A stretch of DNA of 64,000 bases from Candidatus Bathyarchaeota archaeon (lineage in GTDB: Archaea > Thermoproteota > Bathyarchaeia > Bathyarchaeales > Bathycorpusculaceae): positions 288,001 through 352,000 of the forward strand of contig CAVTBV010000012.1 in NCBI GenBank assembly GCA_963733095.1, given 5' to 3'. A program made the position numbers and the translations under genes. Positions 1-64,000 of the stretch are shown piece by piece. How positions within the stretch are numbered: position 1 is the first letter of the stretch; each line of letters starts with the position of its first letter. Below the pieces are notes generated by a model that was not told the origin of the DNA, did not search any database, and saw nothing but the letters and a program-made list of their open reading frames with translations.

Positions 1-924
1 AAAAAGGTTTTGGGCAACAGTTGCCAAGTTGGAGCGGCTACCCAGAGATTTGACAACGCCTGCTCGGTAGGAATTTTGGGTTTCGTCTGTGGCGAGGATA
101 CCTACTTTTTCGCCTTTAAGCCTGTATGATTCGGCTAATTCCTTGACTTTAGCTTTGACTGCTTGAACTTTTCCTTCGACAAGGATTACCTCGGCCTTGG
201 GCGCATAATGTTTATGCTTCATACCGGGCGACCGAATCTCCTTTAGCGACAACTCCTGTTCGGTTTCTACAAAGGCATGAAGTTTCAGGTCGTCGAGGAC
301 CTTTTTTAAAGCTTCAAATGGTGTACCCCCGGGGCGTAGAAGCATGGGAGGGTCAACGCTTAGGTCAACGACGGTGGATTCTACGCCTATGTTTGTTGAA
401 CCACCGTCGAGGATAGCGTCGATTCTGCCGTTTAGGTCTTCAAAAACGTGTTGGGCAGCGGTTGGGCTGGGTTTGCCTGCGAGGTTTGCACTTGGAGCCG
501 CGATGGGTCGACAGCTTTGCCTGATTAGCTCCAAGGCAACTTTGTGCTGTGGCATTCGGATAGCGATGGTTTCTAAACCTGCAACTGTGACATTTGGAAC
601 AATTTTTGAGTGCTTGAAAACCAAGGTTAATGGTCCGGGCCAAAACCTATCCATCAGCACCCGAGCCTTTGCAGAAACCTGTTCAACTAACCTGAAGACT
701 TCCGTGGGATCTGCAACATGGACAATTGGCGGATTATCCAAAGGACGCATCTTAGCCTCAAACAAAGCCAACACCGCCTCAGGGTTTAGTGCGTCAGCGC
801 CTAAACCATAAACCGTCTCGGTTGGAAATGCCACCAACCCGCCACGCTGAATAATTTCTGCTGTCGTCTGAATTTTTGTTGCATCTGGGTTTTCTGGGTC
901 AACTTTTAGACAAAGGGTTTTCAT
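1..924 (-). CDS. sua5: Threonylcarbamoyl-AMP synthase Sua5 (3' end runs off the window)
   Basis: Manual translation from ATG at 924: MKTLCLKVDPENPD...GGLVAFPTETVYGLGADA...KMRPLDNPPIVH, typical YrdC/Sua5 motifs. The start overlaps the GNAT stop (ATGA). Absent from the ORF track because it is truncated. Confidence 0.93.
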   Translation of the reverse strand, partial: MKTLCLKVDPENPDATKIQTTAEIIQRGGLVAFPTETVYGLGADALNPEAVLALFEAKMRPLDNPPIVHVADPTEVFRLVEQVSAKARVLMDRFWPGPLTLVFKHSKIVPNVTVAGLETIAIRMPQHKVALELIRQSCRPIAAPSANLAGKPSPTAAQHVFEDLNGRIDAILDGGSTNIGVESTVVDLSVDPPMLLRPGGTPFEALKKVLDDLKLHAFVETEQELSLKEIRSPGMKHKHYAPKAEVILVEGKVQAVKAKVKELAESYRLKGEKVGILATDETQNSYRAGVVKSLGSRSNLATVAQNLF

Positions 925-1415
925 TTGGGTTGCCTTTTAAGTTCAAGTACAATTGAGGTTTCAACCTGCCGCGAGGGAATATTCCAGTATTTCCTTAGCA
1001 GCTTATTTGTTTCTTGCCTCGAAAGCAACATAAACCCATGTTTTTCGTAGAATTTTATTGCCCATGGCGCGGTTTCCCATGTGCCAACCAGAATTCGTTC
1101 ATTTTTTGCTAAGGGTAGGAGGTGGGTTAGAAGTTTTTCTCCGATGCCCTTGCGCTGGTAACTTGTAAGGGTGTAGGCATGCCTGATAAGGGTAACGTCG
1201 TTGACGGGTTGGATTCCCATCACTGCAATCAAAAGGTTGTTTTCTGTGTAACCATAAAAGTGGACGCCACTATGGATTTCTTCTTTGAGTTCTTGGGGGG
1301 GCATGTAGGGTTCTTTCCATCTGTCTGCGGGAATTTTTCCTCTGTAGGCGATGGCGGCATCGTTAACTACCGTCAAGATAGCCTTGAAGTCATCGTCCGT
1401 TAGTTTGAGAATCAT
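921..1415 (-). CDS. GNAT family N-acetyltransferase
   Basis: Acetyl-CoA motif YQRKGIG and C-terminal AIKFYEKHGF. Confidence 0.88.
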   Translation of the reverse strand: MILKLTDDDFKAILTVVNDAAIAYRGKIPADRWKEPYMPPQELKEEIHSGVHFYGYTENNLLIAVMGIQPVNDVTLIRHAYTLTSYQRKGIGEKLLTHLLPLAKNERILVGTWETAPWAIKFYEKHGFMLLSRQETNKLLRKYWNIPSRQVETSIVLELKRQPK

Positions 1416-1437
1416 TTAGCGCCACTTGATGTTGATG

Positions 1438-1809
1438 TTAGATTGCTGTGGGCTCTTTTTGGCTCTCACTCTTAATCAACTTGTCAATCAAATGCATAAA
1501 GAACGCTTGAGCATGCATTTCATTAACCGTCTCGACGTAAACGGAGACCATGGCGATTTTGCCCTTCTTAGAGGCCACATACTCAGCGAACATTCGCGCA
1601 GAAATCATGTTCTTGTCGCCCAAAAGCACAGAGGAAGTAACTGAGCCTAAGAGGTCTTTGGGTTTTGGAACTGCAATTGCCAAGGTGCCTAGTTTGTCTT
1701 CTTTTTCGCTAAGCATAATCATGACAGAGTTTTTTGCTTCCACATATACTGCTAGAAAATTGATGCCTTGTTGTTCAACTTCTTCTTTTATGACTTTGGC
1801 ACGTTCCAC
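1438..1809 (-). CDS. Conserved archaeal hypothetical protein, possibly proteasome assembly chaperone-like
   Basis: 123 aa ORF co-oriented with GNAT and sua5. The LGTLAIAVP...SSVLLG pattern resembles PAC4-like proteins (weak). Confidence 0.55.
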   Translation of the reverse strand: MERAKVIKEEVEQQGINFLAVYVEAKNSVMIMLSEKEDKLGTLAIAVPKPKDLLGSVTSSVLLGDKNMISARMFAEYVASKKGKIAMVSVYVETVNEMHAQAFFMHLIDKLIKSESQKEPTAI

Positions 1810-1984
1810 TTGAACTTCGCCCCTATGTGTGCTTAGTGTTTTTGGTGCTTAAAAAGACTTCATAGCTGCCAACATCAAGCCAAATGATGAATTCACAATG
1901 TTTTCCCATTCATTCTATTTGGAAGCGATTTGGGACAATGCTTAAGGATGGATAAAACCATATTGTATAGGAAGGTTTGAGAGC

Positions 1985-3274
1985 ATGAGTAGCTCTAATT
2001 GGGTTAGGAAATTTTTGGTTCCAGCCTTCCTGATAGCGATTTTAGCAGTCTCCATGTTAGCTGTTTACATGTCAAGTTCTAAAACAAGCGCTGCCAAAAT
2101 TGACCCAAACGCCTACGTCGGTGTTGCTTTTGGAGGAAACACCACAGACGAAGCCGAAGCACTAATCGACAAAGTGCAGACTTACACGAACCTGTTTATC
2201 TTGGACGTTGGCAGAAACCCCATAAGTGAAAACCAATCCAAAGTTGAGGAGATCTGTGATTATGCGGTTGCTCGCAACTTAAGTGTGATTGTTAATGTGG
2301 GAATCAAAGACCAAAGCAACAGTTCTTCGTGGGGTTGGTTTTGGGATCAACCTTCACTTGACGCCATAAAGCAGCATTGGACCGATATGTGGGGAAACAA
2401 GTTCTTGGGTATCTACTACAACGATGAACCGGGCGGGGTTCAACTTGACGCTTCTTGGCGACGATTCTACGAATCCGTTGGAGACAACCTAACAAAAGTC
2501 GACTTCCCCGCTGCAAAATCGCTTGAGGAAATCCGCCTAAAACTGCTCGAGTACATCCAAAACGGAACCAGACCAACACCAGACGACTACGACTTAGAAG
2601 CCAACTTCTTCATACAACAAGTTATCATGGGAGACCCCGGAATCCAAAACCTCACCGCCGCAAACATCACGTCGTTCACCTCGGATTACGGCTTGTACTG
2701 GTGGGATTATATGGGCGGATACAACGTTATGCTTGCCGAGCTTGGCTGGAACGCCAGCGTAGCTGAGCAGATAGATTTAGTTAAAGGCGCAGCAAGGCTG
2801 CAGGATAAAGATTGGGGCACCATGATTACTTGGAAGTATGATACGCCACCATATCTTGACAGCGGAGAACAAATCTACAACCAAATGCTTGAGTCCTACC
2901 AGGCAGGAGCAAAATACATAGCCATATTCAACTACCCCTACAACGGAAGCGCCTATGGGACCCTGACCGATGACCAATTCAATGCGATGCAACAGTTTTG
3001 GAAAGACATAACGACCAAGTCATTTGAGGATTTTAGTGCCCCAGATGCCGCTTTGGTGTTGCCTAAAAACTTCGGTTGGGGGCTGCGTAACCCAAACGAT
3101 ACCATATGGGGCTTCTGGACAACCGACAACCGAACCTTACAAGTTGCCACAGTTACCAGCATGTTGCTAAGCTACTACGGCACCCAACTCGACATAGTAT
3201 ACAACGACCCCCTTTTCCCAACAGCTCATGCTGACTACCAACACATCTACTACTGGAACTCAACAGGTCCCTAA
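1985..3274 (+). CDS. Secreted or membrane-anchored hypothetical protein, possible glycoside-hydrolase-like TIM barrel
   Basis: N-terminal hydrophobic helix, Trp/Tyr-rich body, YYNDEPGG motif, several N-x-S/T sequons. Confidence 0.7.
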   Translation: MSSSNWVRKFLVPAFLIAILAVSMLAVYMSSSKTSAAKIDPNAYVGVAFGGNTTDEAEALIDKVQTYTNLFILDVGRNPISENQSKVEEICDYAVARNLSVIVNVGIKDQSNSSSWGWFWDQPSLDAIKQHWTDMWGNKFLGIYYNDEPGGVQLDASWRRFYESVGDNLTKVDFPAAKSLEEIRLKLLEYIQNGTRPTPDDYDLEANFFIQQVIMGDPGIQNLTAANITSFTSDYGLYWWDYMGGYNVMLAELGWNASVAEQIDLVKGAARLQDKDWGTMITWKYDTPPYLDSGEQIYNQMLESYQAGAKYIAIFNYPYNGSAYGTLTDDQFNAMQQFWKDITTKSFEDFSAPDAALVLPKNFGWGLRNPNDTIWGFWTTDNRTLQVATVTSMLLSYYGTQLDIVYNDPLFPTAHADYQHIYYWNSTGP

Positions 3275-3385
3275 GCAACCCTAACCATTTTGCAACTTAG
3301 TGCTGCTGATTATGATGGCGGATTCCACAGCCTGAATGCAACCTTAAATAAACTTACAATAAATCAACACAAGCAGGATAATCTG

Positions 3386-3424
3386 TTGGTTGTTGTATAG
3401 GGAGCTTTCGGCTACAACTACCAA
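3386..3424. repeat. Imperfect inverted repeat (12-bp arms, 15-nt spacer)
   Basis: TTGGTTGTTGTA at 3386-3397 and TACAACTACCAA at 3413-3424, one mismatch, intergenic. Confidence 0.6.
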
Positions 3425-3500
3425 AGAAAAATACCATTGTTTTGGCTTGGAAATGCTTAATTAAGAGCTTATCTTATTGCTGGTACGGAAGGTATAAAAT

Positions 3501-3875
3501 TTGAGTGACGATATTTCAAAGTTACCGCCTAACGTTCAAGAAAGGCTCTTAAGGCTCCAACAGCTTCAGCAGACTCTGCAGTCGATTTTGGCGCAAAAAC
3601 AGCAGGTTGAAATGGAGAAAACCGAAGTTGACCAAACAATCGCTGAACTGCAGAAAACCGCTGACGACGCAGTCATCTACAAGGCAATAGGCTCCTTGCT
3701 GGTTAAGGCAGAAAAAGCCAAAGTTAACGAGGAACTAGCAGAGCGCAAATCACTACTAGACACCCGAGGCACTGTTATGGCAAGACAAGAAGAGCGCATA
3801 CGCAGCCAAGTTAAAGAAGCGCAAACCAAGCTACAAGAAGACCTAAGCCCCGTCTCTGGTCAACCCCTATCATAG
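3501..3875 (+). CDS. pfdB: Prefoldin beta subunit
   Basis: LPPNVQERLLRLQQLQQ coiled coil and IYKAIGSLLVK beta-hairpin; TTG start. Confidence 0.93.
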   Translation: MSDDISKLPPNVQERLLRLQQLQQTLQSILAQKQQVEMEKTEVDQTIAELQKTADDAVIYKAIGSLLVKAEKAKVNEELAERKSLLDTRGTVMARQEERIRSQVKEAQTKLQEDLSPVSGQPLS

Positions 3876-3881
3876 AGGTGA

Positions 3882-4175
3882 ATGCTTGTGGTTGAGCTCG
3901 GATTTCCAGAGCTAACCACCGAGCAAATCGAACTTTTATGTCAAACAGCCGAAGCAGCCGCCAGAAAATATGTGTTATCCAAGGTTTCCCAAAAAAATGT
4001 TGACCATTTAGACATTAGCGTGGAAGCCGACGGATCCAAACCCGTAAACGTAACAGTTGAAATCAACCTTATCTTAGCCTCCCAAACAAAAGACGTTGAC
4101 GCCGATACATTGGTTAAGGAAGCTGTTGATGTTGCACATAAAGCAATTGAAAACTTTTTGAGAAAGATAAAATGA
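3882..4175 (+). CDS. DUF3194 family protein
   Basis: Small acidic archaeal protein directly after pfdB, which is the usual position for this family. Confidence 0.75.
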   Translation: MLVVELGFPELTTEQIELLCQTAEAAARKYVLSKVSQKNVDHLDISVEADGSKPVNVTVEINLILASQTKDVDADTLVKEAVDVAHKAIENFLRKIK

Positions 4176-5167
4176 GCTTCAAAGAACTAATACAGGCTTT
4201 AGAGCAGCATCAGGCATCGTTTGTTCTACTTCTTTGTCATCGAAGTGCAGATGCTGATGCGATTTGTTCAGCTTATGCGTTACAGGGATTGTTGAAGCGG
4301 TTTTTGCCGGATGTGGTTGTTGAGATTGGGTGTCCGCAGGGTGTTAACAAACCGGCTAAGCAACTGTTTGAACACTTGCCCATAACCGTGAACCTTAAAC
4401 CCAACATCGACTCGGCAGAGGTCATCGTTCTCCTAGATATGAACACCGTTGAGCAGCTTGATGAAGTTGCGGATATTATAAAAAAGTCGCCTGCTCCAAA
4501 AATAATCATCGACCACCACGCACCAAGCCCAGAAACCATGCAAATCTGCAAAGTCTGCATGGTGGATGAGAAGGCAGCTGCAAACTGCGAATTGATCTAT
4601 CGGCTATTCAGTCAAGCCGGAGTTGAACCTAACCTCAACGAAGCAAAAGCGTTGTTTGTCGGCATCGCATTTGATACACGTCATTTTGCGTTAGCTAATT
4701 CGCCGACATTTGAGATTCTTGCCAAATTGGTTGCAACGGGGATAGATCCCCAACCAACGTTGGCGTTGTTTGCCATGCCCATCGACCCTTCAGAGCGTAT
4801 GGCTAAGTTGAAGGCTTGCAAGAGAGCAAAAATCGTAAAGGTTGAAGGGTGGATTATTGCGCTTTCGCATGTAAGTGCCTACCAGGCGCCTGCTGCCAAA
4901 TCCTTGGTGGATTTGGGTGCGCATATGTCGGCAGTTGCAGGCAAAAAAAACGGAAAAGTTGAGTTGAGCCTGCGTTGTACGCGTCAGTTTAATGAGCTGG
5001 CAGGTGTCCATTTGGGAGTGGATATTGCTGCGCCGCTGGGGGAGTTCTTGGGCGGTGTGGGCGGAGGCCACGCAATGGCTTCGGGCGTGAGCGGCAAAGG
5101 TGAGATCAATGATGCCCTCAAACAATGCCTCGTGCTTCTGAAACAGAAAATAGCCAAAAATGCGTAG
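4172..5167 (+). CDS. DHH family phosphoesterase with DHHA1 domain
   Basis: HRSADADA, LLD, IIDHH and GGGH motifs. Confidence 0.9.
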   Translation: MSFKELIQALEQHQASFVLLLCHRSADADAICSAYALQGLLKRFLPDVVVEIGCPQGVNKPAKQLFEHLPITVNLKPNIDSAEVIVLLDMNTVEQLDEVADIIKKSPAPKIIIDHHAPSPETMQICKVCMVDEKAAANCELIYRLFSQAGVEPNLNEAKALFVGIAFDTRHFALANSPTFEILAKLVATGIDPQPTLALFAMPIDPSERMAKLKACKRAKIVKVEGWIIALSHVSAYQAPAAKSLVDLGAHMSAVAGKKNGKVELSLRCTRQFNELAGVHLGVDIAAPLGEFLGGVGGGHAMASGVSGKGEINDALKQCLVLLKQKIAKNA

Positions 5168-5216
5168 CTACGCTTAAATGAACAAACTCTAACGCTTAAG
5201 ATAGCAGGCATAAAAA

Positions 5217-6068
5217 ATGGCCATAATTGAAACAAAAAACCTCACCTACTCCTATCCGGGAGCGCCGAAACCGTCGATTGTGGATGTGTCGATTAAGGTG
5301 GAGAAGGGCGAGTTTGTTTTAATTACAGGTCCAAGCGGCTGCGGAAAAACAACGTTGTGCCGAACCTTTAATGGGCTCGTGCCGCATTTTTATCAGGGCG
5401 AGTTAAAAGGCGAAATCTCCGTTGCCGGAATCGATACGCTCACTCATCACACTTACGAAATGGCAAAACACGTCGGTCTAGTATTCCAGAACCCCGAAAA
5501 CCAACTCTTCGCACTATCCATCGAAAAAGACGTCGCGTTCGGCTTGGAAAACGTTGGCGTGCCTAGAGAAGAAATGCGCAGAAAAGTCGATTGGGCACTA
5601 AACCAAACAGGCATCTATGACATACGCGAGCGTTCACCCCACGAAATCTCGGGAGGACAGCAGCAGCGCGTAGCAATTGCATCTGTGCTAGCAATGGAGC
5701 CTGACGTTATCGTACTAGATGAGCCAACTTCTTTTCTTGATCCCCTGAGTGCCGAGAAAATTTTTGAAGTCATCCACAAATTAAACAAGGAACAAGGAAT
5801 CACCGTCATTCTTGTAGAGCACCGTTTGGACCTAACAGCCAAGTACGCTAACCACCTTATTGTTATGGAAGAAGGAAAAGTCCGTTTCGAAGGCGACCCA
5901 CGACAAATCCTCAGCAGTGAAGAAACACGCTTAATCGGTGTGGGAATCCCAAAAGCCACGCTACTGTACCAGATGCTCAAAAAAGAAGGCTTAAGTCTGG
6001 GAGACAAAACGCCGCTGTCTTCTGAGGAATTAGCGGATCAACTGTTGGAGGCACTTAAGCCGCAATGA
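5217..6068 (+). CDS. ecfA1: ECF transporter ATPase (EcfA1/CbiO)
   Basis: GPSGCGKT Walker A, FQNPENQ, ISGGQQQR signature, LDEP. Confidence 0.9.
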   Translation: MAIIETKNLTYSYPGAPKPSIVDVSIKVEKGEFVLITGPSGCGKTTLCRTFNGLVPHFYQGELKGEISVAGIDTLTHHTYEMAKHVGLVFQNPENQLFALSIEKDVAFGLENVGVPREEMRRKVDWALNQTGIYDIRERSPHEISGGQQQRVAIASVLAMEPDVIVLDEPTSFLDPLSAEKIFEVIHKLNKEQGITVILVEHRLDLTAKYANHLIVMEEGKVRFEGDPRQILSSEETRLIGVGIPKATLLYQMLKKEGLSLGDKTPLSSEELADQLLEALKPQ

Positions 6069-6886
6069 TTGAAGCCCAAGACATACGCTACGCCTACTCC
6101 AACAAAGTTGAAGCCCTAAAAGGTGTCTCATTAACCATAAAAGACGGCGAATTCGTTGCCATAATGGGACAGAACGGCGCAGGAAAATCCACCCTCGTCA
6201 AACACTTCAATGGGCTCCTAAAACCCTCACAAGGCAAAGTCCTCGTTGACGGCGTAGAAACCACAAAGTCAAGCGTAGCAGCCCTGTCCCGAAACGTCGG
6301 CTTCGTCTTCCAGAACCCCGACCACCAACTCTTCAGCGAAACCGTCGAAGAAGAAATCGGGTTTGCCCTCAAAAACTTCGGTTTCACCCCAGAAGTCATC
6401 GAGCAGCGAGTCGTTTGGGCATTGAACCTTCTATCGCTAACACAGTACCGTAAAACATCCCCTTTCCTGCTTAGCGGCGGAGAACGTAAACGTGTGGCAT
6501 TGGCTTCTGTTCTGGCTTGGGATCCGCAAATGTTGGTTCTGGATGAACCTACCATCGGGCAGGACCATGAGCAGAAAGAGAAGTTGCGCCAATTCATTTT
6601 GCAGATGCAAACCCAGAAAAAAACAGTGGTAACCGTCACCCATGATGTGGAGTTTGTGGCGGAATGCAATCCCCGAGTCATATTAATGAAGGAAGGAAAA
6701 ATCGTTGCCGACGGGGAAGGAAAAAAAATCCTCACCGACCCCGCGCTACTGGAGTTGTCATCTATTGTTCTTCCGCAAATCGCGCAGGTCTTCACGAAGC
6801 TGTCGTCTTTGGGTTTCCCAAAAGATGTCATTGACATTTACGAAGCCAAACAAATCATCTTAAAATCAAAGGAGAGACAGGTCTGA
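6065..6886 (+). CDS. ecfA2: ECF transporter ATPase (EcfA2/CbiO)
   Basis: GQNGAGKS, FQNPDHQ, LSGGERKR, LDEP. Confidence 0.9.
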   Translation: MIEAQDIRYAYSNKVEALKGVSLTIKDGEFVAIMGQNGAGKSTLVKHFNGLLKPSQGKVLVDGVETTKSSVAALSRNVGFVFQNPDHQLFSETVEEEIGFALKNFGFTPEVIEQRVVWALNLLSLTQYRKTSPFLLSGGERKRVALASVLAWDPQMLVLDEPTIGQDHEQKEKLRQFILQMQTQKKTVVTVTHDVEFVAECNPRVILMKEGKIVADGEGKKILTDPALLELSSIVLPQIAQVFTKLSSLGFPKDVIDIYEAKQIILKSKERQV

Positions 6887-6887
6887 A

Positions 6888-7676
6888 ATGAGCGTTTTTG
6901 ACGGCTTAAGGTTCAGAAAAGTCTCCTCGCCCATCCACAACTTAGACCCTAGAATAAAATTCGTCTATGTTATAGCCATCTTTGTGGCGGCGATCATTTT
7001 TTCTCAGATTATTCCATTGCTGATTTTGTTCTTCATGCAGGTTCCCTTTGTTCTGTTGGCACGTGTTCAACGGCAGTGGCTGCGGTCGTTGCGTGGAGCG
7101 GCGTTTTTGGCGTTCTTTATTTTCGTGGTTAACGTGGGAACGACCTTTTTCACTTCAGGCTACCACATATATGCTTTCAACATTGAAAATGCGGCGGCGA
7201 TGACTCTGAGGTTTGTCGTGCTTGTCGAATCGTTCTCGGTTTTCTTCTTAACCACTTCACCCGACCACTTAGGCTTAGCCCTAGAGGAATCACGCGTTCC
7301 ATACGAATTCGCCTTCGCATTCACAACCGCCGTCAGATTTGTCCCCGTTCTCGCCGAGGAAGCCCAAACAATCATGGATGCCCAAAAAGCCCGAGGATTG
7401 GAACTAGAAAAGGGCGGCTTGCTCAAACGAATCAGAAACTATGTGCCCGTGCTTATCCCGTTGATTGTCAGCGCCATACGGAGAAGCCTTGAGTTGGCTG
7501 AGGCAATGGAATCCCGGGCTTGGGGTGCAACAAAAAAACGCACCAACCTCTATTTGCTCAAACTACACAGAGGAGACTACGGTTTAGTTGCAATTACCGT
7601 CGGAATATTAATTGTTTCCATTTACATCCGCTTGTTCTTTTTTAGTTTCATTCCAACCATAGCAAGTTTGCTTTAG
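6888..7676 (+). CDS. ecfT: ECF transporter transmembrane T component
   Basis: LDPRIK N-terminal motif, AQKARG and AMESRA coupling-helix motifs, several TM helices. Confidence 0.9.
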   Translation: MSVFDGLRFRKVSSPIHNLDPRIKFVYVIAIFVAAIIFSQIIPLLILFFMQVPFVLLARVQRQWLRSLRGAAFLAFFIFVVNVGTTFFTSGYHIYAFNIENAAAMTLRFVVLVESFSVFFLTTSPDHLGLALEESRVPYEFAFAFTTAVRFVPVLAEEAQTIMDAQKARGLELEKGGLLKRIRNYVPVLIPLIVSAIRRSLELAEAMESRAWGATKKRTNLYLLKLHRGDYGLVAITVGILIVSIYIRLFFFSFIPTIASLL

Positions 7677-7758
7677 AAATGACCGCTCAGAGTACAATCA
7701 AAGCACTGCAACTTTTAAAAGAGAAAACAACCAGAAACTAACAAGCAGAGAAAATCAA

Positions 7759-8640
7759 ATGTCTGAGCACACCCGTTTTGGTCCAGCAGGCGTTCCGCCA
7801 ATGTTTAGGTTAATGGGCGCAACCACATCTGACGTCCCCAAGCTCTTGCATGAAGAGGGACTGGATGCTTTTGAATACCAAGCCTCAAGGTGGGGACCAA
7901 AACCACAAATAAACCCCGATGACGCCAGAAAACTGGGTGAAGAAGCCAGAAAAAACGACGTTAAACTCAGCATGCATGGTTCCTATTTTGTTAATTTGTC
8001 CGGCAAGAAAGAGGTTGTGGAAGCAAGCAAACGTCGCTTAATAGCCTGCGCAACCGCCGCGGATTGGATGGGCGCGTACGTCGTGGTTTTCCACACAGGC
8101 TTCTATGGAAAATTCGAAAAAGACTACGCATTCAAAACCTGTCTAACTGCCCTAAAAGAACTTAGAACAGAAATGAAAAGGTTGGACTTAAAGGTGAAGC
8201 TTGGACCAGAAACGATGGGTAGAAAATTCCAAGTCGGCACCCTAGAAGAAATCCTCAAAATAAATCAAGAAGTTGAAGGCACACAACTCGTCATTGATTG
8301 GGGACATCTCCATGCCCTGCACTTGGGAACACTAAAAAAAGTGGAAGATTTCCGGGCAATAGCCGAGAAAGTTGAGCAAGAACTCGGAACTGATGCCCTC
8401 AAAAACATGCATTGTCATTTCTCAAAAATCGAGTTCAGCAGTCAAGGGGAAAAGCGTCACCACACTCTCGACGAAGAAAGGTATGGACCAGAATTCCACA
8501 TGCTAGCCGAGGTGATCGTGGATTTTGGGTTGCATCCGACGATGATTTGTGAGTCACCAATCCTTGATGTTGATGCAAGAAAGATGAAAGCTACACTCAA
8601 CGAGGTTTTGGAAAGCAAGCAACAGAACCCTCAATCATAG
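7759..8640 (+). CDS. nfo: Archaeal endonuclease IV (AP endonuclease 2 family TIM barrel)
   Basis: RFGPAG, HGSYFVNL, VFHTG, GPETMG, IDWGHLHA, HCHFS and ICESP metal-binding motifs. Confidence 0.85.
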   Translation: MSEHTRFGPAGVPPMFRLMGATTSDVPKLLHEEGLDAFEYQASRWGPKPQINPDDARKLGEEARKNDVKLSMHGSYFVNLSGKKEVVEASKRRLIACATAADWMGAYVVVFHTGFYGKFEKDYAFKTCLTALKELRTEMKRLDLKVKLGPETMGRKFQVGTLEEILKINQEVEGTQLVIDWGHLHALHLGTLKKVEDFRAIAEKVEQELGTDALKNMHCHFSKIEFSSQGEKRHHTLDEERYGPEFHMLAEVIVDFGLHPTMICESPILDVDARKMKATLNEVLESKQQNPQS

Positions 8641-8742
8641 CTGCCAATGGCCTATTTGGATTCTAATAGGGGTCTACGTTGAAACATTTAGAGGAGGTCA
8701 GTATTGACAAAATGGTTCGATTGGCAAATTGAAAGTTGATAT

Positions 8743-9351
8743 TCATTTTTGAGATAACAATCTTTCCGCAAGCTGGAGTTCTGACACCGTGTTTATGTTC
8801 ACGGCCAATTCCTCGTTGTTCATGAGGAATATGTCTTGGTCGAGCCATTCGTCACCATACCGTTTGTGTCCGTCGATAACGTTGATCCCTACTGGAACGA
8901 CGTCTTTGTTGTCGGCTTTGAATGAGTATTCGATACACATACCCAACTTTGCTTTGGTTTCAAGCGGAACCGCAACGGTTAGGGCAGGTTTGCCGCATTG
9001 CTCGTAACGTTCCACGACGGCATCTATCATTTTGCCCGTCACCAAGGGTAAGTCAGCTGCGACCGCTAAGAAAACGCCTAGCTTGAGCGTTTGAACGGCG
9101 TAGCCCATGTCGGAAACATAGTCTTTGCCCGGAGTTTCAAGATATTTGACCCTGAGATGTTTCATGAGTTGGGTTGTATTGGGTGTACAACTGGATGTTG
9201 CAACGATTACTGAATCGATTTTTTTGGCTTGCTTGAGCGCAGCGAGCACGTATTCAATGACGTGTTTGCCGCAAACCTTTATGAGCGGTTTTTCCTCGGC
9301 GATTTTCATGCGAGTTCCTTTGCCGCCAGCCATAACAAGCGCAACTATCAT
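8743..9351 (-). CDS. cobY: Adenosylcobinamide-phosphate guanylyltransferase CobY (copy 1)
   Basis: MAGGKGTRM...EKPL NTP-transferase motif, PVGIN, NINT. Start placed at the ATG at 9351, overlapping the cobS stop. Confidence 0.85.
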   Translation of the reverse strand: MIVALVMAGGKGTRMKIAEEKPLIKVCGKHVIEYVLAALKQAKKIDSVIVATSSCTPNTTQLMKHLRVKYLETPGKDYVSDMGYAVQTLKLGVFLAVAADLPLVTGKMIDAVVERYEQCGKPALTVAVPLETKAKLGMCIEYSFKADNKDVVPVGINVIDGHKRYGDEWLDQDIFLMNNEELAVNINTVSELQLAERLLSQK

Positions 9352-10124
9352 CAAATCACCGCCAACAAAACAATAACACAAACCATCCGCGTCAACTCGT
9401 TAGTAGCACCAAAAACGTCCCCTGTAACTCCGTTGAAGTGCTTGTGGGCAACCCCAACCATAACTAAACCAGTTATTACTGCTGATAGAATGGTAAAGAC
9501 ACCTGCCCAACCCAGCAGTGGAAAAGCAATCAACACTGAAAGCACCAACGCTAAAACCAAACGCATTTTACCTATACTTCCATGCATAGCTTCAAGAAAC
9601 GATGAGTTCATGCCTTGATGGACGGATTTGCCTGCCCAAGCAGCTACCACCATTGACAGCTTTGCACACAACTCAACAACAATTAAAGCGGGAAAAATCA
9701 GGGGAACCGCGAAATTCAAAATAAATATGTGCCTTCCGAGTTCAGCGAAAGCAAACGCCGTAATTAGGTAAGTCATTACGGATAAGCCGATGGCTCCTGC
9801 ACCCGTTAACTGGTCATGCATGACCTCAATTTTATGTTCAGATGATCCATGCACCATGACGCCGTCACCGAAATCCAAAAGCCCGTCTGTATGATGTAGC
9901 CCAGTCATTAACAATAACAGAGCCAAAGCCAAAGCGCCGACCACAAGACCTGGCAAAAACTCAAGAACCACCCAGCTGAACGAACCTGCCAACAAACCGA
10001 GAAAAGCGCCGAGTAATGGGAAAGCCCACATGTTTCGGGCGCAGTCAGTAAGCAGGTCTTTGTCCATAGCAACTGGAAAAACGGTTAAGAAGGATAGGAG
10101 GTTCTTTAGTTCTTTAACAGCCAA
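9351..10124 (-). CDS. cobS: Cobamide synthase CobS (copy 1, canonical)
   Basis: GLHHTDGLLDFGDG, VMHD..G and GVTGDVFGATNE motifs; polytopic membrane protein. Confidence 0.92.
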   Translation of the reverse strand: MAVKELKNLLSFLTVFPVAMDKDLLTDCARNMWAFPLLGAFLGLLAGSFSWVVLEFLPGLVVGALALALLLLMTGLHHTDGLLDFGDGVMVHGSSEHKIEVMHDQLTGAGAIGLSVMTYLITAFAFAELGRHIFILNFAVPLIFPALIVVELCAKLSMVVAAWAGKSVHQGMNSSFLEAMHGSIGKMRLVLALVLSVLIAFPLLGWAGVFTILSAVITGLVMVGVAHKHFNGVTGDVFGATNELTRMVCVIVLLAVI

Positions 10125-10131
10125 GCGCGTG

Positions 10132-11220
10132 TCACTTTATGCCCATCAGTAGAGCATAGTTACGCTCTATTTCCTTAAGAAGTATATCCTTGGTGATTGC
10201 GCTGCCTGTCTTGGCCATCGCTGCGATTGATGCACCGCCAGCGCCAACACCTTCCTTGACCAAGCCTGTTTCGTAGATTTGAAGGCCTGGATACTTTGAG
10301 GGACCAAAATCCAAGTCGGCTGCTAAAACTGGCACTTCACAGAACTGTTTTGCGATGCCACAGATGTCTGAGTTCTTGTCTTTTACAACCCACCTTGTGG
10401 TGCCAACAGCTACGTTACAGAGCGATTTGGGAGCCAAAGCGCTAATTATTGCTAAAACCGCGGTCATCTGGGTGCCGCCAGCCATCAGAACAGGTCCCTG
10501 TCTTGCGCCGCCTATGACTAATCCAGCCATCGCCGCCATCATGGGGTCGCCAACACAGGAAACTGCTTTTAGAGGGTTGTTTTTTAGGCTGCCGAATTTT
10601 TCTTTTGCCGCCTTCAAACCTGCCTCAACCACTTCTGCCTTGAGGCTATGGGGGTTTTGGGGCAGGGTGCTGCTGACTTTTCCCTGCGCATCCACACCTA
10701 ACGCTGAGAGAACGCCAAGCGCAGTTGTAGTTCCGCCTGGAATACTCTCGCCGATAACCAAATAATCAGACGCTTTCGCGAGTTGTTCGCCTAAAATCTT
10801 AGCGCGCTCCACGACTTCTTCGACGTTGTCAACTGAGTCGCCGCTTCGGATGTCTCTGCCGGAGCTGCCGCCTAAATCCACATAAGGAATCTGCGGCTTA
10901 ACCTTCACACCTCCATTAACCACCAACACTGGGATGTCACCTAAATGCAACGCCGACATCGTGATTAAGCCAGGTGTCGGAATCCCATCAGGGGTAATTG
11001 GGACACCTGCTATAGATTTGCATTTACCAAGCAAAAGCAGCTCCGCATCTGCAGGAGGCGTAAAATCTGTAAAATCCGGGTTCATCCCGGCGGCAGATAA
11101 ACCGGGGATTTTCGCCGTTTCTGTAGTTGCAATGGTGCAGAGGAATAGGGGTTTTTTGCCTTCGATTTCGTCTAAAAAGGCTTTTGCTTTAAGTTCATTA
11201 TTCGCAATCAGGACATCCAT
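10132..11220 (-). CDS. cobT: Archaeal-type nicotinate-nucleotide:lower-ligand phosphoribosyltransferase CobT
   Basis: TETAKIPGLSAAG, GESIPGGTTTA, GDPMM, AGGTQM and VKEGVGAGG motifs. Confidence 0.9.
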   Translation of the reverse strand: MDVLIANNELKAKAFLDEIEGKKPLFLCTIATTETAKIPGLSAAGMNPDFTDFTPPADAELLLLGKCKSIAGVPITPDGIPTPGLITMSALHLGDIPVLVVNGGVKVKPQIPYVDLGGSSGRDIRSGDSVDNVEEVVERAKILGEQLAKASDYLVIGESIPGGTTTALGVLSALGVDAQGKVSSTLPQNPHSLKAEVVEAGLKAAKEKFGSLKNNPLKAVSCVGDPMMAAMAGLVIGGARQGPVLMAGGTQMTAVLAIISALAPKSLCNVAVGTTRWVVKDKNSDICGIAKQFCEVPVLAADLDFGPSKYPGLQIYETGLVKEGVGAGGASIAAMAKTGSAITKDILLKEIERNYALLMGIK

Positions 11221-11231
11221 ATAGTTTCCCT

Positions 11232-11903
11232 TTACTTGGGCACAACTTTGAATTCCTTAATCTCTAAGTACCCAAAGCCGCCGTCAAGCTTAAGTCTCTG
11301 TGATTCAACAATTTCAACCTTTTTCTTGAAACCTGGCCCATCAGTTATGACTGTATGATATTCACCGCCTTCTCCGCAAGCATCTACATTGCCAAGTTTT
11401 AGGATATCGTCGTAGAATTGCCTATCGAGTACGCGTCCAAGCCAATCCACGCCAAGCAGTTCCAATTTGGTGCGGACTACAGTGGCTTTGAAGCCTGTTT
11501 TGAGGTAGTCGAGATAGATTTGTTTTGTGTCGCCCATCCACAGTGGCTTGACGGGTGTTAAGCCAACTTCTTTGCAGATGCGTCCAAGCCAACCTTCTTC
11601 ATGCCCAGCGACTTCATAGATGTCGCCAGTAACTAAGCCTTCCGCGCCTCGGGACTTGCACTCATAGAGCACGGCTTTGAAGTCGTTCTCGTAGGTCTGG
11701 GGGGATGTGGGTTTTTTTATCAGGGGAATCCCGATAGCTTCAGCTTGTGCGTCTAGGATGCCTGAGGGTATCATATGGAAGTTTGATTTGGTTTCGCTCA
11801 TCATCATAGTTAACAGGTTGATTACTTGGTGGCCTTGCTGGGTGGCCAGGTAGAATGCGTAGGCGCTGTCTTTGCCCCCACTCCATGAAGCAATAACTTT
11901 CAT
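11232..11903 (-). CDS. DUF71/Dph6-like ATP pyrophosphatase (diphthine-ammonia ligase family), copy 1
   Basis: SWSGGKDS PP-loop, TGDI, PLW and DACGEGGEYHT; first gene of the cobT-cobS-cobY operon. Confidence 0.85.
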   Translation of the reverse strand: MKVIASWSGGKDSAYAFYLATQQGHQVINLLTMMMSETKSNFHMIPSGILDAQAEAIGIPLIKKPTSPQTYENDFKAVLYECKSRGAEGLVTGDIYEVAGHEEGWLGRICKEVGLTPVKPLWMGDTKQIYLDYLKTGFKATVVRTKLELLGVDWLGRVLDRQFYDDILKLGNVDACGEGGEYHTVITDGPGFKKKVEIVESQRLKLDGGFGYLEIKEFKVVPK

Positions 11904-11913
11904 CTTAAATTTT

Positions 11914-12006
11914 CCTCCTATGTATCTTCACCGTTATCCGTTATTTGGGTTACGGGTTCAGGTGAAAGATGAAACTACATATTTATTGTAAACACACTTG
12001 TATAAA
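11914..12006 (-). promoter_or_regulatory. Promoter (TATA) and structured 5' leader with Shine-Dalgarno for the DUF71-cobT-cobS-cobY operon
   Basis: TTTATA on the minus strand at 12006-12001, a hairpin at 11919-11981, and GGAGG at 11918-11914. Confidence 0.5.
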
Positions 12007-12196
12007 TAACTGAGCTTTTACTATGCAAACAGCCACTTAACTTCCTTTTCGATAAAAGTTTGATTGGAATAACCCAAGTTTTATTGATGTTCAGCAAATC
12101 ACCATGCAGAGCATTTGGTAGTCAATGCACCCTTTTCCATGAGAGCAAGTGTAAACCACTCCGCACAACCCTTAAAACAGACTGCGTCTCTAAAAA

Positions 12197-12694
12197 ATGA
12201 GGTTAAAACCCATGACAAACCAAACCTCACCAATGTTAACTTACCTCGAAGGCAAAGGCATCACCCTAAAAAGCCTCATCGACAGCGCCCTCGAAATGTA
12301 TGTTCCCCACCCGGGCGTAGAAAACTTTGAAAAAGCAACACAAATGCTCAAAGAAGAATTCCTCGATATACTCACAGACGTCAACGTTAACACGCTCATT
12401 GTTGCCGCTTTCCATGCTCAGGAAGAAGCTGAGAACGGTCGGATTCCAGGCTTAACGAAGGAGAGGTTTTTGGGCAGACCCGGATTGGTTGCAGATGAAC
12501 TCATCGGCATAGCCATAGCAACATACATCGGAGGTTCCAAGGGTATGTTTGAGTTTGTACGGTTTGATCAAACAAAACCAGGCATCCTAAAGGAGTTGCC
12601 GCCGCTCACTAATGATGCAATCGGCGCGTTGGTAGCGGGTGCATCCTCGAATGTCTATACCAGAGCCCTGAAAAGTGCAGGCCTTCCACCGTAG
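12197..12694 (+). CDS. cobZ: Alpha-ribazole phosphatase CobZ (PgpA-like, archaeal)
   Basis: DVNV..LI.AA, LVADELIG.AIA.YIGG.KG.FEFVRFD..KPGIL..L motifs; divergent from the cob operon. The true start may be slightly downstream. Confidence 0.8.
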   Translation: MRLKPMTNQTSPMLTYLEGKGITLKSLIDSALEMYVPHPGVENFEKATQMLKEEFLDILTDVNVNTLIVAAFHAQEEAENGRIPGLTKERFLGRPGLVADELIGIAIATYIGGSKGMFEFVRFDQTKPGILKELPPLTNDAIGALVAGASSNVYTRALKSAGLPP

Positions 12695-12805
12695 AGACCA
12701 TTTTTTTCTCTTGACCGTGCAAGTCCCAGTTTCAGCAGCGCTTGCAATGGGTTTACCATAAGATTATAATACTATGTCGATTGAGGAACTACTTGTTGGG
12801 CTTCC

Positions 12806-13963
12806 ATGGTTCAAACTCAGCTCTGCATTGTTACACACACTTTTCTGCCGCATGTAGGCGGGATAGAGAAGGTGGTTAATGAACAAAGCAAGCGGCTGCG
12901 AACAAAAAACTTTGAGCCCACGGTAGTTACTAACAGGATAGGCACTCCCAAAAACTACAAGGTTGACGGGGTACCCGTCGAATGCTATGAATCCCTCAAC
13001 ACTGGCTTTAGGCTGGGAATTCCATATTCGATTCCAACTATTGCAAGTTTTCCAACTTTTATTAAAACAGTAAACAAGAGCAAAATAATCCACGCACACG
13101 GACACCCCTACCTAACCTCGCTCATCGCGGGTAAACTTGCCAAAATTTACGCTAAACCCTTGGTTTTAACCCAGCATAACACCTTCATCGAGTACAACAA
13201 CATGTTTGACACAGTCGAAAACTTGAACGACTTCACCGTTGGAAAACAAAACCTAAAAAACGCCGACAAAATAATCGCCATCAGCAACGCTACAAAAGAG
13301 TATGTTCTAAGGCTAGGTGCAAAACCAAAGAAGATAAGAGTTGTCTACAACGGTGTTGATTTGGTTAGGTTTCGACCCATAGCGGGAAAACGTGAGGAAA
13401 TGCAAAAAAAACTCGGAATCCCCAAAAACGCCATCGTCGTGTTGACTGTGCGACGGTTGGTTTACAAGAACGGTATTGACACATTAATCGACAGTGCGAA
13501 CATTGTGATTAAAAAGAATCGGCGGATTGTGTTTTTGGCTGTTGGGAAAGGTCCTGATTCGGACGATGTCAAGTTGAGGATACAGCAGTTGGGGATTGAC
13601 GGAAACTTCAAGCTCGCAGGCTTTGTCAGTGATGAGGATTTGCCGTTCTACTACAACGCGGCGGACTTGTTTGTGTTGCCTTCTAAGTCGGGTGAAGGGT
13701 TGCCTTTGGTCGCGATGGAAGCCATGGCATGTGGGCTACCGGTTGTCGCTACAGATGTGGGGGGAATACGAGAAGTGTTGATAAATGATTACGGAAAACT
13801 GGTGCCGCCCAACCAGCCAGAGCTGCTTGCAAGGGCAATTTTGGATTTTGCAGCGCTTGATTTTTCTTCACGCAAAAAAGACCTCCGTGCTATGATGGAA
13901 GAAAAGTTTAGTTGGGACACAAATGTTGCGAGACTTGTGGAAATATACGAAGAACTTATTTAA
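12806..13963 (+). CDS. Glycosyltransferase family 4
   Basis: PHVGGIE, VYNGVD and EGLPLVAMEAMACGLPVV (EX7E). Confidence 0.92.
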   Translation: MVQTQLCIVTHTFLPHVGGIEKVVNEQSKRLRTKNFEPTVVTNRIGTPKNYKVDGVPVECYESLNTGFRLGIPYSIPTIASFPTFIKTVNKSKIIHAHGHPYLTSLIAGKLAKIYAKPLVLTQHNTFIEYNNMFDTVENLNDFTVGKQNLKNADKIIAISNATKEYVLRLGAKPKKIRVVYNGVDLVRFRPIAGKREEMQKKLGIPKNAIVVLTVRRLVYKNGIDTLIDSANIVIKKNRRIVFLAVGKGPDSDDVKLRIQQLGIDGNFKLAGFVSDEDLPFYYNAADLFVLPSKSGEGLPLVAMEAMACGLPVVATDVGGIREVLINDYGKLVPPNQPELLARAILDFAALDFSSRKKDLRAMMEEKFSWDTNVARLVEIYEELI

Positions 13964-14007
13964 CCATGTAACGGAAACATATTAGCCTTTGAAATGGAAG
14001 TTAACTG

Positions 14008-14742
14008 ATGACGTCAAAAGTTGAAATGGTTTCGGTGGTAATTCCAACACTCAATGAAGCAGGAAACATTCAGGAAGCAATAGAAACCATCCAAAGCGAC
14101 CTTACCTATCCTAAAGAAATCATAGTTGTGGACGGTAATTCTACGGACGGGACCAAAGAAATCGTTCAGTCCCTGGGCTATTGCAGGCTTATCGTGGAGC
14201 CTCGCCGCGGGTACGGTTTAGCTTTGATGACTGGGATGAAGAACGCTAAGGGTAACATCATCATAATGGTGGATGGAGACGGCACATACGAGTTTCGTCA
14301 CATGAATCGCTTAATAGATGCCATGCTTGAAAAAAACGCTGACATGGTTTTAGCCACCCGCATGTACGACCCCAACAAAGCCATGGGACTCATGAACTTT
14401 ATCGGCAACAAAGTAATCACAACCTTCTACGATTTCTTCTTTAGCCAATTCCTCAGCGACACCCAATCAGGTTTCCGAGCTATATCCCATGAAGCCATCA
14501 ACAAGGTGGAACTCAAAGCATACGACATGGCTTACGCAACAGAGATGCTTATCCAATTCGCCAAGGAAGGCTACAGCATGATTGAGGTTCCCACAACCTA
14601 CAAAACCCGTAAGTATGGGAAACCTAAACTGAGAAGATTTAAGTCTGGAATAGAGATATTTAGCACTATGTTTAGAGGATTTCTGGATGCGGATACGTTT
14701 AGAAAGTGCCAGGAGAATTGGAAGCAAAATCGGGTTAAATGA
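14008..14742 (+). CDS. Glycosyltransferase family 2, DPM1-like (polyprenol-phosphate glycosyltransferase)
   Basis: VVIPTLNE, VVDGNSTDGT, DGDGTY and DTQSGFRA. Confidence 0.9.
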   Translation: MTSKVEMVSVVIPTLNEAGNIQEAIETIQSDLTYPKEIIVVDGNSTDGTKEIVQSLGYCRLIVEPRRGYGLALMTGMKNAKGNIIIMVDGDGTYEFRHMNRLIDAMLEKNADMVLATRMYDPNKAMGLMNFIGNKVITTFYDFFFSQFLSDTQSGFRAISHEAINKVELKAYDMAYATEMLIQFAKEGYSMIEVPTTYKTRKYGKPKLRRFKSGIEIFSTMFRGFLDADTFRKCQENWKQNRVK

Positions 14743-15208
14743 AGAAAAAGGCTATGCAGTCGCCATTTTTCTTGCTTTAATCATCGTTTCCGCGACAGTC
14801 TTAGGCTACTATTTTGTGCTAAGGCCACAGGCTGCACCCTACAATACCATCTATCTGTTGGACGCTGACAAAAAAGCTGTGGATTATCCGCAAACTTTAG
14901 TAGCGAACCAAAACAGTACTTTTAGCGTATATGTCGATGTAGAAAACCACATGACTACAACCGCAAGCTATCAAGTGCAAGTAAAAATTGCACAGAACCT
15001 CTCCACTTTCCCAGTGGATAATCAACCCATTCAAATCATAGAAACAGGCAATGTTAACAACAACGGAAAACCAATAGAAAAAACAGCAACTATCACAATA
15101 AACACGCTTGGAAGCTACTCTGTGGTCTTTGAACTCTGGCAACATAAAGACGGCACCCTCGAGTTCACTCAAGACTACTGCGTTCTAAACATTCAAGTGA
15201 TAAGCTAA
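14687..15208 (+). CDS. DUF1616-like membrane-anchored protein
   Basis: Single TM helix then a beta-rich domain with IYLL...DYP, VENH and VVFELW. Start uncertain because of the 56-nt overlap with the GT2. Confidence 0.65.
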   Translation: MRIRLESARRIGSKIGLNEEKGYAVAIFLALIIVSATVLGYYFVLRPQAAPYNTIYLLDADKKAVDYPQTLVANQNSTFSVYVDVENHMTTTASYQVQVKIAQNLSTFPVDNQPIQIIETGNVNNNGKPIEKTATITINTLGSYSVVFELWQHKDGTLEFTQDYCVLNIQVIS

Positions 15209-15295
15209 TTTTGCTTGCCTAATCTTTAAAACCCTAATAAGGTAGCTGTAGTTTTTTCGGAGATATGGGCATGTTAAGTCTTTTTCATAAAAGAA

Positions 15296-16765
15296 TTAGG
15301 ATGGCTTTTTGTGTCTTTGCGCATAAGCTTTCTCGATGGCTACTCGGTGGACGTTGTTATAGGCGCAGAACGGAATAATCTTGAGGTCTGGCGTAATATA
15401 ATGAACGACGCATCGGCGGACGCGGTTAACGTCGAAATTATAGGAATCCATGAATGCCATGCAACCCAACAAGAAGATTCTTCTTCGGATTTTGCCCAGC
15501 GACTGGTAAGAAGGCGCAAGATGCATACGCATAATTGACTTCATCAGAGTTGGCATGCCAACTTCTTTGGTAACCAGTAACATATCCATTGAAAGCATTG
15601 AAGCCATAAACAGCGATGAGAGAAGAGACATTTTGCCCTTAGATTCAGCTGTTTCGGCGGTTTTGCGGATGCTGTTGAAGAAGCGGTCAAAGTTTACGAA
15701 GCGGTTGATTGGGAACATTTTGCCGCTCTTGGAAACGTACACCCAGTTGACGATTCCGCATTGGGGACTGCAGGAGAAGAGGGGCCAGGGTTTCTGCATA
15801 AACTTACGCATGATTTTAATCGGCGAAGTCATCACGGACATGGGATATAGGTCAGTGGCTTTTACTTCACCGTTTGTTTGTTTTTCCACATCTTCGGCAA
15901 AGCTCCATTCGCGGAAGTTTTCTCGGAATGGGTTCTCGGTTGCTCTGCCCGTGAAGGCGATGGGTTGGAAGATTAAGCCGCGAACGATGTCAGTGTTTTT
16001 GGCGGCGAAATGTATCATGTCGCCGACTTCTGTGTCGTTGAGGCTTTTCATGAGGGTATTGACAAGGATGATTTCCATGTCGTATTTGCGGCAAACATCG
16101 ATTGCTTTGAGTTTCATATCTAAGAGTTCTCGTCCTCTAACTTTGCGGTTGAACTCTTCATGGAAACTGTCGAAGGACAAGTAAACGATGTTTAAGCCGC
16201 TGTCTTTGAGCCTCTTTGCTAAACCTGGTGTGTCAACGAGATGTGTCCCATTGGTTGCCAGAATAGTCATGAACTTTAATTGATGAGCAGCCGCGATGAT
16301 TTCTGGCATGTCCTCGCGTTCAAGGGGTTCGCCGCCCGAGAAAAGAATTGCAGGAGGTTTGGGGTTTGCTTTGGCTGCGAACTCTAGCATTTTTATGAGG
16401 GCTTCTTTGGTGGGTTCATAGTCTGCTTCTTGATTTGGAAAAGTGCTAAAGCAAACGGCACATTTGAAGTTACAGCGCTTAGTTACGTCGATTACGCCGA
16501 TGACTGTGCCAGATGCGTGTTTGTCGCAGGTTTCACATTTGTAGGGGCACCCTTCGGGGTTTTTGGGTGCAGTTAAGTCGCCAAGGTATTGGAACTGGTC
16601 GTACTTTTGCATGTGGTTGTAGATTGGTACGCTTTGCCAGTGGGTAGCATGGAATTCGCCGTGTTCAGGGCACTGCTTGCTTATTTGGATTTTACCGTTG
16701 GACTGGGCTAGTTGGGCGTCGATTTTCTTTTGGCATTCAGGGCAGATGCTTTTGGTTTCGCTCAT
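15296..16765 (-). CDS. tes: Tetraether lipid synthase Tes (MJ0619/GDGT-MAS family radical SAM)
   Basis: N-terminal CPEC...CPEHG, auxiliary CPYKCETCDKH, radical SAM CNFKCAVC, SGGEP, FSCSPQCG, and C-terminal CMAFMDSYNFDVNRVRRCVVHY...IIPFCAYN. Start at 16765 overlaps the UbiA stop (ATGA). Confidence 0.82.
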   Translation of the reverse strand: MSETKSICPECQKKIDAQLAQSNGKIQISKQCPEHGEFHATHWQSVPIYNHMQKYDQFQYLGDLTAPKNPEGCPYKCETCDKHASGTVIGVIDVTKRCNFKCAVCFSTFPNQEADYEPTKEALIKMLEFAAKANPKPPAILFSGGEPLEREDMPEIIAAAHQLKFMTILATNGTHLVDTPGLAKRLKDSGLNIVYLSFDSFHEEFNRKVRGRELLDMKLKAIDVCRKYDMEIILVNTLMKSLNDTEVGDMIHFAAKNTDIVRGLIFQPIAFTGRATENPFRENFREWSFAEDVEKQTNGEVKATDLYPMSVMTSPIKIMRKFMQKPWPLFSCSPQCGIVNWVYVSKSGKMFPINRFVNFDRFFNSIRKTAETAESKGKMSLLSSLFMASMLSMDMLLVTKEVGMPTLMKSIMRMHLAPSYQSLGKIRRRIFLLGCMAFMDSYNFDVNRVRRCVVHYITPDLKIIPFCAYNNVHRVAIEKAYAQRHKKPS

Positions 16766-17673
16766 ATTAACCATCCAAGGACAGCCTCAACGATGAGTGC
16801 AAGCGGCAACAGCATCATTGACATCGTTACCAAGCGTTCATACTTGCGTATATCTGCTATGGTTGAACTTGAAACGAATAACCGTATGGACGAGTAAATT
16901 AGCAGTACGCTCCAGAGTAGAATTAGCGGCAAGTAATAAAGTGTGAAATGCCCGGTGAATAAGGGAAGAGCAGGCAATGGCGCAAGCAATCCTGTGAGAA
17001 AGAAGAATATGCCACCAATTTTCGCTGCGCTAATCGCGCCGATTTTTTGGGGCAGTGTTGGGTAACCGACTTTTGAGTCGCCCTCCATGCTTAAAACGTC
17101 GCGGAGAACGTTGCCTCCTATGGTTCCGAGCGCGATTGGGTAGAGACTCAGGGAAACTAGAGTTATTGTGCCTGAAACGGTTGCTTGACCAAATATGAAA
17201 GCTGTACCAGTCAAGATGCCCATCAACAGGTTAGCTGCAAACCCTGACTTGCGTTTCACCATGTAAGAGTAAACCAAAAGCAGAAAGGAGTCCACAGCGA
17301 TTATGGCAAAACTCAACCAATTTATGAAAGCTGCCAAAAGCAAGCCTGATGCAAAGAGTGCACTGGTAACTGCAATGACTTGCTTCAATGTGAGGGCGCC
17401 TGATGGAATAGGTCGTTTGGGTTTGATGATTGCATCGCTTTCGCGGTCAAAATAATCATTTATGGCAAACCCTGCGGACGCGATTAACGCCATAGAAAAG
17501 AAGGTCAATAACTCCACAATCCCAAAGCCCAGACTGCCTATTGTGGTTTGTATGCTTGAAAAGTTGCCTTTTAGGATGGCGAATGCCGTTAGCACTGCCA
17601 AACCGCCGGTCATTAGCCAGTAGGGAAGCCGCAGCAGAGCAACTAAGGCTCTAGCTGACCTGGCAGAACTCAT
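16762..17673 (-). CDS. UbiA prenyltransferase, digeranylgeranylglyceryl-phosphate synthase-like
   Basis: INDYFDRESDAIIKPKRPIPSG first Asp-rich motif. The second motif is altered (NVLRDVLSMEGD). Many TM helices. Confidence 0.82.
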   Translation of the reverse strand: MSSARSARALVALLRLPYWLMTGGLAVLTAFAILKGNFSSIQTTIGSLGFGIVELLTFFSMALIASAGFAINDYFDRESDAIIKPKRPIPSGALTLKQVIAVTSALFASGLLLAAFINWLSFAIIAVDSFLLLVYSYMVKRKSGFAANLLMGILTGTAFIFGQATVSGTITLVSLSLYPIALGTIGGNVLRDVLSMEGDSKVGYPTLPQKIGAISAAKIGGIFFFLTGLLAPLPALPLFTGHFTLYYLPLILLWSVLLIYSSIRLFVSSSTIADIRKYERLVTMSMMLLPLALIVEAVLGWLI

Positions 17674-18614
17674 TGCTTAATTTTCCTGTCAGCGATGACT
17701 TCTTTGATGCTGTCTTCTAGGGTGACTTTGGGGGTCCAGCCGAGTTCTTTTTTGGCTTTGGATATGTCAAACCAAATTTTTGTTACGTCTCCCTGCCATG
17801 AGACTCCTGTGGTTGTCACCACGGTTTTGTCTTGGAGATTAAGGATGGTGAGTATCAATTTGGCTAATTCGATTATAGAAGTTGTTTTGCCAAGCCCCAA
17901 GTTGTAGACTTCGCTGTTAACATAATCCTCTGAACCCACCTTAACTAATGCCGCAACCACATCGGACACATGCACAAAATCGCGGCATTGCTGACCGGTA
18001 CCGATGATTTCAAGTTTGTTAGGGTTATTTGCTAGTTTATCAAGAAAGTCGTGGATCACGCCATGACATCGCAGTCCGTAAACGTTGGCAAACCGAGTAA
18101 TCACGATATCTAAGCCGTATTGTTCACGGTACATTTGGCAGTATTCTTCGCCCACCACTTTGGATAAGCCGTAACATGAGAAAGGGTGAAAACCATATGA
18201 TTCGGGAGTTGGAAACATGGTTGGATTTCCGTAAACTGCTGCGCTTGAGGCGAACACTACTTTTGCGTCATCTTTGCGGGCTTTTTCCAAAACACACAGC
18301 GTTCCCTTAGCGTTGGTCTCAAAATCAACAAGAGGGTTCTCCATAGAGTAACCGACGACAACTTGCGCAGCCAAATGATAGATTAAATCGCTCTTTGGTA
18401 GACTGCAGAGGGTTTTGAGGTCCAGTATGTCGCCCTTTACGAAGTTGGCTTTGTGCACATCCTCAACATTTTTCATCAGGCCGCTTGAGAGGTTATCATA
18501 AATCGTTAAATCATCAGTTAACTGAGACAGTTTACTGCAAAGGTGATAGCCTATAAAGCCTGCTCCACCAGTAACGAACACTTTTTTCCCTTTCAAATCA
18601 GCCATCCAAATCAC
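17670..18614 (-). CDS. NAD-dependent NDP-sugar epimerase/dehydratase (extended SDR)
   Basis: TGGAGFIG, HLAA, SSAAVYG, YGLSK, NVYG and RDFVHV. Confidence 0.92.
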   Translation of the reverse strand: MIWMADLKGKKVFVTGGAGFIGYHLCSKLSQLTDDLTIYDNLSSGLMKNVEDVHKANFVKGDILDLKTLCSLPKSDLIYHLAAQVVVGYSMENPLVDFETNAKGTLCVLEKARKDDAKVVFASSAAVYGNPTMFPTPESYGFHPFSCYGLSKVVGEEYCQMYREQYGLDIVITRFANVYGLRCHGVIHDFLDKLANNPNKLEIIGTGQQCRDFVHVSDVVAALVKVGSEDYVNSEVYNLGLGKTTSIIELAKLILTILNLQDKTVVTTTGVSWQGDVTKIWFDISKAKKELGWTPKVTLEDSIKEVIADRKIKQ

Positions 18615-18653
18615 GACAAAGCCTATATTCCCTATTGGTAAGGTTGTAGGTAT

Positions 18654-19487
18654 ATGTCGCCTGTGAAAACTATAAAAACTTTTAGGGATTTGCTATCTTT
18701 CCTCACCATCATTCCAGTTGGAGGAAAAGAAGATTTCATTTTCACGACGGCAGAGAACGTTTGGCTTTTTCCGTTGCTGGGCGGATTTATTGGTTTACTT
18801 GCTGGATTGTATTTTGTGGGTTCAAGCTTAATTGTGGGTTTTCTTTTAGATTTAATTCGAAGGGGGGTTGCTTTGCCAGTTGGGGTTTTCGCAACTTTGC
18901 TTCCTGCAGCCATGACGATAGCTTTCCTCAGCGTTATAACGGGACTTCAGCATTTCGACGGATTAATCGATTTAGGCAATGCCGTTGGCTTGCGGAATGT
19001 GCATGACCGCAAGATGGTAGCACACGCTTGGACAGTTACCTATTCCGGAGCTGTTTTAGCTTTGGTTGTCGAGTTTACTGCTTTCATAGGGCTATCTCTC
19101 GTTTTTAATCCATGGCTTGCCTTTGCTGCAGTATTGGCAGCTGAAGTGGCAGCCAAATTGTCGATGGTTACGATTGTTTGGGTGGGCAAACCCAGCCACA
19201 AGGGGCTTGGCTCGATTTTCTTGGCAAAAGCCAAAAGGAACCTCAACGCAGTCGCCTACTTGATTGCGGTTCTGGTTGTTTTCCCTGTTTTCACTCTTAT
19301 CGGTAATCCCCTTTTAGGGTTGGCGGGAGTGGGCATAGTTTTGGTCAGCATTCCGGTGGCGTTTGTTATGAGAAAAGTGTCGAATAACGTTTTTGGGGGA
19401 GTTTCGGGAGACATGATTGGAGCAACCAACGAAGTTGCTAGAGCAGTGACGCTGGTTTTGTTTGCGGTGGTGCTGTTGCTGACATGA
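18654..19487 (+). CDS. cobS: CobS-family membrane protein (copy 2, divergent)
   Basis: SFLTIIP, GLQHFDGLIDLGNA and GVSGDMIGATNE; some conserved Asp residues are lost relative to copy 1. Confidence 0.75.
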   Translation: MSPVKTIKTFRDLLSFLTIIPVGGKEDFIFTTAENVWLFPLLGGFIGLLAGLYFVGSSLIVGFLLDLIRRGVALPVGVFATLLPAAMTIAFLSVITGLQHFDGLIDLGNAVGLRNVHDRKMVAHAWTVTYSGAVLALVVEFTAFIGLSLVFNPWLAFAAVLAAEVAAKLSMVTIVWVGKPSHKGLGSIFLAKAKRNLNAVAYLIAVLVVFPVFTLIGNPLLGLAGVGIVLVSIPVAFVMRKVSNNVFGGVSGDMIGATNEVARAVTLVLFAVVLLLT

Positions 19488-20107
19488 AGGTTCCCGCAGT
19501 GATTATGGCTGGCGGCAAAGGCTCACGAATGGGTTTGCCTGCTGAGAAGCCGCTGCTGCCGTTTTTGGGTAAGCCGCTGATTGACTGGGTGACAGAAGCA
19601 ATCTTGGAAGCAAAAAAGGTTTCCGAGTTCTATGTCATAACCAGCTCTAACACGCCGAACACAGAAAAGCACTGCCAAAACATAGGCTGGAAAATCCTGC
19701 ACACAGACGCAAAAGGCTACCACAACGACCTAAAACAAGCCGTTTCGATGGCAAATTTGACTGGACCAATCCTAACTATACCCTCAGATATTCCAGCCAT
19801 AACCGGAAAAGTCCTCGACAAAATCATCGCCTCATTCGAGGTTTGTGGAAAAGATTTTTTGGCAGTTTTCGTTCCCCTCAAATCGCGGCAGGACTTGGGG
19901 CTGTCGATTTCCTCCACCGACGAATACAAGGGCGTTTGGTACGCGGTTTCAGGAATCAACATCATAAACGGCACAAAAATCCTGTGTGAAGGCAAAATCG
20001 AAACCAGTGCAATCATTACCGAGGAAACTGAGGTTCTGCTAAACATCAACACAACCAAAGACTTGGAAATAGCAGAGAAAATTCTGAGTGAAAAAAGAAA
20101 GATTTAG
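19484..20107 (+). CDS. cobY: CobY-family nucleotidyltransferase (copy 2)
   Basis: MAGGKGSRM...EKPL, SGIN and NINT; ATGA overlap with cobS copy 2. Confidence 0.78.
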   Translation: MKVPAVIMAGGKGSRMGLPAEKPLLPFLGKPLIDWVTEAILEAKKVSEFYVITSSNTPNTEKHCQNIGWKILHTDAKGYHNDLKQAVSMANLTGPILTIPSDIPAITGKVLDKIIASFEVCGKDFLAVFVPLKSRQDLGLSISSTDEYKGVWYAVSGINIINGTKILCEGKIETSAIITEETEVLLNINTTKDLEIAEKILSEKRKI

Positions 20108-20109
20108 TG

Positions 20110-21445
20110 TTACCCATAAGAAGTTAGTTGCAGGTCCGCCGCTACGAATACTCTGTTATCTGACTCGACTGGTGCAAGAACGATAGTGGTCGAAATGTTG
20201 ATTCTTCACTGTATCTCCGCTTGAGACACCAAAAACCCAAAGCGTATTGTTCTCAGTCAAAAAAACTGATTCTTTATTTACAGTTAATCCTGCTTGGCTT
20301 TGGGTTGAAGTAACGTTGTCCTGGATTTGACGTCTCCAGACAACTTCGCAGGTAGCTAAATCTAGACTCACAATTGTGGCTTTGAATTGGCCTTGTTGGA
20401 TAACTCCAAAGCTCCAATATATGCGCTGGTTTTCTGGGTCAACCTGAATGGGATATGTTGTAAGGTCGGAGCTGGTTTGGTTGAGGACGCTTTGGGTATC
20501 AACCTTGGTCATACAGGATACTTTGCCGCTTATCAGGCTAAGCCCATAAAAGTTGCCGTCTGAGGCACCGAAAAGCAAGACACCTTGGCAGATGGTCGGG
20601 GAATATACAGTAGCACCGATGTCTTTGCTCCAAAGACTTTCGCCTGAGGTTTGGTTGAGGCTCAGGATTTGGGTACCACTTTCTAGGATGACTTGTCCTT
20701 GGTAGTTGCCAACAACACTTGGAATGCCGTTTGAAATGTTAATTGCACTTTTACTTTGCCAAAAAATAGTTCCGTTATCTGTGATTAATTTGAAAATATC
20801 GGGGCTCGACAGGTTGCCGCCTAAAGCATAAACTGAGTTGCCTTCAAACGGGTCGCCTCCCAACACACGTCCACTTGCCTGCCAAGTGTTCAAATCAGTT
20901 ATGTTGCCAAAACTTGTCGTTTCCTCAAAAGCTTCACCTTGCCAGAGGAGCTCGCCACTGGAGGCGTTGTGGGCAGTAACCTCTCGACCAGGACCATCCT
21001 CTATGATGGAATATACAATGTCGTTCTGAACAACAATGTCGTCAGGAGCCCTTTTTGAGTACAGCGAATTGCCCAGCCACCCCATAAAATTCCATTGAAA
21101 TTGACCCGTTTCCTCATCTAAACAGCTAACCGAAGCTAACTCGGAACCGCCATAAACTCTGCCGTTAGACACCGTGAGTCCTGAATCGAAATAACCATCT
21201 ACACTGCCATTCCATACGGGAACGCCAGTTTGGGAGTCATAGCAATTTACGTTACCTGAAATATCCATAGTGAAGACATTTCCGTCGTCAACCGCTAATG
21301 AAGTAGCGAAGTTTTGGATGTTGCGTTGCCAAGCAACCCCAGACCCTTCAGAGTTTAGGATACTGTTTTTGTAAACTATCAACAAGGAAACTGCTATAAC
21401 TGCAATTAAGCCTACGACCACAATCAGCAGGGTGTGTCTTTTCAA
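20110..21445 (-). CDS. Secreted PQQ-like beta-propeller protein with an apparent frameshift near the 3' end
   Basis: Signal anchor plus repeated G...W blades. The ORF track stops at 20156, but a shifted frame at about 20182 continues VLAPVESDNRVFVAADLQLTSYG* to 20110. Confidence 0.72.
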
Positions 21446-21618
21446 TTTCTTCCCTTAAAGCGGCTGTAAGATAACCGATCATATATGCTTTTGCAAGTTT
21501 AGCTAATTCTTTCAATATCTTGCGTTTTTGCGGCAGTTCAAGTCTGGATTGCGATTAGAGAAATATTTAACATACTCACGCATCCAATTAACTACCAAGA
21601 CCACTTGGAGTAATCTGC

Positions 21619-23046
21619 ATGAGCATCCTCAGCCGCGACAGCTTTTGGAACGCAGTCATCTCTCTGCCTATGACTAAGAAGATGCTCCAGATATCGCTCA
21701 AAAAATGTAGCAGATGCGGCAGAACGGTGCTTGAGGCAGCGCTGGACGATTACGCGGGAAAAACAGACCTTCGATGCAGTAAGTGCAGTGGACTGTACTC
21801 GCAGGTTATCGGTTTCTGGATAGAGTTTCTACGTAGGGGACTTGGTTTTAAGCGGGTTAAGGTCGAGAAGCTCTTATCTGACCGTTACGCTAGAACAGCC
21901 GTAGTGAATTTGGCGCGTTCGTTTGCGTATTTCGGCATCAAAAAACCCATGTCGCTCTCAGCGCCGTTTCTGGTGGTTTGGGATTTCACTCACAAATGCA
22001 ACCTATCCTGCAAACACTGTTACAGCAACAGTGGCCCAGTCAACGAGGAAGAATTAACCACAGAACAAGCCCTCGCAGTCGTAGACCAAATGGCTGAAGT
22101 CGGTGTGACTGCATTGGCGTTCAGCGGAGGCGAACCCTTAACCCGAAAAGACTTCTTCCAAGTTGCACGCTACGCCTCTGACCGCGGGCTCTACGTGTCT
22201 GTTGCTTCAAACGGCACGCTGCTATCAAAAGAGAACGTTCAGAAGCTCAAAGAAGCCAAAGTCAACTACATAGATGTGAGCATCGACGGTGCATCTGCTA
22301 AGACACACGACGACTTCCGAGGCGTCCCCGGCACCTTCGATAAGGCGGTAGCGGGTCTCAAAAACTGTGTCGAAGCAGACCTGTGCGTTTGCATCGCGAC
22401 AACAGTTGGTAAAAACAACATGACGGAGCTGCCCGCCATCATAGATTTAGCTGAAGAAATACATGCTGAAAGGTTTACTTACTTCAATTTTATCCCGACC
22501 GGACGCGGCAAAGCCCACATTGACCAAGACCTGTCCCCAAAGGAGAGGGAGGAAGTGATGCGTTACCTTTTGAACCGTATGTCGGCTGGATGCAAAACCA
22601 CCATCCTTGCAACAGCGCCGCAGCTAGCCCGTGTAGCTCTCCAGTGCCAAGGCATTTCGGGCACAGGTGAAGTAACCCTGTCCATGGCACATATGCAAAC
22701 AGTCAAAGTAACCAAAAAAGCCGTGCCATTGGGCGACTTTATCGGCGGATGCGGCGCAGGCAGACTCTACTGTTCACTATCTCCTCAGGGCGACGTTCAC
22801 CCATGCGTTTTCCTGCCCGTAAAAGTTGGCAACCTGAAAACTGGAAAGTTCCAGGACATTTGGTTAAACGCTTCGCTCTTCAATGCTTTTCGAAACCGGG
22901 CTAACCTGAAGGGGTCATGTGGAAAATGCGATTACAAGTTCATCTGCGGCGGCTGCAGGGCACGTTCAGCAGCATACCATAATGGTGATATGCTCAACGG
23001 AGACCCAGGCTGCCTTCAAGGAGTGAAAGGTGCAAAAAATGCCTAA
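21619..23046 (+). CDS. Radical SAM/SPASM protein (NirJ/PqqE-like) with N-terminal CxxC...CxxC
   Basis: CNLSCKHC, SGGEP, SIDG, GCGAG...PC and CGKC...CGGCRAR SPASM cysteines. Confidence 0.9.
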   Translation: MSILSRDSFWNAVISLPMTKKMLQISLKKCSRCGRTVLEAALDDYAGKTDLRCSKCSGLYSQVIGFWIEFLRRGLGFKRVKVEKLLSDRYARTAVVNLARSFAYFGIKKPMSLSAPFLVVWDFTHKCNLSCKHCYSNSGPVNEEELTTEQALAVVDQMAEVGVTALAFSGGEPLTRKDFFQVARYASDRGLYVSVASNGTLLSKENVQKLKEAKVNYIDVSIDGASAKTHDDFRGVPGTFDKAVAGLKNCVEADLCVCIATTVGKNNMTELPAIIDLAEEIHAERFTYFNFIPTGRGKAHIDQDLSPKEREEVMRYLLNRMSAGCKTTILATAPQLARVALQCQGISGTGEVTLSMAHMQTVKVTKKAVPLGDFIGGCGAGRLYCSLSPQGDVHPCVFLPVKVGNLKTGKFQDIWLNASLFNAFRNRANLKGSCGKCDYKFICGGCRARSAAYHNGDMLNGDPGCLQGVKGAKNA

Positions 23047-24001
23047 CTCTACAACGAAAAACGTTAAGATTTTTCGAGCCCAAGAGGACGTAAGCAACAT
23101 CATAAAAGAGGCAGTCGCCAACTCAGGGTTAAGTGGAAAAAAAAGGATTTTTATCAAACCCAACCTCAGCCACCCCGAATACTTGCCCGGCGTCGTGACA
23201 AACCCCAAGTTGATGCAGCAACTTGTGGGATTACTGCGAGACGCCAACAGTGAAGTAATCGTTGGCGAATCCAACGGCTTCAACTACCCGTGCTGGACTG
23301 CATTTGACAAGACAGGCACTCAAGCAGCTGTCAAAGCGGCAGGCGGCACCGTCATCAACCTCTCAGAAGATAAAGTGGTTGAAGTAAAGTTTCAGGGCAA
23401 CACACCATTGAAACGGCTGTTTCTCCCCAAAACCATCCTCGACGCCGATGCGGTCGTCGATTTGCCCCTTATGAAAACCCATGAGTTCATGGCTTACAGC
23501 GGCGCCATCAAAAATCTCTTTGGCTGTGTACCCAGCAACAAACGCATCTACCTACACCCATACCTCCCTGAAGTCTTCTATCGACTCTACACGCTCTTTA
23601 AGCCAGGGCTAACGATTATGGACGCGCGAACAGGCATCGAGGGCAACGGACCCACCAAAGGCAAACCCGTCAAAATGGGATTAATGCTCACAGGCAATGA
23701 CGCACTAGCCGTGGACATTATCGCTGCTAAAGTGATGATACTGAATTGGAAAGAAACCTACCTCAAATACATCACCCAAAAAACTGGCTTGCTTGAAGAA
23801 GACATCAAGGTTGAGGGACTACAAGTGAATGAGGTGGAGCACAAGTTTGAGCCCCCACGCATCGACTTGCCCGTAAAAGCCCAAATGATGATCTACCAGC
23901 ACGAATACCTAACAAAAGCGCTTTTCTGCTCCCTAGATATCGTTAGGCTGTTCCAGAAAGTAACCATGGCGTACCGTGGCGAAAGCACACAGATCGGCTA
24001 G
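23030..24001 (+). CDS. DUF362 domain protein
   Basis: IKPNL, VTNP, MKTH, GAIKNLFG and GIEGNGP motifs. Confidence 0.85.
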   Translation: MQKMPNSTTKNVKIFRAQEDVSNIIKEAVANSGLSGKKRIFIKPNLSHPEYLPGVVTNPKLMQQLVGLLRDANSEVIVGESNGFNYPCWTAFDKTGTQAAVKAAGGTVINLSEDKVVEVKFQGNTPLKRLFLPKTILDADAVVDLPLMKTHEFMAYSGAIKNLFGCVPSNKRIYLHPYLPEVFYRLYTLFKPGLTIMDARTGIEGNGPTKGKPVKMGLMLTGNDALAVDIIAAKVMILNWKETYLKYITQKTGLLEEDIKVEGLQVNEVEHKFEPPRIDLPVKAQMMIYQHEYLTKALFCSLDIVRLFQKVTMAYRGESTQIG

Positions 24002-25194
24002 CGCAATGCTTCATCATAGACTTCCATAGCATCCTTGACGACTATGCGCCAATCATAGTTCTCCACGATTGTCTTCCGTGCCAGTTCACCCATCTCCCGG
24101 GCGAATGCAGGATGCTCAAGCAGGTACAATATTTTTTCGCCAAACATTTTGGGATTGAAGGGCTCTACCAAAAACCCATTCTTGCCGCTCTCAATCGTTT
24201 CGGAAATACCGCCTACCGTAGTTGTGACCACTGGTAAGCCCGTTGAGAGCGCTTCTAAAACAGCGAAGGGATGGTGCTCATAAAAGGTGGAGAACGCGAA
24301 GGCGTCTGCGGCTTGGTAGAGCAGGGGCAGTTTCTTGTCTGGGTAGTAGCCTGTAAAAACGATGTTGTTTTTGACGCCAAGTTTGTCTGCGTGGGCAATG
24401 AGTTTGTGCATTTCGTCGCTTTGCCCCTTCCCCGAGATGATGAATTTGGCGTTTGGAAAACGTTTAACGACGGCAGGCATGCTTTCGATGAGTGCGAATA
24501 AGCCCTTGCGTGCGTAGAGTCTGCCGACGGAGACTATGGCTAAGTCTTCGGGGTTAAACCCGAGTTCCGCTTTGACTTTGCGTTTGTCAGGGGCTGGTTT
24601 AAACTTGTTTATGTCCACGCCGTTGTGGATGACCCGTATCTTGTTTTCGGGAATCTTGTAGTAGTTTGTGAGCTCCCACTTTGTGAAGTGGCTGACCGCG
24701 ATGATTTTCCTTGCTCGCTTGAGCATGCCTTCCTCGAAGAACCGCAAAAACCAGTTGAAACTAACCAGAAACTTTTCGTTGGCGTTTAAGCGGCTGTAGG
24801 GTTCGCCGCGGATGGCTTCGGCTTCGCCTTTCCATGTGGAATGGACAGTGCATACGAGGGCTTTGCCAAAGTTAGGTGGCACTGCAAAGTTGGGGGTTAG
24901 GGGGAGTTGGGGATGGCTGATGTCGACGTTGGCTGTTTCTTTGACCCTTTGGAGTTTGCGGTTGCTGTTGGCTGCAAGGATGAAGGATTTGATGATGGGC
25001 ATTTTTGGGATTTTCAGAAAAGACACGTCGAGCTGTGGGCTAACGTGGATGTCTTGGGCTTGATTTGAACCTGTGACGACGTAGATTTTGTAGCCGTTTT
25101 TCAGGAGTTCGTTGCTGAGGTAGTAAACGTAGGCGCCCGTTCCGCCAGACAGCGGCCAGTATTCAGGTGAGATAAAGCAGACTTTATGCGACAT
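23998..25194 (-). CDS. Glycosyltransferase family 4
   Basis: GGTG, IHNGVD, GRL..RKG and EHHPFAVLEALSTGLPVV. Confidence 0.92.
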   Translation of the reverse strand: MSHKVCFISPEYWPLSGGTGAYVYYLSNELLKNGYKIYVVTGSNQAQDIHVSPQLDVSFLKIPKMPIIKSFILAANSNRKLQRVKETANVDISHPQLPLTPNFAVPPNFGKALVCTVHSTWKGEAEAIRGEPYSRLNANEKFLVSFNWFLRFFEEGMLKRARKIIAVSHFTKWELTNYYKIPENKIRVIHNGVDINKFKPAPDKRKVKAELGFNPEDLAIVSVGRLYARKGLFALIESMPAVVKRFPNAKFIISGKGQSDEMHKLIAHADKLGVKNNIVFTGYYPDKKLPLLYQAADAFAFSTFYEHHPFAVLEALSTGLPVVTTTVGGISETIESGKNGFLVEPFNPKMFGEKILYLLEHPAFAREMGELARKTIVENYDWRIVVKDAMEVYDEALR

Positions 25195-26184
25195 TTACTT
25201 GTTCCTCCCTGATAGATATTTTGCTGTAGTTATAACTGCGCCGACAAACCAAGCTGCCGACCTCACGAAATAGAGCACGAATAAGCGCATAGCTGTCGAG
25301 TCATGGAACTTTACAGATAGGTTCACTGCTGAATAAACAAAGTAAACAACCATAGCCAACAAAATTAACCCTGAAACAACCCACAGCAACCTAAGCAATG
25401 GAACGATTCCCAAAAGGAACGACACGATAACTGCCAAAATGAGCACGGGCTGGACATTCATTCCAACATCCGTAATTTCATCGCCCCGCGCTAGGCGTCC
25501 GTGTTTGAAGTAGAGTTTAAGAGTATTCTTGCCGTACTGCAACTGCTGCCGATAATATGCCTTCAAAGTTGGGCGGTTAAAATGATAGCAGACAGCGCTG
25601 GGTTCATAGGCGATTCTGTAGCCTTTGGCACTTATTCTATATCCAAGGTCGGTGTCGTATTGGCTGGGAAGTTTCTCATCCCATCCGCCTACCTCCTCGA
25701 TTACAGATTTTTTTAGGAGCAGGTTCATGGTTGCTATTCGTCCAGTGTATTTGCCTATGCGTCGGTAGCGGTTTTTTAGTTCATACCCGATGCTTCTTGC
25801 CCACGGATTCTTGTTATTCCATGTCTCTATGCTGCCGCTGACACCTGCCACATGAGGGTCCGCAAGGTTTGGCGAAAGTTTGGTTAGCCATTCAACCTCA
25901 ACCTTGGCGTCTGCATCTATGAATCCCAAAACGGGGTAAACTGCGATTTTCATGGCGTAGTTGTAGGCTGCAGGAGCGTTGAGGCGGATGGAAACAACTT
26001 TTATTGGAAATTTCTCTGCGATTTTGACTGTGGCGTCGTTGCTACCGCCGTCCATAACGATGACTTCAAAACTGTCGCTAGGATAATTTTGAGCCAAGAT
26101 AGATTTGAGGCATTCTTCGATGGTGTCTTGGCTGTTGTAAGCTGCAACTATAATTGAAAACTTGAGGAGTGAGTTGTCAGCCAT
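25195..26184 (-). CDS. Glycosyltransferase family 2 with C-terminal TM helices
   Basis: SIIVAAYN, DGGSND, FIDAD, GGWDE and DTDL. Confidence 0.9.
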   Translation of the reverse strand: MADNSLLKFSIIVAAYNSQDTIEECLKSILAQNYPSDSFEVIVMDGGSNDATVKIAEKFPIKVVSIRLNAPAAYNYAMKIAVYPVLGFIDADAKVEVEWLTKLSPNLADPHVAGVSGSIETWNNKNPWARSIGYELKNRYRRIGKYTGRIATMNLLLKKSVIEEVGGWDEKLPSQYDTDLGYRISAKGYRIAYEPSAVCYHFNRPTLKAYYRQQLQYGKNTLKLYFKHGRLARGDEITDVGMNVQPVLILAVIVSFLLGIVPLLRLLWVVSGLILLAMVVYFVYSAVNLSVKFHDSTAMRLFVLYFVRSAAWFVGAVITTAKYLSGRNK

Positions 26185-26187
26185 TGT

Positions 26188-26886
26188 TTACCCCTTCATG
26201 TAAGCTAAGATTATTGATAGGAGAATTTTGGAGCCGTCCATCATTGGGTCTACGCCTGAGTGTCCATAAGTGCGTTGTTCAAAACTAATCGGTACCTCGG
26301 CGACTCGGAAGCCTTCTTTGGCGGTTTTTACGAGCATTTCGGATTCGATCTCGTATCCGCCTGACTTTAGTTTTTGTTTGCTTAGGATTTGGCGTTTCAT
26401 GGCGCGGTAGCCTGATTGGGAATCGGTTATGGTTGTGCCTGTTAGGAGTTCGATGAGGAAGTTGAAGATTCGTACGCCAAACGCGTTGAGTTTTCGTGCT
26501 GCCACGTTTTTCTGGTTCAGGTATCTTGAGCCGATGACCATGTCGACCCTGTCGGCTAATACTGGTGTGAGCACACGGGCGAGTTCTTCGGGGCGGTGGG
26601 AAGCGTCGGAGTCAATCGTGATTATTATGTCGCCTTTAGCTTTAGCGAACCCAGCCCGAAGTGCGTAGCCTTTACCGCAATGCTCCTTTAACGTTAAAAG
26701 CCTGCAACCGTGTTTTTTAGCCACTTCAAGCGAGCGGTCGCGAGAATGGTCATCAACAACGATTATCTCATATGGCAAGCCGATTTGCTGCATAGCCATT
26801 TTGGTGCGGTCGATAATGTTGCCTATGGTTAATTCCTCGTTGTACACGGGAATTATGACAGAAAGCAGCATTTCCCTTGGGCTCAT
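26188..26886 (-). CDS. Glycosyltransferase family 2, DPM1-like
   Basis: IIPVYNEE, VDDHSRD, DSD, GSRY, DSQSGYRA and EVPI. Confidence 0.9.
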   Translation of the reverse strand: MSPREMLLSVIIPVYNEELTIGNIIDRTKMAMQQIGLPYEIIVVDDHSRDRSLEVAKKHGCRLLTLKEHCGKGYALRAGFAKAKGDIIITIDSDASHRPEELARVLTPVLADRVDMVIGSRYLNQKNVAARKLNAFGVRIFNFLIELLTGTTITDSQSGYRAMKRQILSKQKLKSGGYEIESEMLVKTAKEGFRVAEVPISFEQRTYGHSGVDPMMDGSKILLSIILAYMKG

Positions 26887-26969
26887 TTTATTTAAGAAGC
26901 CAATGGAAGAGCTTATAAAGTTTGGCTACCCCAACCTTGTAAGCAATTGAAGGGCAGTTTGAACCTAAA

Positions 26970-27524
26970 ATGGAAACCAAATCCAAACTTAAAGTTGAAG
27001 GGGACCGAAAGGTCTGGTTTTCCATGTGGTTTCTGGGAGCAGTTGTCACTTTTGGCGTCGCATTCTTTCCCATGTTTTATCGTTTAGTCGAGGGCAGAAA
27101 CAGACATTTTCAAAATGAGGCTGAGTTTGAGGAGCACATTGAGGCTTACTCAAAAAGGAAAAGCAAGGAGCCGCCAACAAAAACTGAGCAGTTTAAAGCT
27201 ATGAATTCGAAGGCATGGGCAGCCAGCATTATCATTGTGGTGCCCATTTTTGTTATCGTCTATTTGCTGTCCAGAGATTTAGCAGTTCATGAACGCAACC
27301 AAGATGCTTTTCTTGCATCCGCCCTGCCAGAACGAGTTTTTATGCCACAGACAATACCTATAAAAACTTACATTTTGATAACTGTTATCACCTTGGGCGT
27401 TGGGGTCATCTACTGGCTCTACAAGGTGGTTAACTTGTATAACGCTCACTTTAAAGCGCATCTGCAGGTGGAGAAAGAAATGATTCGGCTGATGGAGGAA
27501 AAAAAAGTTGTCGAGCACATGTAA
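26970..27524 (+). CDS. DUF4234-like membrane protein
   Basis: Two related hydrophobic segments (VVTFGVAFF, VITLGVGVIYWLYK...N.H). Confidence 0.6.
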   Translation: METKSKLKVEGDRKVWFSMWFLGAVVTFGVAFFPMFYRLVEGRNRHFQNEAEFEEHIEAYSKRKSKEPPTKTEQFKAMNSKAWAASIIIVVPIFVIVYLLSRDLAVHERNQDAFLASALPERVFMPQTIPIKTYILITVITLGVGVIYWLYKVVNLYNAHFKAHLQVEKEMIRLMEEKKVVEHM

Positions 27525-28626
27525 AAAACGCAGGTTCGTTAGCCACGGCGGAGACATTTGGGGCTTTAGCAGAAAATACAACCTTCCCCTCGAAGAAGTG
27601 CTTGAGTTCAGCGGACCAATAAACTACCTTGGACCACCCCAAAAAGCCTTAGAGGCAGTAAAGCAGTATGCAAAGTTAATCCGTTATTATCCTGACCCAA
27701 ACCCTGTCGAATTCAAAGAGGAAATAGCAAAGTACGTCGGCAACGGCATTAACGAAGAAAATATCCTCTTGGGCAACGGCTCAATTGAGCTAATTTATAT
27801 GATAACTGAGATTCTGCCGCGCGGTCACAAAGCAGTAATCCCTATACCTTCATTCTCAGAATATGAGAAGGCAACCCTGCGTGTGAGCGGCGAACCCATC
27901 TTTGTCCAGTTACCAGAAGACTTTTCTCTTGACTTAGACAAAATCAAGAAGGCAGTTACCGACGACACAAAAATCATGTGTCTTTGCAACCCCCATAGCC
28001 CTTCAGGTACACTCTACAGCAAAAAAGAACTCTTAGACCTTGTGGAGTTCTGCAACAAAAAAGACATCATCTTCAGCATAGATGAGAACTATATTGAATT
28101 TGCCAACCAGAGCTTGGCCAACACTTTGGCTGGCAGGGTTAAAGACTATGAGAACCTTTTTGTGATTCGTTCTGTCACCAAGTTCTATGGCATGGCAGGC
28201 ATCCGCTTCGGATACGCTATGGCTGCGGGAAACCTAATCGATAAGTTGAAGACTATGCGACTTCCATGGAGCATCAACGGATTAGCATGCCAAGTAACAG
28301 TGGCAGCCATAAACGACACCGAATTCATACAGAACACTAAAGAAACAATCTCTAAGAACCGTCAAGAGCTCACTCAAAACCTCGGTCAAATCCCAGGTCT
28401 ACACGTTTACCCATCAGTTACGAACTTTTTGCTTGTAAAAATAAAGAACCACAAAATCACATCCACCATGCTAAAGGAACTTTTAGCTAAAGAACGCATC
28501 TTAATCCGAGACTGTTGCACGTTCATGGGCATGGACGACAGCTACTTCCGAATCACAGTTCGCTCAGCAAAAGACAACCAACAACTCGTACAAAAAATAA
28601 AACAAATATTGAGTAACGCCCCCTAA
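27508..28626 (+). CDS. cobD: L-threonine-O-3-phosphate decarboxylase CobD (HisC-like PLP enzyme)
   Basis: N-terminal HGGDI, FS..IN.LGPP, YPD, GNGS.ELI, CNP..P.G, SVTKFYGMAGIRFGY and LIRDC; cobamide gene context. Confidence 0.82.
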   Translation: MSSTCKKRRFVSHGGDIWGFSRKYNLPLEEVLEFSGPINYLGPPQKALEAVKQYAKLIRYYPDPNPVEFKEEIAKYVGNGINEENILLGNGSIELIYMITEILPRGHKAVIPIPSFSEYEKATLRVSGEPIFVQLPEDFSLDLDKIKKAVTDDTKIMCLCNPHSPSGTLYSKKELLDLVEFCNKKDIIFSIDENYIEFANQSLANTLAGRVKDYENLFVIRSVTKFYGMAGIRFGYAMAAGNLIDKLKTMRLPWSINGLACQVTVAAINDTEFIQNTKETISKNRQELTQNLGQIPGLHVYPSVTNFLLVKIKNHKITSTMLKELLAKERILIRDCCTFMGMDDSYFRITVRSAKDNQQLVQKIKQILSNAP

Positions 28627-28920
28627 CATTTCGTTTGTCTTTTTCTGATAATAGGGTGAGAGCCTCATCACTTTTGTAGACTATTATGATCTTAATAATG
28701 GTTCTATGCAGAACTATAGAGGATCCACTTCCTATAAGAAGGGTAAAGTCAAATTGGCTGAAAACTAACTCATTAGCATATCGAAAATACCCTGAAAATG
28801 AGGCAATTTTGGCAAGAACATCAAGAACCAGAGATAAACTCTCAGCAGTCCCCTGTTCCGTTAAAGCTATAAAGTGCGCAAACATCAAAAGGAAACAACA
28901 ACTTGCTCAGAGGCAAAACC

Positions 28921-30348
28921 GTGCCCAAGAAATCTCGACCAAAAAATTCTAAGCCCAAGTCCGAAAACAAAACAGTCCTGCTCATGACCACGGCGCCCCC
29001 TGAAAATGGTGCATGGTATCTCGGAAAACGGTTGCCTCCAATCGGCTTAATGTACGTTGCAGCTGCCCTTGAAAAAGCAGGTTTCCAAGTTAGCATGCTT
29101 GACAACTACCTTATGAAAAAGTCGCTTGAGGAAGTCAAACAGTTAGTTACGAGCACAAACCCGGGAATTGTCGGAATTACTTGCGGTTCAGCCACTTATC
29201 GGCGATGCATAGAAACCGCTAGAGCTATCAAAGAAGCTCTGCCGACCTGTAAGATTGTTGTGGGCGGCTGGCATGCGTCTTATGTACCTGATAGTTTACT
29301 TGAGACCCCAGAGATTGACTACGTCGTTATGGGTGAAGGTGAGAGGGCAGTTACGGAGCTTGCCAAATGCATCGTAGGCGACAATGAAGCAGTCGCAATC
29401 ACAATACCTGGCGTAGCATGTAGACGAGCAGGAGCAAACATCAAAAATCCACCCACATTCATAGAAAACATGGATGAGATTCCATATCCTGCAAGGCACC
29501 TTTTGCCGCTCGAACTCTATGACCGCACCATTGAATACTTGGATGCCAAACCCGCCGACGTCATGAGCATCGCCCGAGGATGCGTATTCCATTGTGGCTT
29601 CTGCGAAACCCGCAAGCTGTGGGGAAACATATGCCGAGGTTTCAGCCCACAAAGAGTCATCGGCGAAATCAAAGACCTACAGAAAAAATACGGCACAAAA
29701 GGCATCTACTTCATCAACGACAACTTTACCCTCAGAAAAAAAGAAGCCACCGAACTCTGCAATCTCATGATTGAAAACAAGCTGGATTTGGAATGGGTCT
29801 GCGACACCCGCGTGGACCTTGTTAACGATGATCTTCTAGCGTTGATGAGTAAGGCCGGATGCAAAACTATCTGGTTTGGCGTCGAATCGGGTTCACAGAA
29901 AGTCTTAAACCGCATAGGAAGAGACACAACACTTGCACAAATTGAAACTGCGTTTAAGCTCTGCCGCAAAAATAACATAAAAACCGCATGCTCATTCATG
30001 CTGGGCGTCCCCGATGAAACATTAGAGGACATGGAGGCCTCACTAAAGTTCGCGAAGAAACTGAACCCAGACTGGTGCATATTCAACGTCTTCATCGCCA
30101 ACCCAGACAGCAAGCTGTACCAGGAAGTTTTAGATTCTAAAAAATATGATCAGCTGGACGAGTTTTTGCTTAGTGTAAAAACCGACGAGTACGACTTCAA
30201 GTCGCTTATGGCGGTTCAGCGGCGGTTCTTTAAAGAGTTCAACATGACGTCTAAACAAATCCTTAAACGTGTTCGACGTGAAGGTCCTCTAAACTTTGCT
30301 AAACGCAGACTTCTAGGCGGAACACGCAAAAGCACTGGTGTAGCTTAA
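28921..30348 (+). CDS. Cobalamin-binding radical SAM protein #1
   Basis: PPIGLMYVAA, GGWHAS, GEGE, RGCVFHCGFC and GVESG. GTG at 28921 preferred; the ORF track starts at 28903. Confidence 0.9.
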   Translation: MPKKSRPKNSKPKSENKTVLLMTTAPPENGAWYLGKRLPPIGLMYVAAALEKAGFQVSMLDNYLMKKSLEEVKQLVTSTNPGIVGITCGSATYRRCIETARAIKEALPTCKIVVGGWHASYVPDSLLETPEIDYVVMGEGERAVTELAKCIVGDNEAVAITIPGVACRRAGANIKNPPTFIENMDEIPYPARHLLPLELYDRTIEYLDAKPADVMSIARGCVFHCGFCETRKLWGNICRGFSPQRVIGEIKDLQKKYGTKGIYFINDNFTLRKKEATELCNLMIENKLDLEWVCDTRVDLVNDDLLALMSKAGCKTIWFGVESGSQKVLNRIGRDTTLAQIETAFKLCRKNNIKTACSFMLGVPDETLEDMEASLKFAKKLNPDWCIFNVFIANPDSKLYQEVLDSKKYDQLDEFLLSVKTDEYDFKSLMAVQRRFFKEFNMTSKQILKRVRREGPLNFAKRRLLGGTRKSTGVA

Positions 30349-30360
30349 AGGGGAACTGTC

Positions 30361-31446
30361 TTGCTGAAGCGAAGGCTGGGCAGAACAAACCTGCAGGTCT
30401 CTCAAGTTGGTTTTGGCGGAACATGGATATCTGAACTCAGCCTGCCTGAAGCTGTTAAGGTAGTTAGAAGAGCTTTTGATTTAGGCATCAACTATTTTGA
30501 CACCGCAAAACTTGATGGCGACAGTGAAGAAAAAATCGGTTTAGCCCTCCAAGAAGTTAGAGACAAATGCATAATTGCCACCAAGACAGGTTCACGAACA
30601 AAAAGAGAATCCCTCGAAGACTTCAAAAGCAGCCTAAACAGACTCAAAACAGACAGACTAGACATCATTCAGCTTCACGGAATAGACGACGAAAAAACCC
30701 TTGCCAAAGCCATCGGAGAGGATGGTTCACTGCAAACCTGCAAAGAAGCACGAAAACAGGGGCTGGTGGATTTTATCGGTATTACGGGGCATAAGCCAAG
30801 GATTCTGGTTAAGGCAGTTTTGAGCGGCGAATTTGATACAGTGCTTGTTCCCTTAAACGTTGTAACCCGCCAGGCGCTTGAGGAGTTGGTGCCAGCCGCG
30901 AAAGCGCATGATGTTGGGATTGTGATTATGAAGCCGCTTTCAGCTAAAACCTCCACCTTAATCACCTGCCTTTACCAACCGTCGCTTTCGCTGGTTTCTG
31001 ATGAACCAGAACTCAAAGCCCTGCTGGGTAATGATGCCAATGAGATGGTTAACAACGCCTTAAGATACGTTCTGTCGCAGGATGTGGCCACTGTGATTCC
31101 CGGGTTAAAATCAGTCAGTGAAGTTGAAACCGCAGCTAAAGCAGGCGAACAATACACAGAATTAACACCCAAAGAAAAAGAACATTTCAGCTTTAGCCTT
31201 GGAACAAGCTACTGTCGAGAATGCGGACAATGCCGCCCCTGCCCCCAAAACCTCAACATCGCGGCAATTCTGCGATTTCATACGCTCTATGAAGCTTATG
31301 GTTTGAAGGGTTGGGCTAAAAAACTCTACAATAGCTTAGAAGTTAAAGCTGACAAATGCACCATATGTGGCGAATGCGAAGTGACATGTCCCTATCAGTT
31401 ACCTATTGTAAAGATGCTAGAAAAAGCAAAACGAGATTTTCAATAG
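30361..31446 (+). CDS. Aldo/keto reductase with C-terminal 4Fe-4S dicluster
   Basis: RLGRT, GINYFDTA, IATK and MKP, plus CRECGQCRPCP and CTICGECEVTCP. Confidence 0.9.
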   Translation: MLKRRLGRTNLQVSQVGFGGTWISELSLPEAVKVVRRAFDLGINYFDTAKLDGDSEEKIGLALQEVRDKCIIATKTGSRTKRESLEDFKSSLNRLKTDRLDIIQLHGIDDEKTLAKAIGEDGSLQTCKEARKQGLVDFIGITGHKPRILVKAVLSGEFDTVLVPLNVVTRQALEELVPAAKAHDVGIVIMKPLSAKTSTLITCLYQPSLSLVSDEPELKALLGNDANEMVNNALRYVLSQDVATVIPGLKSVSEVETAAKAGEQYTELTPKEKEHFSFSLGTSYCRECGQCRPCPQNLNIAAILRFHTLYEAYGLKGWAKKLYNSLEVKADKCTICGECEVTCPYQLPIVKMLEKAKRDFQ

Positions 31447-31456
31447 CTTTTGGCAA

Positions 31457-32269
31457 CTATTTTTTTGCTATCCAATAACTCATTTCAGGTCTGCATAAAA
31501 GCCTGTAAATCGGAAATAGCGGGTTTGGAATCCATGTGGCATGCGGGTAGTAATCTGTCCGTTTAGAATATTCAAAGCCTTCTTCTTTGAAGACCTTTGC
31601 TATGGCGTGGTGGTTTAGGGCGTGTTCTTTTTTGTGCCAGTAATCTGAGAGGGTGTAGTCGATTGTGGGAACTCGTAAGCCTATGAGTTGGAAGTATAGG
31701 CTGTTTATGATGGGGCTTGAGTGAAAGTATATGCCTTTAACGAGGCTGGCAAGGCTGCTGTGCTCGTTTCCCCAGTAATAGGGCGAGGCTTCATGGTCAA
31801 TGTACATTACGCCGCCCTTCTTTAGGAACCTAGAAAGAGTTTGGAGCGCGGTGAGGTAATCGGGCAAGTGGTGTAGCACCGAATAGAAGGTTACTAAGTC
31901 AAATTTGCCCTCGCTAAAACCCAAGTCCTCAATAGGTGAGTTAAGCACGGTTAACTTTTCTGGTATGCAAGCGTGGTATTTCTTTTTTAGAATGGTGCAC
32001 ATTTCAGGAGAAATATCCGTCGCAGTTACAGTGTAACCCATCTGCAACAGCTTACCCGTTAAGTTGCCAGTGCCTGCTCCAACGTCCAGCGCGTTTTTTT
32101 GGTTGTTTGTGATTTGTGAGTCGATGTTTCTTAGTTTGGCAGTGATTCTTTTTTGTTCTTGCCGGGCATAGACTTCGGGGTGGAGCATTTCGTAGTATTT
32201 TGCTTCGAAGCGGTGGACTGTGATGTTGGCTTGGTGAATTTGTTCTTTTAGTGTTGGAGTGTCGGGCAT
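31457..32269 (-). CDS. Class I SAM-dependent methyltransferase
   Basis: LDVGAGTG motif I, DIS, FDLV...SVLHH and LKKGG. Confidence 0.88.
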   Translation of the reverse strand: MPDTPTLKEQIHQANITVHRFEAKYYEMLHPEVYARQEQKRITAKLRNIDSQITNNQKNALDVGAGTGNLTGKLLQMGYTVTATDISPEMCTILKKKYHACIPEKLTVLNSPIEDLGFSEGKFDLVTFYSVLHHLPDYLTALQTLSRFLKKGGVMYIDHEASPYYWGNEHSSLASLVKGIYFHSSPIINSLYFQLIGLRVPTIDYTLSDYWHKKEHALNHHAIAKVFKEEGFEYSKRTDYYPHATWIPNPLFPIYRLLCRPEMSYWIAKK

Positions 32270-32359
32270 TTGTTTGGCGCCTCGCTTGGCGGGTGCTTTG
32301 AAGGTTATGGTGTTTTCGAATTAATATACAGTTTGAAAAGTAATGCTTAAAAATTGAAC

Positions 32360-32391
32360 AAAAAAATAAAAGGGGAAGGATTTTGTTCCTT
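32360..32391 (-). terminator. Hairpin plus U-rich terminator
   Basis: AAGGA/TCCTT stem followed on the minus strand by CCCCTTTTATTTTTTT. Confidence 0.55.
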
Positions 32392-32397
32392 GATTGT

Positions 32398-35307
32398 TTA
32401 TGGTCGTTTCCTGAGAACCAATATTATGACTGCGCCTATGATAGCGACGAAAACGAATAGGCCCGCGATTGCTGGAACAAAGTATTGATCAGACATCGTT
32501 GGCGCCGAAGTAGGTACTGGCGAAGCAGTTGGATGCTCATCCATCACGTTGAATGCAGTTGTTGCTGATGATGGCCAGTAAGCGTTGGTGCCCGCAAAAG
32601 TCGAAACGACATTGTACGTACCAGAAATGTCAGGCGTCCACACAAGGCTGTATGCTCCAGTGTAGTCAGTTGTAGCAGTACCAATGCTTCGATAGTTCCC
32701 GTTAGAGTCCACAACGTTCACTGCGACGTCAACGCCCGCAAAGTTGCTTGGAAGAGGCTTCTGCTGATAAACATACCCCATCCAGTCCTTCATAATCGAG
32801 TCAGCCGCAACAGGAACACCATAGGGGAAGTCTGCTGCCTGCTGAGCTTGCTTTGTGCCTGCAGAGATATCCAAGACCGTACCGCGAATCACAACTGGCT
32901 GGCCGGAAGCGGCTGCCAAGTCAGGTGCCGAAACCGTCAGAGCGCTGGGGCCTCTGCCTATGCTGTAGATGTTGTTGTCAAGACCGTTCATGCATGTTAA
33001 GTAGCCGTCTGCAACAGCCCAAGCACTACCGGGGCTAGACCACTCACTGGGATAACCAGAAAGCTGCCAAATCAACTCACCAGTAGTCGCGTTAAGAGCA
33101 GTATACGTACAGCCCTTGTAGAGCGGATTAGGTATCGTGTGCTCATTAGTCGCCAAATAGATCACACCGCCAGCAATCGACTGAATAAACGTCGGATAAT
33201 GCCCATACGAAAGAGACAAGCCAGCATTAGTACTGTTGCCCTCACCATCATTACCCCAAGTCCACTTCAATTGTCCAGTTACAATATCGTAGGCATAGCA
33301 TGTACCAGAAAATCCACTGGTATAGAGGTTGCCGTAAGCAGGAACACTAAGCATAGTATTGCCAACACCATAGTAGTCAAAGTCAGATTGACGCGGAGTC
33401 GTGTACAAAAGACTGCCAGTATCCAAACTGTACGCTACCCAATTGAGTGTTTCCTCATAGTTAAAGTAGAAGACACGGTTCTGGAAGTCAGTTGCTCCAT
33501 TCGCATAAGTAATGTTGCCTGGTACGGGATCATATGTCTTCATCCAAAGAATCGAACCAACAGCTCCGCGAGATGCGTTGAGGTTGACAGTGAACATCGT
33601 GTAAGGATTTTGTATGCCGCCGTTGCTGTTTCCTTTGAAGCCAACAGGCAGGGAGCCGTTTCTGCAAAGCATCACATCGCCATAGCTAGCTGCAACTATT
33701 GTAGCTGGGTTTGTTCCTGCAGGTGGTGTTGTTAGTAGTCCTGTGGTTGTACTGTATGTTGGCGCTAAAGGCATAGTGTTGAGCCATGGCAATGAATAGT
33801 TCCAGTCATAAGTAGTAATTCCCTGACCTGCAACACCTATTCCTCCCCGTTGTCCGCCAATAGTGCTGATGTTGATTGGTATGTTTGCGTTGACCGTTAT
33901 CGTTGAGCCGTATGGTACTGAGGCGGGGGTTCCGTTTGGATTAGTGGCTGAAGCTGGTACATTCGGGTTAATTGGAATATTTGAGATTATGACACCATTG
34001 CTTGCGTTGATGACTGATGGGTTGAAACTTCCGCCACCTGTGTATGGGTTAACATCGTATTGCCACAGTTTACTTGAATTCCACTCAGATAGATACCATT
34101 GTGGGTTTGCATTTGTGCCTGCGTTGCTAATTACATATCTAATTTGCTCGCCCGTGGGACCTGCTACTGCGGTTCCTGTGGGAACATTGGTTACATTGAA
34201 CATTGGTTCTCCTGTATATGCGTCAAAAGCTCTTGCAAAGTTGGTTGTAAATAGTATTGGTGGGAAAGTTCCATGCTGGTCACCGTTCCAAAGGTTGTAT
34301 ATGTAGCCAAATGATAGCGGGGGTACATCACTTCGGGACCACAATACCTGTCCTGTTCGGAGGTCAACTGCAGTTTCTGGTCCGCTGTTTGGTGCTGTGA
34401 AGGATTTTGTTTCTGTGTAGAAGAGGACTCCGCTGATAATTATTGGATTGCTGAATCTTGGTTCGTATGAACTACCCTCAAAATACTGGACTCCTTGAAC
34501 CGCACCACTGGGGTTTGTGCCTCCTTCAACGAAGGGATTGCCGCCTACTACTCCTCCAAATTGAAGCGGTCTTGTCCACATAATGTGAGAAGTCAAAGGT
34601 CCAACACCATCGGGCACGTAGAGTCTGTTGCTGGTGTAGCCGCTTAGAACTGGTGACCCTGAGCCTAGCCAGTTGGATGAGATTATCCACCAGTCTGTGC
34701 CTTCACCGTAAATTGGGTGTGTCCAGTAACTGGTTGGAAGCGGTGAACTGCCTAAAGCTGCAGGTATTGGATCTTGCTGCACAGTAAGCGTTGTGGATGC
34801 AGAGCTGCCTAAATAGGAGTCGCCGATCAGAATCGATTTTTCGTAACCGTTGCCATTCTCGCCATAGACTTGTCCGGGATAAGTGAAGTTGAAGGTGTAG
34901 GTGCCGACTTGATCTGGAGCGAATTTAGTAAATTGCGATGATGTAGTGTCTGTTACAACGGCAAAAGTCTGATGTGTAACTGCCCCGTCAGGTGCAGTAA
35001 TGTCAAGCTGATAGTTGTGGAATCTATAGAAGTTTGCCGTCAATGCTGCGCTAGCTGTAGAGGCATTTGTGCCTATGACCGCAGTTGCTCCACCTGCAAC
35101 TCCATAAACAGCGTCGAGCCACATGTAAACGTGTACTTCTTGGCCGACACCTACTGGGTCAGGTGCAGCAACAATATAGGCGTATGTTGGAATATTCCAT
35201 CCAGGTGTGTGCGCGTCAGCAGTTGGTATTAGTGTAATTGAAGCTGCCATTGAAATTGCCAGAATCAAAGCGATAGAAATTGCCAAAGTTTTATCTACAT
35301 TTTGCAT
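32398..35307 (-). CDS. Large secreted, C-terminally anchored beta-propeller (PQQ-like) surface protein, paralog A
   Basis: Signal peptide from MQNVDK (ATG 35307, SD AGGAG), G...W repeats, P/T linker, TM helix and RKRP tail. Confidence 0.85.
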   Translation of the reverse strand: MQNVDKTLAISIALILAISMAASITLIPTADAHTPGWNIPTYAYIVAAPDPVGVGQEVHVYMWLDAVYGVAGGATAVIGTNASTASAALTANFYRFHNYQLDITAPDGAVTHQTFAVVTDTTSSQFTKFAPDQVGTYTFNFTYPGQVYGENGNGYEKSILIGDSYLGSSASTTLTVQQDPIPAALGSSPLPTSYWTHPIYGEGTDWWIISSNWLGSGSPVLSGYTSNRLYVPDGVGPLTSHIMWTRPLQFGGVVGGNPFVEGGTNPSGAVQGVQYFEGSSYEPRFSNPIIISGVLFYTETKSFTAPNSGPETAVDLRTGQVLWSRSDVPPLSFGYIYNLWNGDQHGTFPPILFTTNFARAFDAYTGEPMFNVTNVPTGTAVAGPTGEQIRYVISNAGTNANPQWYLSEWNSSKLWQYDVNPYTGGGSFNPSVINASNGVIISNIPINPNVPASATNPNGTPASVPYGSTITVNANIPINISTIGGQRGGIGVAGQGITTYDWNYSLPWLNTMPLAPTYSTTTGLLTTPPAGTNPATIVAASYGDVMLCRNGSLPVGFKGNSNGGIQNPYTMFTVNLNASRGAVGSILWMKTYDPVPGNITYANGATDFQNRVFYFNYEETLNWVAYSLDTGSLLYTTPRQSDFDYYGVGNTMLSVPAYGNLYTSGFSGTCYAYDIVTGQLKWTWGNDGEGNSTNAGLSLSYGHYPTFIQSIAGGVIYLATNEHTIPNPLYKGCTYTALNATTGELIWQLSGYPSEWSSPGSAWAVADGYLTCMNGLDNNIYSIGRGPSALTVSAPDLAAASGQPVVIRGTVLDISAGTKQAQQAADFPYGVPVAADSIMKDWMGYVYQQKPLPSNFAGVDVAVNVVDSNGNYRSIGTATTDYTGAYSLVWTPDISGTYNVVSTFAGTNAYWPSSATTAFNVMDEHPTASPVPTSAPTMSDQYFVPAIAGLFVFVAIIGAVIILVLRKRP

Positions 35308-35533
35308 TTTATTTTTTCTCCTTATTCTGTGCTTGTCAGGTTTCAATGAATTTGCTTAAATATTTTTCCGATATCCATGCGTTTATCTCTAAGAAAAACA
35401 TTAATATCGATTTATTGCAGTAGTGCGAAACGCTTTAACGAGTCATTTGAAATGGGCTTTCAATTCTCAAGTACTCACTAAAAAACTGTTTTAAACAATT
35501 AGAAGTGTGACAAATTAACGCATTATTAGCTAT

Positions 35534-35571
35534 AAAATAAAATAATAAAAAGGGAAGTGGTTTATCCACTT
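35534..35571 (-). terminator. Hairpin plus U-rich terminator
   Basis: AAGTGG/CCACTT stem followed by CCCTTTTTATTATTTT on the minus strand. Confidence 0.55.
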
Positions 35572-35578
35572 GCTTGGT

Positions 35579-38497
35579 TTATGGGTGTTTTCTGAGCATC
35601 AGCATAGCTAGTACAACGCCGACTATCACTATTGCGACGATTATACCAACTATTCCTGGCAGAATGTATGTGTCAGCCATTGATGGCGCTGCGGTTGGTG
35701 CAGGTGATGCGGTTGGGTGTGCTTCCATCACGTTAAATGATGTCATCATTGATGATGGCCAGTATGCGTTGGTGCCTGCAAAAGTTGCAATAACTGTGTA
35801 GTCGCCAGCGATGTCAGGTGTCCAGGTTAGGCTGTAGGTACCGCTCGAAGTGGTCATTGCTGTTCCGATGATTCGTTGGTTGCCGTTTGAGTCGATTACG
35901 CTGATTGTCACTGGAACTCCGGAAAAGTTGGTTGGAAGTGGCATTTGCTGGTACACATAGCCCATCCAATCGGTCATGCTTGCATCAGATGCAACTGGAA
36001 CTCCGTTGGGGAAGTCTGCTGCTTGTTGGCTTTGCTGTGTGCCTGCAGAGATGTCGGTTACTGTTCCACGTATCACAACTGGCTGTCCAGATGCTGCTGA
36101 CAGGTCTGGTGCGGTAACAGTTAGTTGGCTTGGTCCTCGGCCCACGCTGTAGACTTGTTGGTCGTAGCCGTTCATCATCGTTAAGTAGCCGTCTGAGGTT
36201 GCCCATTCAGTTCCAGCGGTTGCCCACTCGCTGGGGTAGTCTGAGAGCTTCCATATTTCTTCTCCTGTGGTTGCGTTAAGAGCGGTTACCATTGCTCCTT
36301 TGTAGATTGGGTTAGGCACTGTGTGTTCATTGGTGGCTTCGTATATTACTCCGTTGGAGATTGATTGTATCTGGGTTGGGTAGTTGCCGTAGAAGACGTT
36401 AAAGCCTGCGTTGGTGCTGTTGCCTTCGCCGCCGTTTCCGTATGTCCAGTCTAGATTACCAGTTAAAACGTTGTAGGCGTAGGTTATGCCTGAGAACGAA
36501 GCGACGTAGAGGTGTCCGTATGCGATGACGCCGAGAAGGGTTGGTTGTCCTGGGTTACCATAGTAGTCGAAAGGTGCTTGGGATGCGGTTGGACCCCATA
36601 GTTTTTCTCCGGTATCTAAACTGTATCCTACCCACTGCATAGTTTCCTGATAGCTGAAGGTGAAGACACGATTCACGAAGTCAGTTGGTTCTGCTACTAC
36701 TGAGACGTTGCCTGCTGGCGGATCATATGTCTTTGTCCAGAGTACCGTACCGACTTCGCCTTTAGATGCGTTGAGGTTGACCGCGAAGTATGTATAGGGG
36801 GACTGGCGTGTGCCTGTTCCGGTTGCTGCGAAGCCTGTTGGTAGGAAGCCGCTTCTGCAAAGCATTACATCATTATAGTTGATTGCTATGATGGAGGGTG
36901 CTGGACTCATGGTGTTAGCCCAATCCATTGACTTGTTCCAGTCGTAAGTGGTGATTGCTTGAGCATACTTACCTGTCAATCCGAGGGTTTCGTCGGTAAT
37001 GGGTATGCTTGCATTGACAATCAGTGTGGATCCATATGGGGTAAAGATGGTTGATGGAATACTTCCGGGTGGTAGTGTGCCAGTTACACCTGTGATTGGA
37101 AGAGGTAGCTGTTGGATTAGAGCTCCGTTGCTTGCATTGATGATTGAGGGTGATAGACTACCGCCGCCTGTGTATGGGTTAACGTCGTAAAGCCAAAGTT
37201 TGGATGAGTTCCACTCAGACAAATAATAAGCTGGATGTGCCGCAGTGCCTGTGTTTACCAAGTTATACTTTAACAGTTCACCGCTTGGACCCATAACTGT
37301 AGTACCTCCGGGAACAGCAGTTACGTTGAATAGCGGAAGGCCAGTGTTTGCATCGTACAAATTCCAATTGCCTGATACAACTGCAACTAATATTGCTGGG
37401 TAGACTCCGTGTTGGTCAGGGTCCCAAAGGTTGTATAGGTAGCCAAATGACAATTGAGGTATGTTTTGGTTGCTCCAAATTTCTTTTCCTGTGCGAAGGT
37501 CAATAGCCACTGTTGGACCAGTTGAGCTGCCACCCATGATTGGAGATCCTGTGAATGATGCAGTTTCAGTGTAGTAGAGTATTCCCTGGATTATTATCGG
37601 ATAGTAGAATCTTGGTGCATACGATGAGCCTTCGAAGTATCCCACTCCGTAAGCATCTGAGTTAGGATCTGAGCCGCCTGCTTGGAACTGGTTTCCTCCG
37701 ACAGCGCCTCCGAACTGGAGCGGTCTTGTCCACATAACGTGAGAGGTTAGAGGTCCTATTGCATCTTGATGGTACATATTAGCTTGTCCACCACTGCTAC
37801 TCCAGCCTCCTACTGCGGGTGAACCATAACCTAACCAGTTGGATGAGATTGTCCACCAGTCGGTATTCTCGCCGTAGATTGGGCGTGCCCAATAAGCGGT
37901 TGGAAGTGGATTACTGGTTTTAGCTGCGGGTATTGGATCCTGCTGGACGGTAAGTGTTGTCTGTGCAGAACTTGGTAGATAGGTGTCGTTAACTAGCAAT
38001 GATTTTTCGTAGCCGTTACCGTTGGCACCATAGACCTGGCCTGGAAAACTGAATTGTAGGGTGTACGTACCGAGTTGGTCAGGAGTCATTATGACGTATT
38101 GTGATGATGTTGTATCTGAAATTATGGGGAAAATCTGTGTTGTAACTGATCCGTCAGGTTTTATTATGGTAAAATTATAATTGTGGAATCGATAGCTGTT
38201 TGCAAGCAAACCTGCACTGGCAGTAGAACCATTAGTTGGATTGGCTGCAACTGTTCCGCCTGCTGCACCGTAAACGCAGTCAAGCCACATGTAGACATGA
38301 GCTGATTGGCCAACACCTATAGGGTCAGGCGCTGCAACAATGTAGGCGTATGTTGGAATATTCCATGGAACGTTATCTGGAGAAGCTAATCCTGGACCGT
38401 GTGCATAAACATCGGGCATAAGAATCATTGAGGATAACATTGAAATTGACAAAATCAAAGCGATTAAAATAGCCATAGTTTTATTTACATTTTGCAT
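35579..38497 (-). CDS. Large secreted, C-terminally anchored beta-propeller surface protein, paralog B
   Basis: Start MQNVNK at 38497 (SD AGGAG), highly similar to paralog A; TM helix and RKHP tail. Confidence 0.85.
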   Translation of the reverse strand: MQNVNKTMAILIALILSISMLSSMILMPDVYAHGPGLASPDNVPWNIPTYAYIVAAPDPIGVGQSAHVYMWLDCVYGAAGGTVAANPTNGSTASAGLLANSYRFHNYNFTIIKPDGSVTTQIFPIISDTTSSQYVIMTPDQLGTYTLQFSFPGQVYGANGNGYEKSLLVNDTYLPSSAQTTLTVQQDPIPAAKTSNPLPTAYWARPIYGENTDWWTISSNWLGYGSPAVGGWSSSGGQANMYHQDAIGPLTSHVMWTRPLQFGGAVGGNQFQAGGSDPNSDAYGVGYFEGSSYAPRFYYPIIIQGILYYTETASFTGSPIMGGSSTGPTVAIDLRTGKEIWSNQNIPQLSFGYLYNLWDPDQHGVYPAILVAVVSGNWNLYDANTGLPLFNVTAVPGGTTVMGPSGELLKYNLVNTGTAAHPAYYLSEWNSSKLWLYDVNPYTGGGSLSPSIINASNGALIQQLPLPITGVTGTLPPGSIPSTIFTPYGSTLIVNASIPITDETLGLTGKYAQAITTYDWNKSMDWANTMSPAPSIIAINYNDVMLCRSGFLPTGFAATGTGTRQSPYTYFAVNLNASKGEVGTVLWTKTYDPPAGNVSVVAEPTDFVNRVFTFSYQETMQWVGYSLDTGEKLWGPTASQAPFDYYGNPGQPTLLGVIAYGHLYVASFSGITYAYNVLTGNLDWTYGNGGEGNSTNAGFNVFYGNYPTQIQSISNGVIYEATNEHTVPNPIYKGAMVTALNATTGEEIWKLSDYPSEWATAGTEWATSDGYLTMMNGYDQQVYSVGRGPSQLTVTAPDLSAASGQPVVIRGTVTDISAGTQQSQQAADFPNGVPVASDASMTDWMGYVYQQMPLPTNFSGVPVTISVIDSNGNQRIIGTAMTTSSGTYSLTWTPDIAGDYTVIATFAGTNAYWPSSMMTSFNVMEAHPTASPAPTAAPSMADTYILPGIVGIIVAIVIVGVVLAMLMLRKHP

Positions 38498-38734
38498 TTT
38501 TTTCTTTCTCCTTATTTCTGTAACCAAAATCCATGCCGGAGTTAACTTATAAACATATCTTATATCGAAATTCAACCCATAAATTTGGGGTGAAACATCG
38601 CCAAGAAAGTTCAGGAGTGGCTTCATTTTTTGTTTCAATTTTGCTGTTTTCCGTTATTTGGGGTGTTTTTGCATTTTGTGCGAAACGTTTAAGCATTAAG
38701 CACTACCTTTTTGAAGAACAAATAGTGACTAGAC

Positions 38735-40120
38735 ATGAAGCCCCAGGTAACCTTGGTTAATCCTGCTGCGCCAGTTGGTGCTGCAATGCACATGCCCTTT
38801 GCACTCTTGGGCTTAGGCTATTTAGCTGCAATCTTAGAGAAAAACCACTACCAAGTCGACGTAATCGATTGCCAACTTCTAAAGTTCTCTTTGGATGATT
38901 TCAGGAGCGAGATTAGCAAGCGTCAACCAAACATCGTCGGGGTGACATCGTCTACCCTCACCTATCAATCAGCACTTAAACTGGTAAAGATAGCAAAAGA
39001 GATTTGCCCAAACTGCATAACTGTTGCTGGCGGTCCGCATGTTACGTTCTGGGATGACAAAGCACTCGAAGAATGTCCAGAACTAGACATTGTTGTTAGA
39101 AGAGAAGGAGAGAACACGATGCTGGAGCTGGTGCAGAAAATCGAGGCAGAAAAAAGTTACGATGACGTTTTGGGCACTACCGTGAGAAAAGACGGTAAAA
39201 TCGTAAAAAACCCAGATAGACCTTACATCGAGGACTTGGACAGTTTACCCTTTCCAGCACGCCATCTCTGGCCCATGGAGCGTCTTCGAGAATACGAAGA
39301 CATTCTCTATTTGGCGGCAAGCAGAGGCTGTGTGTACTGGTGTGAATTCTGTACAACCGTACGGATGCATGGGCGAAAATACCGTATGCGAAGCCCCCAA
39401 AACGTGGTGGACGAGTTAGAATTTCTGCATAAGACTTATGGAGTGAAAAAATTCACTTTCTGCGACGACGCGTTTACGGTGGACCAGCCTAGAACTGAAG
39501 TACTTTGCAACGAAATTCTGCAACGCGGTTTAAAGATTGAATGGAACTGTGGAACGCGCGTAGACATGATAACCAAAGAGCTACTAGCGAAGATGAAAGA
39601 TGCTGGATGCATCTCCGTTTGGTTTGGTGTTGAGTCGGGCACTCAGCAGGTTTTGGATGCGATGAAAAAAGGAATCTCTCCTGAACTAACGATTAAGGTT
39701 TTGGGGTGGGTTCGAGAGCTTGGTTTGAAGCCTGTTCCAAACGTTATTCTTGGTTTCCCAGGAGAGACAAAGAAGACCGCGTGGAAAACCATCAAATTCG
39801 TTGAAAAAATTGCGCCTGACGATGTGGGCTTCTATAATGTTGCTACCCCCTTTCCAGGCACACCAATGTATGACATGGTTAAGGAGAAGGGATGGCTTAG
39901 AGTAACCGATTTTGACATGTACGACACTACGCACCCGATTTTTGAAACCCCTCAGCTTAGCATGAAAGAGTTGGGTAAGCTCCGGGAAGGGGCATTCCAC
40001 CATTATTATCTGCGTAGGGCATTCTTTTTCAGCAAGAAAAGAAGGTTCAAGGTATCTACTGCCATGATTGTGGCTGCCAACGTCATTGCTGATATTAAGT
40101 TAAAGCTGAGAAGAAAATAG
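38735..40120 (+). CDS. Cobalamin-binding radical SAM protein #2
   Basis: LGLGYLAA, GGPHVTF, EGE, RGCVYWCEFC, DD.FT, GVESG and TPFPGT. Confidence 0.9.
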   Translation: MKPQVTLVNPAAPVGAAMHMPFALLGLGYLAAILEKNHYQVDVIDCQLLKFSLDDFRSEISKRQPNIVGVTSSTLTYQSALKLVKIAKEICPNCITVAGGPHVTFWDDKALEECPELDIVVRREGENTMLELVQKIEAEKSYDDVLGTTVRKDGKIVKNPDRPYIEDLDSLPFPARHLWPMERLREYEDILYLAASRGCVYWCEFCTTVRMHGRKYRMRSPQNVVDELEFLHKTYGVKKFTFCDDAFTVDQPRTEVLCNEILQRGLKIEWNCGTRVDMITKELLAKMKDAGCISVWFGVESGTQQVLDAMKKGISPELTIKVLGWVRELGLKPVPNVILGFPGETKKTAWKTIKFVEKIAPDDVGFYNVATPFPGTPMYDMVKEKGWLRVTDFDMYDTTHPIFETPQLSMKELGKLREGAFHHYYLRRAFFFSKKRRFKVSTAMIVAANVIADIKLKLRRK

Positions 40121-40195
40121 TTTCAGGTATTAAGTGGAGCTAATACTGGTTTTTTTATTTTTTAAAACTTGAAAATCTTGTTTTTAGATATTGAC

Positions 40196-40228
40196 AAAAA
40201 AATAAAGGGGGATTAGATTTTTTCCCTT
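40196..40228 (-). terminator. U-rich terminator
   Basis: CCCCCTTTATTTTTTT on the minus strand with a weak stem, matching the ends of the paralogs. Confidence 0.5.
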
Positions 40229-40238
40229 GGTGGTTGCA

Positions 40239-42959
40239 TCATCGTTTTCGAACCATCATCATTAGGATTGCTCCTATGATGATTATTACGATGATTATGG
40301 CTATTGCTGAAGCCAAGATGTATGTGTCAGTGTTTGTTCCTGGCGGCGCTGCTGTCGGTGCTACTGTTGGATGGGCTTCGGAAACTGCGAAAGAAGTCTC
40401 AGACCATGATGGATAGTAGCCGTTGGTACCGTGGAAAGTTGCTACGACTGTGAAGTCACCTGATATGTCAGGTACCCAGGAGAGGGTGAACATTCCTGAA
40501 GCATCTGTAGTTGCGGTGCCTATGTTTCTTGTGTTACCGTTTGAGTCTGTGACATCTATTGTTACTTGAACACCAGTGAAGTCGGTTGGCATCGGTTGCT
40601 GCTGGTAGACATATTCCATCCATCCTTTCATGCTTGCGTCAGAGGCAACTGGTACTCCGTTGGGGAATTGACCAGCTTGCTGTGTTTGAGTTGTTCCAGC
40701 AGATTTGTCCACGACTGTTCCTCGTATGACTACTGCTGCTCCAGAGTCTGCTGCAGTGTTTGGTGCTGTAACTGTTAGTTGGGTTGGTCCTTTACCGACG
40801 ACGTAGATTTGGTTGTCGTAGCCGTTTAACCATGTGTTGTAGCCGTCTGCCATTGCATAACTCATGGCTGAGAACTCGCCTGTGTATCCTGAAATTGTCC
40901 AGATTTCAGTTCCGTCAGTTGCATTAATTGCGCGTTCTAATGCGCCTTTGTAGATGGGTGTGTTGATTGTGTGTTCGGAAGCGACGAGGTATAGGACTCC
41001 GTTGCCGACTGCGTTTATGAATGTTGGGTAGTCGCCGAAAGGTGTGTTGGGGCCGCTGTTTGTGCTGTTGCCTGCGCCGCCGTTGCCGTATGTCCAGTCT
41101 AGAACGCCGGTTTGTACGTTATAGGCATACATTATTCCTGCGTATCCCATGCTGTAGAGGTGGCCATAGGCGATTTGTCCTTGGATTAGCGGAGTGATTG
41201 GGTTGCCATAGTAGTCTAGCCCTGCTTGGGATGGAGTTGGACCCCAGAGTTTGTCGCCTGTGTATAGGTTGTATCCTACCCACTGCATTGTTTGCTGGTA
41301 GCCTTCAGTGAAGACGCCCGATGTTGCATCAACGGGGCCTAATATGACTGTTAGGTTTCCTGCTGGTGCTTGAACTGTTTTGGTCCACATCAAGGAACCC
41401 ACTGCGCCTCTTGAAGCGTTAAGGTTGAGAGCAAAGTATGTGTAAGGGGCATTGCTGATGACGCTGTTTAATGCGCTAGTTTGAGTGTTGGGTAGAGTTC
41501 CACTCTGGCACAGTATCATGTTGCCAAAGAAAGCTGCGATTTGGGTGAAAGTGCTTGGTATGCCGGTTGGTAATGAGACGCTCCAGTCATAGGTTTGGCT
41601 TGCATTTCCATTGACTGTGTTGAAATAGCTGGTTGTAGATGCAGGACCGAACGGACTTGCAGGAGTTGTTACGTTAAAGTTGGTCGTGGCAGCTTGTGGT
41701 ACACCTCCTCCAACCAGTATGTTCCAATTCCATAGGCCAGATGAGTTCCATTCAGATAATAGCCCGTTTGAAATGACGTATTTGATGGTTTCACCGTTTG
41801 GACCCATTGATATGGGACCACCGCTTGGAATGTTAGTTACGTTGAATAGGTAAGTTCCTGTGTATGCGTCGTATGCTTGAGCAAAGTTGCTTGTGAACAA
41901 AATTGGCTGCATAACTCCTTTTTGGTTAGGTTGCTGACTATCATAGATGTAACCGAACGATAGCGCTCCAGCGGGTATAGCGTTGTTTTGCCAAAGTACA
42001 TTTCCAGTTTGTAGATCAACTGCGTAAGTCGGACCACCCTGTCCACTTGAATAGCCTAGTGGTGCCTGGTAGTAGAGTATTCCATCCATTATTATCGGGT
42101 TGTCGTATCGTTGAACGTACGCAGAACCCTCGAAGTAACTGTCTCCTTGAATAGCAAAGTTGTTACCTCCGACGATTCCACCCTGTTGAATCGGCTTAGT
42201 CCACATAATGTGCTGAGTCAGAGAACCAATGGCATCGCCTGGATTTCTGTTGAGTGCTCCACCGCTAAATATACTGTTTGCTCCAAAGGCACCGATGGCT
42301 CCAGATCCGGCTGAAGGTTGAACAGGCGAACCTGAACCTAGCCAGTTCGAGGAAACGGTGAACCAGTTAGAGTTGTAACCGTATATGGGGCGTGTCCAAT
42401 ATTCTGTGGGGAGCGGTGTAGTTGGATAGTAAGGTACTGAGTTTTGCTGTACTGTGAGTGTTGTTTGTGCACTGCTAGGAAGATAGGTGTCGTTAACGTA
42501 TTGTTCAGGTGTCGGTGGACCAAACAAGCCCGGTACAACAGTATCATGGCTGTATTCGTTGAATGCTTGTCCGGGGAATGTAAAGTTGAGAGTGTATTCA
42601 CCGATTTGGTCTGGAGTGAAGGAATAGGTTTGTGCTGATGTGGGGTCATTTACAATGGCAAAGTTTTGGTGTGTAACTGTTCCGTCGGGCGCGGTAATGG
42701 TGAGTTGGTAGTTGTGGAATCGGTAATCGTTTCCTAAACCAGCTGCGGGGGAAAATAGGTTGGTCAACCACATGATAACTAGCACTTGTTGACCTTGACC
42801 GGTTGGGTCAGGTGCCACGTTTATGTAAGCGTATGTTGGAAGGTCTGCAGGAGGATCATGTGCACTTGCTGTTGGTAACAGCATTAATGATGGTACCATT
42901 GCGATTGTCATAAGGATAGCAATCAAAATAGCTGCGGTTTTATTTTTTACAAAATCCAT
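40239..42959 (-). CDS. Large secreted, C-terminally anchored beta-propeller surface protein, paralog C
   Basis: Signal peptide and shared blocks PTYAYI..APDP, PLPT.YWTRPI, HIMWTKP, FPNGVP and WMEYVYQQ; TM helix and RKR tail. Confidence 0.87.
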   Translation of the reverse strand: MDFVKNKTAAILIAILMTIAMVPSLMLLPTASAHDPPADLPTYAYINVAPDPTGQGQQVLVIMWLTNLFSPAAGLGNDYRFHNYQLTITAPDGTVTHQNFAIVNDPTSAQTYSFTPDQIGEYTLNFTFPGQAFNEYSHDTVVPGLFGPPTPEQYVNDTYLPSSAQTTLTVQQNSVPYYPTTPLPTEYWTRPIYGYNSNWFTVSSNWLGSGSPVQPSAGSGAIGAFGANSIFSGGALNRNPGDAIGSLTQHIMWTKPIQQGGIVGGNNFAIQGDSYFEGSAYVQRYDNPIIMDGILYYQAPLGYSSGQGGPTYAVDLQTGNVLWQNNAIPAGALSFGYIYDSQQPNQKGVMQPILFTSNFAQAYDAYTGTYLFNVTNIPSGGPISMGPNGETIKYVISNGLLSEWNSSGLWNWNILVGGGVPQAATTNFNVTTPASPFGPASTTSYFNTVNGNASQTYDWSVSLPTGIPSTFTQIAAFFGNMILCQSGTLPNTQTSALNSVISNAPYTYFALNLNASRGAVGSLMWTKTVQAPAGNLTVILGPVDATSGVFTEGYQQTMQWVGYNLYTGDKLWGPTPSQAGLDYYGNPITPLIQGQIAYGHLYSMGYAGIMYAYNVQTGVLDWTYGNGGAGNSTNSGPNTPFGDYPTFINAVGNGVLYLVASEHTINTPIYKGALERAINATDGTEIWTISGYTGEFSAMSYAMADGYNTWLNGYDNQIYVVGKGPTQLTVTAPNTAADSGAAVVIRGTVVDKSAGTTQTQQAGQFPNGVPVASDASMKGWMEYVYQQQPMPTDFTGVQVTIDVTDSNGNTRNIGTATTDASGMFTLSWVPDISGDFTVVATFHGTNGYYPSWSETSFAVSEAHPTVAPTAAPPGTNTDTYILASAIAIIIVIIIIGAILMMMVRKR

Positions 42960-43163
42960 TTTTTTATTCTCCTTAAAATTTATACAGAAAATCTGTTACT
43001 ATTTACGTTAGTAATCGAAGTATTTTAACATTTTTCTTTTTTGCAGCTATAAAATACAATATTTGCAATTATTCAAAGACTTACGTATAAAACCTTTCTA
43101 AGAAAGCTTTATTACCAAAATTTAAATTGATGCCTCACCATATATTCAATATTAAAGGGTTCC

Positions 43164-44213
43164 ATGTTGGCTTCAGCAAAAATCGACGAAATCGATGCAA
43201 AAATACTAAAAATGTTGCTAATTGAGTCCCGCACTAGTTACACCGACATTGCCAATGAATGCAAAATCACAGTTGGAGCCGTTCGAATGCGCTACAAACG
43301 TCTTTGGAAAGAGGGCATAATCAACGGCGAAGTCACGCTTGTTAACCCGCACTGTCTTGGTTATCGGCATATCATTGATTTAGGCATCGTAACAAATAAC
43401 GGATGTGAAAAAGACATCGCGGAATACTTAGAGAGCAAACCCTACGTCTCTGAAGTTATTGCTCATTTTGGCAAATATAATTTTTATGGAAAAGTTGCTC
43501 TACGTGACTTAAACAAGCTCTCAGAGATAATTGAAGATTTAGAGTCAAACCATAAAATCAAACGGGTAGATCCACTAATCTGGTGTGAGGCAGTCAACAT
43601 TGAGTACCCCCAAAACTTAGTTATAAAACCCTTAGAACACTGTCAAATCCACGGAAAAAAAAGACCAGAATTAACGAATATGGACCAGAATCCCATAGAA
43701 ATCGATGAAACAGATAGAAAGATAGCCATGATTCTTTCAAGAAAATCTCGCACACCCTTTAGCCAGATTGCCAGTCAATTGGATATTTCCACAAAAACTG
43801 TGATTCAAAGATACAGAAAACTCCGTGAGAATTTGTTAACGCTTTCAACCATAACTCTTGACTTAAACAAGATCGGATATGGGGCGTTGGCAAATCTCTA
43901 CGTGAAGGTCTCTAATAGAAGCAAACTGACAGAAATTTACCACCAACTGCTTCATATACCCAACGTCATTGTCATTATTAGACTCATTGGTCAATACGAC
44001 TTGTATATTGGTGTTGTTCTTGAAGACTTCGATCATTTGTTCCAAGTGACGAAGCTAATAAGCGGGATTGAAGGTTTAGAAACACCTGACATCTACATAA
44101 CCCCAATGGCGCCGTCGTGGCCACTAAACTTGTTCCCTTCCCTGCTTGAGAATGGAGAAATGCCAAAATACTGGACCAACGAATCCGCTGAGAAGCAAAA
44201 TAAAATTGATTAA
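43164..44213 (+). CDS. Tandem-domain Lrp/AsnC family transcriptional regulator
   Basis: Two HTH-AsnC modules (IDEIDAKIL...SRTSYTDIA and IDETDRKIA...SRTPFSQIA), each followed by a RAM-like domain. Confidence 0.88.
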   Translation: MLASAKIDEIDAKILKMLLIESRTSYTDIANECKITVGAVRMRYKRLWKEGIINGEVTLVNPHCLGYRHIIDLGIVTNNGCEKDIAEYLESKPYVSEVIAHFGKYNFYGKVALRDLNKLSEIIEDLESNHKIKRVDPLIWCEAVNIEYPQNLVIKPLEHCQIHGKKRPELTNMDQNPIEIDETDRKIAMILSRKSRTPFSQIASQLDISTKTVIQRYRKLRENLLTLSTITLDLNKIGYGALANLYVKVSNRSKLTEIYHQLLHIPNVIVIIRLIGQYDLYIGVVLEDFDHLFQVTKLISGIEGLETPDIYITPMAPSWPLNLFPSLLENGEMPKYWTNESAEKQNKID

Positions 44214-44230
44214 AAATTTTACAGTGCCTC

Positions 44231-44686
44231 TTAATGTCTTGGTTTTTTTCTAAAGCGCAGAGCTTGAGCTAGAAAAATCGCTGCAGAAACGACCGTTACC
44301 ACCGTTAGCAGCCAGAACGACTCCTCAATTGGGGAGCCTAAGAGCAGATGAGGAATCAAAACGGCGATTTCAGCAACCAACACACCCAAGAAAATAAACC
44401 CGAAAACGGCGAAGCTTGGGATAAGAGTTCTTCCAACCCACACATACCCTCTCATACCGACCTTTTCTTTAACAAAATAGTTGCCGTAGTCATCTTTGGC
44501 TATAAGACCCAAATCAATCAGTCTCTGAAGGTTGCGGTAGGCGACACTTGGGCTGCTGAGTTTGACTCCACGCATCAAATCGCGGGGTCCAACGGGCTTT
44601 CCAACCTTGACGAGAAACACATAACTGTCGAACAACGTTGAATTTAATTCTTCGTTAGCCACCAAGCCAGCATCAACCCTAACCAA
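44231..44686 (-). CDS. Winged-helix protein with two C-terminal TM helices
   Basis: PVGPRDLMRG..LSSPSVAYRNLQRL..LGL..KD.YG.Y helix-turn-helix followed by two hydrophobic helices. Confidence 0.72.
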   Translation of the reverse strand: MVRVDAGLVANEELNSTLFDSYVFLVKVGKPVGPRDLMRGVKLSSPSVAYRNLQRLIDLGLIAKDDYGNYFVKEKVGMRGYVWVGRTLIPSFAVFGFIFLGVLVAEIAVLIPHLLLGSPIEESFWLLTVVTVVSAAIFLAQALRFRKKPRH

Positions 44687-44753
44687 ATAGAAGAACCCAT
44701 CTTAAAAACCAAGCCTTCTTAAGTCCAATTTCTTCTTTATTGTTTTTTAAACT

Positions 44754-44786
44754 AAAAAAGGGGAAAGATGTTTTTTGTTTGTTTTT
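44754..44786 (-). terminator. U-rich terminator
   Basis: TTTCCCCTTTTTT on the minus strand just after the paralog D stop. Confidence 0.45.
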
Positions 44787-47501
44787 TTATGGGTGTTTCC
44801 TTAAGATTAACACCGTAGCTACTGCTATTGCAACGACTATTGCGATAGTAGCAGCTGCTGTGTACATCATCAGGTCTGTGGTTGTTGCTGTATTTGATAT
44901 AGGTGGTGCCGTTGGTGCTGTTGTTGCCGATGGCTCACTGGCATAGAAGTATGTCTGAGCGCTAGATCCGTAGTATGATTGGGTGCCTGCAAAATTGGCT
45001 AATACAGTGTAGTCGCCTGAGATGTCTGGTGTCCAAGTGAAAGCGTATGTGCCGCTTGTATCGGTTGTAGTGGTGCCGATTTGCCTAGTGTTGCCGTTGG
45101 AGTCAGTTACACTTATGGTGACGGGTACTCCTGTCGCGTTGGTTGGCTTTGGCTGCTGCATGTAAACGTATTCCATCCATGCGCTTTGGCTGACGTCAGA
45201 AACTGCTGGCAGTCCGTTGGGGAAGTTTGCTGCGACTGCTTCTTGTTTTGAGCCTCCGGAGATGTCGGTGACGGTGCCTGTTATGGTTACTGGTGTTTGG
45301 GTTGTTACGTAACTTTGAGTTACAGAAACAGTTGTTGCGCTTGGTCCCATGCCGTAGGCGTATATCTGGTTGTCGTATGCGTTTATAACTGTCATGACGC
45401 CATAAGCGATTGCAGGTATGCTGTTAACGTCAAAGGCGTTTATGCTCCAGACAAGCTCGCCAGTCGTGCAGTTAATTGCCAGTTGCTGCGCGCCAAGGAA
45501 TAATGGGGGACTGTATTCGTGTCCTTCTTCTAGGAATAGGACTCCGTCAGCGACTCCCCCGATTGAGAAGGTCCATATTGGCCATATTCCGTAGGGACTG
45601 TTGGTGCCGCTGGGACCTTGGAGGGTGGTTGTGTTGGTGTACCAGTTTATGTTTCCTGTTAGCATGTTGATTGACCATATGTCTCCGCCAAAGCCAGCAA
45701 GATACAATGTTCCATTAGCAAGTGTACTCATGTAACCGCCTATGCTATCATAAGGATCAACAGGTGAAAGCACATCCTTCCAAAGTAAGTCGCCTGTTTG
45801 CACATTGTAACCGTAGAGTGTAGAATCCTCGTATGACATTTCACCGTAGACTCCATATCCGTCGCATTCACCAACCACTCTTGAATAGGGTGCGTAGGTA
45901 CGATTCTCTATCCATAATTGTTGTCCAGTGTCTGCGCTGTAGCCAGCTTCAATTTGCCATCCGGGCTGGAACAGACCGCCTGAAGAACCCCCAGAAGTCA
46001 TCACTACCACTCCACTGTTGATATCTTGCGCTGTAGTTATTGGACCTGCTGCGCCAATTGAGAAACCTGAAGGCAAAGGGTTGCCTGAGTAGTTTGTAGC
46101 CAAGGGTGCTCTCCACGTAATTCCATTAGAAAACGGTATCACGCCTAGTTGTGGAGGTCTCCATTGCCATCCCGAGGCGGTCGATCCCCAAGCGCTTGAC
46201 ATTATGCATGTCGTTGAATTCCACATGTTTAGTGTCGGACCCGTACTAACATCTACAACGGGTGAGGGCCCGATGTTGTTGTTTAGGTAGCCCACGATTT
46301 GTTGTTTTCCAGCTGTTTGGTTGATATAGTAACCAATTAAGTTTCCACTCTGGTCAGTCATCAATGCTTGTGATGTGCCGTTGACGATGCTTAGAATGTA
46401 GGTTCCGGTTTCAGCGTCAAACATGTTTAATGTGGTTCCAGTCGAGACGATTCCTGCAGGGGTTCCGGTGGTCCATATGTATGCGAGGCCACCGTACTGG
46501 TTTGGCGATACATAGTCGAGTATTTGTCCGCAAAGGATTGTTGTAGATAAGCCAGTTGAGGTTAGGGCAGTTTGCATTGGTGAGCCGCCGCCGTAGTTCG
46601 CGCTGTTATCAGTCCATACTGTTTGTCCCGTGTATAGGTCTACACAAATTAAGCCTGCAGGGGTAGTTGAACTTCCGGGGTAGACATTATAGTAGAGATA
46701 GCCGTTGATTATGACTGGCGCAAATTTTTTCTCGTATTGTGCAGTTGAGTAATAATTGCCGTAGGTTGTTGTTCCGCCAAAGTCTCCGCCTAGTACTCCT
46801 CCGAATGCTTCAGGTTTTGTCCACAGAATGTGAGCTGACTTTGGTGCTGTGGTGTAAGGATTAAAGTTTGAAGTGGTGTTGTACTTGCCAGCGCCGCCAA
46901 GGTTTAGAGATGCCCCACCTATCGCGTACCAATTGTGAACATTCATGGCGTTTATAGGAGTTTGCCAGTAACTTGTCGGAAGCGGAGCTACTGAAACTCC
47001 TCCCACGGGTTCCTGCTGCACTGTAAGCGTTGCTGGACTGCTAGTGCTGGGTTCATAGTAATCGCCTATGAATGGGCTGGTTTGTCCTCTAGCTAGATTG
47101 TCACCTGCTAATGTTTGTCCTCCAAAGATTGTAGTAAAAGTGTAGGTTCCGAGTTGTGTGGGCGTGTAGGGGGTGTATGTTCCGCCGGTGTCGTCGCTTG
47201 TGAAGGGTCCCATTGTTTTGGTGGTTTGGTCTGGCAGTATGATTTTCAGGGTTATATTTTGCCATCTATCTCCGTACGGACCGTTGGCTGTTGGTGGTGG
47301 TTGTCCGAGCCACATGCCGATGTTGACTGTTTGGCCTATTCCGACTGGGTTTGTTCCTACGTTGCAGAAAGCATAGGTAGGTATGTTGTATTGTGGATTG
47401 TGTGCGTTTGCGTTTGGTATTAGTGTTGTTGAAGCTCCAATGGAAATTGTTAAAATCGCCGCAATCAAAATAGCTATTAATTTATTTTTTGGCTTCTGCA
47501 T
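44787..47501 (-). CDS. Large secreted, C-terminally anchored beta-propeller surface protein, paralog D
   Basis: Signal peptide and the same conserved blocks; TM helix and RKHP tail; SD AGGAG. Confidence 0.87.
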   Translation of the reverse strand: MQKPKNKLIAILIAAILTISIGASTTLIPNANAHNPQYNIPTYAFCNVGTNPVGIGQTVNIGMWLGQPPPTANGPYGDRWQNITLKIILPDQTTKTMGPFTSDDTGGTYTPYTPTQLGTYTFTTIFGGQTLAGDNLARGQTSPFIGDYYEPSTSSPATLTVQQEPVGGVSVAPLPTSYWQTPINAMNVHNWYAIGGASLNLGGAGKYNTTSNFNPYTTAPKSAHILWTKPEAFGGVLGGDFGGTTTYGNYYSTAQYEKKFAPVIINGYLYYNVYPGSSTTPAGLICVDLYTGQTVWTDNSANYGGGSPMQTALTSTGLSTTILCGQILDYVSPNQYGGLAYIWTTGTPAGIVSTGTTLNMFDAETGTYILSIVNGTSQALMTDQSGNLIGYYINQTAGKQQIVGYLNNNIGPSPVVDVSTGPTLNMWNSTTCIMSSAWGSTASGWQWRPPQLGVIPFSNGITWRAPLATNYSGNPLPSGFSIGAAGPITTAQDINSGVVVMTSGGSSGGLFQPGWQIEAGYSADTGQQLWIENRTYAPYSRVVGECDGYGVYGEMSYEDSTLYGYNVQTGDLLWKDVLSPVDPYDSIGGYMSTLANGTLYLAGFGGDIWSINMLTGNINWYTNTTTLQGPSGTNSPYGIWPIWTFSIGGVADGVLFLEEGHEYSPPLFLGAQQLAINCTTGELVWSINAFDVNSIPAIAYGVMTVINAYDNQIYAYGMGPSATTVSVTQSYVTTQTPVTITGTVTDISGGSKQEAVAANFPNGLPAVSDVSQSAWMEYVYMQQPKPTNATGVPVTISVTDSNGNTRQIGTTTTDTSGTYAFTWTPDISGDYTVLANFAGTQSYYGSSAQTYFYASEPSATTAPTAPPISNTATTTDLMMYTAAATIAIVVAIAVATVLILRKHP

Positions 47502-47581
47502 TTCTATTTCTCCTAAATTTTAATGGGACAAGAACTTGTTTTGATAAAAATGTCCTCGCTCCATGGTTCGACTATTCATAT

Positions 47582-47615
47582 GGGGTGACTTTATAAAATT
47601 ATGGGAAGTCCCCCC
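47582..47615. promoter_or_regulatory. TATA box flanked by a 10-bp inverted repeat
   Basis: GGGGTGACTT-TATAAAATTATGGG-AAGTCCCCCC, with 9/10 arm match. Confidence 0.45.
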
Positions 47616-47804
47616 TGACGACAAAACCCTTGACAAAACTAACAGATTAACTTGAACAAAGTAACACAAACACAAGAAAAGAGCTTACAATGAAGCGCTA
47701 ACTAAAAGAGCGCAGTTTCTATAAAAAGACAAGTCAATTCAATTGACCGTAATCGATATTAACTGTTTACAGGAAGTATCTCAAAAAGCAACGTTTGGGT
47801 AACC

Positions 47805-48809
47805 TTGGAGCTAAACCTCGTAAACGCGCTAGTCTCAATCGTTATTCTAGTGTTGGCTATACTGTTAGATTTGGTTTTGGGGGACCCATCCCCTAACAAC
47901 CCTGAAAGGTGGGTTTTCAAGCTGCACCCGACCGTGTTGATGGGCAATTTTACTAGAAAAATTGAGCCCGCCTTTAAGAACCCGGATGCTAAAATGGAAA
48001 AGTTTCTCGGTGTCCTTTTGGGTTTAGCGGTTATTGCCGCGTTTAGTCTTCCGGTTTTCTTTGGTTTGTGGGCAATCTACACGTACGTACCGTTCTACAT
48101 CAACATAGTCGTATACGGTTTCATCGCCGTAATCCTAGTTAAAATGACCATATGCATAAAACTGGAGACCGCCTGGGCCAAAGCCGCGGCCAAAGCCATT
48201 GATGAAAGCAACTTGCCCGAAGCAAAAAAATACAGCCACTTCTCAAGACGCGAATCCAAAGACCTCAACGGCTCCCAGATGGGCAGCGCAGTCATCGAAT
48301 CCATGTCAGAGAACCTCATCGACTTCAAACTCTCGCCCATGATGTCTTTTGCTCTCTTTGGGGTCACCGGAGCCATGGCTTTTCGAGCTATAAACACCCT
48401 CGACGGCATGGTGGGCTTCAAAACAAAGGAACACATAAACACGGGCTGGTTTAGCGCCAACCTCGACAATTTTGTGAACTACATTCCCACAAGGCTTACG
48501 GCGCTGCTTATGATTGTGGCAGCGGCTATTTTGCGCATGGATGCGGGGAACGCTTGGAGAATGGCGCGTCGAGACCACAAAAAAACGCCCAGTCGCAACC
48601 ATGGTTGGCCGATGGCGGCAGTGGCAGGTGCTCTTCGAATTCAACTGGAAAAGCCTGGGCAGTATATTCTTGGCGATTCACAGGAGCCAGTGACGGGAGA
48701 CAAGATTCTGGGTGCCCTAAAGATTCGGGATGTCACGATTGTTCTTTGGGGACTTATCTGCGTCGGAGTCATCATTTTGGTGCGGTTGTTCTGGTTTATG
48801 CCCATTTAG
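47805..48809 (+). CDS. cbiB: Adenosylcobinamide-phosphate synthase CbiB
   Basis: LD..LGDP, HP.V..G, A.IES.SEN..D, INTLDGMVG, LD..N.IP.RL, S.N.GWPMAA.AGAL and LEKPG.Y. Confidence 0.92.
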   Translation: MELNLVNALVSIVILVLAILLDLVLGDPSPNNPERWVFKLHPTVLMGNFTRKIEPAFKNPDAKMEKFLGVLLGLAVIAAFSLPVFFGLWAIYTYVPFYINIVVYGFIAVILVKMTICIKLETAWAKAAAKAIDESNLPEAKKYSHFSRRESKDLNGSQMGSAVIESMSENLIDFKLSPMMSFALFGVTGAMAFRAINTLDGMVGFKTKEHINTGWFSANLDNFVNYIPTRLTALLMIVAAAILRMDAGNAWRMARRDHKKTPSRNHGWPMAAVAGALRIQLEKPGQYILGDSQEPVTGDKILGALKIRDVTIVLWGLICVGVIILVRLFWFMPI

Positions 48810-48861
48810 TGCAAAGTTTTAATCACACAGATGCGGATTCACAGTTAGAAGTGCCTGCGCA

Positions 48862-50310
48862 ATGCGTGTTTGCCTCATCAACCCACCCAGAATTCAGCCC
48901 AAAGCCTGGGGAAAACCCAACGTTTTCCCACCCATCGTCCTAGCATCCGTTGCCGCTGTATTGGAGAAAAAGCACACTGTAAGCATTATTGATGCGCCAA
49001 CAGAGGGCTGGCGTAACCTTGCGGAGCTGGATGAATCCAAGTACCGCGTGGGCTTGAGCTCTGAAACCATCGCTGAACGTGTTAAGAAGTGGAGTCCTGA
49101 GGCGGTTGTGGTTGAGATTCCATTTTCGGGTTGGTCAAGAACCGCTTTTGACGTAGTCCGCGCAGTAAAAGCCGTTGATAGCAAAATTTCTGTTGTACTG
49201 ATGGGTCAGCATCCCACGGCTCGACCCAAAGCGTGCCTCTCAGAATCCGGGGTGGATTTTGTGGTTGTCGGGGAACCAGAAAGCACAGTTTCCGAACTCG
49301 TCGACACTCTTGCACGGGGAAAACAGGATTTCAGGAATGTAGATGGTTTAGGCTTCAATGAAAACGGGAAAGCCATACTTACGGGGAAACGCGCTTTCAT
49401 TGAGGATTTAGATTCATTGCCCTTTCCAGCAAGACACCTTCTGCCTATGAACGTTTACAACGAAGCGGTCAAGGAGAACCCGCTGCGGGGCGAAATAAGC
49501 AAGCCCTGGACCATCGTTACCACCACCCGAGGCTGTCCCTACAGTTGCGTCTTCTGCTCGGTCTGTATCCTTTGGGGCAGAACATGGCGGGCGAGGAGCC
49601 CAAAAAACGTAGTCGACGAACTCGAACATGTCGTCAAGACCTACGGCGTGAAGCAGGTTGATTTCTACGACGAAAACATGACCCTGGATAAGAAGCGGAT
49701 GGCGGAGATTTGTGACTTAATCGTTGAGCGCCGCTTGCGAATCGAGTGGTTTACGCCTAACGGTGTCCGTGCAGATACGCTTGATGAGGAGTTGTTGCGG
49801 AAGATGAAGCAGGCTGGCTGCAAAAAAATTCGTGTCGCCCCGGAATCCGGCGTGCAACGCATCGTCAATGATGTTATTGGCAAGAACTTGGATTTGAAGA
49901 AGGTGGAGCAGGCGGTGGTTTTATGCAAAAAAGTCGGCATTAAGGTGGGTTGCTTTTTTGTGTTGGGCATGATTGGGGAAACCAAAGCAGACATCGAAGA
50001 AACGATAAAGTTCGCATACAAACTTCGCAGTCTCGGCGCTGACAGTCTAATCTTTAGCATTGCCATGCCGCTGTATGGAACAGCCCTCTACGAGCAGGCT
50101 AAAGAAGGTGGGTATTTGCGGGAAGGCTTCTGCGATTACGCTCTGGCTGCAACGGAGCCTCTCATTGAAACCCCTGAGTTCACAGCCCAAGACCTGCAGG
50201 AACTTTGCATTAGGGCGAACATGGCAAACCCAACGTTTACCAGAGCCAAAATTTTGAGGGCGGCGAAGAATCCGAGGAAAACATTAAAGATTTTACGGAA
50301 AATGCTCTAA
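48862..50310 (+). CDS. Cobalamin-binding radical SAM protein #3
   Basis: LINPP, GQHPT, GEPE, RGCPYSCVFC, TPNGVRAD and APESG. Confidence 0.9.
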   Translation: MRVCLINPPRIQPKAWGKPNVFPPIVLASVAAVLEKKHTVSIIDAPTEGWRNLAELDESKYRVGLSSETIAERVKKWSPEAVVVEIPFSGWSRTAFDVVRAVKAVDSKISVVLMGQHPTARPKACLSESGVDFVVVGEPESTVSELVDTLARGKQDFRNVDGLGFNENGKAILTGKRAFIEDLDSLPFPARHLLPMNVYNEAVKENPLRGEISKPWTIVTTTRGCPYSCVFCSVCILWGRTWRARSPKNVVDELEHVVKTYGVKQVDFYDENMTLDKKRMAEICDLIVERRLRIEWFTPNGVRADTLDEELLRKMKQAGCKKIRVAPESGVQRIVNDVIGKNLDLKKVEQAVVLCKKVGIKVGCFFVLGMIGETKADIEETIKFAYKLRSLGADSLIFSIAMPLYGTALYEQAKEGGYLREGFCDYALAATEPLIETPEFTAQDLQELCIRANMANPTFTRAKILRAAKNPRKTLKILRKML

Positions 50311-50368
50311 ACCCAAATCTTGCCGTTCGCGCAAGTTTTATAATAACCGTTCGGGTTCCTATTAAGGT

Positions 50369-50629
50369 ATGAATTCTGTTTTTGTCAGGTTAATACTTGT
50401 TGTGAAGGTTTTCGCTCAGCTGCTATTTCTATTTGGTTTGCTAGCTTGGCTTGACGGCGCAATTATACAGGTAACCCATCCTGATTGGTTGCCTTTGCAA
50501 CTTTCACATCTAACGCCTTGGATTAGAACCGACACCTTCACCATCCTAATGTTTATGGTAAGCGCGGTGGGGTTCTTTGTTTGGAGAGTAATAGTTGAAG
50601 TTATGAAGGCGAACCAAAAAAAGGATTAA
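50369..50629 (+). CDS. Small two-TM membrane protein
   Basis: 86 aa with two hydrophobic helices; TTTTATAA about 30 nt upstream. Confidence 0.65.
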   Translation: MNSVFVRLILVVKVFAQLLFLFGLLAWLDGAIIQVTHPDWLPLQLSHLTPWIRTDTFTILMFMVSAVGFFVWRVIVEVMKANQKKD

Positions 50630-50736
50630 TTAATTTTTTAATGTCCAGATAAGCGCATATTCTTGTGTAATGTCCAGTCGTCTATGCATTGGCGATTTGT
50701 GGGAGGACTGAGGTGTATGGTTTGGGTTTTGTTTGA

Positions 50737-50779
50737 TTGTTGTTGCAACTGTTGTTGTGGAATTGGGTTGCAGCAACAA
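50737..50779. repeat. Inverted repeat (13-bp arms, 17-nt spacer)
   Basis: TTGTTGTTGCAAC / GTTGCAGCAACAA, one mismatch that is G-U compatible. Confidence 0.65.
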
Positions 50780-50936
50780 CAACTTCTACGGCTTTGCCAT
50801 TGATCTAACCCTCGACGGTGTTTGAGCGATTAGAAGCGAGTGAGTCATTTCCGAGTCTTGAAGGAGAGAGTTTCGTGTTTTAGAAAGAATGGTTGGAGAT
50901 CGATCGTGGGGCAATTGAGATTTCGCAACCATGCGT

Positions 50937-52481
50937 TCAAAACATCTTTATTTTGCCGTCAATGATTGTCATTTCAACTTTTATATCCTTAATTTTTCCT
51001 GGCTCGTTCGTATTTGGGTCAGCGGACAGAACAGTTAAGTCAGCTAGTTTACCCTCTTCAATCGCCCCCTTAACATCTTCCTCACAGGAGCAAAATGCGG
51101 CATCCAGTGTGTACATCCTCAAGGCTTCCTCGACGGTTAGCTGCTGCTCAGGAAAGCTCTTTCGGGTAATTGCGTCTTGGATACCAAGCAAAGGATTTAG
51201 GGGTTCCATGGGGCAGTCGGAGCCGCCAGCAACCTTTATGCCCGCGTTTAGCAGGGTTTTGATGGGATGCAGCCAACTCGCCCGTTCAGCTCCCAGATGC
51301 TTCAGGGCTGACCACACCTCAAACTCTGTAGGAACCATCCTGGGCTGAACCGAAACGACCACATCCTGCGCTTTGAGACGGCTGACTAGGTGCCTGTTTA
51401 GAACCGCGGCTTGCTCGATGCGGAACCTGACTTTTTTGGGTGATTGTTCGATTGCTGTGAGTGTCGCGTCTATTGCTTTGTCGCCCATGGCATGTATGAC
51501 AGGCTGAAGACCCAACTCCAGAACCTGCGATACCAAAACCGCCAACTCTTTCTCGGTGCAGTTCATTTTGCCCTGGTTGTCTGGGTCGTCACTGTAGGGC
51601 TGCATGAGCGCTGCTGTTTTTGAGTCGAGGTATCCGTCGACAAAGATTATGGCGCCGCCCAACCGCATCCTCAAATTGTCAGATGACCTAAAGTTGCCTG
51701 CAGCTTTTAGGAACTCGCAGGGAACAATCACGTTAACTCTGATCGGAAATTTCCCCTGCTCATGCAGTGCTTGAATTAATGGGAGTTCTTGCTCGGAGAG
51801 GATTATCCAGTCCACACTGGTTATGCCTGCCTCCAAGATTTTTTGGCAAGCCACCGCTGCCGCATCCGTTAGCTCCTCCAGAGTCGGTTCTGCAACTGCC
51901 TGCCAAATCAGGTTGGTAGCGCTGTCCCGAAAAATCCCTGTGAGTTCGCCTGCGGCGGTTTTGTCTATAGTGCCGCCGTTGGGAGTGGAGGTTTGGATGG
52001 TTACTTGGGCTATGGATAGTGCTTTGCTATTTGCCGCACAGATGAATGCGGCTCCATGGTACAGGATTACTGGGTTGTCTGGTGCAGCTGCGTCGAGGTC
52101 GCCAAGAGTTAGGAGGCGTTTTTCTTTGAGATGGTTTTCGTTCCAGCCGCGTCCGACAATCCATTTGCCCGAAGATGTTTGCTTTGCTTTCTCTTTCAGG
52201 AGGCTCTGCAGCTCCGCGATTGATTGGGCAGAGGAGAGGTCAAGCCACATCAGGCATCTACCAAAGTCTGCCACATGAATGTGAGTGTCGATTAAGCCGG
52301 GAACCATTGTTTTTCCTTTGAGGCTGATGACTTTGGTTTCTTTTCCGATTAACTGGTCTATTTCTTGGTTTGTGCCCACTTTGAGGATTCGGTTTTGTTT
52401 GATGGCGACTGCTTGGGCAAGGGGCTGACGCGGGTTCATGGTCTTAATGTTCGCATCGATGAATGCTGTGTCTGCTAGCAA
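50937..52481 (-). CDS. Amidohydrolase 3 family (YtcJ-like) metal-dependent hydrolase
   Basis: PGLIDTHIH, GRGW, DG...TAA...PY, IHAMGD, GSDCP and GKLAD. Confidence 0.88.
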   Translation of the reverse strand: MLADTAFIDANIKTMNPRQPLAQAVAIKQNRILKVGTNQEIDQLIGKETKVISLKGKTMVPGLIDTHIHVADFGRCLMWLDLSSAQSIAELQSLLKEKAKQTSSGKWIVGRGWNENHLKEKRLLTLGDLDAAAPDNPVILYHGAAFICAANSKALSIAQVTIQTSTPNGGTIDKTAAGELTGIFRDSATNLIWQAVAEPTLEELTDAAAVACQKILEAGITSVDWIILSEQELPLIQALHEQGKFPIRVNVIVPCEFLKAAGNFRSSDNLRMRLGGAIIFVDGYLDSKTAALMQPYSDDPDNQGKMNCTEKELAVLVSQVLELGLQPVIHAMGDKAIDATLTAIEQSPKKVRFRIEQAAVLNRHLVSRLKAQDVVVSVQPRMVPTEFEVWSALKHLGAERASWLHPIKTLLNAGIKVAGGSDCPMEPLNPLLGIQDAITRKSFPEQQLTVEEALRMYTLDAAFCSCEEDVKGAIEEGKLADLTVLSADPNTNEPGKIKDIKVEMTIIDGKIKMF

Positions 52482-52645
52482 GGCGCTACAAATCCAGGAG
52501 GTTTTAGTTACTTGTGGCTATTGGACGCTAAACATAAAACCCTTCCGTTTTCCAGCAGCACTTTAAGGGAGGCGTGGTTTTGGGGTTATCTGCAAAACAC
52601 ATAATAGTTTCCGCAGCCGTTTTTCATTTCAAGCTGGGGAAACAA

Positions 52646-54115
52646 GTGAAAGCTCACGTAGTCCTTGCAAATCCACCGTACCCAGATGATGTGCCGCAAG
52701 CCGTCTTTATTCCACTGGGCATCAGTTACTTGGCGGCGGTGCTTGAAGAGAAGGGGTACAGGGTGGATGTGGTCGATTGTCAGGTTAATCGGCCAAGCCA
52801 AGCGGAGATGGAGAACAAGTTCAGAAGCCTCAACCCCGACATAATCGGCGTCACCGCGGCAACCGTTACGTATTTTCCAGCCCTCAAGATTCTCAAAGCA
52901 GCCAAAGCTGCGCTTCCCAACTGCGTTACAATGATTGGCGGACCCCACGTCACAGTTCTGGATGAACGCACCTTCACCGACAGCCCAGACGTAGACATCG
53001 TCGTCCGCGGCGAAGGAGAGCAGACGATGCTGGAGCTCGCAAGCCTGGTGTCGGAGGGTAAACTGGATAACCTCAGCCAAGTTTTAGGTATAACTTTCAA
53101 GAAGAACGGCAAAGTCACTACCACAACCGACCGCCCCTTCATACAAGACATTGATTCCCTGCCTCGTCCAGCCCACCACCACTTCGACATGACTCGTTAT
53201 AGAATCAACGGCAAAAACTACATGCCCATCATAACCAGCCGAGGCTGCCCTTTTAACTGCGCATTCTGTCTAGCGTCGAAGATGTGCGGCAGCGGCTTTA
53301 GAGCGCGAAGCCCAAGCAAAGTGGTCGATGAACTCGAATGGCTAAAGGACACGTTTGGAGCTGAAGCATTTGCCTTCTACGACGACACATTCACCCATGA
53401 CATAAACAGGGCTATAGCAATCTGCGACGAGATGCAGAAGAGAGGGTTTTTGCTTCCATGGGATAGCCGAACAAGAGTAGACAGAATCTCAGAAGAGCTC
53501 TTGGCGAAGCTTAGAACCACAAACTGCCAGCTCATCCACTTCGGCGTTGAATCCGGCAGCCAACAACTCCTAAACATTATGCGCAAAGGCACCACCGTGG
53601 AGCAAAACGCCAAAGCCATAAAGATGGTCAAAGAGGCAGGTATCCTTGTAGCGATTTCGCTGGTTATCGGTTACCCAGGCGAAACACCCGAGATGCTCCA
53701 GCAAACTGTAGATTTTATCCGCAAAACCAAACCTGATTATGTTTACATGTGTGAAGCAGTTCCCTACCCAGGCACCGAACTAGCCGATTACGTTCGGAAA
53801 CTCGGGTTGCCAATGAGCGAAGACTGGAACCGTTACCACGAGCAGATGCAGGTCTTTGAGAACAAACTGTTGCCGCTGCCAAAGCTTGAGGCAACCAAAA
53901 AAGCCGTCTACGACAGCGTCTTCACCCCTACCTATTACCTCCGGATGCGGCGGCGGGGAGACTTCCACAGCCAAATCATGGCGCGCATGGCACTAAACCA
54001 CCTCGTCTGGAAATACCGCTTCACCAGATGGGCGTTTAGGCAGCTGGGTAAGTTTAGACACGTAAAGAAGAGCCCAGGTGGACATAGCACACCAAGCAAA
54101 GACCAGCAGAGCTGA
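52646..54115 (+). CDS. Cobalamin-binding radical SAM protein #4
   Basis: NPPYP, PLGISYLAA, GGPHVT, GEGE, RGCPFNCAFC and GVESG. GTG at 52646 preferred; the ORF track starts at 52574. Confidence 0.9.
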   Translation: MKAHVVLANPPYPDDVPQAVFIPLGISYLAAVLEEKGYRVDVVDCQVNRPSQAEMENKFRSLNPDIIGVTAATVTYFPALKILKAAKAALPNCVTMIGGPHVTVLDERTFTDSPDVDIVVRGEGEQTMLELASLVSEGKLDNLSQVLGITFKKNGKVTTTTDRPFIQDIDSLPRPAHHHFDMTRYRINGKNYMPIITSRGCPFNCAFCLASKMCGSGFRARSPSKVVDELEWLKDTFGAEAFAFYDDTFTHDINRAIAICDEMQKRGFLLPWDSRTRVDRISEELLAKLRTTNCQLIHFGVESGSQQLLNIMRKGTTVEQNAKAIKMVKEAGILVAISLVIGYPGETPEMLQQTVDFIRKTKPDYVYMCEAVPYPGTELADYVRKLGLPMSEDWNRYHEQMQVFENKLLPLPKLEATKKAVYDSVFTPTYYLRMRRRGDFHSQIMARMALNHLVWKYRFTRWAFRQLGKFRHVKKSPGGHSTPSKDQQS

Positions 54116-54197
54116 GTCAGATTGTATAACGCTTATATGCTGGCATGTTTATCCCTCATCAAACAGTTTCAGACGGGACTTTGGATGTTGATTTAGC

Positions 54198-54944
54198 ATG
54201 AAGGTTATTGTTCACTGGAGTGGAGGAAAAGACTGCTGCACCGCCCTGCACAAAGTAGTCGAGCAGGGACATGAAGTTGCTTCTCTCGTCACCTATATCT
54301 ACATGGAACCCTACGTTTTTCATAGCCTCAAAGTCATAGAACAACAAGTCAAAGCGCTGGGCATGCCTCACCAATTCGTCAAAATAACTGACAATCGCTA
54401 TGACGACATAATGGGAACCCTTGAACGGCTCCATAAAGAAGAAGGCGCAAAAGCAATCGTGACAGGCGACATTGACAACGTTCACCACCGACGCGTATGG
54501 AAAGACGCATGCAAAAAACTCGGCGTAGAACTCATGATGCCTCTTTGGGACCGCCCCCTCAACATAATTCCTGGCAATCGTCGCCGCAAACGAATCATGG
54601 AAATGGAACAGAACACAGGAGTAAAAGCGATTCTCAGCTGCATCGACCAAAGATACTTTACCCCAGAGTGGCTGGGACGCCAGATTGACCGCAAATGCAT
54701 CGAAGACATGCAGCCTCTTGTGGGTCCAGCGGGCAAAGGCATTGACGTGTCAGGCGAACCAGGAGAATACCACTCCACAACCCTCGACGCACCACTATAC
54801 AAGCAACGCGTCGAATTAACCAAATACACCAAAAAGAGCAAAGTCGTCGATTTCGGAGGCTCCCCATTCCGCGAAGGCGACTTCCTCTACATGGATATCG
54901 AAGAGGCAATTCTCAAACCCAAAGAAGAAAAATCATTTACCTAG
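54198..54944 (+). CDS. DUF71/Dph6-like ATP pyrophosphatase, copy 2
   Basis: HWSGGKDCC, TGDI, PLW, WLGR and SGEPGEYHS. Confidence 0.82.
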   Translation: MKVIVHWSGGKDCCTALHKVVEQGHEVASLVTYIYMEPYVFHSLKVIEQQVKALGMPHQFVKITDNRYDDIMGTLERLHKEEGAKAIVTGDIDNVHHRRVWKDACKKLGVELMMPLWDRPLNIIPGNRRRKRIMEMEQNTGVKAILSCIDQRYFTPEWLGRQIDRKCIEDMQPLVGPAGKGIDVSGEPGEYHSTTLDAPLYKQRVELTKYTKKSKVVDFGGSPFREGDFLYMDIEEAILKPKEEKSFT

Positions 54945-54994
54945 AAAAGCACAATATAGAATTCAAATCCAAATACCCTTTTTTGGACATTAAT

Positions 54995-55317
54995 GAGAAC
55001 AGGAACAGCATTTTCTGGAAAAAGTTTTGTTTTTCTTCTTTCAAAAAATGCCCACGTTAACCTTTGCGGGGATTGCTCAACAAGAGAAGAAGAAGCGCCC
55101 CTGAAGCAACCTTCTTCTTCGCTTCAATGTCTTCAAGGTTGAAAGAACAACAACACGCGAATTTTTTCAACTGTTGTTGTTCTCCCATCAAGTAAATGTC
55201 CCTATTAACTGGAAGAAGAAGAAATGCCGAATTTTTTCAATATTCTTCTTCTTTCAACTTCAATTCAAGCCAAAGAACAAGAGCAAAATTTTTCTAAACA
55301 AAAACCTGTTGTTGTCC
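54995..55317. repeat. Array of palindromic units with triplet (AAG/AAC) arms
   Basis: Perfect inverted repeats at 55086-55120, 55144-55183 and 55213-55253, plus two degenerate flanking units. The loop core CGAATTTTTTCAA is repeated. Confidence 0.75.
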
Positions 55318-55411
55318 CAAAGCATTCTGCCAATAAGTTGCAGCTAAAACAAGTTGGAGTTCTATAGCAATGTTGATAAGGCAACCCTACGCCTAAAACA
55401 TACAGCTGGAG

Positions 55412-55726
55412 TTGAACCAAACGTCCCAACAAAAACAAGTCGTCGGCAACTTAACCTTAAACATCGTTTGGCTCTGCGGAGGAAAAACCGCCGACATAAC
55501 TCCAGCACCCCAACTAAAGTTTAGCATGGATCAGGCTTGCGAGAAAATTAAGAAGCAGAAGATGAAGGTTCGGGTGAAGGCTCCGATGCTTCTGATTTTT
55601 GATTATATGAAGATGGAGGTAAGCCTCTTTGATGGGGGGCGTATGTTGATAAAGAATGTGACGAACAGCAAGCTGCCTATTGATGCGTTTGTAGAAGTTT
55701 GTAGAGCCATAGAAGTGCCGATATAA
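55412..55726 (+). CDS. Small hypothetical protein resembling the C-terminal domain of ThiF/MoeB-family proteins
   Basis: WLCGGKTADITP and EVSLFDGGRMLIKNV pattern; TTG start with GGAG upstream. Confidence 0.55.
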   Translation: MNQTSQQKQVVGNLTLNIVWLCGGKTADITPAPQLKFSMDQACEKIKKQKMKVRVKAPMLLIFDYMKMEVSLFDGGRMLIKNVTNSKLPIDAFVEVCRAIEVPI

Positions 55727-55739
55727 AAAATCGATTTTT

Positions 55740-57107
55740 CTAACGACGGAAAATTATTTTGGCACTTTTCTTAGCTGCACTTGCCAACCCTTCCTGCCTA
55801 ATAACACGAACCAACTTTGACGCCGACGACTTCTGAAAGCTCTTTTGGTATTCTCTTTGGATTTTGACGAGCATTTCATAGTCGAAGTCTTTGGTTTTAA
55901 CTCTTGCCAAGTAGTTGTCCATTTGGTCATAGAGATGCTCTTTTATTACTTCATCGTAGAGTTCGCTGCCTGGGCAAGCGATGTAGATGTTGAACATGCA
56001 AACGTCAGCTTCTAAGCGCTTTGCGTAGTTGAAGGTGGATTGCATATCCTCAACTGTTTCACCTGGGATACCTAGCATAAAGGAGGTGGCGGTTTTGATT
56101 CCGACTTGGCGGCACAAATCGAAGGTGCGTTCGACTTCTTGCAGGTCGATGTTTTTGCCGAGTTTCTGCTGAATCCGCGGCGACCCCGATTCGGTACCGA
56201 AAAAGATGGTTTGGCACCCCGCAGACTTCATTTCCATTAGCAGTTCTTTGTTGACTAGGTCTGCTCGGGTTTCGCAGGTCCATTTGATGTCGAGTTTATT
56301 TTCTTTGATTAGGCGACAGAGTTCGGAGGCGCGGTTTTTGTTTATGGTAAAGTTGTCGCCGACAAAGTAAATGCCCTTAGTGCCATAATTCTCCATCATG
56401 TGTTTGATTTCATCTATTACTCGTTGCGGGGAGAAGGCACGACAGGCGGTTCCCCAAAGCTCGCGGGTTTCGCAGTAGGCACATTGGTATGGGCAGCCTC
56501 GAAGGACGCTCATGGTGTCGACGGGTTTGACGTCTATGTAGGGGAGGACGCGGTCGTACATTTTCATGGGAAGCATGTGGCGTGCGGGGAAGGGAACAGT
56601 GTCTAAATCAGTGATAAATTCGGGGGCGGTTTGGGCTATTTCGCCGTTGATTTTCAAGGCTACTCCCGGAATCTTGGCTATAACGCTGTCGGTCTCGCCT
56701 TTGAGGATGCTTGCGGCAAGTTTGACAATCGCCGTTTCCCCCTCGCCAATAACCACATAATCAATCTCGTTATGCTGGAGCATGGTTTCAGGCATGTATG
56801 AAGGATGTGGACCGCCCACCACCACCTTGCATGTTGGACACGCTTCTTTGGTTGCCTTAGCAGTCTCGATGCATCGACTGTAAGTTAAGCTACTGCAGGT
56901 TATGCCGACAATTTTGGGTTGGCGCTTTTTAATTTCCGCTTTCACTTCTTCGATGGGGCGCTCAATGAGATAATTGTCGTAAATCTCAACTTGGTAACCG
57001 CTCTTCTCCAGAGCCGCTGCAACGTATGCTAAGCCCAGTGGGGGAAGCTTTCCCGCCATGCCCCAGGGCGATTTTTCTGGGGGAGCGGTGGTCAAAAGTA
57101 GAATCAA
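55740..57107 (-). CDS. Cobalamin-binding radical SAM protein #5
   Basis: TTAPPE, PPLGLAYVAA, GGPHPS, GEGE, RGCPYQCAYC and GTESG; close paralog of #1. Confidence 0.9.
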   Translation of the reverse strand: MILLLTTAPPEKSPWGMAGKLPPLGLAYVAAALEKSGYQVEIYDNYLIERPIEEVKAEIKKRQPKIVGITCSSLTYSRCIETAKATKEACPTCKVVVGGPHPSYMPETMLQHNEIDYVVIGEGETAIVKLAASILKGETDSVIAKIPGVALKINGEIAQTAPEFITDLDTVPFPARHMLPMKMYDRVLPYIDVKPVDTMSVLRGCPYQCAYCETRELWGTACRAFSPQRVIDEIKHMMENYGTKGIYFVGDNFTINKNRASELCRLIKENKLDIKWTCETRADLVNKELLMEMKSAGCQTIFFGTESGSPRIQQKLGKNIDLQEVERTFDLCRQVGIKTATSFMLGIPGETVEDMQSTFNYAKRLEADVCMFNIYIACPGSELYDEVIKEHLYDQMDNYLARVKTKDFDYEMLVKIQREYQKSFQKSSASKLVRVIRQEGLASAAKKSAKIIFRR

Positions 57108-57130
57108 TTTTGCTTCTCCTGATGGCGACT

Positions 57131-58543
57131 CTATTTTGTGGGGCTGCTTATTTTAGCCATGAGCGCTCTTCGAAAGTGTGCCATTATGAGCCGAGTTGCG
57201 CCCAGTCCCCACATTTTTCCCTTCTTAAACATACCGATTGCGCTGATGAAGTACCTGGGACTGAGGTAGAAGCTTTGGAAGGCTTCTTCGCGTATCTGAC
57301 TAAGCTCCTGCATGGTCATATTGGCGATTTCGAAGGTTGGGGTAGCGGTGTCGTACTTGTCAAAGTCAGTTATTCTTAGTGAACCGTTGGCTTTGACTTC
57401 TTCGTACATGGGTGTGCCTGGATAGGGCGTGGCAATATAGAAGCCGACATCGTTAGGATTAAGCTCCTTCACAAATCGAATAGTTTCCCAAGCCGTGTCT
57501 TTGGTTTCACCTGGAAAACCCAAAATCACACCAGCAACCGTCATCAACCCTGCTTCTTTTGCCCACTTAAAGGCACGTCTTGTCTGTGTAAGCGAGAAGC
57601 CCTTACCCATACTTGTTAACTGTTTCAAAGAACCCGATTCCACACCAAACCAGACCGCGATGCAGCCCGCTTCACGCATCTTGACAAGGAGTTCTTTGCT
57701 GACCATATCCACGCGGGTTTCGCAGTCCCATTTGATTTTGAGTCCTCGGCAGTGAATTTCGTCGCAGATTTCCGCCGTTCGAGCTTGATCCACTGTAAAG
57801 GCATCGTCGTAGAAGGTGAATTGGTTGGCGCGGTAGTTTTTGTGGAGGTATTCCAGTTCGTCGACAACGTTTGTGGGTGTGCGCATGCGGTATCTTCTGC
57901 CAAACATTCTCACAGCCGTACAGAAGTTGCACCAGAACACACAGCCCCTGCTGGTCATAACTGGGTAGGGGATGGTTCCGTATTTTCGGAGTTCACCCAG
58001 CTTTTCCCAAAGGTGCAGAGCGGGAAATGGGAGGCTGTCGAGATCTTCTAGAAAAGCTCTGTCCGCGTTCCTAACTATTTCACTGCCTTTCCTGCAAGTG
58101 GCACCCTCAAGGTCAAAAAGTGGTTGGTGGTTTTCGACTCTTTGCGCAAGCTCCAACATTGTTTCTTCGCCCTCTCTTCTTATAACGATGTCTAAGGAGG
58201 GTTCTTCTTGCAGTGCCTTGTCATCCCAGAACGTAACATGCGGACCGCCAATAGCGGTTATGCAGTTTGGCAAGGCTTCTTTGGCGGCTTTTACAATTTT
58301 GAGGGCAGACTTGTATGTGAGTGTTGTGCATGTGACGCCGACTATGTCGGGTTTTGATTTAGCAATTTCCTCTTTGAACTGTTGGTGACTGATTTTTTGG
58401 GCTTGACAATCAATCACTTTAACTTCAAAATGATTCTTGAACAATACCGCACCTAGGTATCCTATGCCTAAAGGCATGAAGGGTGGATGCTGATGTGAAC
58501 CTGCAGGGTAGGGCGGATTGACAAGAGTTATGCGAGTTTTCAT
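57131..58543 (-). CDS. Cobalamin-binding radical SAM protein #6
   Basis: NPPYP, PLGIGYL, GGPHVTFWDDKAL, RGCVFWCNFC, GVESG and TPYPGT; close paralog of #2. Confidence 0.9.
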   Translation of the reverse strand: MKTRITLVNPPYPAGSHQHPPFMPLGIGYLGAVLFKNHFEVKVIDCQAQKISHQQFKEEIAKSKPDIVGVTCTTLTYKSALKIVKAAKEALPNCITAIGGPHVTFWDDKALQEEPSLDIVIRREGEETMLELAQRVENHQPLFDLEGATCRKGSEIVRNADRAFLEDLDSLPFPALHLWEKLGELRKYGTIPYPVMTSRGCVFWCNFCTAVRMFGRRYRMRTPTNVVDELEYLHKNYRANQFTFYDDAFTVDQARTAEICDEIHCRGLKIKWDCETRVDMVSKELLVKMREAGCIAVWFGVESGSLKQLTSMGKGFSLTQTRRAFKWAKEAGLMTVAGVILGFPGETKDTAWETIRFVKELNPNDVGFYIATPYPGTPMYEEVKANGSLRITDFDKYDTATPTFEIANMTMQELSQIREEAFQSFYLSPRYFISAIGMFKKGKMWGLGATRLIMAHFRRALMAKISSPTK

Positions 58544-58660
58544 GGTCTTCCCCGAAACACGTAGAGGTTATGTCTTGGGGTTCATTTACTTTATGCAAAA
58601 GCAGGGATTTTTCAAGATGACAATTCTTCCTGCAACGGGAAGGTTGAAAAACAGAATAGG

Positions 58661-59368
58661 CTATCGCGGGGCTTGTTTTGGCTGCAAGGAGCATTCTTTG
58701 ATGTCCATGTAGAGCCAGTTGCGTTTCCAATTCTTTGCTTTTTCTTTCTTCTTTTTGGTTTTGTACTTGCCGATTACGATGGATTCCTTGAACAGCGGCG
58801 CTTCAACTACGGTACTGTGGTATCCTTGTCCATCTTCGCTAGATACATCAATACCTTTTGAGTCGGTAAATTCTTTGAGTTCCTTGATGGATTCGGGGTC
58901 AAGCTTTCGCCCCAACCATTCTTCACCAAAAAAGTTTGTGTTGACACAGTTTAGGACAGGTCTCAAGCCAGTGCCAACGACTTCTTTGAGCACATCGTAT
59001 GTGTCGCCTTCGTTGGGCATTAAAAAAGCAAGTCCCAGCTGTTTAGCCATACTCTCATAGTAGCTTGAGTGAACTATTGCGCATCCTGCTCCAGCGATAT
59101 CGCCTGTAACAATGCCCTCGATGCCCTGCGACTGTTTCAGTTTGGTCAAGGCACCAAGTATGTCTTCGTAGGCTTTCTTTATCCTAACAACCTTAAGTGG
59201 GACTCCAAGGGTTTTGGATTGAAGCTCCATAACATCGAAACTGTGAAAAACGTAAGGTCTCTGATATTCAAAGCTGAGAAGGCAGGCAACTTGATGCCCC
59301 TGCGCTATGACTTTGTGGTAAGCTAAACAGCATTCTTTGCCCCCACTCCAATGAACAACAACCTTCAT
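58661..59368 (-). CDS. DUF71/Dph6-like ATP pyrophosphatase, copy 3 (degenerate motifs)
   Basis: HWSGGKECC, TGDI, WLGR and SSEDGQGYHS. Confidence 0.78.
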   Translation of the reverse strand: MKVVVHWSGGKECCLAYHKVIAQGHQVACLLSFEYQRPYVFHSFDVMELQSKTLGVPLKVVRIKKAYEDILGALTKLKQSQGIEGIVTGDIAGAGCAIVHSSYYESMAKQLGLAFLMPNEGDTYDVLKEVVGTGLRPVLNCVNTNFFGEEWLGRKLDPESIKELKEFTDSKGIDVSSEDGQGYHSTVVEAPLFKESIVIGKYKTKKKKEKAKNWKRNWLYMDIKECSLQPKQAPR

Positions 59369-59471
59369 TTCAATCTCTCTTTCAGTCTGGAAAAGTCACG
59401 TGAAAGAACTATAAACCTTTTTGTTAACATTAACTCGGCTCTCTTTCTCTCAGCTAACGAAAAAACTACGT

Positions 59472-62044
59472 TTAAGAAGTTGTTTTTGCAGGCAAATCCT
59501 TGTTTTCTGCACGGTTTTTGCGCCTCAGGTGTCCAAATACAGCAATTGAAGCAACCAAAGCAATTACTAAGACAAAAATCAACACCAACAGAAGCGATCT
59601 AAACGAAGCGTTATCTGATGGAGCCGTTGAAGGTGATGTGGAAGCTTGGTTTGTGATTTGGTTGGAGAAGCAGTAAACGTTCCAGTCGTTGCAGCCGATG
59701 TATAGTCTGCCGTTGGCTATTGATGGTGAGGACCAGCTGCTGGAGGGCAAAATGGCAGTTGCAATCTTTGTCCCGTTGCTGGTGGTGTCTAGAACGAATA
59801 CGTCGCGTTGGCTGGTTGCAAGGTAGATTTTGCCGTCAGCATAAGATGGCGAAGTATACAATTCGTCTCCGGTGAAGACACTCCAGAGCATGTTGCCGTT
59901 TGATGCATTGAGGCAGGCTATGTTGAATTTGTCTATGATGTAGAGGTTACCGTTAACGTAAATGGGCGATGAAACGATGAATTCAATTGCTTCTTTGTCT
60001 ATGAATTGCCAGACGATATTGCCTGTCTGTTCGTTTATGGCGTAGTAGGCTCCCCAGTTGGAGGATGCGAAAACCATGCCTGCTGCAACAGATGGTGAAC
60101 CCAAAAGTTCAGTGCCGCCCACGAATGAAATTTGGTAGGGAAGAGTTTGTTTCCAAATTATGGCGCCTGTGTCGGCGTTCAGCTTGTAGAGCGCGCCTGA
60201 GGTTGGTTCTTGCGAGGTAAAGAAGACGCTGCCGTCAGCAACTGCCGGAGAGGATTCTATTGGTCCTTCGGTGTGGGTCTTCCAAACTATGTCGCCAGTG
60301 TTTGCATCGAGTGCATACAAGTTGCCGTCTAATGAACCAATGTAGACTTTTCCGCCTGCAACGGCGGGGGAAGATTTAAGCACCAAATCCCCAAACGTGA
60401 ATGGTAAACTGCTGTTGACGAAGGTTTTCGAGATAAGCGACCCAGTGTAAGCATCAAGCGAATAAACGTAGCCGTCTTCGCTTCCTACAAAGACTTGTCC
60501 ATCAGCTACAGCAGGCGAAGAAATTATGGGACCGTCGGTGGCGTATTTCCAAATCAGGCTGCCGCTCCATGCGCCAATTGCATAGATGTTTTTGTCCTGT
60601 GAACCAACGTAGACTATGCCATCTGCTACGCTTGGCGAAGAGATAACGGAACCGTTAGTTGGAAATTTCCATGCTAAAGAAAGGTTCGAAGGACCCACCT
60701 GAGCCGTTGATGAATGGGCTGAGTCAGAACGCCACATACTCCAGTTGCTGACATCAATCGAGTTGGCTCCTATTGCCCACAGTTCGCTGTCTGTTGTGTA
60801 TTCCGTTCCTGAGGTTGTATCTACGGCGGTTGTTACGCTACCGGGAATTATATACAAGTTGCCGTATGCAACGATTGCAGATTCCCTTGGAGCTAAAGCT
60901 TCGATTGGAAGAGTCCATAGGACCTGCCCAGTGTAAGCGTTCAAACAAGCAAACTCCGAATAAGTCTTGTAATTGGTCACATACTGAGCTAGTTCGCCCG
61001 TAGTCACGTAGATTTTGCCATCTGCCACCGTGGGCATTCCAGGCCAGATCAGGGTTTCATCGGGTCCCTTGTACTTCCAAACTGGAACACCTGTATCGAC
61101 GTTAACGGCGTAGAGGTACCCGTCTTTGTTCATTTCGTAAACCATTCCATACGCTACAGCCGGACCAGTTGTGAAGTACCCATCGGTACCTGGCGTATAA
61201 GTCCAAAGAATTTGGCCATCCGTAGAGTTGAAACAGTACATCGTATTGTCGTCTGTTCCTCCAATGAAGTATCTGCCGTTTGAGAAGGCACCGTTGAAGA
61301 TCATTGGTCCATGTGTCAGGGTTGTCCAAATTATTGAGCCAGTCGATGCATTGAGAGCCAACTGCTGGTTCATAAAAGAGCCAGTGAACACCATGCCATC
61401 ACCATAAGTTATTCCAATCCCGGTTATGCCGCCGCCGGGGATGTAAGTTTGCCAAGCCAAAGTCGGCGGCTGAGAGGGATCAGAAAAGTCCCAAGCCAAA
61501 ATGTATGAATTAACTTTGGTATAGAACAGTTTTTCGGCTGGACTGTACACGGCTGAATTGAAGATGCCTGTGTCAGAGCTGAAAGTTGGGCTTGTCCACA
61601 GAAGCTGTCCTGTTTTAATGTCAAGGCAACTGCTTTCAACTACTAAGTGTGAGTCATCGATTTTGTAGGCAATTGGCCAGGTCTTATTCATCGGAATAGG
61701 AGTTTTCCAAACGGTGTTGCCGGCTTGATCGAGCGCGACCATTGATGTGTTGGTGCCTACAAAAATCATGCCATCAAACGCTGTAATGTAGGGCTGTATG
61801 CCGGGTATGCTGGCTTTCCAGAGGATGTTTGGCGTACTTGGGGCTGGTCCAGCTGAGAAACGAGTAAAAGAGGCGTCCCCTTGAGATTGAGTCCACTCAT
61901 ACTGATTCAATATGCCGTTGGATGTTGTGTTAGCGTTAACTTGGGCATTTACAGAGTTTGCCTGAAATGAGATTGAAGCGAAAAGTGAGGAGGTAATCAA
62001 CAATGCCAAAACAACTAAAGCGGCGACTTTTTTGAAAATGTCAT
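59472..62044 (-). CDS. Double PQQ/BamB-like beta-propeller secreted protein with C-terminal TM anchor; signal peptide split by a frameshift
   Basis: Repeated SSP.V.DG.V..GS.D..YA.DA.TG...W blades. The ORF track starts at TTG 62009. An ATG at 62044 joins the frame after a -1 shift in the A6 run. Confidence 0.85.
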
Positions 62045-62239
62045 GTGCCCCCGAGAATGATGTGTAAGGTTTGTTTCACTATAAACTTTGCGGAACCCCC
62101 AAAAATCACTCAATTAACGAGAAATATGCAGAGAACACAGAAAAAACGAAAAACACCTAAACCGCACAATCTTTTTTAAGACGAAAAGAGCCCTTAAGTA
62201 AAACAATGAATTACCAGGGAACACAAGGGTGGTTTTAAT

Positions 62240-63319
62240 TTGACAAATAAGAAAGGTCCTTTACTTATGACTTCTTGGCGAGCAACAGGCGCCTGCAACG
62301 CCCGGTGCCTTTACTGCAACGTTGACGCGACAGGTAAGCATGCTCCAAGAGAAATGACAACCCAAGAAGCATTCCATCTGGTTGATGAAGTTAGTGATTT
62401 TGGCGTTAGGTGGTTTGGCATAAAAGGCGGGGAACCCTTAACACGTCCCGACATCTTTGAAATTGTCACATATGCCAAAAACAAAGGTCTAAACGTTTGC
62501 TTACTCACAAACGGAGTCTTTGTTGACGGATCAATTTACGATAATTTGGTGAAAAATCAGGTTTGGACATCCGTTAGCATCGATGGACCAGAAGAAATCA
62601 ACGACCAACTACGCGGAAAAGGCTCCTACAAAAAAGCCCTCGCCGCCATCGAAAAATTATCAAAGGGTAAGATCCTCAACGGCTTAGCCTGCGCCATAAC
62701 AACCATAAACTACCAGCACCTCGACCATGTTGCAGAGTTAGCTGACAAATACCACGCTAACTTTGTCTGGTACAACCACTTAGTGCCCAGCGGACGAGCA
62801 AAGGCAACCATGGATTTAACACCCACACCAGAACAGTACGAATGGGTGCTCAACCACATCTGGGATATAACACAAAAGTACAGGGGCAAATTTGAGGTTC
62901 ACGTTCACTGCCCACACTTTGCGCGGGTAGTGAAGCAGAGAATCCCCGAAAAAGAGTTTAACGAATGGTACGAAAAAGAATTCCACGGCAAATGCACCTA
63001 CTTCGCATTCGGCGGCTACCTCAGCGTAACCGAAAACGGCGACTTAATCCCATGCTTCTACACCGACCTGCAACCCTCCGAGCCCATGATGCTAGGCAAC
63101 ATTCGCAACAAAAGCTTAACCACAGCGTGGGAAGAAATCAAAGCCTCAAAATACTACAACAAATTCCAAGACCGAAACATCCTCAAAGGCAAATGCGGAG
63201 TCTGCGAATACAAAGACATCTGCGGCGGATGTAGAAACCGAGCATTCGCATACACAGGCGACATCACAGAGTCCGACCCTGCATGCGCCTATATACCGGA
63301 GAGTCTCCGCAAAAAGTAA
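62240..63319 (+). CDS. Radical SAM/SPASM protein (NirJ/PqqE-like)
   Basis: CNARCLYC, GGEP, SIDG, PC and CGVC...CGGCRNRA...DP.C. Confidence 0.9.
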   Translation: MTNKKGPLLMTSWRATGACNARCLYCNVDATGKHAPREMTTQEAFHLVDEVSDFGVRWFGIKGGEPLTRPDIFEIVTYAKNKGLNVCLLTNGVFVDGSIYDNLVKNQVWTSVSIDGPEEINDQLRGKGSYKKALAAIEKLSKGKILNGLACAITTINYQHLDHVAELADKYHANFVWYNHLVPSGRAKATMDLTPTPEQYEWVLNHIWDITQKYRGKFEVHVHCPHFARVVKQRIPEKEFNEWYEKEFHGKCTYFAFGGYLSVTENGDLIPCFYTDLQPSEPMMLGNIRNKSLTTAWEEIKASKYYNKFQDRNILKGKCGVCEYKDICGGCRNRAFAYTGDITESDPACAYIPESLRKK

Positions 63320-63336
63320 CAGTTGCAGGTATAGTG

Positions 63337-64000
63337 ATGAGTGTAATTAAAACAAAAGTAGCATTGGTAACCACTCCACTCTTGCAGAAACGGGGTAACC
63401 ACCCGCTTTTTCCACCCTTGGGCCTAGCGTATATGGCAGCTGTTTTAGAGCAGAACGGTTTTGAAGTAAAAATATTCGATTGCCCGGCATGCGAACTCGA
63501 CCATGATAAACTCAAAGCCGAATTATCCAACTATCAACCCACGATGGTCGGCATCGGCTCCATGACACCTACAATTGAGTCAGCACTCAAATCTGCCCGC
63601 GTAACAAAAGAAGCCTGCCCAGACGCCAAGGTTTTGATGGGTGGACCCCATGCAACTTTTGCTGGCGAAGAAATCCTCGCATCCGAAAAAGCTGTAGATA
63701 TAATTGTGAGGGGAGAGGGTGAGGAGACAATCGTAGAATTAGCCAAACAACTCCCTGTAGGCGACATCGGAGGTATAACCTTCCGAAAGGATAACCAAAT
63801 AATCCAAACAGCGAACAGACCCTACATCCAAGACCTCGACGCACTTCCGTTGCCTGCCTACAAGCTTCTTCCAATGGACAAATACAACATAACAGGAAGA
63901 AACCTGCTTTCAGTAATAAGTAGCAGAGGATGCCCCTACCAATGTCCCTTCTGCGTAGCTTCACAAATGTTCGGTGCTCCTTTCAGGGCAAGAAATCCCA
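63337..64000 (+). CDS. Cobalamin-binding radical SAM protein #7 (runs off the window)
   Basis: Manual translation MSVIKTKVALVTTP...FPPLGLAYMAA...GGPHATF...GEGE...SRGCPYQCPFC. Not in the ORF track. Confidence 0.9.
   Translation, partial: MSVIKTKVALVTTPLLQKRGNHPLFPPLGLAYMAAVLEQNGFEVKIFDCPACELDHDKLKAELSNYQPTMVGIGSMTPTIESALKSARVTKEACPDAKVLMGGPHATFAGEEILASEKAVDIIVRGEGEETIVELAKQLPVGDIGGITFRKDNQIIQTANRPYIQDLDALPLPAYKLLPMDKYNITGRNLLSVISSRGCPYQCPFCVASQMFGAPFRARNP

Follow-up and report, generated by a model that had tools for sequence, protein, structure and literature searches.

A conserved Bathyarchaeal cluster of B12-binding radical SAM enzymes and second-copy lipid and cobamide genes, possibly for a tailored glycolipid

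Why should one Bathyarchaeal locus gather many B12-binding radical SAM enzymes beside late cobamide genes, a Tes homologue and glycosyltransferases, and what might they make together? The stretch analysed, called the window below, is the 64,000 nt of GCA_963733095.1 at positions 288,001-352,000 of contig CAVTBV010000012.1, forward strand. The host is a Candidatus Bathyarchaeota archaeon of Bathy-6 type from wetland soil. In the range 8743-64000, Pfam and NCBIfam searches place ten radical SAM genes, namely seven B12-binding enzymes (R1-R7), two SPASM enzymes and the Tes homologue, together with five glycosyltransferases (GTs) and late cobamide genes (Table 1). The inventory in a preliminary description of this DNA is borne out. 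Six B12-binding enzymes are complete with PF02310 and PF04055 and the seventh runs off the window end (R7 has 484 aa in the genome), with CxxxCxxC inside the window in all seven. NCBIfam models recover cobD, cbiB, cobY, cobT, cobZ and cobS, and domain searches find the GTs, an epimerase, a methyltransferase and redox helpers, the last being an AKR-ferredoxin fusion and a DUF362 gene. The next gene after cobD, and likewise after cbiB, is a B12 radical SAM gene in the same orientation, at gaps of 276 bp and 52 bp, and among the 54 window frames scanned with Pfam there is no corrin-ring gene. The window holds 7 of the genome's 13 B12-radical-SAM frames in 2.3% of its DNA (64 kb of 2.84 Mb; binomial P = 4.5e-9), a concentration that exceeds chance.

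Table 1. Features of the window with their positions, strands and the matches that define them (scores in bits).
Feature	Position	Strand	Basis
cobY1	8743-9381	-	CobY-type model 153.3, under cut-off 174.7
cobS1	9351-10124	-	cobS model 156.1, cut-off 110
archaeal cobT	10132-11220	-	CobT model 396.8, cut-off 240
Dph6-like a	11232-11903	-	Dph6 model 137.7, under cut-off 197.3
cobZ, alpha-ribazole phosphatase	12197-12694	+	TIGR03161 139.4, under cut-off 152.5
GT4a	12806-13963	+	domain match
GT2a, AglJ/dolichyl-phosphate-hexose-transferase-like	14008-14742	+	domain match
DUF1616 protein, one TM-like stretch	14687-15208	+	domain match, hydropathy scan
Tes'	15296-16774	-	PF04055 + HMPTM zinc ribbon; NF045702
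UbiA', DGGGP-synthase-like prenyltransferase	16762-17673	-	DGGGPS model
SDR epimerase/dehydratase	17670-18614	-	
cobS2	18654-19487	+	cobS model 107.7, just under cut-off 110
cobY2	19484-20107	+	CobY-like
PQQ-like beta-propeller protein, 429 aa, non-core	20156-21445	-	Pfam
SPASM1 radical SAM, N-terminal Cys4 + helical domain	21619-23046	+	Pfam
DUF362 protein	23030-24001	+	Pfam
GT4b	23998-25194	-	domain match
GT2b, 3 C-terminal TM-like stretches	25195-26184	-	domain match, hydropathy scan
GT2c, AglJ-like	26188-26886	-	domain match
small membrane protein, 3 TM-like stretches	26970-27524	+	hydropathy scan; overlaps cobD' start
cobD'	27508-28626	+	cobD model 282.6, under cut-off 290.55
R1 B12 radical SAM	28903-30348	+	PF02310+PF04055
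AKR-ferredoxin fusion	30361-31446	+	domain match
SAM methyltransferase	31457-32269	-	domain match
two PQQ-like propeller surface proteins, 982 and 1019 aa, non-core	32398-38638	-	domain match
R2 B12 radical SAM	38735-40120	+	PF02310+PF04055
PQQ/Ig surface protein	40239-42959	-	domain match
two-domain Lrp/AsnC regulator	43164-44213	+	domain match
small HTH-membrane protein	44231-44686	-	domain match, hydropathy scan
PQQ/Ig surface protein	44787-47501	-	domain match
cbiB'	47805-48809	+	cbiB model
R3 B12 radical SAM	48862-50310	+	PF02310+PF04055
amidohydrolase, single copy	50937-52481	-	PF07969
R4 B12 radical SAM	52574-54115	+	PF02310+PF04055
Dph6-like b	54198-54944	+	Dph6 model
104-aa ORF	55412-55726	+	
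R5 B12 radical SAM	55740-57107	-	PF02310+PF04055
R6 B12 radical SAM	57131-58543	-	PF02310+PF04055
Dph6-like c	58661-59368	-	Dph6 model
845-aa multi-propeller protein	59472-62009	-	domain match
SPASM2 radical SAM	62240-63319	+	Pfam
R7 B12 radical SAM	63283-63999 in window, true end 64737	+	PF02310 only within window

The preliminary description took the region to finish or salvage a cobamide. That part of its interpretation has to be amended, since the organism does more than finish or salvage: it has a complete anaerobic corrin pathway on contig C2 and better-scoring cbiB and cobD together on contig C13; what stands is a conserved unit with Tes', UbiA', GTs and a SPASM enzyme of Gms-like domain order. 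Model scores and identities bring out a new point: Tes, UbiA, cobD, cbiB, one cobS/cobY pair and three Dph6-like genes are present here as diverged second copies. For Tes, cbiB, cobD and Dph6 the higher-scoring copy is found on another contig or at another place on the window's contig, as are the de novo corrin genes, whereas the other cobS/cobY pair, cobS1/cobY1, is in the window itself. Identity between paralogues is 35-39% for Tes, cbiB, cobD, cobS and cobY. Tes' passes the NF045702 cut-off of 450 bits with 465.1, and the contig C1 copy, 37% identical to it, reaches 668.4; cobD' scores 282.6 bits and its C13 counterpart (34.6% identity) 303.7, cbiB' has 234-267 against 287-331 for the better-scoring copy, and the three Dph6-like genes have 102-138 where the best Dph6 copy has 278 (28-34% identity). 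The cobS2/cobY2 pair shares 36-37% identity with cobS1/cobY1, and the 14 single-copy cobS genes retrieved from other Bathyarchaeia all resemble cobS1 more closely than cobS2. In a tree, cbiB' forms its own clade (support 100/100, stem 0.91). The genes at 8743-11903 make up an operon for late cobamide steps whose members are the better-scoring or the only copies, and the same operon occurs in relatives' loci L061, L062, L099 and L101. Searches of the genome find no second place for cobZ and no duplicate of cobT. As cobD', cbiB', cobS2 and cobY2 are diverged paralogues, cobamide supply is only a candidate role for them.

The comparison of synteny across Bathyarchaeia that the preliminary description proposed finds the unit kept in relatives of two families and co-inherited in 15 of 151 genomes of the class. 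At presence thresholds of at least 56% identity for cbiB', E <= 1e-100 for R3, at least 470 bits for Tes' and at least 147 bits for cobS2, an identical set of 15 genomes holds cbiB', the R3 orthologue and Tes'; cobS2 is present in 14 of these and as fragments in the 15th, and none of the four occurs in the remaining 136. All of them are missing from four genera in family f1 and from a single genus in f7. BchE-model matches number from 6 to at least 9 in every cluster genome, with at least 6 in five of the 136 others. In genome G162, one 27.8 kb contig carries Tes', UbiA', the epimerase, cobS2, cobY2, SPASM1, the DUF362 gene, GT4b, GT2b and GT2c, followed by a hypothetical gene, cobD', R5, R6, R3, cbiB', the amidohydrolase, R4, a propeller gene, SPASM2 and R7. 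G115 and G123, from the other family and at 40-60% identity, hold the same two blocks within ~45 kb. From genus to genus the genes are reshuffled, and in genera g14 and g18 parts of the unit are on separate contigs. The genes are one conserved, co-inherited unit and no chance neighbourhood; because the 15 genomes are related to one another, their sharing of it may be due in part to linkage in a lineage-specific island.

Smaller groups recur within the unit. The Tes'-UbiA'-epimerase trio is kept in all six loci fetched around Tes', the cobS2-cobY2 pair diverges from the epimerase with 39 bp between, and in 14 of the 15 Tes'-bearing genomes cobS2 and Tes' are no more than 3.5 kb apart. The GT4a/GT2a/DUF1616 group adjoins Tes' in L091, L093, L098, L101 and L102, while GT4b-GT2b-GT2c is unchanged in order in G111, G115, G123 and G162. 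The membrane ORF and cobD' stay paired in L039, L054-56, L091, L093, L096 and L102 (L038 has cobD only). In 63 of the 74 loci with enough upstream DNA, the R3 orthologue is preceded within 400 bp by a co-oriented cbiB'; in many relatives R2, which is 60% identical to R6, directly precedes cbiB', giving the order R2-cbiB'-R3, and the Lrp/AsnC regulator is upstream of R2 in many loci. The amidohydrolase stays next to cbiB'/R3, in most loci occupying the space between R3 and R4, and is found in G115, G123 and G162. The block from R4 to Dph6-like c (52574-59368) is kept in L006-L010, L032, L034 and L039, and R1 recurs with the AKR-ferredoxin gene and/or the methyltransferase in many relatives' loci.

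The most likely reading of this gene content, held with middling confidence, is that the genes jointly make a special tetraether-type glycolipid and tailor it. UbiA' and Tes' would build an isoprenoid ether core, probably membrane-spanning and unlike the bulk lipid of the other Tes. The epimerase and five GTs would add a sugar head or glycan, and SPASM1 with the seven B12 radical SAM enzymes would alter unactivated carbons of the chains or head through methylation, cross-linking, ring formation or desaturation. Their cofactor would be supplied by the de novo corrin pathway of contig C2 together with cobT, cobZ, cobS1 and cobY1 at the cluster edge. As true cluster members, cobD', cbiB', cobY2 and cobS2 may provide extra cobamide-finishing capacity dedicated to the cluster's radical SAM enzymes, or may apply the same amide and phosphodiester chemistry to the lipid head. 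Every substrate in this scheme is putative, including the lipid or glycan on which the seven B12 enzymes would act.

Precedents exist for such chemistry. GrsA/B, Gmm, Cgm, Pgm and a Bathyarchaeal Ted are B12 radical SAM enzymes that modify tetraethers, and 'Gmm2' copies are numerous in Bathyarchaeota. All seven B12 enzymes fall short of the curated cut-off for every named NCBIfam family; the best named model is BchE for five, HpnJ for R2 and a P-methyltransferase family for R3. A crude hydropathy scan places TM-like stretches near the N-terminus of R2, R4 and R7 and internally in R3 and R4. The predicted SPASM1 structure has six N-terminal helices, a radical SAM core and a SPASM domain, the same order as in the published lipid cross-linker Gms, in what is a poor model (mean pLDDT 59.9, SPASM part <50). 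The SPASM1 family occurs in 67 of the 151 genomes. Seven of its places were fetched, chosen for close coordinates; in genomes without the cluster, it adjoins the single Tes in three (3 of 56 places, all in family f26; Tes 54-56% identical to the C1 copy) and, among the matches listed, a B12 radical SAM gene in four. The best named matches of SPASM1 are AhbD (304.8 bits), NirJ2 (283) and NirJ (243); given these and the BchE matches, a corrinoid product fits as well.

That the product is a variant corrinoid or other modified tetrapyrrole is nevertheless unlikely. In such a scheme cobD', cbiB', cobY2 and cobS2 would assemble an alternative tail, the AhbD/NirJ-like SPASM and BchE-like B12 enzymes would remodel or methylate ring side chains, and UbiA' might attach a prenyl tail in the manner of chlorophyll and heme O synthases. 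Each of the four loop steps does have a second copy, the separate long-stem clade of cbiB' is as expected with a changed substrate, a B12 radical SAM gene is always downstream of cbiB', and the cluster tracks de novo corrin synthesis (CbiD is in 13 of the 151 genomes, 12 of them cluster genomes). UbiA' matches chlorophyll synthase at 85.7 bits but does better on DGGGP synthase (148.8 bits, under the cut-off of 296), and the tetrapyrrole-type matches all lie at about half of curated cut-offs. No known tetrapyrrole pathway has a place for Tes', the five GTs or the epimerase, cobT and cobZ are single, and the tightest linkage of cobS2/cobY2, in 14 of the 15 genomes, is to Tes'/UbiA'/epimerase. 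A weak reading, and a very improbable one, is that some B12 radical SAM genes encode BzaD/BzaE-type methylases for a benzimidazole lower ligand. These genes adjoin cobamide genes, and the Bathy-6 genome paper has homologues annotated BzaCDE at a B12 locus (PMC11697101). On the BzaD model the six complete enzymes score 102-150 bits and R7 50 (window part) or 136 (full frame), yet the genome-wide best is 149.9 bits against a cut-off of 450, and a search of the genome, 95% complete, found no ThiC/BzaA/BzaF-family gene (PF01964).

The same paper proposes lignin metabolism for these enzymes and reports that each Bathy-6 MAG, from lignocellulose habitats, encodes 7-20 B12 radical SAM enzymes along with many membrane proteins that carry PQQ domains (PMC11697101). 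It is rather doubtful that the radical SAM enzymes here serve lignin or methoxy-aromatic metabolism, or mature PQQ-like propeller surface proteins. The window does encode five large propeller proteins, with another four in the 20 kb that follow, and the 845-aa propeller stays with SPASM2 and often R7 in most loci of relatives and in G115, G123 and G162. Against this, the 0.9-1.0 kaa propeller family (query, a 904-aa copy) occupies 31 further places all over the genome, the compact G162 cluster does without it save for the 845-aa member, R1, R5 and R6 show no TM-like stretch in the crude scan, and Tes', UbiA', the GTs and the second loop set are left unexplained. The 982- and 1019-aa proteins have hydrophobic N- and C-terminal stretches, with an Ig-like domain in the longer. 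Propeller proteins of 0.9-1.0 kaa between the genes are mostly filler. The 429-aa propeller has no match between cobY2 and SPASM1 in G162 or G111; in G111 that interval is a 2 kb stretch without match to any window protein. Equally doubtful is the absence of any common product, with a lineage-specific island of duplicated genes from several pathways co-travelling by linkage and B12 consumers near B12 genes reflecting co-regulation at most. The kinship of the 15 genomes, the reshuffling and split contigs, and the admixture of housekeeping cobT, cobZ, cobS1 and cobY1 suit an island. Yet the same set persists in two families whose proteins share 40-60% identity and is lost whole in five genera, a compact 28 kb form exists, and three arrangements survive rearrangement: cbiB' followed by a B12 enzyme, the membrane ORF overlapping cobD', and Tes'-UbiA'-epimerase facing cobS2-cobY2.

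The literature records B12-radical-SAM expansions in Bathy-6 and one Bathyarchaeal lipid desaturase and makes no mention of this cluster. On the observed gene content, paralogy, conserved order and joint inheritance, the region is best read as a single conserved biosynthetic cluster, largely assembled from second copies of two housekeeping pathways. On the tetraether-type glycolipid reading, its product is probably a heavily modified membrane lipid, so far undescribed.

The most economical account of the gene cluster at 8743–64000 is a single biosynthetic unit for a specialised isoprenoid-ether glycolipid, probably membrane-spanning, and this account has about an even chance of being right. 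The SPASM radical SAM enzyme SPASM1 and the B12 radical SAM paralogues, denoted R1 to R7, would tailor the chains or the head of the glycolipid, and the corrin pathway of the organism itself would supply the cofactor for the R enzymes. Fifty-four frames of the window were scanned against Pfam, and 41 of these against NCBIfam. The scans bear out the preliminary description, which had counted seven B12 radical SAM genes with CxxxCxxC motifs, two SPASM genes, and one Tes homologue, interleaved with late cobamide genes, five glycosyltransferases, an epimerase of the SDR type, a methyltransferase, and redox genes. An AKR–ferredoxin fusion and a DUF362 gene are also present. The late cobamide genes are cobY, cobS, cobT, cobZ, cobD, and cbiB, together with a second cobS-like/cobY-like pair. 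As had been described, cobD and cbiB each lie directly upstream of a B12 radical SAM gene in the same orientation; the gaps are 276 and 52 bp. An Rfam search of the whole window returned no matches, hence no riboswitch or known RNA family, and a search of sequencing runs with positions 47805–57107 listed seven DNA data sets and no RNA data set.

Radical SAM genes of the cluster, with window coordinates
Gene	Coordinates	Strand	Basis or remark
R1 B12 radical SAM	28903-30348	+	B12-binding domain and radical SAM core
R2 B12 radical SAM	38735-40120	+	B12-binding domain and radical SAM core
R3 B12 radical SAM	48862-50310	+	B12-binding domain and radical SAM core
R4 B12 radical SAM	52574-54115	+	B12-binding domain and radical SAM core
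R5 B12 radical SAM	55740-57107	-	B12-binding domain and radical SAM core
R6 B12 radical SAM	57131-58543	-	B12-binding domain and radical SAM core
R7 B12 radical SAM	63283 onward	+	crosses the window edge; ends in the genome at window coordinate 64737
SPASM1 radical SAM	21619-23046	+	Pfam/NCBIfam
SPASM2 radical SAM	62240-63319	+	Pfam/NCBIfam
Tes homologue (Tes')	15296-16774	-	Pfam/NCBIfam

The link to lipids comes from Tes' and SPASM1. Tes' carries the radical SAM motif CNFKCAVC at residue 101, another CxxxCxxC at residue 76, an N-terminal zinc ribbon (PF23545, 58.4 bits), and PF04055 (85.3 bits). Its score on NF045702 is 465.1 bits, barely above the cut-off of 450, and its score on the TrsS model (318) is below that model's 490. 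The Tes encoded on contig C1 of the same genome reaches 668.4 bits and is 37% identical to Tes'. Tes' is not the orthologue of the usual Bathyarchaeial Tes, as 80 other genomes of the class carry only copies 35–41% identical to it. Judged from its sequence, Tes' is the second, diverged Tes of the genome and a member of the tetraether synthase family.

SPASM1 has a Cys4 motif at its N-terminus and contains PF04055 and PF13186. Its AlphaFold model, which is weak (mean pLDDT 59.9), places six helices at residues 7–105 ahead of the radical SAM core; the block means are 70–89 from residue 11, 44 for residues 1–10, and below 50 past residue 330, in the SPASM part. The best named NCBIfam matches are AhbD and NirJ, below their cut-offs, and a protein atlas search gave only unnamed archaeal radical SAM/SPASM clusters. 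The tetraether cross-linking enzyme Gms has the order six-helix N-terminal domain, radical SAM domain, bridging region, and C-terminal SPASM (PMC11186832). As far as the weak model can be read, Tes' and a SPASM enzyme with the predicted Gms domain order share the cluster with the R genes.

Full-length relatives of SPASM1 occur in 67 of the 151 genomes sampled, at 54–81% identity in the 15 genomes that hold the cluster and 36–48% elsewhere. Outside the cluster genomes, 3 of 56 such places abut the genome's single Tes, with coordinates read by eye and all three in family f26, and a B12 radical SAM gene adjoins the relative in at least four genomes. These seven places were picked for their close coordinates, and adjacency was confirmed by tblastn; the B12 partner genes are 36–42% identical to R2, R4, R6, and R7. 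A gene for an AttH/CrtC hydratase, sought as a sign of a Ted/Hgs-type pair, was not found in the genome. Of the glycosyltransferases, GT2a and GT2c resemble AglJ and dolichyl-phosphate hexose transferases, and the best match of GT4b is a family named for the company of radical SAM genes, all at scores below cut-off. A crude hydropathy scan suggests that cbiB', cobS2, and UbiA' (diverged second copies in the window) encode polytopic membrane proteins and that a small protein whose gene overlaps the start of cobD' has three TM-like stretches.

The R enzymes are old paralogues with mutual identities of 31–60%, and R3 stands apart from the rest. R1 and R5 form one pair (53% identical) and R2 and R6 another (60%), with R4 and R7 about 40% identical to R2/R6. 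All seven contain PF02310 (50.6–93.5 bits) and CxxxCxxC, and the six complete genes contain PF04055. Comparison was made with the class-B models for BchE, HpnJ, HpnR, BzaD, PhpK/Sden_1168, MCR glutamine methylase, ladderane TIGR04072, and ApyD, and none of the seven reaches the curated NCBIfam cut-off of any named class-B subfamily. The best scores are 246.8 bits for BchE (cut-off 481), 223.7 for HpnJ (577.6), 207.8 for Sden_1168 (575), and 174.8 for TIGR04072 (360). Identity with the lower-ligand methylases BzaD/BzaE was rejected: the best BzaD score in the genome is about 150 bits (149.9–150.5) against a cut-off of 450, and no match to PF01964 (ThiC family, BzaA/B/F-like) was found in the genome.

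A scan with the BzaD model finds 13 B12 radical SAM frames in the genome, 7 of them inside the window (binomial P = 4.5e-9). A FastTree phylogeny was built from these 13 frames and six genes of other Bathyarchaeia, four of which adjoin SPASM1-family genes. It gives three in-genome groups: R2, R6, and C12:390k with R4 and R7; R1 and R5; and R3 with C9:50k. Placement of the SPASM1-partner genes in it is unreliable; the deep supports are 0.80–0.94, and the tree is midpoint-rooted without an outgroup. A PDB profile search with the R3 alignment produced only weak matches (AprD4 95.5, 9ccb 64.4, OxsB 48.3, TokK 42, and CysS 29.1 bits) and no functional lead for R3. Complex prediction for cbiB' and R3, from alignments of 23 rows each, gave no verdict, with a score of 0.00.

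The second unusual component is a diverged second set of cobamide-loop genes, cobD', cbiB', cobY2, and cobS2. Against curated cut-offs, cobT (396.8 versus 240 bits), cobS1 (156.1 versus 110), and cbiB' (233.7 versus 165.9) score above; cobS2 (107.7 versus 110), cobD' (282.6 versus 290.55), and cobZ (139.4 versus 152.5) fall slightly below; and cobY1 (153.3) and cobY2 (129.5) fall below 174.7. Second copies were compared by local tblastn and NCBIfam. Contig C13 holds a cbiB (330.9 and 286.9 bits) beside a cobD (303.7 bits), with which cbiB' (266.7 and 233.7 bits) and cobD' (282.6 bits) share 39% and 35% identity. The pairs cobS1/cobY1 and cobS2/cobY2, both in the window, are 36–37% identical, and cobT and cobZ are single-copy, with their sole genome copies in the window.

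A maximum-likelihood tree was built from 28 cbiB sequences, with midpoint rooting only, and in it cbiB' forms a clade (100/100) whose stem measures 0.91. Copies of the C13 type group with the cbiB genes that other Bathyarchaeia have in single copy, 20 of 20 of these being closer to the C13 copy, and all 14 single-copy cobS genes compared are nearer cobS1 than cobS2. By tree and identity, then, cbiB' and cobS2 are not the orthologues of the single-copy genes of other Bathyarchaeia. Contig C2 encodes a full anaerobic corrin pathway: hemA, hemB, hemC, hemD, hemL, cobA, a cbiX–cbiC fusion, cbiD, cbiE, cbiT, cbiL, cbiF, cbiG, cbiH, and a cbiA-type amidase. The organism therefore makes corrinoids de novo.

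The cobyric acid synthase CobQ/CbiP was not found in this 95% complete genome, the best score being 51 bits (cut-off 310) on the cbiA-type gene. The C2 contig encodes, at 105004–106620 (L086:13004–14620), a 538-aa protein like cobyrinic acid a,c-diamide synthase (NF004921, 502 bits), in which the CobQ/CobB models place the amidotransferase part N-terminally (34–233) and the ATPase part C-terminally (275–502), a swapped order. Dph6 enzymes amidate carboxylates with ATP and ammonia, and the Dph6-like paralogues of the window are therefore candidates for the missing corrin amidations. One of these ATP pyrophosphatases (11232–11903) heads the cobT–cobS1–cobY1 operon, and two others (54198–54944 and 58661–59368) flank B12 radical SAM genes; the three score 102–138 bits, and the best Dph6 copy elsewhere on C12, the contig of the window, scores 277.6. 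The stretch 5217–7676, just upstream of the cluster, encodes a CbiQ-type T component together with two ATPases of the ECF/CbiO type; no S component was seen there. At one related locus (L058), ECF/CbiO-type ATPase and CbiQ-type genes directly adjoin cbiB'–R3.

Conservation of the cluster was followed by tblastn of the window proteins against 79 loci around R3 orthologues (57–91% identity), with matches below 50% query coverage discarded. Of these loci, 74 have at least 1.1 kb 5' of R3 and five were set aside; in 63 of the 74, R3 is preceded by a cbiB' in the same orientation whose end lies no more than 400 bp away. The cbiB'–R3 pair is kept despite differing flanks, for example at L058, L061, and L064. 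Recurring neighbours of R3 are R2, an Lrp regulator, an amidohydrolase, R4, an 845-aa propeller gene with SPASM2 and R7, and Dph6c/R1/methyltransferase. The record titles are those of Bathyarchaeota or Bathyarchaeia MAGs from fen, bog, palsa, peat, and soil, with a few labelled otherwise. Four loci (L016, L044, L045, and L067) show Bathyarchaeial gene order under Limnocylindrales, Actinomycetes, Acidoferrum, and Methanocella MAG titles, and their contigs are probably mis-binned.

DNA of six genomes was fetched for a wider comparison. In two families of Bathyarchaeia the gene set stays together, in accord with the clustering first described. In G162, a single 27.8 kb contig carries Tes', UbiA', the epimerase, cobS2, cobY2, SPASM1, DUF362, GT4b, GT2b, GT2c, the small membrane protein, cobD', R5, R6, R3, cbiB', the amidohydrolase, R4, the propeller gene, SPASM2, and R7. 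In G115 and G123, which belong to another family (40–60% protein identity), the block of B12 genes, cbiB', amidohydrolase, and SPASM2 is retained, and the adjoining block holds SPASM1, GT4b, GT2b, GT2c, the small membrane protein, cobD', cobY2, cobS2, Tes', UbiA', the epimerase, DUF1616, and GT4a.

Distribution was read from 151 evenly sampled genomes of the class, this one included. Copies of cbiB' (at least 56% identity, the next best cbiB being 45%) occur in 15 genomes, and the same 15 hold the R3 orthologue (E at most 1e-100) and Tes' (at least 470 bits, next best 377). Fourteen of them hold cobS2 (at least 147 bits), the fragmented G171 having only fragments, and none of the four genes is found at these thresholds in the remaining 136. 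No more than 3.5 kb separates Tes' from cobS2 in 14 of the 15. CbiD, which marks corrin synthesis de novo, occurs in 13 of the 151 genomes, 12 of which carry the cluster. Matches to the BchE model number from 6 to at least 9 in every cluster genome; among the 136 others, five reach 6 and the median is 1. The cluster genomes comprise 11 of the 15 sampled from family f1 (12 of 16 counting this genome) and three of the five from f7; they are kin, so these counts overstate independence and few joint gains or losses suffice for the pattern. The four f1 genomes lacking the set, which are 94–100% complete, carry no cbiB whatever.

The assembly is 2.84 Mb in 16 contigs, and the window is C12:288001–352000. 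Beyond its 3' end lie genes for four further large propeller proteins, two more radical SAM genes (one of them HemN-like), rnfC, rnfD, a SAM synthetase, cbiZ, and an eighth B12 radical SAM gene. This SAM synthetase is of the bacterial MetK type (C12:372550–373728, L002:1550–2728), lies about 20 kb past the window end in a stretch rich in radical SAM genes, and is the sole one found; the archaeal-type AdoMet synthase (PF01941) was not found in the genome. Within the window, proteins of 0.9–1.0 kaa (32398–38638, 40239–42959, and 44787–47501) are hydrophobic at both ends and have a PQQ-like propeller, with an Ig-like domain in three of four. Queried with a 904-aa member, the genome shows 32 places with coverage of at least 50%, 31 of them besides the member itself. 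These propellers are absent from the compact clusters of relatives, save the 845-aa member. The latter, a multi-propeller protein, forms a divergent pair with SPASM2 (59472–63319) that is kept across two families and at most R3 loci, frequently with another propeller gene and R7 next in line, and the two may be a maturase–target pair. A tandem two-domain Lrp/AsnC regulator (43164–44213) lies 5' of R2 in many relatives, and a similar regulator (L087:5993–6931) lies about 1.2 kb from the C9 B12 radical SAM gene. A 429-aa protein (1985–3274) with an N-terminal TM-like stretch has no family match and 11 further places in the genome at 32–49% identity.

The cluster resembles the archaeal tetraether toolkit in combining a Tes-family gene, a SPASM gene with a predicted helical domain at the N-terminus, and multiple genes for B12 radical SAM enzymes. 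It differs in that its Tes is a diverged second copy with its own UbiA paralogue, in having seven B12 paralogues where the toolkit has one or two, and in its five glycosyltransferases and second cobamide-loop set; no AttH/CrtC gene was found in the genome. The B12 radical SAM enzymes of that toolkit include GrsA/B and Gmm, its SPASM enzyme is Gms, and gms and gmm are frequently clustered (PMC11214058). Cgm, Pgm, and Ted are further B12 radical SAM members, and in bacteria gms lies in clusters with tes or mss. Bathyarchaeota contribute 307 of 990 Gmm homologues, mainly as multiple non-canonical "Gmm2" copies per genome (PMC11214058). Tetraether desaturation has been shown for one Bathyarchaeal enzyme of the B12 radical SAM type, and in the available part of the same source butanetriol tetraethers appear only as backbone-methylated lipids, with no enzyme named (10.1101/2025.10.20.683597). 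The cobamide genes likewise resemble archaeal nucleotide-loop assembly, as models of all its families (CobD, CbiB, CobY, CobS, CobT, CobZ, and salvage CbiZ) are matched and the cobS–cobY pairs have the usual arrangement. Here, by contrast, cobD, cbiB, cobS, and cobY each occur twice, and the second copies, which sit among genes for lipids and glycosylation, make up a diverged lineage of their own.

Two bacterial systems offer parallels for a glycolipid. In the hopanoid side-chain pathway, hpnI encodes a GT2, hpnK a deacetylase, hpnJ a B12 radical SAM enzyme, and hpnP and hpnR B12 methylases. A membrane isoprenoid first receives a sugar in this pathway, and B12 radical SAM enzymes then remodel or methylate it. 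The cluster likewise has a GT2 gene and an amidohydrolase, and HpnJ is the first or second named match of R2, R3, R4, and R6, at 183–224 bits, far below 577.6 (the HpnR cut-off is 650). Unlike the hopanoid producers, this is an archaeon with ether lipids and no hopanoid genes. The moenomycin phosphoglycolipid cluster brings together a prenyl-ether lipid, several glycosyltransferases, an epimerase acting on sugars, a methylase of the B12 radical SAM type, and carboxylate amidation driven by ATP, and counterparts of these are predicted in the cluster described here. Moenomycin is the product of a bacterial antibiotic pathway with a single B12 enzyme and with neither Tes nor cobamide-loop paralogues. 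The moenomycin enzyme MoeK5 is similar to Gmm (PMC11214058).

Two roles are conceivable for the second loop set. A changed substrate fits its full duplication, the long cbiB' stem, and the tight link of cobS2/cobY2 to Tes', UbiA', and the epimerase; a continuing cobamide role fits the good family scores and the restriction to corrin-making lineages. A variant corrinoid is a rival, less likely product of the cluster. With a changed substrate, the set would have left vitamin B12 and would build an amide/phosphodiester bridge on a glycosylated tetraether, a proposal that, taken whole, is unlikely. CobD' would give an amino-alcohol phosphate, CbiB' would amide-link it to a carboxylate, CobY2 would activate with GMP, and CobS2 would transfer the phosphodiester onto a sugar hydroxyl. 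The tetraether would come from UbiA', Tes', and the five glycosyltransferases. Such chemistry would yield a novel archaeal head group or a membrane anchor for a partner that bears a carboxylate (a sugar acid, a corrinoid, or a protein C-terminus), and the B12 radical SAM paralogues would tailor it. The proposed carboxamide–aminoalcohol–phosphate–sugar bridge is of the kind common to the cobamide tail and eukaryotic GPI anchors.

The radical SAM genes might instead serve lignin or surface-protein chemistry. Bathy-6 MAGs share the traits of this lineage: they have 7–20 genes of the B12 radical SAM type and many membrane proteins with PQQ domains, and their B12 pathway is divided among three loci. 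The paper describing them proposes a role in lignin metabolism and names BzaCDE homologues (PMC11697101). The available part of that paper, supplementary figures aside, does not describe the conserved cluster, the Tes/UbiA/cobD/cbiB/cobS/cobY paralogy, or the co-inheritance. More widely, no description was found, supplementary trees aside, of a second Bathyarchaeial Tes or of a cobamide-loop paralogue set beside lipid genes (Tes/UbiA paralogues). The region could also, with low probability, be a functionless island. The specialised glycolipid remains the preferred reading, at the even chance given to it.

Bathyarchaeia are among the most abundant archaea of sediments and peat. To our knowledge, the identity of their lipids and the products of their many non-canonical Gmm-like genes have yet to be assigned. 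As a defined and conserved unit of about 20 genes, the cluster lends itself to tests in the expression hosts that have served for Tes, Gms, Gmm, and Ted, and it may explain orphan tetraether biomarkers of peat. All four membrane-proximal steps of cobamide-tail synthesis are duplicated and embedded in a lipid/glycan cluster, an arrangement that implies either a cofactor line reserved for the radical SAM enzymes or a new use of that chemistry. Either, if true, would be novel for cobamide biology.

Follow-up and report, generated by a model that had tools for sequence, protein, structure and literature searches.

A second DGGGPS-like and tetraether-synthase-like gene pair of Bathyarchaeia lies in a lineage-restricted gene cluster that may serve an accessory membrane lipid

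Tes/GDGT-MAS, represented by MJ0619 of M. jannaschii (PDB 7tol and 7tom) and MA_1486 of M. acetivorans, has four metal sites and a labile Met and, according to the available part of the structural study, binds head groups non-specifically (Lloyd, 2022). M. acetivorans also has a second Tes homologue, MA_1114, whose expression yielded macrocyclic archaeol in traces only and no GDGT, and two Tes copies occur in 22 of 322 methanogen genomes; the accessible portion of the same paper reports no UbiA, SDR, or CobS context for MA_1114 (Zeng, 2022). As far as that portion goes, Tes paralogues need not be redundant because MA_1114 made no GDGT, and it provides a precedent for a non-redundant second Tes-family gene. 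In the archaeal prenyltransferase MjDGGGPS (PDB 6m31 and 7bpu), N62 and Y125 sit beside the glycerol of GGGP, and an Ala mutant of D183 has strongly reduced activity, according to the part of a review that was available. A 2025 review, in its accessible part, describes the lipids of most Bathyarchaeia as uncharacterized, with a lineage marker (BDGT) only for a marine genus.

We analyzed a window of 64,000 nucleotides from a Candidatus Bathyarchaeota archaeon (GCA_963733095.1, CAVTBV010000012.1:288001-352000), the whole stretch to which "the window" refers below. Translation confirmed, exactly as placed by a first-pass annotation, three minus-strand open reading frames, SDR2, UbiA2, and Tes2 (Table 1), which belong to the Epimerase/GDP_Man_Dehyd, UbiA, and Radical_SAM (with HMPTM/Tes zinc ribbon) Pfam families, respectively. 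The ATGA stop/start overlaps noted by that annotation are real: the SDR2 stop (AAG CAA TGA) overlaps the UbiA2 start (ATG AGT TCT) at 17673-17670, and the UbiA2 stop (TTA ATA TGA) overlaps a Tes2 start (ATG AGC GAA) at 16765-16762. Among 80 related loci, where values outside the following ranges came from fragmentary matches, 78 SDR2-to-UbiA2 junctions could be scored, of which 53 overlapped by 4 nt and another 15 either overlapped by 1 nt or were separated by 2 nt; of 75 UbiA2-to-Tes2 junctions, 56 overlapped by 4 nt and 70 fell between -14 and +2 nt. Because the junctions are kept across related loci, the overlaps are not chance. The complete trio was present in 79 of the 80 loci, with misses at contig ends. 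The likely Tes2 start is ATG 16765, within the overlap with the UbiA2 stop; another in-frame ATG, 9 nt farther upstream, is at 16774. For SDR2, the longest open reading frame begins with GTG 18614, and the likely start is ATG 18605 (MADLKGKK...).

Table 1. Features of the window, with positions counted from its first nucleotide.
Feature	Coordinates	Strand	Details
CobY1, canonical CobY	8743-9381		CobY2 37% identical
CobS1, canonical CobS	9351-10124		CobS2 36% identical
GT4 glycosyltransferase, module-specific	12806..13963	+	PF00534, PF13439
GT2 glycosyltransferase, AglJ/dolichyl-phosphate-hexose-synthase-like	14008..14742	+	PF00535
DUF1616-domain membrane protein, one N-terminal hydrophobic segment	14687..15208	+	PF07760, 3e-11
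Tes2, divergent tetraether-synthase-family radical SAM enzyme	15296..16774	-	492 aa, NF045702
UbiA2, DGGGPS-derived membrane prenyltransferase paralogue, fixed R-D-x-x-S-x-x-G-D motif 3	16762..17673	-	303 aa, PF01040
SDR2, GalE-type extended short-chain dehydrogenase/epimerase, heads coupled trio	17670..18614	-	314 aa, PF01370/PF16363
48-bp divergent intergenic region SDR2/CobS2, central TATATT	18606..18653	.	sequence read
CobS2, adenosylcobinamide-GDP ribazoletransferase paralogue, membrane phospho-alcohol transferase	18654..19487	+	PF02654, 92 bits
CobY2, MobA-like NTP transferase CobY paralogue (adenosylcobinamide-phosphate guanylyltransferase type)	19484..20107	+	PF12804, 1.9e-18

Tes2 scored 465.1 bits against the NCBIfam Tes model NF045702, just over the cut-off of 450, in a match spanning residues 7-486, and aligned over its full length with GDGT-MAS (PDB 7tol; E 8.6e-113, 36% identity). 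All four metal sites were present and match those given for GDGT-MAS in the available part of its description (Lloyd, 2022): a rubredoxin CX2C...CX2H site (C8, C11, C32, H35), an N-terminal CX3CX2C site with an added His (C73, C77, C80, H83), the radical-SAM CX3CX2C motif (C98, C102, C105), and a C-terminal cluster (C336, C452, C467) with the labile Met (M436). These ligands, M436 included, were invariant or at least 90% conserved in an alignment of 28 sequences. An AF2 model (pLDDT 86.3) matched 7tol and 7tom with Foldseek TM scores of 0.89-0.90, and the next match reached 0.33. Tes2 thus shares the fold, the metal sites, and the labile Met of Tes/GDGT-MAS, from which it differs in being a second copy, with its own clade limited to two Bathyarchaeia lineages (support 100, long stem), always in an operon with UbiA and SDR genes. 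A search of 1.84 billion representatives returned one sister cluster at 45% identity and a next cluster at 34% (320 bits).

The UbiA2 translation reads INDYFDRESD in motif 1, keeping NDxxDxxxD, and RDVLSMEGD in motif 3, as first annotated; the accompanying contrast with a "usual" KDxEDxxGD requires correction, since that form is not universal and the 29 ordinary DGGGPS enzymes of the phylum read K-G-I-x-D-x-E-G-D. UbiA2 matched PF01040 at 2.8e-32. Its top NCBIfam matches were the DGGGPS models NF009521 (148.8 bits, cut-off 296) and NF009523 (147.3 bits, cut-off 269), both below cut-off, but these models are strict for the phylum because the ordinary DGGGPS of the same genome also fell short (235.5 versus 269). 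MjDGGGPS was the best sequence match (6m31, E 5.8e-26), and an AF2 model with a pLDDT of 90 had 7bpu and 6m31 as its nearest folds (TM 0.76 and 0.71). Equivalents of N62, D66, D70, Y125, K130, D180, and D187 of MjDGGGPS are present, and the N, D, D, and D of motif 1 (N-D-x-x-D-x-x-x-D) and the Y and K of motif 2 (Y-x4-K) were invariant in all 127 UbiA2 sequences. The difference lies in motif 3, where RDVLSMEGD aligns with KDFEDMEGD of MjDGGGPS: the D183 equivalent was Ser in 127/127 UbiA2 sequences, with the D180 and D187 equivalents retained, whereas the ordinary enzymes of the phylum have D183 and D187 and usually Gly in place of D180 (25 of 29). This fixed signature, D..S..D in 127/127 UbiA2 sequences versus x..D..D in 29/29 ordinary enzymes, argues, as sequence evidence, that purifying selection acts on an altered function. 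Chlorophyll synthase (ChlG/BchG), only a distant match to UbiA2 (E 1e-11), has the same D-x-x-S-x-x-G-D motif 3 (NDFKSVEGD in the aligned 9sau chain), so the Ser by itself is no sign of an odd backbone. In a tree limited to DGGGPS-like sequences and MenA-like outgroups, the UbiA2 clade (support 97/98, stem 1.37) fell tentatively within the poorly ordered DGGGPS radiation at 86/62, a placement that carries a long-branch warning and weakens the argument from the tree. UbiA2 differs from MjDGGGPS in scoring below the curated cut-offs, in its long stem, and in having an ordinary DGGGPS elsewhere in the same genome.

SDR2 matched PF01370 (6.5e-52) and PF16363 (9e-55), scored 169.6 bits against a cut-off of 262.3 on the UDP-glucose 4-epimerase model TIGR01179 (GalE), and, where a GxxGxxG Rossmann motif and S...YxxxK catalytic residues would be expected of GalE, carries GGAGFIG, ASSAAVYG, and YGLSK in its translation. 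Its best solved relatives are short archaeal/Thermotoga GalE-type enzymes (3icp, 3ehe, and 4zrm; E 3e-53 to 2e-51).

The first-pass annotation had proposed a search for canonical copies and a placement by trees. Elsewhere in the genome we found both a canonical Tes1 (668 bits, versus 465 for Tes2; 37% identity between them) and a better DGGGPS-like UbiA, DGGGPS1, which is 30% identical to UbiA2, and in the trees UbiA2 and Tes2 stood apart from the canonical copies. GGGPS and CarS are each encoded once in the genome. UbiA2 orthologues were found in 17 of the order's 71 genomes and in 23 of the phylum's 401, every one of which belongs to a genus of one family (f1) or to one genus (g18), and Tes2-type genes were confined to the same lineages. 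In the 17 genomes of the order with this module, SDR2 orthologues adjoined UbiA2 without exception, at 284-583 bits, versus a best match of at most 210 bits in the order's 54 other genomes, none of which had SDR2.

Judged from gene content, the cluster is larger than the trio: the GT4 and DUF1616 genes and a second CobS/CobY pair, overlooked in the earlier annotation, travel along. The GT4 had orthologues at 47-76% identity in 15/17 module genomes and in none of the 54 others (E<=1e-45), and its NCBIfam matches were weak and generic and included several lipid-head-group GT4 enzymes. In g18, the sister lineage, the order is GT4-DUF1616-SDR2-UbiA2-Tes2 ... CobS2-CobY2, all on one strand, which places the GT4 two genes upstream of SDR2 with DUF1616 between them and differs from the arrangement in f1. 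The g18 genes are 38-48% identical to those of f1 (27-38% for the DUF1616 protein, which was present in 68/80 related loci). Because the same genes are found in a different order, the association has survived rearrangement, and because only two lineages carry the module, all co-occurrence counts reflect a small number of independent events. Membership of the GT2 is uncertain, since it is a neighbor in f1 only (65/80 related loci; 29-36% matches at the sister locus); it scored 156 on the AglJ model TIGR04182, below the cut-off of 325. The number of polyprenyl synthase genes does not follow the presence of the module, since two module genomes have a single copy, and a special chain length is therefore not supported.

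Canonical CobY and CobS of cobamide synthesis belong to the same Pfam families as CobY2 and CobS2 and form a translationally overlapped pair, as CobS2 and CobY2 do (4 nt); the logic of CofC and CofD in F420 synthesis is comparable. To our knowledge, no non-cobamide role has been described for the CobS/CobY family. The canonical pair lies ~9 kb from CobS2/CobY2 in the window, in a separate PP-loop-CobT-CobS1-CobY1 operon; CobS2 and CobY2 are 36-37% identical paralogues, form a separate clade, and stand beside the lipid trio. CobS2 scored 107.7 on TIGR00317, below the cut-off of 110, versus 156.1 for CobS1. CobY2 was below cut-off on both TIGR00454 (129.5) and NF045495 (111.5, cut-off 250), but the latter model cannot separate it from CobY1, which also failed (117.3). 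The CobS2 proteins of both lineages formed one clade apart from CobS1 (100/100), and CobY2 adjoins CobS2 in the sister lineage as well (42-43% identity). The low-scoring CobS2 type was present in all 17 module genomes (16 of them on the module contig) and in 0/54 others; canonical CobS1 was present in 17/17 versus 5/54, with the CobS1 and module loci 8-53 kb apart. A purely lipid role does not explain this distribution of CobS1, which may indicate a connection with cobamides.

We favor, with a probability of roughly 0.55, the interpretation that the trio forms the center of a neofunctionalized accessory pathway that is restricted to certain lineages, operates alongside the housekeeping lipid genes, and makes a membrane-spanning ether lipid bearing a special head group. 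The "dedicated lipid branch" originally suggested is thus the best reading, because canonical copies lie elsewhere and the trio is conserved as a unit and confined to particular lineages. In the proposed pathway, UbiA2 would act as an O-prenyltransferase with an intact Mg/diphosphate site, attaching an isoprenoid chain to an acceptor of the glycerol-ether type; with just one GGGPS in the genome, the simplest candidates are GGGP and a derivative of it that bears a head group. Once the chains are saturated, radical C-C coupling of the chain termini by Tes2 would give a membrane-spanning or macrocyclic lipid, whose polar end might be built by SDR2, interconverting an NDP-sugar, and by glycosylation through the GT4 and perhaps the GT2. 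CobY2 and CobS2, presumably recruited from cobamide nucleotide-loop assembly, would carry out nucleotidyl activation of a phospho-compound and its transfer onto an alcohol, creating a phosphodiester. More specifically, and only tentatively, the pair may have left cobamide synthesis altogether, using GTP-type activation and phospho-alcohol transfer to place a sugar- or polyol-phosphate head group on the UbiA2/Tes2 ether lipid; cobinamide phosphate itself is a less likely choice for the attached group. The UbiA2 scores under the DGGGPS cut-offs and the missing D183 equivalent count against the accessory-lipid reading as a whole, and a head-group-specific second Tes is not obviously needed because GDGT-MAS, as far as the available text goes, binds head groups without specificity.

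Could the two enzymes simply be isozymes that make the same DGGGP and GDGT-0 under other regulation, for example in stress or a particular growth phase, the neighboring glycosylation and cobamide genes being unrelated? Tes2 clears the Tes equivalog cut-off with all ligands and fold intact, the 30% identity of UbiA2 to DGGGPS1 is close to the distance of DGGGPS from the phylum's other classes (29-34%), and second Tes copies are found in methanogens, as noted above; we nevertheless regard redundancy as improbable, given the fixed clade-specific signatures, the long stems, and the co-inheritance of six further genes across rearrangement. The backbone hypothesis of the first-pass annotation is harder still to credit. 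On this view, extended here to include CobY2/CobS2, the acceptor for UbiA2 would be a backbone other than glycerol, derived from a sugar or polyol and supplied via SDR2 (with CobY2/CobS2), and the tails of the resulting unusual core would be joined by Tes2. It would account for the direct coupling of a GalE-type gene to UbiA2, for the changes in motif 3 and at position 8 of motif 1, and for a module without its own GGGPS, but the N62 and Y125 equivalents, which lie near glycerol in MjDGGGPS, are among the invariant UbiA2 residues and the best fold match is a DGGGPS. Odd backbones of the BDGT type arise from methylation of glycerol and not via a new prenyltransferase. They do occur in other Bathyarchaeia, but the review, in its available part, ascribes BDGT to a different, marine genus.

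Tetrapyrroles are prenylated by some UbiA enzymes (heme O synthase, chlorophyll synthase), and the module might likewise modify or anchor a corrinoid, with CobY2/CobS2 joining cobinamide-phosphate to a UbiA2/Tes2 lipid alcohol or UbiA2 esterifying a tetrapyrrole carboxylate in the manner of chlorophyll synthase. Retention of the family motifs by CobS2/CobY2 (HxDGxxD and GDxxGATNE regions in the alignment), the co-occurrence with nearby CobS1, and the D..S..D motif 3 of UbiA2 fit this proposal, which we consider very unlikely: on chlorophyll-synthase models UbiA2 reached 85.7 bits, less than the 110.7 bits of DGGGPS1, Tes2 appears from its sequence to be a full lipid-tail-coupling enzyme, and the co-occurrence is based on two lineages. 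We know of no lipidated corrinoid, and a literature search that bore on the point found none; nor did we find a description of this cluster in print. We give equally little weight to synthesis or modification of a polyprenyl-type carrier lipid for surface or protein glycosylation in place of a bulk membrane lipid. Although the GT2 best matches AglJ and dolichyl-phosphate hexose transferase, and the cluster has a GalE-type SDR, a GT4, and a DUF1616 protein, the sister lineage does not conserve the GT2 with the module, the only role known for Tes-family enzymes is diether tail coupling, and UbiA2 is DGGGPS-like and not of the phosphoribosyltransferase UbiA type (42 bits).

The lineage-specific second DGGGPS/Tes pair, together with its own putative head-group genes, provides candidate genes for a biomarker lipid of terrestrial Bathyarchaeia and a natural test of what sets substrate choice in Tes and DGGGPS. 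If the CobS/CobY paralogues do act on lipids, this would be, as far as we know, the first non-cobamide role for the enzyme pair, and a head group added by CobS2/CobY2 would follow a route that does not depend on CDP-archaeol and would yield membrane-spanning phosphoglycolipids of a new class, marking soil and peat archaea of the Bathy-6 type. This proposal is testable with existing heterologous systems. Relatives of this genome are labeled Bathy-6 and Ca. Bathycorpusculum and come from soils, peat, and termite guts. The divergent SDR2/CobS2 arrangement recurs in 77/80 related loci, and the short intergenic region between the two genes is, from its sequence, a possible shared archaeal promoter region.

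The SDR2, UbiA2, and Tes2 genes form a compact minus-strand trio within a wider cluster, or module, that also comprises GT4, DUF1616, and an adjoining CobS/CobY-like pair, which is the second such pair in the window (CobS2/CobY2); membership of GT2 is uncertain. The first-pass annotation had placed three genes at 15296-18614, joined by two ATGA stop/start overlaps; these coordinates matched exactly, and both overlaps were confirmed in the sequence. The short UDP-hexose 4-epimerases of archaea and Thermotoga were the nearest solved structures for SDR2 (E about 1e-52), although its score against TIGR01179 (169.6) fell under the cut-off of 262. UbiA2 scored 148.8 and 147.3 bits against the DGGGP synthase models, well under both cut-offs, and its nearest solved structure was M. 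jannaschii DGGGPS (E 5.8e-26). Tes2 matched 7tol with an E-value of 8.6e-113. A promoter and terminator scan of 12000-21600, using bacterial-type models that are ill suited to archaea, gave counts no higher than those in shuffles (10 vs 12.6; 7 vs 11.5).

Features of the trio and its surroundings, in window positions
Feature	Position	Strand	Description
ECF-type transporter module	5217-7676	+	two ABC ATPases and CbiQ/EcfT component
Xylose-isomerase-like gene	7759-8640		TIM barrel
PP-loop-CobT-CobS1-CobY1	8743-11903	-	canonical cobamide nucleotide-loop operon; CobS1 156 vs cut-off 110; CobT 397 vs cut-off 240
ORF	12197-12694	+	165 aa; no Pfam match at 1e-5
GT2/DUF1616 ORF overlap	14687-14742		56 nt, different frames
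Tes2	15296-16774	-	Tes/GDGT-MAS-family radical SAM enzyme; 492 aa; NF045702 465.1 vs cut-off 450
UbiA2	16762-17673	-	UbiA-family prenyltransferase; 303 aa; top family matches DGGGP synthase models
SDR2	17670-18614	-	extended SDR, GalE type; 314 aa; PF01370 and PF16363
Radical SAM/SPASM gene	21619-23046	+	AhbD/NirJ-like; Cys-rich N-terminal extension of ~115 aa

The first-pass annotation had read the trio as a dedicated lipid branch, for which canonical copies elsewhere in the genome would speak. The host genome (2.84 Mb, 95% complete) contains a second Tes (Tes1, 668 bits) on contig 1 and five UbiA genes, of which the top DGGGPS-like one (DGGGPS1, 235 bits) lies on contig 3; GGGPS and CarS are present in one copy each. 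Tes2 is 37% identical to Tes1, and UbiA2 is 30% identical to DGGGPS1. Because the trio thus consists of extra copies beside Tes1 and DGGGPS1, this result favors a separate branch. At locus L004 (genome G000, contig 6, 40526-44323), two more UbiA genes are divergently transcribed, one of which passes NF009511 (377 vs 281 bits), whereas the other is above the cut-off for no curated family.

In alignments with the sites given in Lloyd 2022, Tes2 kept all metal ligands reported for GDGT-MAS, namely the rubredoxin CX2C...CX2H, the N-terminal cluster with its His, the radical-SAM CX3CX2C, and a C-terminal cluster that includes the labile Met, and its predicted model (pLDDT 86) superimposed on 7tol/7tom with a TM of 0.89-0.90. 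The UbiA2 model (pLDDT 90) had DGGGPS as its top fold match (TM 0.76), and equivalents of MjDGGGPS N62, D66, D70, Y125, K130, D180, and D187 were retained, according to the site list in a review. The D183 equivalent is Ser in 127/127 UbiA2 sequences, whereas 29 ordinary DGGGPS enzymes of the phylum retain this Asp and in most cases have no D180 equivalent (25/29 carry Gly). Position 8 of motif 1 is likewise distinctive, being Ser in 126/127 UbiA2 sequences and Ile/Val in 27/29 ordinary enzymes. As chlorophyll synthase also has a D..S..D pattern, the UbiA2 serine is the mark of a subfamily rather than a defect.

The module is conserved as a unit. Among the best 80 loci of 327 UbiA2 relatives in species-representative genomes, Tes2 and SDR2 were each present in 79, CobS2 in 77, CobY2 in 71, DUF1616 in 68, GT4 in 67, and GT2 in 65, and both loci without Tes2 or SDR2 were contig ends. 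In the same 80 loci, the SDR2-UbiA2 junction was a 4-nt overlap in 53/78 scorable cases, and the UbiA2-Tes2 junction was a 4-nt overlap in 56/75 and fell between -14 and +2 nt in 70/75. UbiA2 orthologs occurred in 17/71 genomes of the order and 23/401 of the phylum, always in the window's own family or in g18, a genus belonging to another family of this order. Among the 71 order-level genomes, CobS2-type genes (low-scoring PF02654) were found in 17/17 module genomes and 0/54 others, as were SDR2 orthologs (284-583 bits, adjoining UbiA2; top match elsewhere at most 210 bits); GT4 orthologs were found in 15/17 and, at E<=1e-45, in 0/54. All but one of the 17 CobS2-type genes share a contig with the module, with scores of 82-98 bits, and the exception is a 51-bit fragment at a contig edge; in one of the two genomes with no GT4 match, the module is at a contig end. 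The SDR2 match contains a single in-frame stop in genomes G133 (TGA), G038 (TAA), and G185 (TAA), which may reflect a match extending beyond the gene end, an assembly error, or a broken gene.

The distribution of Tes2 is also narrow. Among 151 Bathyarchaeia genomes, Tes2-type genes of at least 66% identity occurred in 12/16 genomes of the window's own family and nowhere else, three g18 genomes carried a version with 45-46% identity, and the remaining Tes matches were Tes1-type (33-41%). A Tes2 search of 1.84 billion representative proteins yielded a single sister cluster at 45% identity (470 bits), with the next match at 320 bits. In g18, GT4-DUF1616-SDR2-UbiA2-Tes2 and then CobS2-CobY2 run on one strand, with an unrelated oxidoreductase on the opposite strand between Tes2 and CobS2. 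Because this order differs from that in the window and the shared genes are only 38-48% identical (27-38% for DUF1616), the association has outlasted both rearrangement and deep divergence. The true start of DUF1616 in the window may lie further downstream.

In a 112-row Tes tree (quick LG+G4, SH-aLRT only), Tes2 of both lineages and the sister cluster formed one clade (support 100) that branches basally in the Tes-proper group and is distinct from Bathyarchaeia Tes1; identity between the lineages is 69% for Tes1 and 45% for Tes2. CobS2 of both lineages formed a clade separate from CobS1 (support 100/100). The UbiA2 clade (support 97/98, stem 1.37) fell inside an unresolved radiation of the phylum's ordinary DGGGPS enzymes; this tree is subject to a long-branch warning and was built with neither chlorophyll synthases nor other reference families.

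We favor, at a probability of roughly 0.55, an accessory ether-lipid pathway built from neofunctionalized paralogs. In such a pathway, UbiA2 would carry out DGGGPS-type O-prenylation of a putative acceptor, Tes2 would couple the tails of a predicted product, SDR2 and GT4 (perhaps with GT2) may supply a sugar, and CobY2 and CobS2 might provide nucleotidyl activation and phosphodiester formation. That the CobS/CobY paralogs act on lipids is, as a specific idea, unlikely. CobS2 and CobY2 are 36-37% identical to the first pair, and CobS2 matched only generic CobS clusters in the Protein Atlas. Canonical CobS1 is present in 17/17 module genomes compared to 5/54 others in the order sample, which cuts against a lipid role and hints either at an unexplained cobamide link or simply at the site of origin of the duplication. 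No CobS occurs in 49 of these 71 genomes, and every module genome has both the canonical and the paralogous form, separated by 8-53 kb when both are on one contig. The canonical operon is also found in module-free relatives.

Other observations also weigh against an accessory lipid. Only two lineages carry the module, and the co-occurrence counts therefore represent few independent events. We rejected a special chain length, as the module has no co-inherited polyprenyl synthase, copies of which number 1-4 in module and module-free groups alike; the lack of such a synthase also argues against the lipid reading. Head-group binding by GDGT-MAS is non-specific, according to Lloyd 2022, and this too counts against it. 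Second Tes homologs have precedent: Zeng 2022 records two copies in 22/322 methanogen genomes and no GDGT production by MA_1114, the second M. acetivorans homolog. Of the first-pass interpretation, the dedicated branch remains likely, given the extra copies and the conserved, coupled module, but the proposed non-glycerol backbone is mildly disfavored. A review attributes BDGT, the odd-backbone lipid of other Bathyarchaeia, to another genus, which is marine. In literature partly available as excerpts, and with Dong et al. 2025 (Nat Microbiol, Bathyarchaeia BDGT) outside its coverage, we found neither a Tes-UbiA-SDR operon described nor any account of CobS/CobY paralogs beside lipid genes. An accessory ether-lipid pathway would be of real interest for archaeal lipid research, and heterologous expression offers a direct test.

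Several other genes deserve mention. The PP-loop gene (Diphthami_syn_2 family) also heads the cobamide operon in genomes G114, G044, G186, and G166 and is partial in G156. The 165-aa ORF, which we take to be a candidate for the operon's missing alpha-ribazole phosphatase, is kept beside the operon in G166 (64% identity) and G156 (45%). The ECF-type transporter module lies just upstream of this operon and is followed by the xylose-isomerase-like gene. At sister-lineage locus L097 (G090 contig 1, 424000-438000), a non-module CobS is very divergent (35% identity to CobS1, branch 2.65) and has no adjoining CobT within the 14 kb inspected. The AhbD/NirJ-like radical SAM protein scored under every curated cut-off (304.8 vs 500); its gene is not in the 16-kb sister-lineage locus and lies at most 6 kb from the module in 53 of the best 80 of 327 related loci.
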